Shown here: one piece after another, positions 1 through 64,000 of the stretch
Numbering within the stretch: position 1 is the first letter of the stretch
Layout of the letters: every line of letters starts with the position of its first letter
Assembly (NCBI RefSeq): GCF_964213995.1
Contig: NC_135811.1
Coordinates: 77,376,001 to 77,440,000, forward strand
Direction of reading: 5' to 3'
Source of the DNA: Mustelus asterias
Taxonomy: Eukaryota
Length of the DNA: 64,000 nt
The notes under the pieces: generated by a model
What the model was told of the DNA's origin: nothing
Seen by the model: only the letters and a program-made list of their open reading frames with translations
Database searches by the model: none
Position numbers and translations under genes: made by a program

Positions 1-141
1 ACTCCCACCGCCCCCCTCCCGACTGACCCCCCCACCTCCAGCCCACCCTGATCGCTGGCAGCCCTCCTTCCCCGACCAATCCCTAGACTGAGTGACAGCG
101 GGACACCCCACCCCCACCGATCGCCCCTCGCCCTCACGCCC

Positions 142-1945
142 AAAGAACAAAGAACAAAGAACAAAGAACAGTACAGCACAGGAAACAGGCCCTTCGGCCC
201 TCCAAGCCTGTGCCGCTCCTTGGTCCAACTAGACCAATCGTTTGTATCCCTCCATTCCCAGGCTGCTCATGTGACTATCCAGGTAAGTCTTAAACGATGT
301 CAGCGTGCCTGCCTCCACCACCCTACTTGGCAGCGCATTCCAGGCCCCCACCACCCTCTGTGTAAAAAACGTCCCTCTGATATCTGAGTTATACTTCGCC
401 CCTCTCAGCTTGAGCCCGTGACCCCTCGTGAAGGTCACTTCTGATCTGGGAAAAAGCTTCCCACTGTTCACCCTATCTATACCCTTCATAATCTTGTACA
501 CCTCTATTAGATCTCCCCTCATTCTCCGTCTTTCCAAGGAGAACAACCGCAGTCTACCCAGTCTCTCCTCATAGCTAAGACCCTCCATACCAGGCAACAT
601 CCTGGTAAACCTTCTCTGCACTCTCTCTAACGCCTCCACGTCCTTCTGGTAGTGCGGCGACCAGAACTGGACGCAGTACTCCAAATGTGGCCTAACCAGC
701 GTTCTATACAGCTGCATCATCAGACTCCAGCTTTTATACTCTATACCCCGTCCTATAAAGGCAAGCATACCATATGCCTTCTTCACCACCTTCTCCACCT
801 GTGTTGCCACCTTCAAGGATTTGTGGACTTGCACACCTAGGTCCCTCTGTGTTTCTATACTCCTGATGACTCTGCCATTTATTGTATAACTCCTCCCTAC
901 ATTATTTCTTCCAAAATGCATCACTTCGCATTTATCCGGATTAAACTCCATCTGCCACCTCTCCGCCCAATTTTCCAGCCTATTTATATCCTGCTGTATT
1001 GCCCGACAATGCTCTTCGCTATCCGCAAGTCCAGCCATCTTCGTGTCATCCGCAAACTTGCTGATTTCACCAGTTACACCTTCTTCCAAATCATTTATAT
1101 ATATCACAAATAGCAGAGGTCCCAGTACAGAGCCCTGCGGAACACCACTGGTCACAGACCTCCAGCTGGAAAAAGACCCTTCGACCACTACCCTCTGTCT
1201 CCTATGGCCAAGCCAGTTCTCCACCCATCTAGCCACCTCCCCCTGTATCCCATGAGCCTTAACCTTCTTAACCAACCTGCCATGTGGGACTTTGTCAAAT
1301 GCCTTACTGAAATCCATATAGATGACATCCACAGCCCTTCCTTCATCAACCGTTTTTGTCACTTCCTCAAAAGACTCCACCAAATTTGTAAGGCACGACC
1401 TCCCTCTTACAAAACCATGCTGTCTGTCACTAATGAGATTGTTCCATTCTAAATGCACATACATCCTGTCTCTAAGAATCCTCTCCAACAACTTCCCTAC
1501 CACGGACGTCAAGCTCACTGGCCTATAATTTCCTGGGTTATCCCTGCTACCCTTCTTAAACAACGGGACCACATTCGCTATCCTCCAATCCTCAGGGACC
1601 TCACCCGTGTCCAAAGAAGCGACAAAGATTTCCGTCAGAGGCCCAGCAACTCCATCTCTCGTCTCCCTGAGCAGTCGAGGATAGATGCCATCAGGCCCTG
1701 GGGCTTTGTCAGTTTTAATGTTCCCTAAAAAACCTAACACTTCCTCTCTTGTAATGGAGATTTTCTCTAACGGGTCAACACCTCCCTCCGAGACACTCCC
1801 GGTTAACACGCCCCTCTCCTTCGTGAATACCGATGCAAAGTATTCATTTAGGATCTCCCCTATTCCCTTGGGTTCTAAGCATAATTCCCCTCCTTTGTCC
1901 CTGAGAGGTCCGATTTTCTCCCTGACAACTCTTTTGTTCCTAACG
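142..1945 (-). mobile_element. 5'-truncated CR1-clade LINE with uninterrupted RT region (ORF 229..1809, 526 aa) and (TTGTTCT)n 3' tail
   Basis: ORF has the CR1-type motifs KAPGPDGI, NYRPVSLTSVVGKLLE, YMDFSKAFDKVPH, SGVPQGSVLGPLLF, KFADD and RPHLEYCVQFWSP. A 7-bp (AGAACAA)n tail lies at ~142-170 on the plus strand. Confidence 0.95.
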
Positions 1946-2269
1946 TATGCCCATCAGGCCATACTCCTTGACACTGCCCCCTGCCTGATGGGCAGTGCCA
2001 AGATGCCCACCTGGGCACTGACACTTTCTCTCCTGGGAGCACATGCTGGCATTGCCACGGTGCTTATGCCCAGGGAGCACCACCCCAACGCCGCCCAACC
2101 CCCTTCAGGGCCCCAATTGCCCCCCCTTCACGAGTGGGGTGGCCACTAATTCCCCGTTAGTGGAGAGCTAGTGTAATCCCCGCTGGAGTGAAACACTCTG
2201 GCAAGGTGGGAGAGGCTAGCAGGCCCAGAGACTTCAGTCCTGGGCCCAATAATCTCTTTTAAATCATAT

Positions 2270-2462
2270 CCAAAGATGTGCGGGTTAGGTTGATTGGCCA
2301 TGCTAAAATTGCCCCTTGGTGTCCTGAGATGCATAGGTTAGAGGGATTAGCAGGTAAATATATAGGGATAAGGGGGTAGGGCCTGGGTGGGATTGTGGTC
2401 GGTGCAGACTCGATGGGCCAAATAGCCTCTTTCTGCACTGTAGGGTTTCTATGATTCTATGA
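2270..2462 (+). mobile_element. 3' fragment of HE1-like SINE
   Basis: Matches the 3' half of the complete SINEs at 7966 and 11830 (ccaaagatgtgcgggttaggttgattggccatgctaaaattgcccc ... ttctatgattctatg). Confidence 0.8.
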
Positions 2463-3354
2463 TATGGAAATAATTATGTAAATCATTTCTGTGTCTCCCC
2501 GCCGATTTCCGGCACAGAGCTGACAAAATTAACAAACAAAATTCAAACAGACACATCCAGCATGTCCTTTTTAGGCATTCTGAGCCCCTAATTATTATGT
2601 TGGCAGACTGGCCAGAGAGTTCAGTCATGAGACTACCTTAATGAAAGAAGGTCAGTACAAGTTTGTTAAGTTCTTATGTAAACCACAGCAATACAGTCAG
2701 GGAATGATTCACAATCTAATGCGGATTATGTATTCGCCATATTAAAACTGGATGGGAAGCCAGAAGAATGCACAGTGACTTCTCTTTTTGCACCTTTTGG
2801 TCTCTGGGCTCTGCTTGTCTGTTTTATGTCTCTTCTCGTCTCTTGTCTTCTGCTTTCTAGTTTTTTGTGCTGCATTTTCTTAGCAATGGGAGCATCACTT
2901 CTCTTATTAACCCTCCCCTGTGCCCAGTCATTGTTCATGTGAGGTACCGCTAGCCTTGCTTAATCATGCACTGATCTGCATTTTCATCATCGCCCCATAT
3001 CTTCTTATCTCAGAGCTGCTATCGCATGCTGCTCTTTATGTCAAACAAGCACAACCCCCCCTCCCCACCCCAACATTCATTCACAAAATCAGGTTCAAGG
3101 TTTAGCTTTCAGATACCCTAAATGTCATTTTCAAGCATGATATAATTTCACATAATCTTTCCACCTTGGCATCTGTTCTAATATGCCTTCAAGGGAAATC
3201 AGCATTACTTTATGGAGATGTCAACCAATCTTAGTTTCACTTTAGCATTGAGCAGAGCACACACGCACACAGCTCTGTTGTCTTCAAGCTTTATACCTAT
3301 GGGTAACAGTTCTCATGTGGCCAGTCTTAATATATGAACCCAATCACTTATGAG

Positions 3355-3520
3355 TGATTTGAGTCAGAATGACCCTTCATCAGAGCTCTGACAAAGGATC
3401 ATCCTGACTCAGAACATTAGCTCTATTCTCTCTCCACTGGTGCTGTCAGACCAGCTGAGATTTTCCAGCATCTTCTGTTTTTATTTAAGATTCCAGCATT
3501 CCCCGGTAATTTGCCTTTAC
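3355..3520. repeat. Palindromic repeat fragment, probably Penelope-derived
   Basis: Imperfect inverted repeat centred on cagagctctg (3381-3390). Related arms occur at ~6330-6430 and ~6560-6640. The family assignment is from recall, not a search. Confidence 0.45.
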
Positions 3521-3627
3521 TGTTATGAATGATTGGTGCCTTGCGTCTTTTATAGTACATAAGCTCAGTGTGTTATACTGTTATAAAAACACAACAGCAT
3601 CAAATTATATTATGTCCTACTTTCATG

Positions 3628-3912
3628 GTGGCACAGTGGTTAGCATCGCTGCCTCACAGCGCCCGGGACCAGGGTTCAATTCCCAGCTTGTCTGTGTGGA
3701 GTTTGCACATTCTCCCCATGTCTGCGTGGGTTTCCTCCGGGTGCTCCGGTTTCCTCCCACAGTCCAAAAGTGCTGGTTAGGTGCATTGCCCATGTTAAAT
3801 TCTCCCTCAGTGTACCTGAACAGGTGCTGGAGTATGGCAATTAGAGAATTTTCATAGTAACTTCATTGCAGTGTTAATGCAAATCTGCTTGTGACACTAA
3901 TAAATAAACTTT
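3628..3912 (+). mobile_element. tRNA-derived V-SINE-like element
   Basis: Head ggtggcacagtggttagca (A box), ggttcaattccc (B box), core tgtgtggagtttgcacattctcccc, tail gtgacactaataaataaac. Confidence 0.85.
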
Positions 3913-3969
3913 TAAACTTTTCTACTCTATTATGTTACAGAGAAGGGCAGCTAATCATGTTAAGTGTTA

Positions 3970-4501
3970 ATAATTTTATTAATAACAAAATAATCATACA
4001 ATAAATATAATCATTTGGTCGAATGCAGCAATGAATAAAAATGATGAAGCAAAGGAGAAGTTGCAAAAAATATATTTATTGAAACACATTGGTTTGAATA
4101 CAAAAGGCCTTTCAAACAATAATATTCCGCTCCAGTTATAAAAAATAATTCAATAAATATGAATAAAATAAAATGTTCTTGTAACTTACTTTCCTCCATG
4201 TGCAACTAACTAAGTATATCGATACAATAAATAAAAATAATTTAAGGTCACTATTACATGATGATTTAATGATTGCTTAACATTACTTTATGGGCATATT
4301 AAATAAAAATAATTTAAGGTCACAATTACATGATGAGTTAATGATTGCTTAACATTACCTCTGGCAGTGAGAGCTGAAACATTCAATGTTATCAATGACA
4401 AATAGGTGGGAATTATAAAAATATTTGTAAGAATTGATCAAGTTCCTCCAGCATCAGAAGCCATTCTGATTAGAACGATCGCTCCATGGTCATTTCAGCG
4501 G
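3970..4501 (-). promoter_or_regulatory. AU-rich 3' UTR of the minus-strand IFN with AATAAA at 4080-4075
   Basis: Very AT-rich with several ATTTA on the minus strand; tttatt at 4075-4080. Confidence 0.6.
4229..4358. repeat. Two-copy direct repeat (~58 bp core, 72 bp period)
   Basis: aaataaaaataatttaaggtcac.attacatgatga.ttaatgattgcttaacattac starts at 4229 and again at 4301. Confidence 0.9.
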
Positions 4502-7154
4502 TTACATCTTTCCTGCTATGGCTGGGATACTTTGTAAACTGCTCCTGATGCGATTGCTGACCAATTTCCAAGCACAGGCACTAAATCTCTAAAAGGCAGA
4601 AATACCAAAATGTATTAGTAGGACCATACCGTGTTTAACTGAGATTTATTTTCTTTAAGCGACACACTATTTTAAAGCCATGCTATATTTTTTCTCAGGG
4701 GAATATGAGCATTAATTTGGTCTCAGAAATTTGGGAAATTCCAAATCCCTTCCTTCTGAATCATTGCAATGTTAGAGTTAAATGATGAATATTTCCTGGC
4801 ATGTTTCATTGGAAGTTTTTGACATTTCTCAGGAAATCTTCCTAAATGCACCTCAATTGCCCACCAGCAGTGACTGGAGTGTTTCTTTTGTTTGCATTTT
4901 ATTTATCAGTGTCACAAGTAAACTTACATTAACACTGCAATGATGTTACTGTGAAAATCCCCTGGTCGCCACACTCAGGCGCCTGTTTGGGTACACTAAT
5001 GGAGAATTTAGCATGGCTAATCCACCTAACCAGACATCTTTCGGACTGTGGGAGGAAACCGAAGCACCCAGAGGAAACCCACGCAGACAGGGGGAGAATG
5101 TGCAGACTCCGCACAGACAGTGACCCAAGCCGGGATTCGGACCCAGATCCTTGGCGCTGTGAGATAGCAGTACTAACCAGTGTGCCACCCCGGACATTTA
5201 CAAGTTGAGGGACTTTGCTTCATAGGGGGGGTGTTTATTCACATGGAACTTCCCTAAGGATACAGCCGTCAACAGAATCACCATACCTCCAGTTCTAAGA
5301 ACTCCCTCAACTTCCTGAAGTACTGGTGAATTTTCTGGCTCCCAGAGTCTGATGCAGGTTCTCCGACACATTCATTAAGTCCTTCCAGCTGTTGATACAG
5401 GCGAACTCGAAATCCTTCCAGCTGGGTAGGGTTCCAGGGTACTGTGCTGAGCTTCTGACTGAAAATCTGGTTGACTTGATCCACTGTTTGACGGATAGCC
5501 AGCCTCTTGCCCTCGACCTATTATACATGAATAGTTAGTTCAATGGAAATGGTGTTTTTTAATGCATACATTAGACGCTGGACCAACATTAATTGTCCAT
5601 CTGAATGGTTGGCTTGCTGTGGATCTGGAAATCAGATATAGGCTGGGATGGCAGATCTCCTTCCTTAAAGGTGAGTTTGTTTCACTTGATTTTCTTATAG
5701 AAGACAGTATCACCAGCTGCTGTGAGAATAGAGCCAACGTTGTGAGCCAGGATGACCCTTTGTAAAGGCTGGGTTGTTAAGTATGTTCAAGGCTGGGACA
5801 GTTGGATTTTTAATCAGTGAAGGAATCAAGGCTAATGGAGATAAGGCATCTCATTGAAACTTACAGAACACTGAAAGGCCTGGATAGAGTGGACGTGGGG
5901 AAGATGTTTCCATTAGTCAGAGAGACTAGGATCCGAGGGAATAGCTTCAGAGTAAAGGGACGACCTTTTAGAACCAATTTGAGGAATTTCTTCAGCCAGA
6001 GGGTGGAGAATCTGTGGAATTCATCCTCACAGGAGGCTGTGGAGGCCAGGCCATTGAGTATATTTAAGACAGAGATAGTTAAGTTCTTGATTGGTGAGGG
6101 GATCAATCGTTATGGGGAAAAGGTGGGAGAATGGGGTTGAGAAACTTAGCAGCCATGATTGAATGGTGGAGCAGACTCAATGGGCTGAATGGCCTAGTTC
6201 TGCTCCTGTATCTTATGGTCTTATATCAGGTCAGTCATGATCTCATTGTCTGACAGAGCAGACTCGATGACTGAATGACTTACTTTTGTTCCAATGTCTT
6301 ATGGTCTTATGGACCTGACCCACTTTCTTAATCAGAAAATGCTGGATAACCTCAACAAGTCTGACAGCATCTGTGGAGAGAGGAAAGTCATCCAGACTTG
6401 ACACATTGGTTCTAATCTCTCTCCACAGGGCCAGAATTATCCCGTCCCGCCCGCCACAGGAATTGCAGTGGACAGGTAGAGGGCAGACCATGCCAAGGCC
6501 CATTGACCTCGGACAGGATTCTCCCTGTTTTTGCGGTGAGCGCAGCCGGAGAATCCTGCTCTAGGTGTCAGACCTGCTGACATTTTACAGCAATTTCTGT
6601 TTTTGTTTCAGATTCCAGCATCCGCAGTGTGTTGCTTTTCTCACCACCTGCTGTGTGGGGATTCGAACCCAGGTCCCCAGAGCATTGCCCTTGGTTACTG
6701 GATCTACTGAGCTAAGAGACGACGCCACCGTTTTCCCTTAGAGAGTCCAATAGAATATGTCACTGTACCTCAGTAAAGCTCAGACATTGAAAATACATTG
6801 TGATAGCTCCTGCCATAGAAGAAATTTACCTTCTGCACTTAATACTTACAGTTAAGTTGGCTGTCAGGTTGATGAGAGACACTGGGAGGATCTGAGGTGT
6901 CCTCATGCTGGTCACACAGTCTAAAGTTAACCGGCTTCTCTGCAACTGAGGAAATCCCGGTTAGAGCAACTTTGTCACATACATTAATCTTGGCGATTGG
7001 ACGGGAGGAGTGGAGATCAACTCAAACTCACCATTGCCCTCAGCTTGAATAGAGTGGCTGCATTCTGAATGACTAACTGCTCGCAGCCCAGACTGAGGGT
7101 CCCGAACAGCAAGATCGAGGCTACCCAAAATCTCCAGATGCACGGAAGAGCCAT
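4502..7154 (-). CDS. Type I interferon, divergent member; 4 exons, 176 aa
   Basis: Exons 7154-7032 (MALPCIWRFWVASILLFGTLSLGCEQLVIQNAATLFKLRAM), 6939-6850 (RSRLTLDCVTSMRTPQILPVSLINLTANLT), 5517-5287 (VEGKRLAIRQTV...PWNPTQLEGF...LNECV...IHQYFRKLREFLELE), 4588-4502 (RFSACAWKLVSNRIRSSLQSIPAIAGKM*). All introns are GT-AG phase 0. Hydrophobic signal peptide, four mature Cys, YF.KL..FL and CAW motifs. Confidence 0.92.
4897..5192 (-). mobile_element. V-SINE-like element in intron 3 of the minus-strand IFN
   Basis: Reverse complement of the SINE family seen at 3628. Confidence 0.85.
5815..6225 (+). mobile_element. CR1 LINE 3' fragment in intron 2
   Basis: Translation LIETYRTLKGLDRVD...RNFFSQRVENLWN, followed by a CR1-type 3' UTR and tcttatggtcttat tail. 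Confidence 0.85.
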
Positions 7155-7532
7155 GGGCGTTGGAGAGAACTGGATCTGCAACAACATAAAATGATGAGCG
7201 ACCAACAACCAGCAAGAGGCACTCAAACCTGCCCCCACCACCCCCCGTAAATTAAGCCCTTTCTGCTGTCTCCTTGCCTGCTCAAGATGAATACTCCGAC
7301 AAGAGGCAAACAGTTGTCCTCAGATTCGAGAGAGTGAAGTTTCAGTGAGCCGGAGGAGAATATAAATGATCTCTGCATCATAAAAGTGAAAAAAACCCTG
7401 GATTTACACCCGCACCAGAATTTTTTGTAGCACATTCATTTTTCAAACGCAAGGAATTCACCCTGAAGAAAAGTACAAGACAATGGGACAGTGAGAGACA
7501 ATCAGCTGTCGCCTGGTAAAAGCGGCTGCGAT

Positions 7533-7542
7533 TTTCACTTTC
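7533..7542 (-). promoter_or_regulatory. IRF-binding element GAAAGTGAAA upstream of the minus-strand IFN
   Basis: tttcactttc on plus, ~380 bp upstream of the ATG. A further AAAAGTGAAA lies at ~7382-7391. Confidence 0.6.
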
Positions 7543-7944
7543 AACCGAACCGCATCCGCGGATTGCGACACTCAGAACTGAAATCAAACGGAAATTAAAG
7601 AAAAAAAATCTGAATCAAAAGCAAAACGGTTCCGGCTCAGTGGGAGATTTTAAAATATATAGATTTTATTAATCAATGAATTCAAATAAATAATGATCAG
7701 CTATTTTCCTGACTTGGGAATGAGATGGAGGGGATCTGATAGATAAAGCACATTATATGACCAAACCACTCCATGACAATCGTTCTCACCTCATTCATTT
7801 TGCTTTTATCTAGGGTCCCTCTGTTTCTCCCAACTGCTGGTGTCCCAGATGTGGCCAGTGGGCCCCAGCTCCATCACCCCCAACTGCCCAACATCAACCC
7901 GGCTCTCCAGTTTTCAGCTCGTCCGGGTCAGTAGAAAAGCAGAC

Positions 7945-8540
7945 TTTATTTATTGGTGTCACAAGTGGGTGGCACGGTAGCACAGTGGTTAGCACTGCTG
8001 CTTCACAGCTCCAGGGTCCCGGGTTCGATTCCCGGCTCGGGTCACTGTCTGTGTGGAGTTTGCACATTCTCCTCGTGTCTGCGTGGGTTTCCTCCGGGTG
8101 CTCCGGTTTCCTCCCACAGTCCAAAGAATAAGGTTGATTGGCCAGGTTAAAAAATTGCCCCTTAGAGTCCTGGGATGTGTAGGTTAGAGGGATTAGCGGG
8201 TAAAATATGTGGGGGTAGGGCTTGGGTGGGATTGTGGTCGGTGCGGACTCAATGGGCCGAATGGCCTCCTTCTGCACTGTAGGGTTTCTATGATTTCTAT
8301 GAAGTAGGCTTACATTAACACTGCAATTACTGTGAAAATTCCCTAGTTGCCACACTCCGGCACCTGTGGAAGGGATTTAGCACGGCCAAATGCACCTAAG
8401 CAGCACTCTTTCAGATTGTGGGAGGAAACTTGAGCACCCGGAGGAAACCCAAAACCCACGCACAGGCAGTGACCCAAGCCGGGAATCGAACCCAGGTCCC
8501 TGGTGTTGTGAGGCAGCAGTGCTAACCACTGCGCCGCCCC
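7945..8540 (-). mobile_element. V-SINE-like element interrupted by the SINE at 7966-8301
   Basis: Tail tttatttattggtgtcacaagt at ~7945 resumes as aagtaggcttacattaacac at ~8302; head at ~8480-8540. Confidence 0.8.
7966..8301 (+). mobile_element. Full-length HE1-like SINE nested in an oppositely oriented V-SINE
   Basis: A box tagcacagtggt, B box ggttcgattccc, V-core and ttctatgatttctatg tail. Confidence 0.9.
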
Positions 8541-8735
8541 TGCCGACTGGTAGAGTTAGTGAAGCTAACTCAGTTAGTAAGGCTGAGATCCCCATGTTGT
8601 TGCACCATCTCTCCTCCTGAGAGGTACACTTCCCAAGGATAGCGGTGCTCCTGCATTCAAAAGTCTTAAGAATCCACGGGGATAACACCTGAACTTGCCT
8701 CTCAGGAGTTGGTTGGGCTGTTGTGCATTCGCGAT

Positions 8736-9032
8736 GTTTATTTATTAGTGTTACAAGTAGGCTTACATTAACACCACAATGAAGTTACTGTGAAAATCCC
8801 CTAGTCGTCACACTCTGGCACATCAAGTACACTGAGGGAGAATTGAGCATGGTCAATGCACCTAACCAGCACATCTTTCAAACTGTGGGGGAAAACCAGA
8901 GCATCCACAGGAAACCCACACAGACATGGGGAGAACATGCAGACTCCACATAGATAGTGACCCAAGCCGAGAATCTAACCCAGGTCCCTGGCGTTGTGAG
9001 GCAGCAGTGCTAACCACTGTACCACCGTGCCA
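8736..9032 (-). mobile_element. V-SINE-like element
   Basis: Same family as 4897-5192. Confidence 0.85.
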
Positions 9033-9459
9033 CCTGTTTTCTGGTTTAGCTTGCTCCCAGAGCTGTTAAAGGCTGGAATGCTTTGTGCAAGCCAATGATT
9101 GAGGCAGGGGTCATTGTACATGTTGAGAACAGTGTGGATATCTACCTGGAACTGAATGTGATGGCGGTAGAGCTTAGGGTACAGGATTAATTCTGTACTG
9201 TTTCAAGGGTGATGGGCCAAAAGACCTCTTTCTATGTTAAAAACCTCGATAGTTTTTATGTCTGAGCTTTCCTACTGTTCCTATCTGCTGTGGTGTTAGA
9301 ATGACATCTCTGTTACTTATCTGAATGGATTCAAGTGGATTAGATAATAGAAGATCATAGAATCTGTACAGTGTCAGAGGAGGCCATTTGGTCCATCGAG
9401 CCTGCACCGGCAACAGCCTCACCTAGACCCAGGATTAGTAGTGGCTTACAATACAACAG

Positions 9460-11765
9460 TCCCGTGTGTGTGAGAAAAGACTGACCGCCAACATAAAGGG
9501 GAATCCCAAAGTCTTCTATCGGCAAATGTATAGTAAAAGTGTAATAAAAGGAGGAGTAGGGCTGATTAGGGGCCTAAAAGGGAATTTACACATGGAGGCA
9601 GGGGGCATGGCTGAGGTATTAAGTGAATACTTAGCATCTACCTGTCTTTACCAAGGAAATGGATGCTATACAGGCCACAGAGGTGTAAACACTATCACTC
9701 GTAGGGTTTAAAACTGATAATGAGGAAATATTAGATAGACTGTTGGTGCTTAAAGGTGCTGGGACTGGATTGAGATGCACCCAATATATTAATGTAGGAA
9801 ATGAGAGTGGAGGTTGAAGGGGCACTGGCCATAATCTTCCAGACTTTTCTAGACCCAGGGAAGGTGCCAGACGACTGAAGAATTGCAGATGCTTGTTCAA
9901 AAAAAGATTATAAGGATAGCGCCAGCATGGAATCATAGAATCCCTACAATGCAGTAGGAGGCCATTCAGCCTTCTGAATCTACACTGACTCTCTGACAAA
10001 GTATCTTACCCAGGCCCTCTCCACCACCCCATCCCCATACCCCACACATTTCCCGTGGCTAATCCACCTAACCTACACATCTGTGGACACTAGGGGACAA
10101 TTTAGCATGGCCAAACTAGCTAACCTGCACATCTTTGCACTGTGGGAGGAAACCAGAGCACCCAAAGGAAACCCATGCAGACACAGGGAGAATGTGCAAC
10201 CCTACACAAACAGTCACCCAAGGCCGGTATTGAACCCGGGTCTCTGGTGCTGTGAGGCAGCAGCGCTAACCACTGTGCCACCATGCTGCAGTTTTTGACC
10301 CATCAGTTTAACTCCAGTGGTGGGAAAGATTCTAGAAACAATTATTCAGGATAGAGTTAGTAGTTACGTGGAAAAATGTTGGTTGATTAGGAAGAGTCAG
10401 CATGGATTTCTAAAGGGGTAATCATGTTTAACTAACTTGCTGGAGTATTTTGAAAAGGTAACAGAAAGGGTGAATTAGGGTAATGCTGTTGATGTGATAT
10501 ACGTGGACTTTCAAGAAGTATTTGACACAGTGCCACACAATAGAATTGTGAAGAAAGTTACAGCTCATGGAATAAAAAGGACAGTTGTGGATACAAAATT
10601 GTCTAAGCAGTGATCAATGTATATCTTTCAGGCTGGAGGAAGCTTTGTACAGAAGTTACCCAGAGGTTGATATTGGGACCCTTGATTTTCCTGATATATA
10701 TTAATGATCTCAATCTTGGTCTGCAAGGGGCAATTTCAAAGTTTGAGAATGACTTGGAAGCATTGGCAGCATTGTAAACTGTGAAGAGGATGGTGTAGAA
10801 CTTCAAATGGACTTAGGCAAGTTATTAAAGTTCAGTTTATTTATTAGTCACAAGTAAGGCTTACATTGACACTGCAATGAAGTTAGTGTGAAATTCCCCT
10901 AGTCGCTACAGTCCAGCGCAAGTTGGTGGAGTGGACAAATAGGTGGCATATGAAGTTCAATGCAGAGAAGTGTGAGATGATGCATTTTGATAAGAAGAAC
11001 ATGGATAGACAATATAAAATATGAGGCACAATTCTTAAGAGGGTACAAGAGCAAAGGGACCTTTGTGCATATGTGCATAGATAATTGAAGGTGGAGAGAG
11101 AAGTTAATAAAGTATACAATATCCTGGGCTTTATTTATAAGGACACAGAATACAAAAGAAAGGAGATTATACTGAACTTATATACAAGACCCTGTTTAGA
11201 CCTCCAATGGAATATTGTGTACAGTTCTGGGTGGCACATTATAGGAGGATGCAAACACATTGGAGAGAGTGCAGAAGAAAAGGACAAGATACTTCAATTA
11301 TGAGGATAGATTGGATCAGTTCTCCTTGCAGAGAAGAAGCCTAAGAAGAGATTTGATAGAGATAATCAATCTCTTGGGGGGGGGGGGGGGGGGGCGGGGG
11401 GGAGTGGGGGGAGGGGTGGTGGCTGCTGTACAGAGTAGATAGGGAGAAACTGCTCCCAACCATAAAGCGATCAAGAGTGAGAGGGCACAGATTTAAAGTG
11501 ATTTATAAAAGAAGCAAATGTGATGTGAGAAAAGAAAATTCCCACAGCGAGTGTTTTGTGTGTGGAATGCCCTGCCTGGAACTGTGGTGGGAGCAGGCTC
11601 AATCGAGGCATTCAAGAGAGAATTAGATGATTATGTGGATAGAAATAATGTGCAGGAGAAAAGGCAGGGGAATGGCACTAAGTCATAATGTTCATTTGGG
11701 GAGCTGTTGCAGATACGATGGGCCAAATAGGCACCTTCCGCGCCATAACAATTCTGTGACTCTGT
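9460..11765 (+). mobile_element. Heavily decayed CR1 LINE, interrupted by a SINE, a SINE tail and a G-tract
   Basis: Remnant peptides NIKGNPKVFY, CLTNLLE, VDFQ..FDTVPH, MKFNAEKCEMMHF and LQRRSLRRDLIE, with many stops and frameshifts. Confidence 0.75.
9930..10285 (-). mobile_element. HE1-like SINE
   Basis: Reverse-complement head (...gcagcgctaaccactgtgccacc) and aatcatagaatc tail. Confidence 0.8.
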
Positions 11766-11829
11766 GAGGAGATTTTCTTTGCCAATCTGCCTACAGACAC
11801 TTGACATGACATGACATGAATAGACCACA

Positions 11830-12163
11830 GGCGGCACGGTAGCACAGTGGTTAGCACTGCTGCTTCACAGCTCCAGGGACCTGGGTTCGATTCCCGGCTT
11901 GGGTCACTGTCTGTGTGGAGTTTGCACATTCTCCTCGTGTCTGCATGGGTTTCCTCCGGGTGCTCTGGTTTCCTCCCACAGTCCAAAGATGTGCAGGTTA
12001 GGTTGATTGGCCATGCTAAAATTGCCCCTTAGTGTCCTGAGATGCGTAGGTTAGAGGGATTAGTGGGTAAAATATGTGGGGATACAGGGGTGGGGCCTGG
12101 GTGGGATTGTGGTCAGCGCAGACTTGCCTCTTTCTGTACTGTAGGGTTTCTATGATTCTATGA
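11830..12163 (+). mobile_element. Full-length HE1-like SINE
   Basis: ggcggcacggtagcacagtggttagcactgctgc ... ggttcgattccc ... tctatgattctatg. Confidence 0.9.
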
Positions 12164-12279
12164 AGAAAAAATATAAAAAAGTACCAGTGTCACCTACATT
12201 CCAGACATCCACAATATGGGCACACATGTGTCTATGCCACCTTCATCCAATTTCTACAAGAAGTTAAAAAATCAGAGTA

Positions 12280-12690
12280 ATTTATAGCACAGAATGAGGC
12301 CATTCAGCCAATTGAGTCCATGCTAGTTCTTCACAAAACAATCTAGTCAGTTTCATTCACCTGCTCGTTCCCTGTAGCCCTGCAAGTTTATTTCTTTCAA
12401 TTACCTACCCAATTTCCATTTGACCATTGATTATATCTCCTCCTCCATCCTTGTGGGAAGAGAGTTCCAGCTCATTATTTCTGGTTGTGTAGAAAATCTT
12501 TCCTCATATTCCCATTTATTTCTTGGCCAACACCATACGTCTGTGTTCACTGTTCTCTGTACCATCAGCTAATGGGATAGCTTTTCTTGTCTACCTTATC
12601 TAACCTGCCATAACTGTGTACATCTTGATCAAATCTCCCTTCAACCTCCTGTGTTCCAAGGAACCTTTTCAACCTAACCATTTAACTAAA
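12280..12690 (-). mobile_element. Decayed CR1 3' fragment
   Basis: Resembles the minus-strand CR1 3' end at 170-560 (aggccattcagcc, aaatctcccttcaacctcc). Confidence 0.55.
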
Positions 12691-12785
12691 CACACTCTCC
12701 CCCGCCCCCCCCCCCCCCACCCCTCGTCCCCAACAACCCATCCCAACACCACCACTACCATCCTGAAATAATTTGGGTAAATTTG

Positions 12786-13340
12786 CACACCTGGACTATT
12801 GTGTGCCATTTTGGTGTCCTTATCTGAGGAAGGATGCGCTTGCTATAGTGGGAGTGCAGTGAAGGTTTACCAGGCTAATTCCTGGGATGGCAGGTCTGTC
12901 ATATGAGGAGAGACTAGGTCAGTTAGGATTGTATTCACTGGAGTTTAGAAAAGTGAGAGCAGATCTCATGGAAACTTATGAAATTCTAACAGGATTAGAT
13001 AGGGTAGATTAGGAAAGAATGTTCCTAATGGTGGGGGAGTTCGGAACTAGGGATCATAGTTTGAGGATAAGAGTAAACCTTTTAGATCTGAGGTGGGGAG
13101 AAATTTCTTCACCCAGAGCGTGGTGAATGTGTGAAATTCACTGCCTCAGAATGTAGTTCAAGCCAAAACGTTGTGTGATTTCAAGAAGAAATTAGATATA
13201 GCTCTTGGGGCTAAAGGGATCAAGGAATATGGGGGAAGAGGGATCAGGGTATTGAATTCGATGATCAGCCATGATGAAAATGAATGACTGAGAAGGCTCG
13301 AAGGGCTGAATGGCCTACTCCTGCTTCTAGTTTCTATGTT
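12786..13340 (+). mobile_element. CR1 LINE 3' fragment
   Basis: HLDYCVPFWCPYLRKD, RLIPGMAGLSYEERL and FFTQSVVNV remnants; 3' UTR ggctcgaagggctgaatggcctactcctg. Confidence 0.85.
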
Positions 13341-13690
13341 TCGCCAAACTTCCATGGATTGCATGTTCACCTTCTCAATCTCTCATCCCAGAAGTAGTTT
13401 TGCTAGTGTGTGCTTGCTTAGGTAAAGAAACAAAACTCACATTTTAAACATTCCAATAAGTACACAGCACAACACGCTGATAGTGAGCGGAGCGGTTCCC
13501 AATATAAATGGTTCCACATTTGAGAATCTTAAAACATATGAAACGACTTTTAAAATGAATTACTTATCTAAGTCTGGCCAGCAAAGGGACAACAGATGTG
13601 AAATTTTGGGTAACATCTGTCCAGCTTTTAATGTCGAAGTATAGGTTTGCATCCTAATTTATTAGAGATAATGCACTCTCTTATTAAGCA

Positions 13691-13700
13691 GAAAGTGAAA
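13691..13700 (+). promoter_or_regulatory. IRF element GAAAGTGAAA in the array IFN promoter (also at 20407, 26944, 35506, 41981, 50188, 56725, 63277)
   Basis: Perfect GAAANNGAAA ~265-275 bp upstream of each ATG, invariant in all 8 copies. Confidence 0.7.
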
Positions 13701-13965
13701 AAGGGTTCAAATGAAGAAGTCGTTTCTGGAAACAAGTTAAAAGATTCCCTGAAAACACACGGCGGTTAGAAGCAAAATCGATTGGTTTTTGTAACGTCAA
13801 AGGAATATCCTGGTTCACACCTTCAAATGGACACAATGGATGAATATTCCTTTCAATCCAACAGCGAAGGAGTTCAGCTGGTGTTAATATTGTGTTCGGC
13901 ACTGAACCCCGATCCAGTCACTTTCTGTGATTTCTGATCGCTGCTTTACCCTGTGTTGTTTCAAC

Positions 13966-15657
13966 ATGTTTGTGCCGAGTGTTTGCGGGCTGTGGATTTT
14001 GTTAATCTGTTTGCCCGGGATCCTGAGCCAGGACTGCCAGAGGCTGCAGTTACAGCAAGTCCTGAACAAGAATGCTCAAAGGTCCCTGAGGGACATGGTG
14101 AGTTTATACTGAGTTTCGGGGATTCGAGTAACCAATCCTAACTCGCAGCTTCTCGGGATAATCTCCTGTCGAGCAATTGCTGAGATTGAATCCGTTTCCT
14201 AATAAAAATGTAGATCATTTCCTTGATGGAATACACATTGAAGTATTAAAGTAGAGAAGGAAGTGTGTGGAAATGTGAAACACTTTGCACTTAGAGTGAT
14301 TCAGTTGGGTGGCCAGGTAAACATGTGAGAGGTAAAATATTTAAGCGAGTTGTGGAATGATTGTCCTGGTTTTGAGGGCAAGTTTCTGAGAGTAAGGACC
14401 GATGGTGAAGTGTGAGCTTGGAGCCGGTTTTGACAGTCACTCTGTTCTGTTGCAGGGAGGTCCCTTCCCATTCCAGTGTATGGCAACGAGAGAATCACTG
14501 AAAACCAAATCCCTGGACCTGCACCAGCTCATCAAGAGATTACAGGTGAGTGGTGCACTTTGTAACCTGTCTGATCATTGTGTTAGTACTGTCAGGTATA
14601 ATAGATATGTGGGGAATGTATCCACATCCCCAGTAGGAACAATGTAAATGATATTTAAAGGCAAAGGCTTTATTTAATTTATTATAGAACATAGAACATA
14701 GAAAAAATACAGCACAAACAGGCCCTTCGGCCCACAAGTTGTGCCGGTCATGTCCCTACCTACCTAGGCTTATATATTGTCATAAGACTGAAAATGTAAT
14801 GTTGACCATTTTGGGGGACCGACAGACATTCTGCGGAATAGTCTGTCCTTTTTCTCTCCATTTACTCCAAAATGCTGACAGTATCGGGTTAGCTCAGCAA
14901 AAGAGGACGATAACAGGAACCAGTTTGATAATGATCAATGTTGCCACCACAAAAAACGGTGTTGACTTTTTAAATTCGAGCTCCAACTTCTGTGTGAAAA
15001 GCTGCCCCTCAGGTCCGTTTAAAATCTTTCCCCTCTCACGTTAAACCTATGGTCTCTAGTTTAGGACTCCCCTACACTCCTCTACTAAATCTGCCATCCC
15101 TTGAACCACTGGCCCAGTTGTGCAAGATCACGTTGTCGTCTTAAATAACCTCCTATTTAAATAATCAGCTAAAGGAGAAATGTCCTCACTAATGTCGTTA
15201 TGTATATTTTGTCCAGACTCAGGACAAGATCCACATTGTCCACCAAACCCTGCGCCGCATCAACAAGATCTACAGCATGAATCTGGGCTCAGTCACATGG
15301 GCCCGGGACAAGGTGGAACATTTCCGGTTGCTCCTGGATCGGCAGCTCAGTGAGCTGGAAGAATGTGTCAGGAACCCGGGATCCAGGCTGAGGAGAAACT
15401 CCACCATTCACAATTACTTTAGGAAACTGGAAAAGTTTCTCAAACAGCAGGTGGGACAATGGATAATTGACTGTGTGATTACCGGCATGTCGTTTCTTTC
15501 ACCCCATTGAAATCTGTTCATTCTCTAATCCATGTCCCTCAATGTTTCCATTTCTCAGGGATTCAGTGAGTGTGCCTGGGAAATAATCCGCACCGAGACC
15601 AGAGGCCGATTACAACAGCTCCTTCTCATAACGGCACAAATCAGCGGAAGCAATTAA
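13966..15657 (+). CDS. Type I interferon, array copy 1; 4 exons, 184 aa
   Basis: Exons 13966-14097, 14456-14545, 15217-15450, 15559-15657; GT-AG phase 0. Signal peptide MFVPSVCGLWILLICLPGILS; C24, C52, C124, C157; IHNYFRKLEKFLKQQ-GFSECAWEIIR motif. Confidence 0.95.
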
Positions 15658-16030
15658 ATAATTTCTATCGATATATTTAATGAAGACTGGGGAACAGTGA
15701 TTATTTATTTAAAGATTGTATAATTTTTATCGAAGGATTATATTATTCAGTCAGCTGCACAAGCCGGTTTACCAGTTTGAGAATGGCCATTGTACAACAT
15801 AATATCATAATGAAATAATAATATATATTTTTATAATATTTAATTTATGAGTCTAATATTCATACCTGGATGCACTGTGTGAACATATTTCAAATCTAAA
15901 AATATTTGATGAATGCGAGAGAGGCTGCAAGATATATATTTATTGACACCAGTTTTATATTGTAATAGACTGTATTTACCGGCGTCAAATGTGTCCCAAA
16001 TTGCAGTTTCACAATAAATATTTTGAACTT
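15658..16030 (+). promoter_or_regulatory. AU-rich 3' UTR with poly(A) signal AATAAA at 16013-16018 (repeated in each complete copy)
   Basis: ttatttatttaa, tttaatttat and tatttatt AREs typical of cytokine mRNAs. Confidence 0.7.
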
Positions 16031-16400
16031 TGAATTTCACGATGTTGTCTTCGTTTTCGCATTAATACCGATGTTGGCTGGCTGTTTCTGTTCATCTTGT
16101 GTGAGACATTTAAGTCATTGGGTTATGGAGGTTGTGCGGCCCAGTGCACAGCGCCAAAACCTTTGAGCCAGAACTTCCGAATTCAAGTCCACGCCAAGAA
16201 TGTCGGATCTGAAAGCGATGTTTATGAGCGGATTCAAATGAATTACTTCCCCACTATTGTCCCAAAGGGAAAATAAGTGTGTGCAGATACGAAACAAAAC
16301 ATCGAAATGTGTGTCTCTTGTTAATAGCTACAGAATAGAAACTGGTACATTTCCAGAAGCTGCATTTACTTCTTTGAGCCCGGGATTAGCTATGCTGCCC

Positions 16401-17116
16401 TCTGTCAGAACCGACCTGGCGAAACGCGCCATTTACCGGTCCAGGCAGCGGGCGATCGAGGGGGCCGTCCATCCTGACTGTCTTCCCCTCTACCGCGGCT
16501 ACGTTCGCGGCCAGGTGTCCCTGGAGAGGGAGCATGCGGTGTCCACGGGCGAGGTTGACGCTTTCCGCGCCCGCTGGGCACCGCAGGGGTTGGGGTGCAT
16601 TATTGACCCTAATAATCACATTTTAATTTGATGTTTTTAAGTTTCCTTTGCATTTTGATTTCTGTTCGGGCTGTTCCCCCTCCTTTTTGGGGAGCTGCCC
16701 CTTTTACTTTGTCCTGATTTAATTTGAGTTTGTTTACTTGGTTTGACCTAAAAAGAGGTCTGTCAGAACCGACCTGGCGAAACGCGCCATTTACCGGTCC
16801 AGGCAGCGGGCGATCGAGGGGGCCGTCCATCCTGACTGTCTTCCCCTCTACCGCGGCTACGTTCGCGGCCAGGTGTCCCTGGAGAGGGAGCATGCGGTGT
16901 CCATGGGCGAGGTTGACGCTTTCCACGCCCGCTGGGCACCGCAGGGGTTGGGGTGCATTATTGACCCTAATAATCACATTTTAATTTGATGTTTTTAAGT
17001 TTCCTTTGCATTTTGATTTCTGTTCGGGCTGTTCCCCCTCCTTTTTGGGGAGCTGCCCCTTTTACTTTGTCCTGATTTAATTTGAGTTTGTTTACTTGGT
17101 TTGACCTAAAAAGAGG
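16401..17116 (+). mobile_element. Tandem pair of 344-bp 3' fragments of a Tx1-like non-LTR retrotransposon
   Basis: GC/CpG-rich; encodes LAKRAIYRSRQRAIEG...FRARWAPQG...NHILI*, resembling Tx1 ORF2 C-termini. 358-bp period, with tctgtcagaaccga at 16401 and 16759. Confidence 0.75.
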
Positions 17117-17632
17117 TTTCTCCTTTTCTTATATATGAACGGTATGCTTTGTCTATACAGCGAGCAAGAAACAATATTTTTCACGGTATACCAATACACG
17201 TGACAATAAATCAAATCAAAATCACCAGTGCAGCAGGCATGGCAGTGCGAAATAGAGGGTTGAACTTGTTGCCACTTTCAGCCAGAAATGCCAAGTAATG
17301 AGCTGTTTTGCCTCCGCCGGCTTCAGCTGGACTTGCCGATCGCATCTCTCAAAACTCTATCCTGGTTTGGAACGCATTCCGGCCCTGTTCCTATTCTTCT
17401 CTCAATATCTCAGCAGCTGCAAGTTTGTAAATGGCATTCGTTCCTCACTATTTGATGGCGAGGAAAAAAAGACAGGAAGTATAAGGAAAAGTTAACATTC
17501 ACCCCAATAGACCCTGCCGGAGGGGTGGAGAGGGTAAAGGAGAATGAGGCAGGAGACCCAAGAGTTACTGTGTCACCGTGACCTGAAATGTCTCACAATG
17601 ATTCAGATAGAGCATTGACTCTTTAATCATTT

Positions 17633-19284
17633 AGAACATAGAACAGTACAGCACAGAACAGGCTCTTCAGCCCACGATGTTGTGCCGAGCTTTAGCTGAA
17701 ACCAAGATCAAGCTATCCCACTCCCTATCATCCTGGTGTGCTCCATGTGCCTATCCAATAACCGCTTTAATGTTCCTAAAGTGTCTGACTCCACTATCAC
17801 TGCAGGCAGTCCATTCCACTCTGTGCGTAAAGAACCAACCTCTGATATCCTTCCTATATCTCCCACCATGAACCCTATAGTTATGCCCTCTTGTAATAGC
17901 TCCATCCACCCGAGGAAATAGTCTTTGAACGTTCACTCTATCTATCCCCTTCATCATTTTATAAACCTCTATGAAGTCTCCCCTCAGCCTCCTCCGCTCC
18001 AGATAGAACAGCCCTAGCTCCCTCAACCTTTCCTCATAAGACCTACCCTCCAAACCAGGCAGCATCCTGGTAAATCTCCTCTGCACTCTTTCCAGCGCTT
18101 CCACATCCTTCTTATAGTGAGGTGACCAGAACTGCACACAATATTCCAAATGTGGTCTCACCAAGGTCCTGTACAGTTGCAGCATAACCCCACGACTCTC
18201 AAACTCCAACCCCCTGTTAATAAAAGCTAACACACTAGAGGCGTTCTACACAGCTCTATCCACTTGAGTGGCAACCTTTAGAGATCTGTGGATATGGACC
18301 CCAAGATCTCTCTGTTCCTCCACAGTCTTCAGAACCCTACCTTTGACCCTGTAATCCACATTTAAATTAGTCCTACCAAAATGAATCACCTCACATTTAT
18401 CAGGGTTAAACTCCATTTGCCATTTTTCAGCCCAGCTTTGCATCCTATCTATGTCTCTTTGCAGCCTACAACAGCCCTCCACCTCATCCACTACTCCACC
18501 AATCTTGGTGTCATCAGCAAATTTACTGATCCACCCTTCAGCCCCCTCCTCTAAGCTATTAATAAAAATCACAAAGAGCAGAGGACCAAGCACTGATCCC
18601 TGCGGCACTCCGCTAGCAACCTGCCTCCAATCCGAAAATTTTCCATCCACCACCACCCTCTGTCTTCGATCAGACAGCCAATTACCTATCCAATCGGCCA
18701 ACTTTCCCTCTATCCCACACCTCCTCACTTTCATCATAAGCCGACCATGGGGGACCTTCTCAAATGCCCTACTAAAATCCATGTATATGACATCAACTGC
18801 CCTACCTTCATCAACACACTTAGTTACCTCCTCAAAAAATTCAATCAAATTTGTGAGGCACGACTTGCCTTTCACGAATCCGTGCTGACTATCCTGGATT
18901 AATCCGCATCTTTCTAAATGGTCGTAAATCCCATCTCTAAGGAACTTTTCCATCAATTTACCAACCACCGAAGTAAGACTAACCGGTCTATAATTACCAG
19001 GGTCATTTCTATTCCCTTTCTTAAACAGAGGAACAACATTCGCCATTCTCCAGTCCTCTGGCACCAACCCGGGGACAGCGAGGACCCAAAGATCAAAGCC
19101 AAAGGCTCTGCAATCTCACCCCTTGCCTCCCAAAGAATGCTAGGATATATTTCATCAGGCCCCAGGGGACTTATCGACCTTCAGTTTATTCAAAACTGCC
19201 AGGACATCCTCCCTCCGAACATCTATTTCCTCCAGCCTATTAGCTTGTAACACCTTCTCTTCCTCAAAAACATGGCCCCTCTCC
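17633..19284 (-). mobile_element. 5'-truncated CR1 LINE (frameshifted), upstream of IFN copy 2
   Basis: RT ORFs 18246..19067 and 17751..18233; agaacatagaac tail; absent from the equivalent site at ~25815. Confidence 0.95.
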
Positions 19285-20670
19285 TTTAACTTGTTCTAAA
19301 TGCACTATTAGGCTGGAGCTAGAAGTTAATCTTCAAGCATCGTGTCTTTATATTAACATTGGTGTCTCTACAAAGAAGCAGGTCTCAATTGATTAAGTTC
19401 ATGAGTAGGTGAGTCAATCATGTCGTGAATGTTTCCAGAATCAATTCCAATGAGGTTCTTGCCCTTGGCTGTGATTGTGGCAGAGGGGTTATAATGGGCC
19501 GTGAGGTAAAGCAGGGTAAATTAGTCCATATTGTATCCAGTTTCTGCTCATTATCCATTGATGCATTTTTGCAGTCTATCTGTGTGTGCTGTGAGGATAG
19601 TTCAGGACCAACAACCTCCTGCTGACAAAGCAGTCAAGCGCATTCACAATGGCCTCTTTGTGAAATAACAGTCTGCACAGTTAGCTTCACCATGAATGAA
19701 TGTCTGTTGGGGAGGAATGAGAGGAGACAGACTTTAAGGGGAGATGGGAACAAACTCAACAGCCAGTCTCCTATTGGCAGGCCCATTGGATTTCAGTGGA
19801 AGTCAAATTCCATCATTCCATCGAGTTGTTCAGTGAATACTTAATTACAGAGTCAGGACATTACAACCATGTCCTTTATGGAAGGAAATCTGCCATTCTT
19901 ACTTGGTCTGGCCCACATGTGACTCCAGATCCACAGCAATGTGGTTGACTCTCAACTGCTCTAGGGCAACTAAGGATGGGCAACAAACGCTAGCCAGCTC
20001 GCGATGTCCATGTCCCACGAATGAATAAAACAAAATCCTTGAGTTTAAATGAGCATCCAGGATTTTTAGTGCAGTTTCCATAATGGCATTGAATCAATTC
20101 ACTTCTCACCTTCCCCGCCACATCAAACCCATCATTCTTCCCTGTTAGAGCCCAGCCTAATATTTTAAATCTCATCCAATTCTGAACAGATTACACTGAC
20201 TGTGAGTCATGCAGTTCCCGAGATAAGGTGGTTCCGCATTTTAGAATCTTAAAACATATGCAATGATTTTTTTAACGGATGTTTTTCTCAAGCCAAAAAA
20301 GGGCCAACAGAGGCAAATGTTTGGGTAGCATCTGTCCGATTTTTAATATCAAAGGATATATTTGCATCCAAATTTATGAGAGATAATGCATTCCCTTAAT
20401 TAAGCAGAAAGTGAAAACGGTTTCAAATGAAGAAGTCGTTTCTGGAAACATGTTAAAAGATTCCCTGAAAACACACCGCGGTTAGAAGCAAAATCGACTC
20501 GATTTTGTAACGTCAAAGGAATATCCTGGTTCACACCTTCAAAAGGACACAATGGATGAATATTCCTTGCAATCCTACAGCGAAGGATTTCAGCTGGTGT
20601 TCGGCACTGAACCCCGATCCAGTCACTTTCTGTGATTTCTGATCGCTGCTTTACCCTGTGTTGGTTCAAC

Positions 20671-22499
20671 ATGTTTGTTCCGAGTGTTTGCGGGCTGTGG
20701 ATTTTGTTAATCTGTTTGCCCGGGATCCTGAGCCAGGACTGCCAGAGGCTGCAGTTACAGCAAGTCCTTAACAAGAATGCTCAAAGGTCCCTGAGGGACA
20801 TGGTGAGTTTATACAGAGATCCGGGATTCGAGTAACCAATCCAAACTTGCAGCTTCTCGGGATAATCTCCTGTCGAGGAATTGCTGAGATTAAATGTGTT
20901 CTCCTCCAAAAGTGCAGAGCATCTCCTTGATGTAATGCACATTGAAGTATTAAAATATAGAAGGAAGTGTGTGGAAATGTGAAACACTTTTTACGAAGAG
21001 TGATTTATTTCGATGGTCAGTAAAATATGTGAGAGATAAAATGCTTCAGCGAGTTGTTGAATGACCGTGCTGGATTTGGGGGCAAGTTTCTGAGAGTAAG
21101 GACCGCTTGTGAAGTGTGAGCTTGGAGCCGGTTCTGACAGTCACTCTGTCCTGTTGCAGGGAGGTCCCTTCCCATTCCAGTGTATGGCAACGAGAGAATC
21201 ACTGAAGACCAAATCCCTGGACCTGCACCAGCTCATCAAGAGGTTACAGGTGAGTGTGCACTTTGCAACCTGTCTGATCATTCTGTTAATGCTACCAGGT
21301 ATAATAGATATATCGGATAATGTATCCACATCCCCCCAACAGTAGGAACAATGTAAATGATTTTTAAAGGCAAAGACTTTATTTTGTTGATTGTCGTAAG
21401 ACTGAAAATTTAATGTTGAGCATTTTGGGGACTGATAGACATTCTGCGGAATAGTTTGACCTTCTTCTCTCCATTTACCCCAAAATGCTGTCAGTACCAG
21501 ATTTGCTCGCCAAAAGAGGAAAATACCAGTAACCAGTTTGATATTGATCAAAATTGTCACCAGAAAAGACGGTGTTGACTTTTGAAATTCGTGATTCTTA
21601 CACTTTTACTGCGTAAACGTGGAATCAGAGAGATATACAGCACGGAAACAGGCCTTTCCGCCCGAATCGTCCATTGCGACCAGGTTTCTTGAACTGAACT
21701 GGCCCCATTTGCCTGTGTTTGGCCCATATCCCTCTAAACTTTTCCTATGCATGTACCTGTCCAAATGACTTTCAAATGTTGTAATATATCCTGCTTCTGC
21801 CACTTCCTCTCATTCCATATACACACCATCCTCTGTGTGAAAAAGTTGCCCCTCAGGTAGCTTTTAAATCATTCCCCTCTCCCTTAAATCTATGCCCTCT
21901 AGTTTTGGACTCCTGTACACTTCTCTACTCAATCTGCTATTTCTTGGACCAATGACCCAGTTGATCAAGATCACGTTGTCGTCTTAAATAACCTCCTATT
22001 TAAATAATCAGCTAAAGGAGAAATGTCCTCAATATGTCGTTGTGTATATTTTGTCCAGACTCAGGACAGGATCCGAATTGTCCATCAAACCCTGCGCCAC
22101 ATCAACAAGGTCTACAGCATGAATCTGGGCTCAGTCACATGGGCGCGGGACAAGGTGGAACATTTCCGGCTGCTCCTGGATCGGCAGCTCAGTGAGCTGG
22201 AAGAATGTGTCAGGAACCCGGGATCCAGGCTGAGGAGAAACTCCACCATTCACAATTACTTTAGGAAACTGGAAAAGTTTCTCAAACAGCAGGTGGGACA
22301 ATGGATAATTGACTGTGTGATTACCGGCATGTTGTTTCTTTCACCCCATTGAAATCTGTTCATTCTCTAATCCATGTCCCTCAATGTTTCCATTTCTCAG
22401 GGATTCAGTGAGTGTGCCTGGGAAATAATCCGCACGGAGACCAGAGGCCGATTACAACAGCTCCTTCTCATAACGGCACAAATCAGCAGAAGCAATTAA
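20671..22499 (+). CDS. Type I interferon, array copy 2 (subtype A), 184 aa
   Basis: Exons 20671-20802, 21160-21249, 22059-22292, 22401-22499; intact, CAWE motif. Confidence 0.95.
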
Positions 22500-24349
22500 A
22501 GAATTTCTTTCGATATATTTATATGAAGACAAAGAACAGTAATTATTTATTTAAAGATTGTATAATTTTTATCGAAGGATTATATTGTTCAGTCAGCTGC
22601 ACAAGCCGGTTTGGTTTACCAGTGTGAGAATGGCCATTGTACAACATAATATCAGAATGAAATAATAATATACCTTTTTAATATTTAATTTATGAGTCTA
22701 ATATTCATACCTGGATGCACTGTGTGAACCTATTTCAAAACTAAAAATATTTGATGAATGCGAGAGGCTGCAAGATATATATTTATTTACAGCAGTTTTA
22801 TATTGTAATAGACTGTATTTATTGGCATCAGATGTGTCCCAAATTACAGTTTCACAATAAATATTTTGAACTTTGAGTTTCATGATGTTGTCTTCGTTTC
22901 CACATTGATGTCGATGTCAGCTGGGTGTTTCTGTTCATCTTATGTGAGAGATTTCAATCACTGGGTTATGGAGTTTGGGCGGCCCAGTGCTTCCGAATTC
23001 ATGTCCCTCGCCAAGACTCTATCTGTTCTGGATGATGTTTATGAGCGGATTCAAATGAATTACTTCCGCACTATTGTCCTAAAGTGTGTGCAGATACGAA
23101 ATAAGACATCGAAATATGTGTCTCTTGTTAATAGCTGCAGAATAGAAACTGGTACATTTCGAGAAGTTGCATTTACTTCTTTGAGCACGGGATTAGCTGT
23201 GCTGTCCTCTGTCAGAACCGAAATGTATTCAATTGCTGTTCAAATGCACACCCACTGTCAATGAGCACCTGGTGATCTACTCAGGTTATAGACCATTAAT
23301 GTAAACAGCATCGGAGAAACATACTCCATTCTCAATATTTAACCGTTTCTTAACCTGAATGCTTTGATGTTAAATATATTATCAGTTTTCCTCTTTGACT
23401 GTGCTGTGTTTGCAATTTTTGATTTCTTGAAATCATGTCTAAATGCAAACAAATATCTATCGAAAAGATTCCCACTGTTTGCAACTCAGATTTACATCAG
23501 GTCATGGTATTTTTTTTCAAGACTCAAACATTTTGGCTAAATATTACATGGTACAAAATGATTCAATTATTCGCAACACCGAAGTGAACGAAATGGAAAT
23601 AAAACGGCCTTGTTATAGAGAAAAAGTAATAAAGTCCGGTCAAAGAATCCCTTCAATATATCGAGAAATACAACTATAATCAGAATGTATAATAGCTATT
23701 GACTGTGAAGCTTAGCTTTCCATTCAGGGTGGCACCACAACACAATCAGCAGATGTTCAGGGGTAAATGAATGGTTTGTTGGCGATCAGTCGCCCAGATG
23801 TGACCTTATTGTTTTCGGGGCAATGTGTCTCCTGATAGCGTAACGCTTCCATTTGGTAGGAAGGGGTTTCCACTGCGAATTCATCTCAAAGCTCTGTTTA
23901 CACATTGTTGATCATCTCTTAGCAAGAAATTGCATTGTGCAAAGATTTTGCGACATTCATTGAAACGCTGACCATTAATGAGCACAAAGTGTACCTTTCC
24001 ACTTATTGGTTAACAAGACTGAAATACCTGTCATCTGCATTATTTCTCGAATTTCCCTCCAGTGCGAAGTTGCTTTGCGGCACTGTGTCTTTTTGGAGCA
24101 CTTACAACTATGCATATCATGAAAGCATTATCATCATGTAAAAAATTGTATACTATTTCATATACATATAGTGAAGAGAAAAAGCAGCGTTGCCCACATT
24201 ATTGTCATTTCTCACCTTTTTTTGGCCATCGGGGATTTTCCAATGCATGTTGCATTTCACCCCATCATCGACACAACAATGTAGGATATGTTTCTGAAAG
24301 GCATTTGCCATATGAAGTTGAGAATGGTGGTCGATAGTTAAACAACCAA

Positions 24350-25410
24350 CGAGATACGGTTCTCCACAATCATCCCAATTACTCATCTCCAAACTCCGTG
24401 GCCTGGGCCTCAGCTCCTCCCTCTGCGACTGCATCCTGAACTTCCTTACTCACAATCAGTAAGGAAAGGCAATATCGCCTCCTCCACGACCATCCTCAAC
24501 ACCGGTGCCCCACGAGGCTGTGTTCTCAGCCCCCTACTATACTCCTTATACATCTATGACTGTGTGGCCAAATTCGCCTCCAATTCGATTTCCAAGTTTG
24601 CTGATGACGCCATGGTAGTGGGTCGGACCGCAAACAATGATGAGATGGAGTACCGAAACGAGATAGACAATCTGGTGAACTGGTGTGACAACAATAATCT
24701 CTCACTCAATGTCAACGAAACAATCGGGATAGTCATCGACTTCAGGAAATGTAGTGGAAGACATGCCCCTGTTTACATCAATGGGGATGAACTAGAAATG
24801 GTTGAGAGCTTCACGTTTTTAGGTGTCCAGACCACCAACAACCTGCTGACACTACAGATAAGAAAGCCCACCAATGCCTCTACCTTCTAGAAAAGACTAA
24901 GGAAATTTGGTATGTCCACTACAACTCTCACCAACCTTTACAAATGCACCCGAGAAAGCATTCTTTCTGGTTGTATCACAGCTTGGTATGGCTCCTGCTC
25001 TATCCAAGATTGCAGGAAATTACAAAGTCTCCTGAACGAATGCCAGTCCATCACTCAAACCAGCCTCCCATCCATTGACACTGTCTACACATCCCGCAGC
25101 CCCGGAAAAGCAGCCAGCATAATTAAGGACCCCACACATGCCAGAAATACGCTCTTCTACCTTGTTCTGTCGGGAAAAGATACAAAAATCTGAGGACACG
25201 TACCAACAAACTCAAGAACATTTCCCTGCTACCATCAGATTTTTGAATGGACCTACCTCACATTAAGTTGATCATTCTCTACACCCTAGCTATGACTGTA
25301 ACACTCTCTCCTTTCCTTATGTATGAACGGTATGCTTTGTCTATATAGCGAGCAAGAAACAATATTTTTCACGGTATACCAATACACGTGACAATAAATC
25401 AAATCAAAAT
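24350..25410 (+). mobile_element. Decayed Rex1/Babar-like non-LTR retrotransposon fragment
   Basis: TGAPRGCVLSPLLY, KFADD, WCDNNNLSLNV and ESILSGCITAWYG motifs; aataaatcaaatcaaa tail. Confidence 0.8.
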
Positions 25411-27218
25411 CACCGGTACAGCAGGCATGGCAGTGCGAAATAGAGGGTTGCAATTGTTGCCACTTTCAGCCAGAAATGCCAAGTAATGAGGTGTTTTGCC
25501 TCCGCCGGCTTCAGCTGGACTTGCCGATCGCATCTCTCAAAACTCTATCCTGGTTTGGAACGCATTCCGGCCCTGTTCCTATACTTCTCTCAATATCTAA
25601 GCAGCTGCAAGTTTGGAAGTGACATTCGTTCTTCACTATTTGATGGCGAGGAAAAAAAGACAGGAAGTATAAGGAAAAGTTAACATTCACCCCAGTAGAC
25701 CCTGCCGGAGGGGTGGAGAGGGTAAAGGAGAATGAGGCAGGAGACCCAAGAGTTACTGTGTCACCGTGACCTGAAATGTCTCACAATGATTCAGACAGCG
25801 CATTGATCCGTTCGTCATTTAACTTGTTCTAAATGCTCTATTAGGCTAGAGCGAGAAGTTAATCTTCAAGCATCGCGTCTTTATATTAACATTGGTGTCT
25901 CTACAAAGAAGCAGGTCTCAATTGATTAAGTTCATGAGTAGGTGAGCCAATCATGTCATGAATGTTTCCAGAATCAATTCCGATAAGGTTATTGCCCTTG
26001 GCTGTGATTGTGGCAGAGGGGTTATAATGGGCCGTGAAGTAAAGCAGAGTAAATTAGTCCGTATTGTATACAGTTTCTGCTCATTATCCATTGATGCATT
26101 TTTGCAGTCTATCTGTGTGTGCTGTGAGGATAGTTCAGGACCAACAACCTCCTGCTGACGAACCAGTCAAGCGCATTCACAATGGCCTCTTTGTGAAATC
26201 ACAGTCTGCGCAGTGAGCTCCACCATGAATGAATGTCTGTTGGGGAGGAATGAGGGGGGCAGACTTTAAGGGGAGATGGGAACAAACTCAACAGACAGTC
26301 TCCTATTGGCAGGCCCATTGGTTTTCAGTGGAAGTCAAATTCCATCACTCCATCGAGTTGGTGAGTGAATACTTAATTACACAGTCAGGACATTACAACC
26401 ATGTCCTTTATGGAAGGAAATCTGCCATTCTTACTTGGTCTGGCCCACATGTGACTCCAGATCCACAGCAATGTGGTTGACTCTCAACTGCTCTCGGGCA
26501 ACTAAGGATGGGCAACAAACGGTGGCCAGCCAGCGATGCCCATGTCCCACGAATGAACAATACAAAATCACTGAGTTTAAATAAACATCCAGGATTTTTA
26601 GTGCAGCTTCCATAAAGGCATTGAATCAATTCACTTCGCACCTTCCCCGCCACATCAAACCCATCAGTTTTCTCTGTTAGAACCCAGCCTAATATTTTAA
26701 CCCCCAATCCAATTCCGGACAGTTTACACTGACTGTGAGCGTAGCAGTTGCCGGGATAAGGTGGTTCCGCATTTTAGAATCTTAAAACATATGCAATGAT
26801 TTTTTTAACGGATTGCTTATCTGAGTCTGGCCAACAAAGGGCAACAGAGGTAAAAGTTTGGGTAGCACCTGTCCGATTTTTAATATCAAAGAGTATCTTT
26901 GCATCCTAATTTATTGGAGAGAAATTTCATTCTTAATTAAGCAGAAAGTGAAAAAGGTTTCAAATGAAGAAGTCGTTTCTGGAAACAAGTTAAAAGATTC
27001 CCTGAAAGCACACGACGGTTAGAAGCAAAATCGATTCGTTTTTGTAACGTCAAAGGAATATCCTGGTTCACACCTTCAAATGGACACAATGGATGAATAT
27101 TCCTTTCAATCCAACAGCGAAGGAGTTCAGCTGGTGTTAATATTGTGTTCGGCACTGAACCCCGATCCAGTCACTTTCTGCGATTTCTGATCGCTGCTTT
27201 ACCCTGTGTTGTTTCAAC

Positions 27219-29045
27219 ATGTTTGTTCCGAGTGTTTGCGGGCTGTGGATTTTGTTAATCTGTTTGCCCGGGATCCTGAGCCAGGATTGCCAGAGGCTGC
27301 AGTTACAGCAAGTCCTTAACAAGAATGCTCAAAGGTCCCTGAGGGACATGGTGAGTTTATGCAGAGGTCCGCGGATTCGAGTAACCAATCTTAACTCGCA
27401 GGTTCTCGGGATAATCTCCTGTCGAGGAATTGCTGAGATTAAATCTGGTCTCTTCCAAAAACGTAGAACATCTCCTTGATGGAATGCACATTGAACTATT
27501 AAAATATAGAAGGAAGTGTGTGGAAATGTGAAACACTTTTTACTGAGAGTGATTTGTTTGGATGGTCAGTAAAATATGTGAGAGATAAAATGTTTCAATA
27601 AGTTGTTGAATGACCGTGCTGGTTTTGGGGGCAAGTTTCTGAGAGTAAGGACCGCTTGTGAAGTGTGAGCTTGGAGCCAGTTCTGACATCATTCTGTCCT
27701 GTTGCAGGGAGGTCCCTTCCCATTCCAGTGTACAACAACGAGAGAATCACTGAAAACCAAATCCCTGGACCTGCACCAGCTCATCAAGAGGTTACAGGTG
27801 AGTGTGCAATTTGTAACCTGTCTGATCATTCGGTTAATGCTGCCAGGTGTAATAGATATGTGGGGAATGTGTACACATCCCCAACAGTAGGAACAATGTA
27901 AATGATTTTTAAAGGCAAAGGCTTTAATTTGTTGATTCTCGTAAGACTGAAAATTTAATGTTGAGTCATTTGGAAACTGATAGACATTCTGCGGAATAGT
28001 TTGACCTTCTTCTCTCCATTTACCCCAAAATGCTGTCAGTACCAGATTTGCTCGCCAAAAGAGGAAAATACCAGTAACCAGTTTGATAATGATCAAAACT
28101 GTCATCAGAAAAGACGGTGTTGACTTTTGAAATTCGTGATTCTTCCACTTTTACTGCGTAAACGTGGAATCAGAGAGATGTACAGCACGATAACAGGGCT
28201 TTCGGCCCAAATCGTCCATTCCGACCAGGTTTCCTAAAGTGACCTGGCCCCATTTGCCTGTGTTTGGCCCATATCCCTCGGAACCTTTCCTATGCATGTA
28301 CCTGTCCAAATGACTTTCAAATGTTGTAATAAATCCTGCTTCTGCCACTTCCTCTCATTCCATATATGCACCATCCTCTGTGTGAAAAAGTTGCCCCTCA
28401 GGTAGCTTTTAAATCATTCCCCTCTCCCTTAAATCTATGCCCTCTAGTTTTGGACTCCTGTACACTTCTCTACTCAATCTGCCATTTCTTGGACCAATGA
28501 CCCAGTTGATCAAGATCACGTTGTCGTCTTAAATAACCTCCTATTTAAATAATCAGCTAAAGGAGAAATGTCCTCAATAATGTCGTTGTGTATATTTTGT
28601 CCAGACTCAGGACAGGATCCGGATTGTCCACCAAACCCTGCGCCGCATCAACAAGATCTATAGCATGAATCTGGGCTCAGTCACATGGGCCCGGGACAAG
28701 GTGGAACATTTCCGGCTGCTCCTGGATCGGCAGCTCAGTGAGCTGGAAGAATGTGTCAGGAACCCGGGATCCAGGCTGAGGAGAAACTCCACCATTCACA
28801 ATTACTTTAGGAAACTGGAAAAGTTTCTCAAACAGCAGGTGGGACAATGGATAATTGACTGTGTGATTACCGGCATGTCGTTTCTTTCACTCCATTGAAA
28901 TCTGTTCATTCTCTAATCCATGTCCCTCAATGTTTCCATTTCTCAGGGATTCAGTGAGTGTGCCTGGGAAATAATCCGCGCTGAGACCAGAGGCCGATTA
29001 CAACAGCTCCTTCTCATAACGGCACAAATCAGCGGAAGCAATTAA
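27219..29045 (+). CDS. Type I interferon, array copy 3 (subtype B), 184 aa
   Basis: Exons 27219-27350, 27708-27797, 28605-28838, 28947-29045; intact. Confidence 0.95.
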
Positions 29046-29748
29046 AGAATTTCTATCGATATATTTATATGAAGACAGGGAACAGTAATTATATATTTAA
29101 AGATCGTATAATTTTTATCGAAGGATTATATTGTTCAGTCAGCTGCACAAGCCGGTTTGCCAGTGTGAAAATGGCCATTGTACAACATAATATCATAATG
29201 AAATAATAATATAACTTTTTAATATTTAATTTATGAGTCTAATATTCATACCTGGATGCACTGTGTGAACCTATTTCAAAACTAAAAATATTTGATGAAT
29301 GCGAGAGGCTGCAAGATATATATTTATTTACAGCAGTTTTATATTGTAATCGACTGTATTTATTGGCATCAGATGTGTCCCAAATTACAGTTTCACAATA
29401 AATATTTTGAACTTTGAGTTTCATGATGTTGTCTTCGTTTCCACATTGATGTCGATGTCAGCTGGGTGTTTCTGTTCATCTTATGTGAGAGATTTCAATC
29501 ACTGGGTTATGGAGTTTGGGCGGCCCAGTGCTTCCGAATTCATGTCCCACGCCAAGACTCTATCTGTTCTGGATGATGTTTATGAGCGGATTCAAATGAT
29601 TTACTTCCGCACTATTGTCCTAAAGTGTGTGCAGATGCGAAATAAGACATCGAAATATGTGTCTCTTGTTAATAGCTGCAGAATAGAAACTGGTACATTT
29701 CGAGAAGTTGCATTTACCTCTTTGAGCCCGGGATTAGCTATGCTGCCC

Positions 29749-30120
29749 TCTGTCAGAACCGACCTGGCGAAACGCGCCATTTACCGGTCCAGGCAGCGGG
29801 CGATCGAGGGGGCCGTCCATCCTGACTGTCTTCCCCTCTACCGCGGCTACGTTCGCGGCCAGGTGTCCCTGGAGAGGGAGCATGCGGTGTCCACGGGCGA
29901 GGTTGACGCTTTCCGCGCCCGCTGGGCACCGCAGGGGTTGGGGTGCATTATTGACCCTAATAATCACATTTTAATTTGATGTTTTTAAGTTTCCTTTGTA
30001 TTTTGATTTCTGTTCGGGCTGTTCCCCCTCCTTTTTGGGGAGCTGCCCCTTTTACTTTGTCCTGATTTAATTTGAGTTTGTTTAATTGGTTTGACCTAAA
30101 AAGAGGTCTGTCAGAACCGA
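29749..30120 (+). mobile_element. Tx1-like 3' fragment (29763-30106) with 14-bp target-site duplication
   Basis: tctgtcagaaccga at 29749-29762 and 30107-30120; other units carry a single empty site. Confidence 0.8.
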
Positions 30121-31249
30121 AATGTATTCAATTGCTGTTCAAATGCACACCCACTGTCAATGAGCACCTGGTGATCTACTCAGGTTATAGACCATTAGTG
30201 TAAACAGCATCGGAGAAACATACTCCATTCTCAATATTTAACCGTTCCTTAACCTGAACGCTTTGATGTTAAATATATTATCAGTTTTCCTCTTTGACTG
30301 TGCTGTGTTTGCAATTTTTGATTTCTTGAAATCATGTATAAATGCAAACAAATATCTATCGAAAAGATTCCCACTGTTTGCAACTCAGATTTACATCAGG
30401 TCATTGTATTTTTTTTCAACAATCAAACATTTTGGCTAAATATTACATGGTACAAAATGATTCAATTATTCGCAACACCGAAGTGAACGAAATGGAAATG
30501 AACCGGCATTGTTATAGAGAAAAAGTAATAAAGTCCGCTCAAAGAATCCCCTCAATATATCGAGAAATACAACTATAATCAGAATGTATAATAGCTATTG
30601 ACTGTGAAGCTTAGCTTTCCATTCAGGGTGGCACCACAACACAATCAGCAGATGTTCAGGGGGAAATAAATGGTTTGTTGGCGATCAGTCGTCCAGATGT
30701 GACCTTATTGTTTTTGGGGCAATGTGTCTCCTGATAACGTAACGCTTCCATTTGGTAGGAAGGGGTTTCCACTGGGAATTCATCTCAATGCCCTGTTTAC
30801 ACATTGATGATCATCTCTTAGCAAGAAATTGCATAGTGCAAATATTTTGCGACATTCAATGAAACGCTGACCATTAATGAGCACAAAGTGTACCTTTCCA
30901 CTTATTGGTTAACAAGAATGAAAGTGCACACCGTCATCTGCATTATTTCTCGAATTTCCCTCCAGTGCGAAGTTGCTTTGCGGCACTGTGTCTTTTTGGA
31001 GCACTTACAACTATGCATATCATTAAAGTATTATCATTTTGTAAAAAATTGTATACTATTTCATATACATATAGTGAAGAGAAAAATCAGCGTTGCCCAC
31101 ATTATTGTCATTTCTCACCTTTTTTTGGCCATCGGGGATTTTCCAGTGCATGTTGCATTTCACCCCATCATCGACACAACAATGTAGGATATGTTTTTGA
31201 AAGGCATTTGCCATATGAAGTTGAGAATGGTGGTCGATAGTTAAACAAC

Positions 31250-32305
31250 CAACGAGATACGGTGCTCCACCATCATCCCAATTACTCATCTCCAAACTCC
31301 GTGGCCTGGGCCTCAGCTCCTCCCTCTGCGACTGCATCCTGAACTTCCTTACTCACAATCAGTAAGGAAAGGCAACATCGCCTCCTCCACGACCATCCTC
31401 AACACCGGTGCCCCACGAGGCTGTGTTCTCAGCCCCCTACTATACCTGTTATACATCGATGACCGTGTGGCCAAATTCGCCTCCAACTCGATTTTCAAGT
31501 TTGCTGTTGACGCCATGATAATAGGTCGGACCTCAAACAATGATGAGATGGAGTACCGAAAGGAGATAGAGAATCTGGCGAACTGGTGTGACAACAATAA
31601 TCTCTCACTCAATGTCGACTAAACAATCGGGATAGTCATCGACTTCAGGAAATGTAGTGGAAGACATGCCCCTGTTTACATCAATGGGGATGAACTAGAA
31701 ATGGTTGAGAGCTTCACGTTTTTAGGTGTCCAGCCCACCTGCTGACACTATAGTTCAGAAAGCCCACAAATGCCTCTACCTTCTGAAAAGACGAAGGAAA
31801 TTTGGTATGTCCACTACAACTCTCACCAACCTTTACAGATGCACCCGAGAAAGCATTCTTTCTGGTTGTGTCACAGCTTGGTATGGCTCCTGCTCCATCC
31901 AAGTTTGCAGGAAATTACAAAGTCTCCTGAACGAATGCCAGTCCATCACTCAAACCAGCCCCCCACCCATTGACACTGTCTACACTTCCCGCAGCCTCGG
32001 AAAAGCAGCCAGCATAATTAAGGACCCCATACATGCCAGAAATACGCTCTACGACCTTGTTCTGTCGGGAAAAGATACAAAAATCTGAGGACACGTACCA
32101 ACGAACTCAAGAACATTTCCCTGCTACCATCAGACTTTTGAATGGACCTACCTCATATTAAGTTGATCATTCTCTACACCCTAGCTATGACTGTAACACT
32201 CTCTCCTTTCCTTATATATGAACGGTATGCTTTGTCTATATAGCGAGCAAGAAACAATATTTTTCACGGTATACCAATACACGTGACAATAAATCAAATC
32301 AAAAT
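31250..32305 (+). mobile_element. Rex1/Babar-like fragment (duplicated with unit)
   Basis: Paralog of 24350-25410. Confidence 0.8.
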
Positions 32306-32715
32306 CACCGGTGCAGCAGGCATGGCAGTGCAAAATAGAGAGTTGAAATTGTTGCCACTTTCAGCCAGAAATGCCAAGTAATGAGGTGTTTTGCCTCCGC
32401 CGGCTTCAGCTGGACTTGCCGATCGCATCTCTCAAAACTCTATCCTGGTTTGGAACGCATTCCGGCCCTGTTCCTATACTTCTTTCAATATCTAAGCAGC
32501 TGCAAGTTTGGAAATGACATTCGTTCCTCACTATTTGATGACGAGGAAAAAAAGACAGGAAGTATAAGGAAAAGTTAACATTCACCCCAATAGACCCTGC
32601 CGGAGGGGTGGAGAGGGTAAAGGAGAATCAGGCAGGAGACCCTAGAGTTACTGTGTCACCGTGACCTGAAATCTCTCACAATGATTCAGATAGACCATTG
32701 ATTCTTTAGTCATTT

Positions 32716-34377
32716 AGAACATAGAACAGTACAGCACAGAACAGGCCCTTCGGCCCACGATGTTGTGCCGAGCTTTATCTGAAACCAAGATCAAGCTATC
32801 CCACTCCCTATTATCCTGGTGTGCTCCATGTGCCTATCCAATCAGCGCTTTAATGTTCCTAAAGTGTCTGACTCCACTATCACTGCAGGCAGTCCATTCC
32901 ACACCCCAAACACACTCTGCGTAAAAAACCTACCTCTGATATCCTTCCTATATCTCCCACCATGAACCCTATAGTTATGCCCCCTTGTAATAGCTCCATC
33001 CACCCGAGGAAATAGTCTTTGAACGTTCACTCTATCTATCCCCTTCATCATTTTATAAACCTCTATTAAGACTCCCCTCAGCCTCCTCCGCTCCAGATAG
33101 AACAGCCCTAGCTCCCTCAACCTTTCCTCATAAGACCTACCCTCCAAACCAGGCAGCATCCTGGTAAATCTCCTCTGCACTCTTTCCAGCGCTTCCACAT
33201 CCTTCTTATAGTGAGGTGACCAGACCTGCACACAATATTCCAAATGTGGTCTCACCAAGGTCCTGTACAGTTGCAGCATAACCCCACGACTCTTAAACTC
33301 CAACCCCCTGTTAAGAAAAGCTAACACACTATAGGCCTTCTTCACAGCTCTATCCACTTGAGTGGCAACCTTTAGAGATCTGTGGATATGGACCCCAAGA
33401 TCTCTCTGTTCCTCCACAGTCTTCAGAACCCTACCTTTGACCCTGTAATCCACATTTAAATTAGTCCTACCAAAATGAATCACCTCACATTTATCAGGGT
33501 TAAACTCCATTTGCCATTTTTCAGCCCAGCTTTGCATCCTATCTATGTCTCTTTGCAGCCTACAACAGCCCTCCACCTCATCCACGACTCCACCAATCTT
33601 GGTGTCATCAGCAAATTTACTGATCCACCCTTCAGCCCCCTGCTCTAAGCCATTCATAAAAATCACAAAGAGCAGAGGACCAAGCACTGATCCCTGCGGC
33701 ACTCCGCTAGCAACCTGCCTCCAATCCGAAAATTTTCCATCCACCACCACCCTCTGTCTTCGATCAGACAGCCAGTTACCTATCCAATCGGCCAACTTTC
33801 CCTCTATCCCACACCTCCTCACTTTCATCATCAGCCGACCATGGGGGACCTTCTCAAATGCCTTACGAAAATCCATGTATATGACATCAACTGCCCTACC
33901 TCCATCAACACACTTAGTTACCTCCTCAAAAAATTCAATCAAATTTGTGAGGCACGACTTGCCCTTCACGAATCCATGCTGACTATCCCGGATTAATCCG
34001 CATCTTTCTAAATGGTCTTAAATCCCATCTCTAAGGAACTTTTCCATCAATTTACCAACCACCGAAGTAAGACTAACCGGTCTATAATTACCAGGGTCAT
34101 TTCTATTCCCTTTCTTAAACAGGGGAACAACATTCGCCATTCTCCAGTCCTCTGGCACCATCCCCGTGGACAGCGAGGACCCAAAGATCAAAGCCAAAGG
34201 CTCTGCAATCTCATCCCTTGCCTCCCAAAGAATCCTAGGATATATTTCATCAGGCCCAGGGGACTTATCGACCTTCAGTTTATTCAAAACTGCCGGGCAT
34301 CCTCCCTCCGAACATCTATTTCCTCCAGCCTATTAGCTTGTAACACCTTCTCTTCCTCAAAAACATGGCCCCTCTCC
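32716..34377 (-). mobile_element. 5'-truncated CR1 LINE upstream of IFN copy 4
   Basis: RT ORFs 32842..33969 (375 aa) and 34018..34287; same junctions as 17633-19284. Confidence 0.95.
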
Positions 34378-35780
34378 TTTAACTTGTTCTAAATGCTCTA
34401 TTAGGCTAGAGCTAGAAGTTAATCTTCAAGCATCGCGTCTTTATATTAACATTGGTGTCTCTACAAAGAAGCAGGTCTCAATTGATTAAATTCATGAGTA
34501 GGTGAGCCAATCATGTCGTGAATGTTTCCAGAATCAATTCCGATAAGGTTATTGCCCTTGGCTGTGATTGTGGCAGAGGGGTTATAATGGGCCGTGAGGT
34601 AAAGCAGGGTAAATTAGTCCGTATTGTATACAGTTTCTGCTCATTATCCATTGATGCATTTTTGCAGTCTATCTGTGTGTGCTGTGAGGATAGTTCAGGA
34701 CTAACAACCTCCTGCTGACTAACCAGTCAAGCGCTTTCACAATGGCCTCTTTGTGAAATAACAGTCTGCACAGTTAGCTTCACCATGAATGAATGTCTGT
34801 TGGGGAGGAATGAGGGGAGACAGACTTTAAGGGGAGATGGGAACAAACTCAACAGCCAGTCTCCTATTGGCAGGCCCATTGGATTTCAGTGGAAGTCAAA
34901 TTCCATCATTCCATCGAGTTGTTCAGTGAATACTTAATTACACAGTCAGGACATTACAACCATGTCCTTTATGGAAGGAAATCTGCCATTCTTACTTGGT
35001 CTGGCCCACATGTGACTCCAGATCCACAGCAATGTGGTTGACTCTCAACTGCTCTAGGGCAACTAAGGATGGGCAACAAACGCTAGCCAGCTCGCGATGC
35101 CCATGTCCCACGAATGAATAAAACAAAATCCTTGAGTTTAAATGAGCATCCATGATTTTTAGTGCAGTTTCCATAATGGCATTGAATCAATTCACTTCTC
35201 ACCTTCCCCGCCACATCAAACCCATCATTCTTCCCTGTTAGAGCCCAGCCTAATATTTTAAATCTCAATCCAATTCTGAACAGATTACACTGACTGTGAG
35301 TCATGCAGTTCCCGAGATAAGGTGGTTCCGCATTTTAGAATCTTAAAACATATGAAATGATTTTTTTAACGGATGTTTTTCTCAAGTCTGGCCAACAAAG
35401 GGCCAACAGAGGCAAATGTTTGGGTAGCATCTGTCCGATTTTTAATATCAAAGGATATATTTGCATCCAAATTTATGAGAGATAATGCATTCCCTTAATT
35501 AAGCAGAAAGTGAAAACGGTTTCAAATGAAGAAGTCGTTTCTGGAAACAGGTTAAAAGATTCCCTGAAAACACACCGCGGTTAGAAGCAAAATCGACTCG
35601 ATTTTGTAACGTCAAAGGAATATCCTGGTTCACACCTTCAAAAGGACACAATGGATGAATATTCCTTGTAATCCAACAGCGAAGGAGTTCAGCTGGTGTT
35701 GATATTGTGTTCGGCACTGAACCCCGATCCAGTCACTTTCTGTGATTTCTGATCGCTGCTTTACCCTGTGTTGGTTCAAC

Positions 35781-37531
35781 ATGTTTGTTCCGAGTGTTTG
35801 CGGGCTGTGGATTTTGTTAATCTGTTTGCCCGGGATCCTGAGCCAGGATTGCCAGAGGCTGCAGTTACAGCAAGTCCTTAACAAGAATGCTCAAAGGTCC
35901 CTGAGGGACATGGTGAGTTTATGCAGAGGTCCGCGGATTCCTCCAAAAGTGCAGAGCATCTCCTTGATGTAATGCACATTGAAGTATTAAAATATAGAAG
36001 GAAGTGTGTGGAAATGTGAAACACTTTTTACGAAGAGTGATTTATTTCGATGGTCAGTAAAATATGTGAGAGATAAAATGCTTCAGCGAGTTGTTGAATG
36101 ACCGTGCTGGATTTGGGGGCAAGTTTCTGAGAGTAAGGACCGCTTGTGAAGTGTGAGCTTGGAGCCGGTTCTGACAGTCACTCTGTCCTGTTGCAGGGAG
36201 GTCCCTTCCCATTCCAGTGTATGGCAACGAGAGAATCACTGAAGACCAAATCCCTGGACCTGCACCAGCTCATCAAGAGGTTACAGGTGAGTGTGCACTT
36301 TGCAACCTGTCTGATCATTCTGTTAATGCTACCAGGTATAATAGATATATCGGATAATGTATCCACATCCCCCCAACAGTAGGAACAATGTAAATGATTT
36401 TTAAAGGCAAAGACTTTATTTTGTTGATTGTCGTAAGACTGAAAATTTAATGTTGAGCATTTTGGGGACTGATAGACATTCTGCGGAATAGTTTGACCTT
36501 CTTCTCTCCATTTACCCCAAAATGCTGTCAGTACCAGATTTGCTCGCCAAAAGAGGAAAATACCAGTAACCAGTTTGATATTGATCAAAATTGTCACCAG
36601 AAAAGACGGTGTTGACTTTTGAAATTCGTAATTCTTACACTTTTACTGCGTAAACGTGGAATCAGAGAGATATACAGCACGGAAACAGGCCTTTCGGCCC
36701 GAATCATCTATTGCGACCAGGTTTCTTGAACTGAACTGGCCCCATTTGCCTGTGTTTGGCCCATATCCCTCGGAACCTTTCCTATGCATGTACCTGTCCA
36801 AATGACTTTCAAATGTTGTAATAAATCCTGCTTCTGCCACTTCCTCTCATTCCATATACGCACCATCCTCTGTGTGAAAAAGTTGCCCCTCAGGTAGCTT
36901 TTAAATCATTCCCCTCTCCCTTAAATCTATGCCCTCTAGTTTTGGACTCCTGTACACTTCTCTACTCATAATCTGCTATTTCTTGGACCAATGACCCAGT
37001 TGATCAAGATCACGTTGTCGTCTTAAATAACCTCCTATTTAAATAATCAGCTAAAGGAGAAATGTCCTCAATATGTCGTTGTGTATATTTTGTCCAGACT
37101 CAGGACAGGATCCGAATTGTCCACCAAACCCTGCGCCACATCAACATGATCTACAGCATGAACCCGGGCTCAGTCACATGGGCGCGGGACAAGGTGGAAC
37201 ATTTCCGGCTGCTCCTGGATCGGCAGCTCAGTGAGCTGGAAGAATGTGTCAGGAACCCGGGATCCAGGCTGAGGAGAAACTCCACCATTCACAATTACTT
37301 TAGGAAACTGGAAAAGTTTCTCAAACAGCAGGTGGGACAATTGACTGTGTGATTACCGGCATGTTGTTTCTTTCACCCCATTGAAATCTGTTCATTCTCT
37401 AATCCATGTCCCTCAATGTTTCCATTTCTCAGGGATTCAGTGAGTGTGCCTGGGAAATAATCCGCGCTGAGACCAGAGGCCGATTACAACAGCTCCTTCT
37501 CATAACGGCACAAATCAGCAGAAGCAATTAA
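35781..37531 (+). CDS. Type I interferon, array copy 4 (A-like mosaic), 184 aa
   Basis: Exons 35781-35912, 36197-36286, 37098-37331, 37433-37531; intact, private K91M and L97P. Confidence 0.94.
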
Positions 37532-39384
37532 AGAATTTATTTCGATATATTTATATGAAGACAAAGAACAGTAATTATTTATTTAAAGATTGTATAATTT
37601 TTATCGAAGTATTATATTGTTCAGTCAGCTGCACAAGCCGGTTTGGTTTACCAGTGTGAGAATGGCCATTGTACAACATAATATCATAATGAAATAATAA
37701 TATACCTTTTTAATATTTAATTTATGAGTCTAATATTCATACCTGGATGCACTGTGTGAACCTATTTCAAAACTAAAAATATTTGATGAATGCGAGAGGC
37801 TGCAAGATATATATTTATTTACAGCAGTTTTATATTATATTGTAATAGACTGTATTTATTGGCATCAGATGTGTCCCAAATTACAGTTTCACAATAAATA
37901 TTTTGAACTTTGAGTTTCATGATGTTGTCTTCGTTTCCACATTGATGTCGATGTCAGCTGGGTGTTTCTGTTCATCTTATGTGAGAGATTTCAATCACTG
38001 GGTTATGGAGTTTGGGCGGCCCAGTGCTTCCGAATTCATGTCCCTCGCCAAGACTCTATCTGTTCTGGATGATGTTTATGAGCGGATTCAAATGAATTAC
38101 TTCCGCACTATTGTCCTAAAGTGTGTGCAGATACGAAATAAGACATCGAAATATGTGTCTCTTGTTAATAGCTGCAGAATAGAAACTGGTACATTTCGAG
38201 AAGTTGCATTTACTTCTTTGAGCACGGGATTAGCTGTGCTGTCCTCTGTCAGAACCGAAATGTATTCAATTGCTGTTCAAATGCACACCCACTGTCAATG
38301 AGCACCTGGTGATCTACTCAGGTTATAGACCATTAGTGTAAACAGCATCGGAGAAACATACTCCATTCTCAATATTTAACCGTTTCTTAACCTGAACGCT
38401 TTGATGTTAAATATATTATCAGTTTTCCTCTTTGACTGTGCTGTGTTTGCAATTTTTGATTTCTTGAAATCATGTCTAAATGCAAACAAATATCTATCGA
38501 AAAGATTCCGACTGTTTGCAACTCAGATTTACATCAGGTCATTGTATTTTTTTTCAAGACTCAAACATTTTGGCTAAATATTACATGGTACAAAATGATT
38601 CAATTATTCGCAACACCGAAGTGAACGAAATGGAAATAAAACGGCCTTGTTATAGAGAAAAAGTAATAAAGTCCGGTCAAAGAATCCCTTCAATATATCG
38701 AGAAATACAACTATAATCAGAATGTATAATAGCTATTGACTGTGAAGCTTAGCTTTCCATTCAGGGTGGCACCACAACACAATCAGCAGATGTTCAGGGG
38801 TAAATGAATGGTTTGTTGGCGATCAGTCGCCCAGATGTGACCTTATTGTTTTCGGGGCAATGTGTCTCCTGATAGCGTAACGCTTCCATTTGGTAGGAAG
38901 GGGTTTCCACTGCGAATTCATCTCAAAGCTCTGTTTACACATTGTTGATCATCTCTTAGCAAGAAATTGCATTGTGCAAAGATTTTGCGACATTCATTGA
39001 AACGCTGACCATTAATGAGCACAAAGTGTACCTTTCCACTTATTGGTTAACAAGACTGAAATACCTGTCATCTGCATTATTTCTCGAATTTCCCTCCAGT
39101 GCGAAGTTGCTTTGCGGCACTGTGTCTTTTTGGAGCACTTACAACTATGCATATCATGAAAGCATTATCATCATGTAAAAAATTGTATACTATTTCATAT
39201 ACATATAGTGAAGAGAAAAAGCAGCGTTGCCCACATTATTGTCATTTCTCACCTTTTTTTGGCCATCGGGGATTTTCCAATGCATGTTGCATTTCACCCC
39301 ATCATCGACACAACAATGTAGGATATGTTTCTGAAAGGCATTTGCCATATGAAGTTGAGAATGGTGGTCGATAGTTAAACAACC

Positions 39385-40447
39385 AACGAGATACGGTTCT
39401 CCACAATCATCCCAATTACTCATCTCCAAACTCCGTGGCCTGGGCCTCAGCTCCTCCCTCTGCGACTGCATCCTGAACTTCCTTACTCACAATCAGTAAG
39501 GAAAGGCAATATCGCCTCCTCCACGACCATCCTCAACACCGGTGCCCCACGAGGCTGTGTTCTCAGCCCCCTACTATACTCCTTATACATCTATGACTGT
39601 GTGGCCAAATTCGCCTCCAATTCGATTTCCAAGTTTGCTGATGACGCCATGGTAGTGGGTCGGACCGCAAACAATGATGAGATGGAGTACCGAAACGAGA
39701 TAGACAATCTGGTGAACTGGTGTGACAACAATAATCTCTCACTCAATGTCAACGAAACAATCGGGATAGTCATCGACTTCAGGAAATGTAGTGGAAGACA
39801 TGCCCCTGTTTACATCAATGGGGATGAACTAGAAATGGTTGAGAGCTTCACGTTTTTAGGTGTCCAGACCACCAACAACCTGCTGACACTACAGATAAGA
39901 AAGCCCACCAATGCCTCTACCTTCTAGAAAAGACTAAGGAAATTTGGTATGTCCACTACAACTCTCACCAACCTTTACAAATGCACCCGAGAAAGCATTC
40001 TTTCTGGTTGTATCACAGCTTGGTATGGCTCCTGCTCTATCCAAGATTGCAGGAAATTACAAAGTCTCCTGAACGAATGCCAGTCCATCACTCAAACCAG
40101 CCTCCCATCCATTGACACTGTCTACACATCCCGCAGCCCCGGAAAAGCAGCCAGCATAATTAAGGACCCCACACATGCCAGAAATACGCTCTTCTACCTT
40201 GTTCTGTCGGGAAAAGATACAAAAATCTGAGGACACGTAACAACGAACTCAAGAACATTTCCCTGCTACCATCAGACTTTTGAATGGACCTACCTCACAT
40301 TAAGTTGATCATTCTCTACACCCTAGCTATGACTGTAACACTCTCTCCTTTCCTTATGTATGAACGGTATGCTTTGTCTATATAGCGAGCAAGAAACAAT
40401 ATTTTTCACGGTATACCAATACACGTGACAATAAATCAAATCAAAAT
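39385..40447 (+). mobile_element. Rex1/Babar-like fragment (duplicated with unit)
   Basis: Near-identical to 24350-25410. Confidence 0.8.
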
Positions 40448-42255
40448 CACCGGTACAGCAGGCATGGCAGTGCGAAATAGAGGGTTGCAATTGTTGCCAC
40501 TTTCAGCCAGAAATGCCAAGTAATGAGGTGTTTTGCCTCCGCCGGCTTCAGCTGGACTTGCCGATCGCATCTCTCAAAACTCTATCCTGGTTTGGAACGC
40601 ATTCCGGCCCTGTTCCTATACTTCTCTCAATATCTAAGCAGCTGCAAGTTTGGAAGTGACATTCGTTCTTCACTATTTGATGGCGAGGAAAAAAAGACAG
40701 GAAGTATAAGGAAAAGTTAACATTCACCCCAGTAGACCCTGCCGGAGGGGTGGAGAGGGTAAAGGAGAATGAGGCAGGAGACCCAAGAGTTACTGTGTCA
40801 CCGTGACCTGAAATGTCTCACAATGATTCAGACAGCGCATTGATCCGTTCGTCATTTAACTTGTTCTAAATGCTCTATTAGGCTAGAGCGAGAAGTTAAT
40901 CTTCAAGCATCGCGTCTTTATATTAACATTGCTGTCTCTACAAAGAAGCAGGTCTCAATTGATTAAGTTCATGAGTAGGTGAGCCAATCATGTCATGAAT
41001 GTTTCCAGAATCAATTCCGATAAGGTTATTGCCCTTGGCTGTGATTGTGGCAGAGGGGTTATAATGGGCCGTGAAGTAAAGCAGAGTAAATTAGTCCGTA
41101 TTGTATACAGTTTCTGCTCATTATCCATTGATGCATTTTTGCAGTCGATCTGCGTGTGCTGTGAGGATAGTTCAGGACCAACAACCTCCTGCTGACGAAC
41201 CAGTCAAGCGCATTCACAATGGCCTCTTTGTGAAATCACAGTCTGCGCAGTGAGCTCCACCATGAATGAATGTCTGTTGGGGAGGAATGAGGGGGGCAGA
41301 CTTTAAGGGGAGATGGGAACAAACTCAACAGACAGTCTCCTATTGGCAGGCCCATTGGTTTTCAGTGGAAGTCAAATTCCATCACTCCATCGAGTTGGTG
41401 AGTGAATACTTAATTACACAGTCAGGACATTACAACCATGTCCTTTATGGAAGGAAATCTGCCATTCTTACTTGGTCTGGCCCACATGTGACTCCAGATC
41501 CACAGCAATGTGGTTGACTCTCAACTGCTCTCGGGCAACTAAGGATGGGCAACAAACGGTGGCCAGCCAGCGATGCCCATGTCCCACGAATGAACAATAC
41601 AAAATCACTGAGTTTAAATAAACATCCAGGATTTTTAGTGCAGCTTCCATAAAGGCATTGAATCAATTCACTTCGCACCTTCCCCGCCACATCAAACCCA
41701 TCAGTTTTCTCTGTTAGAACCCAGCCTAATATTTTAACCCCCAATCCAATTCCGGACAGTTTACACTGACTGTGAGCGTAGCAGTTGCCGGGATAAGGTG
41801 GTTCCGCATTTTAGAATCTTAAAACATATGCAATGATTTTTTTAACGGATTGCTTATCTGAGTCTGGCCAACAAAGGGCAACAGAGGTAAAAGTTTGGGT
41901 AGCACCTGTCCGATTTTTAATATCAAAGAGTATCTTTGCATCCTAATTTATTGGAGAGAAATTTCATTCTTAATTAAGCAGAAAGTGAAAAAGGTTTCAA
42001 ATGAAGAAGTCGTTTCTGGAAACAAGTTAAAAGATTCCCTGAAAGCACACGACGGTTAGAAGCAAAATCGATTCGTTTTTGTAACGTCAAAGGAATATCC
42101 TGGTTCACACCTTCAAATGGACACAATGGATGAATATTCCTTTCAATCCAACAGCGAAGGAGTTCAGCTGGTGTTAATATTGTGTTCGGCACTGAACCCC
42201 GATCCAGTCACTTTCTGCGATTTCTGATCGCTGCTTTACCCTGTGTTGTTTCAAC

Positions 42256-44082
42256 ATGTTTGTTCCGAGTGTTTGCGGGCTGTGGATTTTGTTAATCTGT
42301 TTGCCCGGGATCCTGAGCCAGGATTGCCAGAGGCTGCAGTTACAGCAAGTCCTTAACAAGAATGCTCAAAGGTCCCTGAGGGACATGGTGAGTTTATGCA
42401 GAGGTCCGCGGATTCGAGTAACCAATCTTAACTCGCAGGTTCTCGGGATAATCTCCTGTCGAGGAATTGCTGAGATTAAATCTGGTCTCTTCCAAAAACG
42501 TAGAACATCTCCTTGATGGAATGCACATTGAACTATTAAAATATAGAAGGAAGTGTGTGGAAATGTGAAACACTTTTTACTGAGAGTGATTTGTTTGGAT
42601 GGTCAGTAAAATATGTGAGAGATAAAATGTTTCAATAAGTTGTTGAATGACCGTGCTGGTTTTGGGGGCAAGTTTCTGAGAGTAAGGACCGCTTGTGAAG
42701 TGTGAGCTTGGAGCCAGTTCTGACATCATTCTGTCCTGTTGCAGGGAGGTCCCTTCCCATTCCAGTGTACAACAACGAGAGAATCACTGAAAACCAAATC
42801 CCTGGACCTGCACCAGCTCATCAAGAGGTTACAGGTGAGTGTGCAATTTGTAACCTGTCTGATCATTCGGTTAATGCTGCCAGGTGTAATAGATATGTGG
42901 GGAATGTGTACACATCCCCAACAGTAGGAACAATGTAAATGATTTTTAAAGGCAAAGGCTTTAATTTGTTGATTCTCGTAAGACTGAAAATTTAATGTTG
43001 AGTCATTTGGAAACTGATAGACATTCTGCGGAATAGTTTGACCTTCTTCTCTCCATTTACCCCAAAATGCTGTCAGTACCAGATTTGCTCGCCAAAAGAG
43101 GAAAATACCAGTAACCAGTTTGATAATGATCAAAACCGTCATCAGAAAAGACGGTGTTGACTTTTGAAATTCGTGATTCTTACACTTTTACTGCGTAAAC
43201 GTGGAATCAGAGAGATGTACAGCACGATAACAGGGCTTTCGGCCCAAATCGTCCATTCCGACCAGGTTTCCTAAAGTGACCTGGCCCCATTTGCCTGTGT
43301 TTGGCCCATATCCCTCGGAACCTTTCCTATGCATGTACCTGTCCAAATGACTTTCAAATGTTGTAATAAATCCTGCTTCTGCCACTTCCTCTCATTCCAT
43401 ATATGCACCATCCTCTGTGTGAAAAAGTTGCCCCTCAGGTAGCTTTTAAATCATTCCCCTCTCCCTTAAATCTATGCCCTCTAGTTTTGGACTCCTGTAC
43501 ACTTCTCTACTCAATCTGCCATTTCTTGGACCAATGACCCAGTTGATCAAGATCACGTTGTCGTCTTAAATAACCTCCTATTTAAATAATCAGCTAAAGG
43601 AGAAATGTCCTCAATAATGTCGTTGTGTATATTTTGTCCAGACTCAGGACAGGATCCGGATTGTCCACCAAACCCTGCGCCGCATCAACAAGATCTATAG
43701 CATGAATCTGGGCTCAGTCACATGGGCCCGGGACAAGGTGGAACATTTCCGGCTGCTCCTGGATCGGCAGCTCAGTGAGCTGGAAGAATGTGTCAGGAAC
43801 CCGGGATCCAGGCTGAGGAGAAACTCCACCATTCACAATTACTTTAGGAAACTGGAAAAGTTTCTCAAACAGCAGGTGGGACAATGGATAATTGACTGTG
43901 TGATTACCGGCATGTCGTTTCTTTCACTCCATTGAAATCTGTTCATTCTCTAATCCATGTCCCTCAATGTTTCCATTTCTCAGGGATTCAGTGAGTGTGC
44001 CTGGGAAATAATCCGCGCTGAGACCAGAGGCCGATTACAACAGCTCCTTCTCATAACGGCACAAATCAGCAGAAGCAATTAA
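42256..44082 (+). CDS. Type I interferon, array copy 5 (subtype B), 184 aa
   Basis: Exons 42256-42387, 42745-42834, 43642-43875, 43984-44082; intact. Confidence 0.95.
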
Positions 44083-45934
44083 AGAATTTATTTCGATATA
44101 TTTATATGAAGACAAAGAACAGTAATTATTTATTTAAAGATTGTATAATTTTTATCGAAGTATTATATTGTTCAGTCAGCTGCGCAAGCCGGTTTGGTTT
44201 ACCAGTGTGAGAATGGCCATTGTACAACATAATATCAGAATGAAATAATAATATACCTTTTTAATATTTAATTTATGAGTCTAATATTCATACCTGGATG
44301 CACTGTGTGAACCTATTTCAAAACTAAAAATATTTGATGAATGCGAGAGGCTGCAAGATATATATTTATTTACAGCAGTTTTATATTGTAATAGACTGTA
44401 TTTATTGGCATCAGATGTGTCCCAAATTACAGTTTCACAATAAATATTTTGAACTTTGAGTTTCATGATGTTGTCTTCGTTTCCACATTGATGTCGATGT
44501 CAGCTGGGTGTTTCTGTTCATCTTATGTGAGAGATTTCAATCACTGGGTTATGGAGTTTGGGCGGCCCAGTGCTTCCGAATTCATGTCCCTCGCCAAGAC
44601 TCTATCTGTTCTGGATGATGTTTATGAGCGGATTCAAATGAATTACTTCCGCACTATTGTCCTAAAGAGTGTGCAGATACGAACTAAGACATCGAAATAT
44701 GTGTCTCTTGTTAATAGCTGCAGAATAGAAACTTGTACATTTCGAGAAGTTGCATTTACTTTCTTTGAGCACGGGATTAGCTGTGCTATCCTCTGTCAGA
44801 ACCGGAATGTATTCAATTGCTGTTCAAATGCACACCCACTGTCAATGAGCACCTGGTGATCTACTCAGGTTATAGACCATTAGTGTAAACAGCATCGGAG
44901 AAACATACTCCATTCTCAATATTTAACCGTTCCTTAACCTGAATGCTTTGATGTTAAATATATTATCAGTTTTCCTCTTTGACTGTGCTGTGTTGGCAAT
45001 TTTTGATTTCTTGAAATCATGTATAAATGCAAACAAATATCTATCGAAAAGATTCCGACTGTTTGCAACTCAGATTTACATCAGGTCATGGTATTTTTTT
45101 TCAAGAATCAAACATTTTGGCTAAATATTACATGGTACAAAATGATTCAATTATTCACAACACCGAAGTGAACGAAATGGAAATGAACCGGCATTGTTAT
45201 AGAGAAAAAGTAATAAAGTCCGCTCAAAGAATCCCCTCAATATATCGAGAAATACAACTATAATCAGAATGTATAATAGCTATTGACTGTGAAGCCTAGC
45301 TTTCCATTCAGGGTGGCACCACAACACAATCAGCAGATGTTCAGGGGGAAATAAATGGTTTGTTGGCGATCAGTCGTCCAGATGTGACCTTATTGTTTTC
45401 GGGGCAATGTTTCTCCTGATAACGTAACGCTTCCATTTGGTAGGAAGGGGTTTCCACTGGGAATTCATCTCAATGCCCTGTTTACACATTGATGATCATC
45501 TCTTAGCAAGAAATTGCATAGTGCAAAGATTTTGCGATATCCAATGAAACAGCGTCCATTAATGAGCACAAAGTGTACCTTTCCACTTACTGGTTAACAA
45601 GAATGAAAGTGCACACCGTCATCTGCATTATTTCTCGAATTTCCCTCCAGTGCGAAGTTGCTTTGCGGCACTGTGTCTTTTTGGAGCACTTACAACTATG
45701 CATATCATGAAAGCATTATCATTTTGTAAAAAATTGTATACTATTTCATATACATATAGCGAAGAGAAAAATCAGCGTTGCCCACATTATTGTAATTTCT
45801 CACCTTTTATTGGCCATCGGGGATTTTCCAATGCATGTTGCATTTTACCCCATCATCGACACAACAATGTAGGATATGGTTCTGAAAGGCATTTGCCATA
45901 TGAAGTTGAGAATGGTGGTCGATAGTCAAACAAC

Positions 45935-46998
45935 CAACGAGATACGGTTCTCCACAATCATCCCAATTACTCATCTCCAAACTCCGTGGCCTGGGCCTCA
46001 GCTCCTCCCTCTGCGACTGTATCCTGAACATCCTTACTCACAATCAGTAAGGAAAGGCAATATCGCCTCCTCCACGACCATCCTCAACACCGGTGCCCCA
46101 CGAGGCTGTGTTCTCAGCCCCCTACTATACCTGTTATACATCTATGACTGTGTGGCCAAATTCGCCTCCAACTCGATTTTCAAGTTTGCTGATGACGCCA
46201 TGGTAGTGGATCGGACCTCAAACAATGATGAGATGGAGTGCCGAAAGTAGACAGAGAATCTGGTGAGCTGGTGTGACAACAATAATCTCTCACTCAATGT
46301 CAACAAAACAATCGGGATAGTCATCGACTTCAGGAAATGTAGTGGAAGACATGCCCCTGTTTCCATCAATGGGGATGAACTAGAAATGGTTGAGAGCTTC
46401 ACGTTTTTAGGTGTCCAGACCACCAACAACCTGCTGACACTATAGTTAAGATAGCCCACCAATGCCTCTGCCTTCTAGAAAAGACTAAGGAAATTTGGTA
46501 TGTCCACTACAACTCTCACCAACCTTTACAGATGCACCCGAGAAAGCATTCTTTCTGGTTGTATCACAGCCTTGTATGGCTGCTGCTCTATCCAAGATTG
46601 CAGGAAATTACAAAGTCTTCTGAACGAATGCCAGTCCATCACTCAAACAAGCCTCCCATCCATTGACACTGTCTACACATCCCGCAGCCCCGGAAAAGTA
46701 GCCAGCATAATTAAGGAACCCACACATGCCAGAAATACGCTCTTCTACCTTGTTCTGTCGGGAAAAGATACAAAAATCTGAGGACACGTACCAACAAACT
46801 CAAGAACATTTCCCTGCTACCATCAGATTTTTGAATGGACCTACCTCACATTAAGTTGATCATTCTCTACACCCTAGCTATGACTGTAACACTCTCTCCT
46901 TTCCTTATGTATGAACGGTATGCTTTGTCTATACAGCGAGCAAGAAACAATATTTTTCACGGTATACCAATACACGTGACAATAAATCAAATCAAAAT
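45935..46998 (+). mobile_element. Rex1/Babar-like fragment (duplicated with unit)
   Basis: Paralog of 24350-25410. Confidence 0.8.
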
Positions 46999-47408
46999 CA
47001 CCAGTGCAGCAGGCATGGCAGTGCGAAATAGAGGGTTGAACTTGTTGCCACTTTCAGCCAGAAATGCCAAGTAATGAGCTGTTTTGCCTCCGCCGGCTTC
47101 AGCTGGACTTGCCGATCGCATCTCTCAAAACTCTATCCTGGTTTGGAACGCATTCCGGCCCTGTTCCTATTCTTCTCTCAATATCTCATCAGCTGCAAGT
47201 TTGTAAATGGCATTCGTTCCTCACTATTTGATGGCGAGGAAAAAAAGACAGGAAGTATAAGGAAAAGTTAACATTCACCCCAATAGACCCTGCCGGAGGG
47301 GTGGAGAGGGTAAAGGAGAATGAGGCAGGAGACCCAAGAGTTACTGTGTCACCGTGACCTGAAATGTCTCACAATGATTCAGATAGAGCATTGACTCTTT
47401 AATCATTT

Positions 47409-49060
47409 AGAACATAGAACAGTACAGCACAGAACAGGCTCTTCAGCCCACGATGTTGTGCCGAGCTTTAGCTGAAACCAAGATCAAGCTATCCCACTCC
47501 CTATCATCCTGGTGTGCTCCATGTGCCTATCCAATAACCGCTTTAATGTTCCTAAAGTGTCTGACTCCACTATCACTGCAGGCAGTCCATTCCACTCTGT
47601 GCGTAAAGAACCAACCTCTGATATCCTTCCTATATCTCCCACCATGAACCCTATAGTTATGCCCTCTTGTAATAGCTCCATCCACCCGAGGAAATAGTCT
47701 TTGAACGTTCACTCTATCTATCCCCTTCATCATTTTATAAACCTCTATGAAGTCTCCCCTCAGCCTCCTCCGCTCCAGATAGAACAGCCCTAGCTCCCTC
47801 AACCTTTCCTCATAAGACCTACCCTCCAAACCAGGCAGCATCCTGGTAAATCTCCTCTGCACTCTTTCCAGCGCTTCCACATCCTTCTTATAGTGAGGTG
47901 ACCAGAACTGCACACAATATTCCAAATGTGGTCTCACCAAGGTCCTGTACAGTTGCAGCATAACCCCACGACTCTCAAACTCCAACCCCCTGTTAATAAA
48001 AGCTAACACACTAGAGGCGTTCTACACAGCTCTATCCACTTGAGTGGCAACCTTTAGAGATCTGTGGATATGGACCCCAAGATCTCTCTGTTCCTCCACA
48101 GTCTTCAGAACCCTACCTTTGACCCTGTAATCCACATTTAAATTAGTCCTACCAAAATGAATCACCTCACATTTATCAGGGTTAAACTCCATTTGCCATT
48201 TTTCAGCCCAGCTTTGCATCCTATCTATGTCTCTTTGCAGCCTACAACAGCCCTCCACCTCATCCACTACTCCACCAATCTTGGTGTCATCAGCAAATTT
48301 ACTGATCCACCCTTCAGCCCCCTCCTCTAAGCTATTAATAAAAATCACAAAGAGCAGAGGACCAAGCACTGATCCCTGCGGCACTCCGCTAGCAACCTGC
48401 CTCCAATCCGAAAATTTTCCATCCACCACCACCCTCTGTCTTCGATCAGACAGCCAATTACCTATCCAATCGGCCAACTTTCCCTCTATCCCACACCTCC
48501 TCACTTTCATCATAAGCCGACCATGGGGGACCTTCTCAAATGCCCTACTAAAATCCATGTATATGACATCAACTGCCCTACCTTCATCAACACACTTAGT
48601 TACCTCCTCAAAAAATTCAATCAAATTTGTGAGGCACGACTTGCCTTTCACGAATCCGTGCTGACTATCCTGGATTAATCCGCATCTTTCTAAATGGTCG
48701 TAAATCCCATCTCTAAGGAACTTTTCCATCAATTTACCAACCACCGAAGTAAGACTAACCGGTCTATAATTACCAGGGTCATTTCTATTCCCTTTCTTAA
48801 ACAGAGGAACAACATTCGCCATTCTCCAGTCCTCTGGCACCAACCCGGGGACAGCGAGGACCCAAAGATCAAAGCCAAAGGCTCTGCAATCTCACCCCTT
48901 GCCTCCCAAAGAATGCTAGGATATATTTCATCAGGCCCCAGGGGACTTATCGACCTTCAGTTTATTCAAAACTGCCAGGACATCCTCCCTCCGAACATCT
49001 ATTTCCTCCAGCCTATTAGCTTGTAACACCTTCTCTTCCTCAAAAACATGGCCCCTCTCC
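47409..49060 (-). mobile_element. 5'-truncated CR1 LINE upstream of IFN copy 6
   Basis: ORF translations identical to those at 17751-19067. Confidence 0.95.
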
Positions 49061-50451
49061 TTTAACTTGTTCTAAATGCACTATTAGGCTGGAGCTAGAA
49101 GTTAATCTTCAAGCATCGTGTCTTTATATTAACATTGGTGTCTCTACAAAGAAGCAGGTCTCAATTGATTAAGTTCATGAGTAGGTGAGTCAATCATGTC
49201 GTGAATGTTTCCAGAATCAATTCCAATGAGGTTCTTGCCCTTGGCTGTGATTGTGGCAGAGGGGTTATAATGGGCCGTGAGGTAAAGCAGGGTAAATTAG
49301 TCCATATTGTATCCAGTTTCTGCTCATTATCCATTGATGCATTTTTGCAGTCTATCTGTGTGTGCTGTGAGGATAGTTCAGGACCAACAACCTCCTGCTG
49401 ACAAAGCAGTCAAGCGCATTCACAATGGCCTCTTTGTGAAATAAAAGTCTGCACAGTTAGCTTCACCATGAATGAATGTCTGTTGGGGAGGAATGAGAGG
49501 AGACAGACTTTAAGGGGAGATGGGAACAAACTCAACAGCCAGTCTCCTATTGGCAGGCCCATTGGATTTCAGTGGAAGTCAAATTCCATCATTCCATCGA
49601 GTTGTTCAGTGAATACTTAATTACAGAGTCAGGACATTACAACCATGTCCTTTATGGAAGGAAATCTGCCATTCTTACTTGGTCTGGCCCACATGTGACT
49701 CCAGATCCACAGCAATGTGGTTGACTCTCAACTGCTCTAGGGCAACTAAGGATGGGCAACAAACGCTAGCCAGCTCGCGATGTCCATGTCCCACGAATGA
49801 ATAAAACAAAATCCTTGAGTTTAAATGAGCATCCAGGATTTTTAGTGCAGTTTCCATAATGGCATTGAATCAATTCACTTCTCACCTTCCCCGCCACATC
49901 AAACCCATCATTCTTCCCTGTTAGAGCCCAGCCTAATATTTTAAATCTCATCCAATTCTGAACAGATTACACTGACTGTGAGTCATGCAGTTCCCGAGAT
50001 AAGGTGGTTCCGCATTTTAGAATCTTAAAACATATGCAATGATTTTTTTAACGGATGTTTTTCTCAAGTCTGGCCAAAAAAGGGCCAACAGAGGCAAATG
50101 TTTGGGTAGCATCTGTCCGATTTTTAATATCAAAGGATATATTTGCATCCAAATTTATGAGAGATAATGCATTCCCTTAATTAAGCAGAAAGTGAAAACG
50201 GTTTCAAATGAAGAAGTCGTTTCTGGAAACATGTTAAAAGATTCCCTGAAAACACACCGCGGTTAGAAGCAAAATCGACTCGATTTTGTAACGTCAAAGG
50301 AATATCCTGGTTCACACCTTCAAAAGGACACAATGGATGAATATTCCTTGCAATCCTACAGCGAAGGAGTTCAGCTGGTGTTCGGCACTGAACCCCGATC
50401 CAGTCACTTTCTGTGATTTCTGATCGCTGCTTTACCCTGTGTTGGTTCAAC

Positions 50452-52280
50452 ATGTTTGTTCCGAGTGTTTGCGGGCTGTGGATTTTGTTAATCTGTTTGC
50501 CCGGGATCCTGAGCCAGGACTGCCAGAGGCTGCAGTTACAGCAAGTCCTTAACAAGAATGCTCAAAGGTCCCTGAGGGACATGGTGAGTTTATACAGAGA
50601 TCCGGGATTCGAGTAACCAATCCAAACTTGCAGCTTCTCGGGATAATCTCCTGTCGAGGAATTGCTGAGATTAAATGTGTTCTCCTCCAAAAGTGCAGAG
50701 CATCTCCTTGATGTAATGCACATTGAAGTATTAAAATATAGAAGGAAGTGTGTGGAAATGTGAAACACTTTTTACGAAGAGTGATTTATTTCGATGGTCA
50801 GTAAAATATGTGAGAGATAAAATGCTTCAGCGAGTTGTTGAATGACCGTGCTGGATTTGGGGGCAAGTTTCTGAGAGTAAGGACCGCTTGTGAAGTGTGA
50901 GCTTGGAGCCGGTTCTGACAGTCACTCTGTCCTGTTGCAGGGAGGTCCCTTCCCATTCCAGTGTATGGCAACGAGAGAATCACTGAAGACCAAATCCCTG
51001 GACCTGCACCAGCTCATCAAGAGGTTACAGGTGAGTGTGCACTTTGCAACCTGTCTGATCATTCTGTTAATGCTACCAGGTATAATAGATATATCGGATA
51101 ATGTATCCACATCCCCCCAACAGTAGGAACAATGTAAATGATTTTTAAAGGCAAAGACTTTATTTTGTTGATTGTCGTAAGACTGAAAATTTAATGTTGA
51201 GCATTTTGGGGACTGATAGACATTCTGCGGAATAGTTTGACCTTCTTCTCTCCATTTACCCCAAAATGCTGTCAGTACCAGATTTGCTCGCCAAAAGAGG
51301 AAAATACCAGTAACCAGTTTGATATTGATCAAAATTGTCACCAGAAAAGACGGTGTTGACTTTTGAAATTCGTGATTCTTACACTTTTACTGCGTAAACG
51401 TGGAATCAGAGAGATATACAGCACGGAAACAGGCCTTTCCGCCCGAATCGTCCATTGCGACCAGGTTTCTTGAACTGAACTGGCCCCATTTGCCTGTGTT
51501 TGGCCCATATCCCTCTAAACTTTTCCTATGCATGTACCTGTCCAAATGACTTTCAAATGTTGTAATATATCCTGCTTCTGCCACTTCCTCTCATTCCATA
51601 TACACACCATCCTCTGTGTGAAAAAGTTGCCCCTCAGGTAGCTTTTAAATCATTCCCCTCTCCCTTAAATCTATGCCCTCTAGTTTTGGACTCCTGTACA
51701 CTTCTCTACTCAATCTGCTATTTCTTGGACCAATGACCCAGTTGATCAAGATCACGTTGTCGTCTTAAATAACCTCCTATTTAAATAATCAGCTAAAGGA
51801 GAAATGTCCTCAATATGTCGTTGTGTATATTTTGTCCAGACTCAGGACAGGATCCGAATTGTCCATCAAACCCTGCGCCACATCAACAAGGTCTACAGCA
51901 TGAATCTGGGCTCAGTCACATGGGCGCGGGACAAGGTGGAACATTTCCGGCTGCTCCTGGATCGGCAGCTCAGTGAGCTGGAAGAATGTGTCAGGAACCC
52001 GGGATCCAGGCTGAGGAGAAACTCCACCATTCACAATTACTTTAGGAAACTGGAAAAGTTTCTCAAACAGCAGGTGGGACAATGGATAATTGACTGTGTG
52101 ATTACCGGCATGTTGTTTCTTTCACCCCATTGAAATCTGTTCATTCTCTAATCCATGTCCCTCAATGTTTCCATTTCTCAGGGATTCAGTGAGTGTGCCT
52201 GGGAAATAATCCGCACGGAGACCAGAGGCCGATTACAACAGCTCCTTCTCATAACGGCACAAATCAGCAGAAGCAATTAA
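50452..52280 (+). CDS. Type I interferon, array copy 6 (subtype A), 184 aa
   Basis: Exons 50452-50583, 50941-51030, 51840-52073, 52182-52280; protein appears identical to copy 2. Confidence 0.95.
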
Positions 52281-54129
52281 AGAATTTCTTTCGATATATT
52301 TATATGAAGACAAAGAACAGTAATTATTTATTTAAAGATTGTATAATTTTTATCGAAGGATTATATTGTTCAGTCAGCTGCACAAGCCGGTTTGGTTTAC
52401 CAGTGTGAGAATGGCCATTGTACAACATAATATCAGAATGAAATAATAATATACCTTTTTAATATTTAATTTATGAGTCTAATATTCATACCTGGATGCA
52501 CTGTGTGAACCTATTTCAAAACTAAAAATATTTGATGAATGCGAGAGGCTGCAAGATATATATTTATTTACAGCAGTTTTATATTGTAATAGACTGTATT
52601 TATTGGCATCAGATGTGTCCCAAATTACAGTTTCACAATAAATATTTTGAACTTTGAGTTTCATGATGTTGTCTTCGTTTCCACATTGATGTCGATGTCA
52701 GCTGGGTGTTTCTGTTCATCTTATGTGAGAGATTTCAATCACTGGGTTATGGAGTTTGGGCGGCCCAGTGCTTCCGAATTCATGTCCCTCGCCAAGACTC
52801 TATCTGTTCTGGATGATGTTTATGAGCGGATTCAAATGAATTACTTCCGCACTATTGTCCTAAAGTGTGTGCAGATACGAAATAAGACATCGAAATATGT
52901 GTCTCTTGTTAATAGCTGCAGAATAGAAACTGGTACATTTCGAGAAGTTGCATTTACTTCTTTGAGCACGGGATTAGCTGTGCTGTCCTCTGTCAGAACC
53001 GAAATGTATTCAATTGCTGTTCAAATGCACACCCACTGTCAATGAGCACCTGGTGATCTACTCAGGTTATAGACCATTAGTGTAAACAGCATCGGAGAAA
53101 CATACTCCATTCTCAATATTTAACCGTTTCTTAACCTGAACGCTTTGATGTTAAATATATTATCAGTTTTCCTCTTTGACTGTGCTGTGTTTGCAATTTT
53201 TGATTTCTTGAAATCATGTCTAAATGCAAACAAATATCTATCGAAAAGATTCCGACTGTTTGCAACTCAGATTTACATCAGGTCATTGTATTTTTTTTCA
53301 AGACTCAAACATTTTGGCTAAATATTACATGGTACAAAATGATTCAATTATTCGCAACACCGAAGTGAACGAAATGGAAATAAAACGGCCTTGTTATAGA
53401 GAAAAAGTAATAAAGTCCGGTCAAAGAATCCCTTCAATATATCGAGAAATACAACTATAATCAGAATGTATAATAGCTATTGACTGTGAAGCTTAGCTTT
53501 CCATTCAGGGTGGCACCACAACACAATCAGCAGATGTTCAGGGGTAAATGAATGGTTTGTTGGCGATCAGTCGCCCAGATGTGACCTTATTGTTTTCGGG
53601 GCAATGTGTCTCCTGATAGCGTAACGCTTCCATTTGGTAGGAAGGGGTTTCCACTGCGAATTCATCTCAAAGCTCTGTTTACACATTGTTGATCATCTCT
53701 TAGCAAGAAATTGCATTGTGCAAAGATTTTGCGACATTCATTGAAACGCTGACCATTAATGAGCACAAAGTGTACCTTTCCACTTATTGGTTAACAAGAC
53801 TGAAATACCTGTCATCTGCATTATTTCTCGAATTTCCCTCCAGTGCGAAGTTGCTTTGCGGCACTGTGTCTTTTTGGAGCACTTACAACTATGCATATCA
53901 TGAAAGCATTATCATCATGTAAAAAATTGTATACTATTTCATATACATATAGTGAAGAGAAAAAGCAGCGTTGCCCACATTATTGTCATTTCTCACCTTT
54001 TTTTGGCCATCGGGGATTTTCCAATGCATGTTGCATTTCACCCCATCATCGACACAACAATGTAGGATATGTTTCTGAAAGGCATTTGCCATATGAAGTT
54101 GAGAATGGTGGTCGATAGTTAAACAACCA

Positions 54130-55191
54130 ACGAGATACGGTTCTCCACAATCATCCCAATTACTCATCTCCAAACTCCGTGGCCTGGGCCTCAGCTCCTC
54201 CCTCTGCGACTGCATCCTGAACTTCCTTACTCACAATCAGTAAGGAAAGGCAATATCGCCTCCTCCACGACCATCCTCAACACCGGTGCCCCACGAGGCT
54301 GTGTTCTCAGCCCCCTACTATACTCCTTATACATCTATGACTGTGTGGCCAAATTCGCCTCCAATTCGATTTCCAAGTTTGCTGATGACGCCATGGTAGT
54401 GGGTCGGACCGCAAACAATGATGAGATGGAGTACCGAAACGAGATAGACAATCTGGTGAACTGGTGTGACAACAATAATCTCTCACTCAATGTCAACGAA
54501 ACAATCGGGATAGTCATCGACTTCAGGAAATGTAGTGGAAGACATGCCCCTGTTTACATCAATGGGGATGAACTAGAAATGGTTGAGAGCTTCACGTTTT
54601 TAGGTGTCCAGACCACCAACAACCTGCTGACACTACAGATAAGAAAGCCCACCAATGCCTCTACCTTCTAGAAAAGACTAAGGAAATTTGGTATGTCCAC
54701 TACAACTCTCACCAACCTTTACAAATGCACCCGAGAAAGCATTCTTTCTGGTTGTATCACAGCTTGGTATGGCTCCTGCTCTATCCAAGATTGCAGGAAA
54801 TTACAAAGTCTCCTGAACGAATGCCAGTCCATCACTCAAACCAGCCTCCCATCCATTGACACTGTCTACACATCCCGCAGCCCCGGAAAAGCAGCCAGCA
54901 TAATTAAGGACCCCACACATGCCAGAAATACGCTCTTCTACCTTGTTCTGTCGGGAAAAGATACAAAAATCTGAGGACACGTAACAACGAACTCAAGAAC
55001 ATTTCCCTGCTACCATCAGACTTTTGAATGGACCTACCTCACATTAAGTTGATCATTCTCTACACCCTAGCTATGACTGTAACACTCTCTCCTTTCCTTA
55101 TGTATGAACGGTATGCTTTGTCTATATAGCGAGCAAGAAACAATATTTTTCACGGTATACCAATACACGTGACAATAAATCAAATCAAAAT
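54130..55191 (+). mobile_element. Rex1/Babar-like fragment (duplicated with unit)
   Basis: Near-identical to 39385-40447. Confidence 0.8.
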
Positions 55192-56999
55192 CACCGGTAC
55201 AGCAGGCATGGCAGTGCGAAATAGAGGGTTGCAATTGTTGCCACTTTCAGCCAGAAATGCCAAGTAATGAGGTGTTTTGCCTCCGCCGGCTTCAGCTGGA
55301 CTTGCCGATCGCATCTCTCAAAACTCTATCCTGGTTTGGAACGCATTCCGGCCCTGTTCCTATACTTCTCTCAATATCTAAGCAGCTGCAAGTTTGGAAG
55401 TGACATTCGTTCTTCACTATTTGATGGCGAGGAAAAAAAGACAGGAAGTATAAGGAAAAGTTAACATTCACCCCAGTAGACCCTGCCGGAGGGGTGGAGA
55501 GGGTAAAGGAGAATGAGGCAGGAGACCCAAGAGTTACTGTGTCACCGTGACCTGAAATGTCTCACAATGATTCAGACAGCGCATTGATCCGTTCGTCATT
55601 TAACTTGTTCTAAATGCTCTATTAGGCTAGAGCGAGAAGTTAATCTTCAAGCATCGCGTCTTTATATTAACATTGCTGTCTCTACAAAGAAGCAGGTCTC
55701 AATTGATTAAGTTCATGAGTAGGTGAGCCAATCATGTCATGAATGTTTCCAGAATCAATTCCGATAAGGTTATTGCCCTTGGCTGTGATTGTGGCAGAGG
55801 GGTTATAATGGGCCGTGAAGTAAAGCAGAGTAAATTAGTCCGTATTGTATACAGTTTCTGCTCATTATCCATTGATGCATTTTTGCAGTCGATCTGCGTG
55901 TGCTGTGAGGATAGTTCAGGACCAACAACCTCCTGCTGACGAACCAGTCAAGCGCATTCACAATGGCCTCTTTGTGAAATCACAGTCTGCGCAGTGAGCT
56001 CCACCATGAATGAATGTCTGTTGGGGAGGAATGAGGGGGGCAGACTTTAAGGGGAGATGGGAACAAACTCAACAGACAGTCTCCTATTGGCAGGCCCATT
56101 GGTTTTCAGTGGAAGTCAAATTCCATCACTCCATCGAGTTGGTGAGTGAATACTTAATTACACAGTCAGGACATTACAACCATGTCCTTTATGGAAGGAA
56201 ATCTGCCATTCTTACTTGGTCTGGCCCACATGTGACTCCAGATCCACAGCAATGTGGTTGACTCTCAACTGCTCTCGGGCAACTAAGGATGGGCAACAAA
56301 CGGTGGCCAGCCAGCGATGCCCATGTCCCACGAATGAACAATACAAAATCACTGAGTTTAAATAAACATCCAGGATTTTTAGTGCAGCTTCCATAAAGGC
56401 ATTGAATCAATTCACTTCGCACCTTCCCCGCCACATCAAACCCATCAGTTTTCTCTGTTAGAACCCAGCCTAATATTTTAACCCCCAATCCAATTCCGGA
56501 CAGTTTACACTGACTGTGAGCGTAGCAGTTGCCGGGATAAGGTGGTTCCGCATTTTAGAATCTTAAAACATATGCAATGATTTTTTTAACGGATTGCTTA
56601 TCTGAGTCTGGCCAACAAAGGGCAACAGAGGTAAAAGTTTGGGTAGCACCTGTCCGATTTTTAATATCAAAGAGTATCTTTGCATCCTAATTTATTGGAG
56701 AGAAATTTCATTCTTAATTAAGCAGAAAGTGAAAAAGGTTTCAAATGAAGAAGTCGTTTCTGGAAACAAGTTAAAAGATTCCCTGAAAGCACACGACGGT
56801 TAGAAGCAAAATCGATTCGTTTTTGTAACGTCAAAGGAATATCCTGGTTCACACCTTCAAATGGACACAATGGATGAATATTCCTTTCAATCCAACAGCG
56901 AAGGAGTTCAGCTGGTGTTAATATTGTGTTCGGCACTGAACCCCGATCCAGTCACTTTCTGCGATTTCTGATCGCTGCTTTACCCTGTGTTGTTTCAAC

Positions 57000-58826
57000 A
57001 TGTTTGTTCCGAGTGTTTGCGGGCTGTGGATTTTGTTAATCTGTTTGCCCGGGATCCTGAGCCAGGATTGCCAGAGGCTGCAGTTACAGCAAGTCCTTAA
57101 CAAGAATGCTCAAAGGTCCCTGAGGGACATGGTGAGTTTATGCAGAGGTCCGCGGATTCGAGTAACCAATCTTAACTCGCAGGTTCTCGGGATAATCTCC
57201 TGTCGAGGAATTGCTGAGATTAAATCTGGTCTCTTCCAAAAACGTAGAACATCTCCTTGATGGAATGCACATTGAACTATTAAAATATAGAAGGAAGTGT
57301 GTGGAAATGTGAAACACTTTTTACTGAGAGTGATTTGTTTGGATGGTCAGTAAAATATGTGAGAGATAAAATGTTTCAATAAGTTGTTGAATGACCGTGC
57401 TGGTTTTGGGGGCAAGTTTCTGAGAGTAAGGACCGCTTGTGAAGTGTGAGCTTGGAGCCAGTTCTGACATCATTCTGTCCTGTTGCAGGGAGGTCCCTTC
57501 CCATTCCAGTGTACAACAACGAGAGAATCACTGAAAACCAAATCCCTGGACCTGCACCAGCTCATCAAGAGGTTACAGGTGAGTGTGCAATTTGTAACCT
57601 GTCTGATCATTCGGTTAATGCTGCCAGGTGTAATAGATATGTGGGGAATGTGTACACATCCCCAACAGTAGGAACAATGTAAATGATTTTTAAAGGCAAA
57701 GGCTTTAATTTGTTGATTCTCGTAAGACTGAAAATTTAATGTTGAGTCATTTGGAAACTGATAGACATTCTGCGGAATAGTTTGACCTTCTTCTCTCCAT
57801 TTACCCCAAAATGCTGTCAGTACCAGATTTGCTCGCCAAAAGAGGAAAATACCAGTAACCAGTTTGATAATGATCAAAACCGTCATCAGAAAAGACGGTG
57901 TTGACTTTTGAAATTCGTGATTCTTACACTTTTACTGCGTAAACGTGGAATCAGAGAGATGTACAGCACGATAACAGGGCTTTCGGCCCAAATCGTCCAT
58001 TCCGACCAGGTTTCCTAAAGTGACCTGGCCCCATTTGCCTGTGTTTGGCCCATATCCCTCGGAACCTTTCCTATGCATGTACCTGTCCAAATGACTTTCA
58101 AATGTTGTAATAAATCCTGCTTCTGCCACTTCCTCTCATTCCATATATGCACCATCCTCTGTGTGAAAAAGTTGCCCCTCAGGTAGCTTTTAAATCATTC
58201 CCCTCTCCCTTAAATCTATGCCCTCTAGTTTTGGACTCCTGTACACTTCTCTACTCAATCTGCCATTTCTTGGACCAATGACCCAGTTGATCAAGATCAC
58301 GTTGTCGTCTTAAATAACCTCCTATTTAAATAATCAGCTAAAGGAGAAATGTCCTCAATAATGTCGTTGTGTATATTTTGTCCAGACTCAGGACAGGATC
58401 CGGATTGTCCACCAAACCCTGCGCCGCATCAACAAGATCTATAGCATGAATCTGGGCTCAGTCACATGGGCCCGGGACAAGGTGGAACATTTCCGGCTGC
58501 TCCTGGATCGGCAGCTCAGTGAGCTGGAAGAATGTGTCAGGAACCCGGGATCCAGGCTGAGGAGAAACTCCACCATTCACAATTACTTTAGGAAACTGGA
58601 AAAGTTTCTCAAACAGCAGGTGGGACAATGGATAATTGACTGTGTGATTACCGGCATGTCGTTTCTTTCACTCCATTGAAATCTGTTCATTCTCTAATCC
58701 ATGTCCCTCAATGTTTCCATTTCTCAGGGATTCAGTGAGTGTGCCTGGGAAATAATCCGCGCTGAGACCAGAGGCCGATTACAACAGCTCCTTCTCATAA
58801 CGGCACAAATCAGCAGAAGCAATTAA
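57000..58826 (+). CDS. Type I interferon, array copy 7 (subtype B), 184 aa
   Basis: Exons 57000-57131, 57489-57578, 58386-58619, 58728-58826; protein appears identical to copy 5. Confidence 0.95.
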
Positions 58827-60679
58827 AGAATTTATTTCGATATATTTATATGAAGACAAAGAACAGTAATTATTTATTTAAAGATTGTATAATTTTTATC
58901 GAAGTATTATATTGTTCAGTCAGCTGCGCAAGCCGGTTTGGTTTACCAGTGTGAGAATGGCCATTGTACAACATAATATCAGAATGAAATAATAATATAC
59001 CTTTTTAATATTTAATTTATGAGTCTAATATTCATACCTGGATGCACTGTGTGAACCTATTTCAAAACTAAAAATATTTGATGAATGCGAGAGGCTGCAA
59101 GATATATATTTATTTACAGCAGTTTTATATTGTAATAGACTGTATTTATTGGCATCAGATGTGTCCCAAATTACAGTTTCACAATAAATATTTTGAACTT
59201 TGAGTTTCATGATGTTGTCTTCGTTTCCACATTGATGTCGATGTCAGCTGGGTGTTTCTGTTCATCTTATGTGAGAGATTTCAATCACTGGGTTATGGAG
59301 TTTGGGCGGCCCAGTGCTTCCGAATTCATGTCCCTCGCCAAGACTCTATCTGTTCTGGATGATGTTTATGAGCGGATTCAAATGAATTACTTCCGCACTA
59401 TTGTCCTAAAGAGTGTGCAGATACGAACTAAGACATCGAAATATGTGTCTCTTGTTAATAGCTGCAGAATAGAAACTTGTACATTTCGAGAAGTTGCATT
59501 TACTTTCTTTGAGCACGGGATTAGCTGTGCTATCCTCTGTCAGAACCGGAATGTATTCAATTGCTGTTCAAATGCACACCCACTGTCAATGAGCACCTGG
59601 TGATCTACTCAGGTTATAGACCATTAGTGTAAACAGCATCGGAGAAACATACTCCATTCTCAATATTTAACCGTTCCTTAACCTGAATGCTTTGATGTTA
59701 AATATATTATCAGTTTTCCTCTTTGACTGTGCTGTGTTGGCAATTTTTGATTTCTTGAAATCATGTATAAATGCAAACAAATATCTATCGAAAAGATTCC
59801 GACTGTTTGCAACTCAGATTTACATCAGGTCATGGTATTTTTTTTCAAGAATCAAACATTTTGGCTAAATATTACATGGTACAAAATGATTCAATTATTC
59901 ACAACACCGAAGTGAACGAAATGGAAATGAACCGGCATTGTTATAGAGAAAAAGTAATAAAGTCCGCTCAAAGAATCCCCTCAATATATCGAGAAATACA
60001 ACTATAATCAGAATGTATAATAGCTATTGACTGTGAAGCCTAGCTTTCCATTCAGGGTGGCACCACAACACAATCAGCAGATGTTCAGGGGGAAATAAAT
60101 GGTTTGTTGGCGATCAGTCGTCCAGATGTGACCTTATTGTTTTCGGGGCAATGTTTCTCCTGATAACGTAACGCTTCCATTTGGTAGGAAGGGGTTTCCA
60201 CTGGGAATTCATCTCAATGCCCTGTTTACACATTGATGATCATCTCTTAGCAAGAAATTGCATAGTGCAAAGATTTTGCGATATCCAATGAAACAGCGTC
60301 CATTAATGAGCACAAAGTGTACCTTTCCACTTACTGGTTAACAAGAATGAAAGTGCACACCGTCATCTGCATTATTTCTCGAATTTCCCTCCAGTGCGAA
60401 GTTGCTTTGCGGCACTGTGTCTTTTTGGAGCACTTACAACTATGCATATCATGAAAGCATTATCATTTTGTAAAAAATTGTATACTATTTCATATACATA
60501 TAGCGAAGAGAAAAATCAGCGTTGCCCACATTATTGTAATTTCTCACCTTTTATTGGCCATCGGGGATTTTCCAATGCATGTTGCATTTTACCCCATCAT
60601 CGACACAACAATGTAGGATATGGTTCTGAAAGGCATTTGCCATATGAAGTTGAGAATGGTGGTCGATAGTCAAACAACC

Positions 60680-61742
60680 AACGAGATACGGTTCTCCACA
60701 ATCATCCCAATTACTCATCTCCAAACTCCGTGGCCTGGGCCTCAGCTCCTCCCTCTGCGACTGTATCCTGAACATCCTTACTCACAATCAGTAAGGAAAG
60801 GCAATATCGCCTCCTCCACGACCATCCTCAACACCGGTGCCCCACGAGGCTGTGTTCTCAGCCCCCTACTATACCTGTTATACATCTATGACTGTGTGGC
60901 CAAATTCGCCTCCAACTCGATTTTCAAGTTTGCTGATGACGCCATGGTAGTGGATCGGACCTCAAACAATGATGAGATGGAGTGCCGAAAGTAGACAGAG
61001 AATCTGGTGAGCTGGTGTGACAACAATAATCTCTCACTCAATGTCAACAAAACAATCGGGATAGTCATCGACTTCAGGAAATGTAGTGGAAGACATGCCC
61101 CTGTTTCCATCAATGGGGATGAACTAGAAATGGTTGAGAGCTTCACGTTTTTAGGTGTCCAGACCACCAACAACCTGCTGACACTATAGTTAAGATAGCC
61201 CACCAATGCCTCTGCCTTCTAGAAAAGACTAAGGAAATTTGGTATGTCCACTACAACTCTCACCAACCTTTACAGATGCACCCGAGAAAGCATTCTTTCT
61301 GGTTGTATCACAGCCTTGTATGGCTGCTGCTCTATCCAAGATTGCAGGAAATTACAAAGTCTTCTGAACGAATGCCAGTCCATCACTCAAACAAGCCTCC
61401 CATCCATTGACACTGTCTACACATCCCGCAGCCCCGGAAAAGTAGCCAGCATAATTAAGGAACCCACACATGCCAGAAATACGCTCTTCTACCTTGTTCT
61501 GTCGGGAAAAGATACAAAAATCTGAGGACACGTACCAACAAACTCAAGAACATTTCCCTGCTACCATCAGATTTTTGAATGGACCTACCTCACATTAAGT
61601 TGATCATTCTCTACACCCTAGCTATGACTGTAACACTCTCTCCTTTCCTTATGTATGAACGGTATGCTTTGTCTATATAGCGAGCAAGAAACAATATTTT
61701 TCACGGTATACCAATACACGTGACAATAAATCAAATCAAAAT
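60680..61742 (+). mobile_element. Rex1/Babar-like fragment (duplicated with unit)
   Basis: Near-identical to 45935-46998. Confidence 0.8.
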
Positions 61743-63551
61743 CACCGGTACAGCAGGCATGGCAGTGCGAAATAGAGGGTTGCAATTGTTGCCACTTTCA
61801 GCCAGAAATGCCAAGTAATGAGGTGTTTTGCCTCCGCCGGCTTCAGCTGGACTTGCCGATCGCATCTCTCAAAACTCTATCCTGGTTTGGAACGCATTCC
61901 GGCCCTGTTCCTATACTTCTCTCAATATCTAAGCAGCTGCAAGTTTGGAAGTGACATTCGTTCCTCACTATTTGATGGCGAGGAAAAAAAGACAGGAAGT
62001 ATAAGGAAAAGTTAACATTCACCCCAATAGACTCTGCCGGAGGGGTGGAGAGGGTAAAGGAGAATGAGGCAGGAGACCCAAGAGTTACTGTGTCACCGTG
62101 ACCTGAAATGTCTCACAATGATTCAGACAGCGCATTGATCCGTTCGTCATTTAACTTGTTCTAAATGCTCTATTAGGCTAGAGCGAGAAGTTAATCTTCA
62201 AGCATCGCGTCTTTATATTAACATTGGTGTCTCTACAAAGAAGCAGGTCTCAATTGATTCAGTTCAAGAGTAGGTGAGCCAATCATGTCATGAATGTTTC
62301 CAGAATCAATTCCGATAAGGTTATTGCCCTTGGCTGTGATTGTGGCAGAGGGGTTATAATGGGCCGCGAGGTAAAGCAGGGTAAATTAGTCCGTATTGTA
62401 TACAGTTTCTGCTCATTATCCATTGATGCATTTTTGCAGTCTATCTGTGTGTGCTGTGAGGATAGTTCAGGACCAACAACCTCCTGCTGACTAACCAGTC
62501 AAGCGCATTCACAATGGCCTCTTTGTGTAATAACAGTCTGCGCAGTGAGCTCCACCATGAATGAATGCCTGTTGGGGAGGAATGAGGGGGGCAGACTTGA
62601 AGGGGAGATGGGAAGAAACTCAACAGCCAGTCTGCTATTCGCAGGCCCATTGGTTTTCAGTGGAAGTCAAATTCCATCATTCCATCGAGTAGTTTAGTGA
62701 ATACTTAATTACACAGTCAGGACATTACAACCATGTCCTTTATGGAAGGAAATCTGCCATTCTTACTTGGTCTGGCCGACATGTGACTCCAGATCCACAG
62801 CAATGTGGTTGACTCTCAACTGCTCTCGGGCAACTAAGGATGGGCAACAAACGGTGGCCAGCCAGCGATGCCCATGTCCCACGAATGAATAAAACAAAAT
62901 CACTGAATTTAAATAAACATCCAGGGTTTTTAGTGCAGCTTCCATAAAGGCATTGAATCAATTCACTCCGCACCTTCCCCGCCACATCAAACCCATCATT
63001 CTTCTCCGTTAGAACCAAGTCTAATATTTTAACCCCCAATCAAATTCCGATTAGATTACACTGACTGTGAGCGGAGCAGTTGCCGAGATAAGGTGGTTCC
63101 GCATTTTAGAATCTTAAAACATATGAAATGATTTTTTTTAACGGATTGCTTATCGAAGTCTGGCCAACAAAGGGCAACAGAGGTAAAAGTTTAGGTAGCA
63201 CCTGTCCGATTTTTAATATCAAAGAGTATCTTTGCATCCTAATTTATTGGGGAGAAATTTCATTCTTAATTAAGCAGAAAGTGAAAATGGTTTCAAATGA
63301 AGAAGTCGTTTCTGGAAACAAGTTAAAAGATTCCCTGAAAACACACCGCGGTTAGAAGCAAAATCGATTCGTTTTTGTAACGTCAAAGGAATATCCTGGT
63401 TCACACCTTCAAATGGACACAATGGATGAATATTCCTTGTAATCCAACAGCGAAGGAGTTCAGCTGGTGTTAATATTGTGTTCGGCACTGAACCCCGATC
63501 CAGTCACTTTCTGTGATTTCTGATCGCTGCTTTACCCTGTGTTGTTTCAAC

Positions 63552-63683
63552 ATGTTTGTTCCGAGTGTTTGCGGGCTGTGGATTTTGTTAATCTGCCTGC
63601 CCGGGATCCTGAGCCAGGACTGCCAGAGGCTGCAGTTACAGCAAGTCCTTAACAAGAATGCTCAAAGGTCCCTGAGGGACATG
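63552..63683 (+). CDS. Type I interferon, array copy 8, exon 1 only (gene runs off the window)
   Basis: Same 44-aa exon 1 with GTGAGT donor; intron 1 continues to 64000. Confidence 0.9.
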
Positions 63684-64000
63684 GTGAGTTTATGCAGAGG
63701 TCCGCGGATTCGAGTAACCAATCTTAACTCGCAGGTTCTCGGGTTAATCTCCTGTCGAGGAATTGCTGAGATTAAATCTGGTCTCTTCCAAAAACGTAGA
63801 ACATCTCCTTGATGGAATGCACATTGAACTATTAAAATATAGAAGGAAGTGTGTGGAAATGTGAAACACTTTTTACTAAGAGTGATTTGTTTGGATGGTC
63901 AGTAAAATATGTGAGAGATAAAATGTTTCAATAAGTTGTTGAATGACCGTGCTGGTTTTGGGGGCAAGTTTCTGAGAGTAAGGACCGCTTGTGAAGTGTG

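Follow-up and report, generated by a model that had tools for sequence, protein, structure and literature searches.

Type I interferon genes with three introns form a multi-copy tandem array in the elasmobranch Mustelus asterias

The window, a stretch of 64,000 nucleotides from Mustelus asterias, carries on its + strand seven complete type I interferon (IFN) genes, each of four exons and 184 aa, followed by exon 1 of an eighth. These genes belong to what we call the P array, which continues outside the window to 12 same-strand copies (P9-P12 end by C11:77475310). The evidence is best explained by an old, growth hormone (GH)-linked, homogenized multi-copy P array, a reading that we hold to be highly probable.

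Structure and identity of the array copies

The copies within the window are as follows; the first coordinate of each complete copy is that of its ATG.

13966..15657, + strand: IFN copy P1, exons 13966-14097, 14456-14545, 15217-15450 and 15559-15657 (splice model and Pfam)
20671..22499, + strand: IFN copy P2, exons 20671-20802, 21160-21249, 22059-22292 and 22401-22499
27219..29045, + strand: IFN copy P3, exons 27219-27350, 27708-27797, 28605-28838 and 28947-29045
35781..37531, + strand: IFN copy P4, exons 35781-35912, 36197-36286, 37098-37331 and 37433-37531 (intron 1 shorter by 73 nt)
42256..44082, + strand: IFN copy P5, exons 42256-42387, 42745-42834, 43642-43875 and 43984-44082
50452..52280, + strand: IFN copy P6, exons 50452-50583, 50941-51030, 51840-52073 and 52182-52280
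57000..58826, + strand: IFN copy P7, exons 57000-57131, 57489-57578, 58386-58619 and 58728-58826
63552..63683, + strand: exon 1 of IFN copy P8 (exons 2-4 lie outside the window)

An initial annotation had described a tandem amplification of at least eight copies, with seven complete genes and an eighth exon 1, all with intact frames and splice sites. Our checks of exons, frames and splice sites bear this out: each complete window copy has exons of 132, 90, 234 and 99 nt, all in phase 0, which join into a 555-nt frame with a single terminal stop, and GT..AG introns are found in all seven. The same four-exon, three-intron, phase 0 structure holds in all 12 P copies (35 of 36 introns GT-AG, one GC-AG). 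The tandem amplification was correctly seen; the lower bound of eight was also sound, but the continuation to 12 copies was missed. The difference between window copies is indeed small, although it involves 10 variable residues instead of about nine, giving five distinct proteins; the coding sequences (CDSs) of P2 and P6 are identical, as are those of P5 and P7.

The check set beforehand, a match to the Pfam interferon profile PF00143, was found at 88.1 bits against a cut-off of 26.8 (E 9e-25; protein P0091, identical to copy P1), and with three introns per copy it agrees with the description of an intact intron-containing type I IFN. Exon 3 alone matched the profile (E 1.4e-9), and exons 1 and 2 searched singly gave no Pfam match; matches to Exo84_C and Mkg_C fell below the cut-off and were discarded. 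The predicted structure of a P product (pLDDT 77.8) is a five-helix bundle with a long AB loop (helices 27-44, 75-94, 104-125, 136-151 and 156-182). All eight Foldseek matches at E≤0.001 were type I IFNs, led by carp IFNa (TM 0.75/0.86), while IFN-lambda1 reached only E 0.15; sequence matches in the PDB were likewise type I IFNs (19 of 19). Hydrophobic residues 1-21 precede the segment aligned to mature carp IFNa. C24, C52, C124 and C157 are conserved without exception in an alignment of 16 shark proteins (the 4C form), and we infer that they pair as C1-C3 and C2-C4. Every species-named database match was to a shark or ray, as expected from the elasmobranch origin first proposed.

The regulatory features attributed to the copies were also recovered. 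The 10-mer GAAAGTGAAA, which we take from motif identity to be an IRF-type element, lies 264-275 nt upstream of the ATG at all eight window starts. Across the 464 kb examined, the + strand holds 13 occurrences, of which 12 are in the P-copy promoters. Window copies contain 7-9 ATTTA motifs within 450 nt past the stop, an excess over shuffled sequence in both copies tested (shuffle mean ~2.5; P 0.0065 and 0.001), and AATAAA follows ~355 nt past the stop in each complete copy.

13691..13700, + strand: putative IRF-type element GAAAGTGAAA of P1
20407, 26944, 35506, 41981, 50188, 56725 and 63277, + strand: GAAAGTGAAA of P2-P8, respectively
15658..16020, + strand: AU-rich 3' UTR of P1 (seven ATTTA in 450 nt; AATAAA 356 nt past the stop)

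Age, turnover and reliability of the copy number

Among the P copies (66 pairs), mean dN is 0.017 versus a dS of 0.063, which supports the action of purifying selection and would fit a dosage role. To this extent the suggestion of a dosage-type expansion is supported; the further claim that it was independent and very young is not, given the orthologous 184-aa P-type proteins of two catsharks (six and eight; the Scyliorhinus cluster includes P0003) and the occurrence of P-lineage members in six shark orders as well as in batoids. Variable residues are enriched in helix B (9 of 20, versus 12 of 164 elsewhere; Fisher p 4e-5, for a segment picked after seeing the data). Positive selection was considered there and rejected: a hand count gave ~11 replacement but ~5 silent variable sites, and we do not read the variability as positive selection because synonymous changes are raised there too.

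A single clade unites the 10 distinct P proteins (support 99), and another unites 13 P proteins of catsharks (98); identity is 91-99% within species and 78-83% between this array and the catshark group. Of 210 informative site pairs, 82 violate the four-gamete test. Lineage clustering, recombination and pseudogenes are the marks that a tandem family under concerted or birth-and-death evolution would bear, and all three are found here. The P copies would look young within their lineage because unequal crossing-over and gene conversion homogenize the array.

The basic unit of the array is ~6.5 kb, a size to which Tandem Repeats Finder is blind, and a higher-order two-gene unit measures ~15 kb.

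17119..62153, + strand: three two-gene units of ~15 kb (P2-P3, P4-P5 and P6-P7), from sequence comparison
~17751-19115, 32842-34017 and 47527-48891, - strand: putative LINE reverse-transcriptase fragment heading each two-gene unit (class read from translation)
37835..46933, + strand: 9,099-bp exact direct repeat with a second copy at 52579-61677, carrying P5 and P7

The exact repeat could have arisen by duplication or conversion in the very recent past, or it could be a duplicate introduced by the assembly. A 12.6-kb block shows only 16 substitutions across its first 11 kb, and near-identity (99.5-100%) is limited to the innermost units; the outer copies reach a dS of 0.125 and ~10% difference in non-coding DNA. 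Because the nearest assembly gap is bordered by a 13.6-kb duplicate with 99.8% identity, the contig probably carries false-duplication artefacts. Allelic diversity in the epaulette shark is π 0.002 (PMC10587355), and since the divergence of the repeats is at or below shark allelic diversity, 1-4 P copies could be assembly duplicates.

That the array is largely an artefact of haplotype or false tandem duplication, with a small true number of genes, would explain the exact repeat, the identical CDS pairs and the duplicated flank at the gap, but we judge it highly improbable, as it accounts for at most ~4 of 12 P copies. Among the 12 CDS classes, nine are separated by 5-27 nt, and their intron indels differ, as does their spacing (4.7-15.3 kb); the majority of copies are therefore not echoes of the assembly. 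In addition, most of what separates the blocks consists of substitutions and indels of several bases (homopolymer slips make up 1 of 3, 0 of 3 and 1 of 5 indels), the longest exact repeat in the opposing M array described below is 438 bp, and relatives have comparable IFN sets.

A very young burst confined to this lineage, starting from one ancestral gene and independent of that in other sharks, would fit the well-supported clade and the near-identical innermost units, and only 1-4 P-type proteins were found in each of the lamniform, horn, carpet, sevengill and saw sharks. Clades specific to a lineage would result from independent expansions as readily as from an old homogenized array. We nevertheless consider such a burst unlikely, as both catsharks have 6-8 P-type proteins with a common two-residue deletion and the outer copies are well diverged. 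At the epaulette pedigree rate of 7e-10 per generation, the mean dS corresponds to tens of millions of generations, a rough age that uses a rate from another species and is probably too old, but still not "very young". Recombination among P copies erases age information. Sequence comparison thus makes it very likely that this is an old array in turnover, not a young and unique burst.

The wider locus and probable exchange between P and M lineages

A 13-copy, opposite-strand M array faces the P array and, with two singletons and a pseudogene, brings the total to 28 loci. DNA searches gave 26 matches and 28 exon-3 loci, all inside ~275 kb of C11; no further IFN exon was found past M13, nor exons 1-2 of the pseudogene, in the stretches searched. 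An intact route to a product exists for ~24 of the 28 loci; three M genes out of 13 are broken, as is one other locus. One intact singleton lies within the window and was missed by the initial annotation:

7154-4502, - strand: divergent type I IFN singleton, 176 aa, exons 7154-7032, 6939-6850, 5517-5287 and 4588-4502

It has four mature cysteines and GAAAGTGAAA 388 nt upstream, and shares 58 identities over 184 columns with copy P1. A GH-like exon at C11:77916846-77917022 (PF00103 match; best PDB match GH, E 2e-12, versus prolactin, 3e-5) lies 285 kb away, making the locus a GH-linked type I IFN cluster. A weak PF00143 match on C9 (E 0.7) contains an internal stop.

The P and M arrays differ in a manner that divides the gene in two. 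The divergence between them is ancient in exons 1-2 (dS 1.0-1.25) but far smaller in the block from exon 3 through intron 3 to exon 4 (dS 0.13-0.33). The two gene halves also yield conflicting shark trees (AU p 0.002-0.007). These patterns make exon-restricted gene conversion between the P and M lineages a probable event, with considerable confidence in the exchange itself. The half-and-half pattern was not found in the literature searched, and a search on IFNA gene conversion or concerted evolution returned nothing.

In human structures, helices B-D form the IFNAR1 face, and helix A and the AB loop form the main IFNAR2 face. In the present genes helices B-D fall in exon 3, helix A and precisely the AB loop in exons 1-2, and helix E in exon 4; therefore selection may preserve a shared IFNAR1 face and separate IFNAR2 faces. 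More specifically, two ancient lineages (P and M/N) might repeatedly swap the exon 3-intron 3-exon 4 block by conversion while exons 1-2 stay distinct, with selection keeping a common face for a single IFNAR1 and two faces for a duplicated IFNAR2. This fuller proposal is tentative and somewhat doubtful: helix E contacts IFNAR2 too, yet sits in the shared block, and the within-species signal of exchange is absent in the whale shark and two batoids tested. If it is true, exon-bounded conversion would let a large family of ligands co-evolve with the receptor chain that its members share. If the gene halves do differ in history, whole-protein IFN trees that include sharks mix signals, and the P/M pair offers a natural test of ligand face versus receptor chain choice.

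Known interferon clusters and proposed working of the locus

The P array itself is no new kind of system and is already in public annotation. All 12 products, said initially to be invisible to ORF-only annotation, are letter-for-letter identical to 10 named NCBI proteins (P0002 and P0091-P0099, labelled Mustelus asterias), a set which may derive from the genome studied here and to which we give no weight as independent evidence. Their names ("interferon a3-like", "alpha-21-like", "alpha-B-like") are unreviewed and come without an account of the array, its lineages or mosaic structure. Novelty was to fall if relatives had an orthologous array, and public annotation holds one; no published description of it was found in the literature searched. 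Multi-copy P arrays are thus, as part of the best explanation, quite probably at least carcharhiniform-wide. Other sharks and rays have annotated sets of 7-24 IFN members, which are automatic protein models that may include isoforms and from which tandem layout and introns are inferred. With 28 loci here, these sets make large intron-bearing repertoires look like the elasmobranch norm, which weakens the idea that intron loss permits IFN amplification.

In the literature searched, cartilaginous fishes have a handful of type I IFN genes; the elephant shark cluster has three, at the GH/CD79 locus, with four exons and three introns after loss of intron 3 of the five-exon form, and includes 4C and 2C (C2/C4) forms (Secombes & Zou 2017, PMC5332411). 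The present cluster is alike in exon structure, tandem layout and GH linkage, but has 28 loci. Redmond et al. 2019 (PMC6640115) described a lineage-specific, birth-and-death expansion of intron-containing cartilaginous-fish IFN1, possibly IFN-f (group 3), using a catshark transcriptome and the genome of the elephant shark; in the parts examined we found no genomic array of the present size and no mention of gene conversion. By eye, the single IFN1 fragment from catshark in that study looks like the M type.

The view that large arrays are best known as intronless does not hold for salmonids, in which intron-containing IFNs reach ~40 ORFs in rainbow trout and at least 11 in Atlantic salmon (PMC5127012). 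Those clusters are likewise large and intron-bearing, but have five exons, six subgroups and a whole-genome duplication background; their alternative 5' ends yield non-secreted forms, whereas a duplicated exon 1 of M genes encodes a second predicted signal peptide. The intronless arrays of amniotes and amphibians, which are retroposed in origin, have a multi-copy cluster in common with the P array, which with three introns per copy is not a member. In the pig intronless cluster, conversion between paralogues affects ORFs and flanks (PMC4221479); the conversions noted there lie within subtypes, while here the exchange appears exon-bounded and joins lineages whose age matches the split of sharks and rays.

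We propose that the P arm would be one side of the GH-linked locus of a carcharhiniform-like shark, its 12 copies representing an old elasmobranch IFN lineage, with the 13 facing M copies as a sister lineage. By analogy with known IFN biology, viral sensing would lead IRF3/7 to bind the shared promoter element, so that copies fire in parallel; the secreted four-cysteine IFN is predicted to act through IFNAR2/IFNAR1 and JAK-STAT, and AU-rich elements would end the expression pulse. Copy number would mainly raise dose, with minor variants in helix B, and unequal crossing-over (of ~6.5-kb and ~15-kb units) plus gene conversion would maintain the array. Lastly, a PF09294 search for receptor exons gave 17 exon matches, three pairs of which cluster on C17, all as candidates for IFNAR1, IFNAR2 or IL10R2.

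Two facing interferon arrays

Exon searches of the window recovered the seven complete genes and eighth exon 1 described in the initial annotation. These are copies P1-P8 of a forward-strand type I interferon (IFN) array, P, that comprises 12 copies, reaches G000:C11:77475310 (G000:C11 is the same contig) and has open frames in all 12. In a self-comparison of the window, repeat units of 6.5-8.6 kb, 88-99.6% alike, ran from ~13.5 kb to the window end. Each of the seven window copies has a 555-nt coding sequence (exons of 132+90+234+99 nt, phase 0 throughout), one terminal stop and GT-AG introns, confirming the intact frames and splice sites claimed. Together they encode five distinct proteins; their low divergence was correctly noted, but we counted 10 variable residues rather than about nine. 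Intron 2 of P12 uses a GC donor, and this copy lacks AATAAA within 450 nt.

Pfam confirmed the IFN identity: P0091, a public NCBI protein identical to an array product, matches PF00143 with 88 bits over its full length, and exon 3 alone matches at E 1.4e-9. All 19 PDB sequence matches of the array protein are type I IFNs, as are all eight structure matches (E<=0.001) of a predicted model with five long helices (pLDDT 77.8). On this model, the signal peptide and helix A would come from exon 1, the AB loop from exon 2, helices B-D from exon 3 and helix E from exon 4. Four exons and growth hormone (GH) linkage are the cartilaginous-fish IFN state described in PMC5332411, and the M. asterias cluster matches it, with a GH-like exon ~285 kb beyond. 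A second somatotropin-family gene (PF00103) lies at G000:C21:2902423-2904134 (stretch L042 of the genome).

The locus totals 28 IFN loci, ~24 with an intact route. Its other features (L numbers are stretches of the genome) are:

window 7154-4502, - strand: divergent IFN singleton, 176 aa, intact, four-cysteine
G000:C11 ~77356400-77366170 (L029-L030), - strand: divergent upstream IFN singleton, C2/C4 cysteines only, 9-kb intron 2
G000:C11 near 77491000: broken IFN gene, facing the P array
G000:C11:77505014-77631478 (L007-L020), - strand: M array, 13 IFN genes (M1-M13), facing the P array
G000:C11:77631801-77659204 (L020, L031-L032): 13.6-kb duplicate flanking a 200-N gap

The window singleton is ~32% identical to the array, and its exon 2 (6939-6850) was located by splice-site pattern only; a similar exon 3 occurs in a fused catshark protein model (P0001). 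The upstream singleton matches the described cartilaginous 2C form. Three of the 13 M genes are broken, M5 and M11 by lost splice sites and M12 by a stop and a frameshift. Promoter-plus-exon-1 modules are repeated in eleven M genes, at two or three per gene (25 overall). They encode the signal peptide and mostly lie ~1.7 kb apart; M9 and M13 keep an intact distal module beside a frameshifted proximal one.

The claimed IRF element and ARE-rich UTR also held. GAAAGTGAAA sits 264-275 nt 5' of each P ATG in the window, with 12 of its 13 forward-strand occurrences in the 464 kb examined at P promoters, and the UTRs hold 7-9 ATTTA, compared with ~2.5 expected for the two copies tested; because the copies are not independent, these counts are effectively one observation. 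An IRF-type motif also precedes the window singleton and 24 of the 25 M modules.

Copy number and age of the P array

Nine classes of P coding sequence differ by 5-27 nt, spacings are 4.7-15.3 kb, and the copies differ mostly by substitutions and multi-base indels, all of which favors a real array. Against it, a 9,099-bp exact repeat contains P5 and P7, only 16 substitutions separate P2-P3 from P6-P7 over 11 kb, and the 13.6-kb duplicate (99.8% identical) at the nearest assembly gap probably represents overlapping contig ends. Given these features, the assembled sequence suggests a copy number of 8-12, with 12 as assembled. A 358-bp element, which we take to resemble a non-LTR retrotransposon 3' end, occurs twice in tandem after P1 and once after P3 (window 16401-17117 and 29749-30107). 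A LINE reverse-transcriptase frame of 574 codons (window 229-1953, - strand), CR1/L2-like by eye, is ~70% identical to LINE fragments within array units.

The array had been thought invisible to ORF-only annotation; it is already in automatic annotation, since each of its 12 products is identical to a named NCBI protein (10 distinct sequences under 12 accessions). These may derive from the same M. asterias genome and therefore show annotation of the array only. Other species supply the independent evidence: there, automatic models, known here as proteins rather than DNA, form a 14-member catshark cluster of P-type proteins (6 Scyliorhinus canicula, 8 S. torazame), a 22-member cluster (13 basking shark and 2 white shark among 15 members listed), a 24-member stingray cluster (13 Hemitrygon among 15 listed), and clusters dominated by horn shark (9/9), sevengill (7/7), brownbanded bamboo shark (8/9), zebra shark (7/8) and Rhinoraja (10/10). 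In a 37-protein P-type tree, which left aside two short proteins, one from a catshark and one from basking shark, the array's 10 proteins formed one clade (99) and 13 catshark proteins another (98), the two catshark species not cleanly separated.

P genes are intact, secreted-type IFN genes under purifying selection; dN is 0.017 and dS 0.063 (maximum 0.125), and 82 of 210 site pairs show four-gamete incompatibility. Such a pattern is expected of a long-lived array that undergoes unequal crossing-over, conversion and loss. Separate bursts in two carcharhiniform lineages are possible, but the multi-copy P-type sets of two catsharks, the dS values and the incompatible site pairs argue against an independent, very young amplification. 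The view that large arrays are best known as intronless is not supported either, as salmonids have large intron-bearing repertoires (PMC5127012). Redmond et al. (PMC6640115) noted an IFN expansion in cartilaginous fishes. The literature searched, which lacks most of the subscription journals in which fish immunology is often published, yielded no account of large IFN arrays in elasmobranchs or of exon-bounded conversion between elasmobranch IFN lineages; nor does it describe array scale across elasmobranchs, the mosaic history of P and M or the duplication of exon-1 modules. Of the 21 residues that vary across the 12 copies, 9 fall in helix B (P residues 75-94), where silent changes are raised too; this helix is possibly a conversion hot spot.

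Probable mosaic history of P and M

Within the M. asterias genome, P and M differ strongly in exons 1-2 (DNA identity 61-67%, dS 1.0-1.25) but little in exon 3 (87-89%, dS 0.23-0.33) and exon 4 (83-84%, dS 0.13-0.26). Intron 3 is alignable end to end (69-75%), whereas intron 2 and the UTR (41-53%) are near the random baseline (42-50%). The exon-wise synonymous contrast was significant in all four P-M pairs tested (p 1e-5 to 4e-4; pairs non-independent).

Half-protein trees of 59 selected full-length elasmobranch proteins conflicted likewise. The N-terminal tree placed 16 P-type rows, batoids included, on a single branch (98), a horn shark row having joined the P group only after that tree; in the C-terminal tree, sevengill P fell with the remaining sevengill rows, and sawshark P with two of the three remaining from sawshark. 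P monophyly in the C-terminal half was rejected (AU p 0.007; sharks only, mixture model, p 0.002), as was sevengill monophyly in the N-terminal half (p 1e-6), in quick trees of short halves with hypotheses tested after the trees were seen. If the proteins converged to fit a common receptor, this could affect protein trees but would not account for silent sites and intron 3.

Across 12 triplets, exon 1 was closer to foreign P in all 12 and exon 2 in 8, and early exon 3 was closer to same-species M than to foreign P in 7; the five negative for early exon 3, which count against the exchange, were whale shark, two batoids and two carcharhiniform/lamniform comparisons. On these sequence comparisons, the last wholesale P-M exchange in the M. 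asterias lineage looks old rather than ongoing. The opposite orientation of P and M would permit conversion without gene deletion.

Expected signaling and receptors

From established IFN biology, IRF3/7 would drive parallel induction of the copies, their products would signal via IFNAR/JAK-STAT, and copy number would amplify dose, with minor variants. Judged by human IFN structures, what P and M share would correspond mostly to the IFNAR1 face, and what sets them apart mostly to the IFNAR2 face, a split from which helix E departs. PMC5332411 reports a single IFNAR1 alongside two IFNAR2 in elephant shark. In M. asterias, three paired PF09294 exon matches within 170 kb (G000:C17:61752700-61919401) likely mark an IFN receptor cluster.
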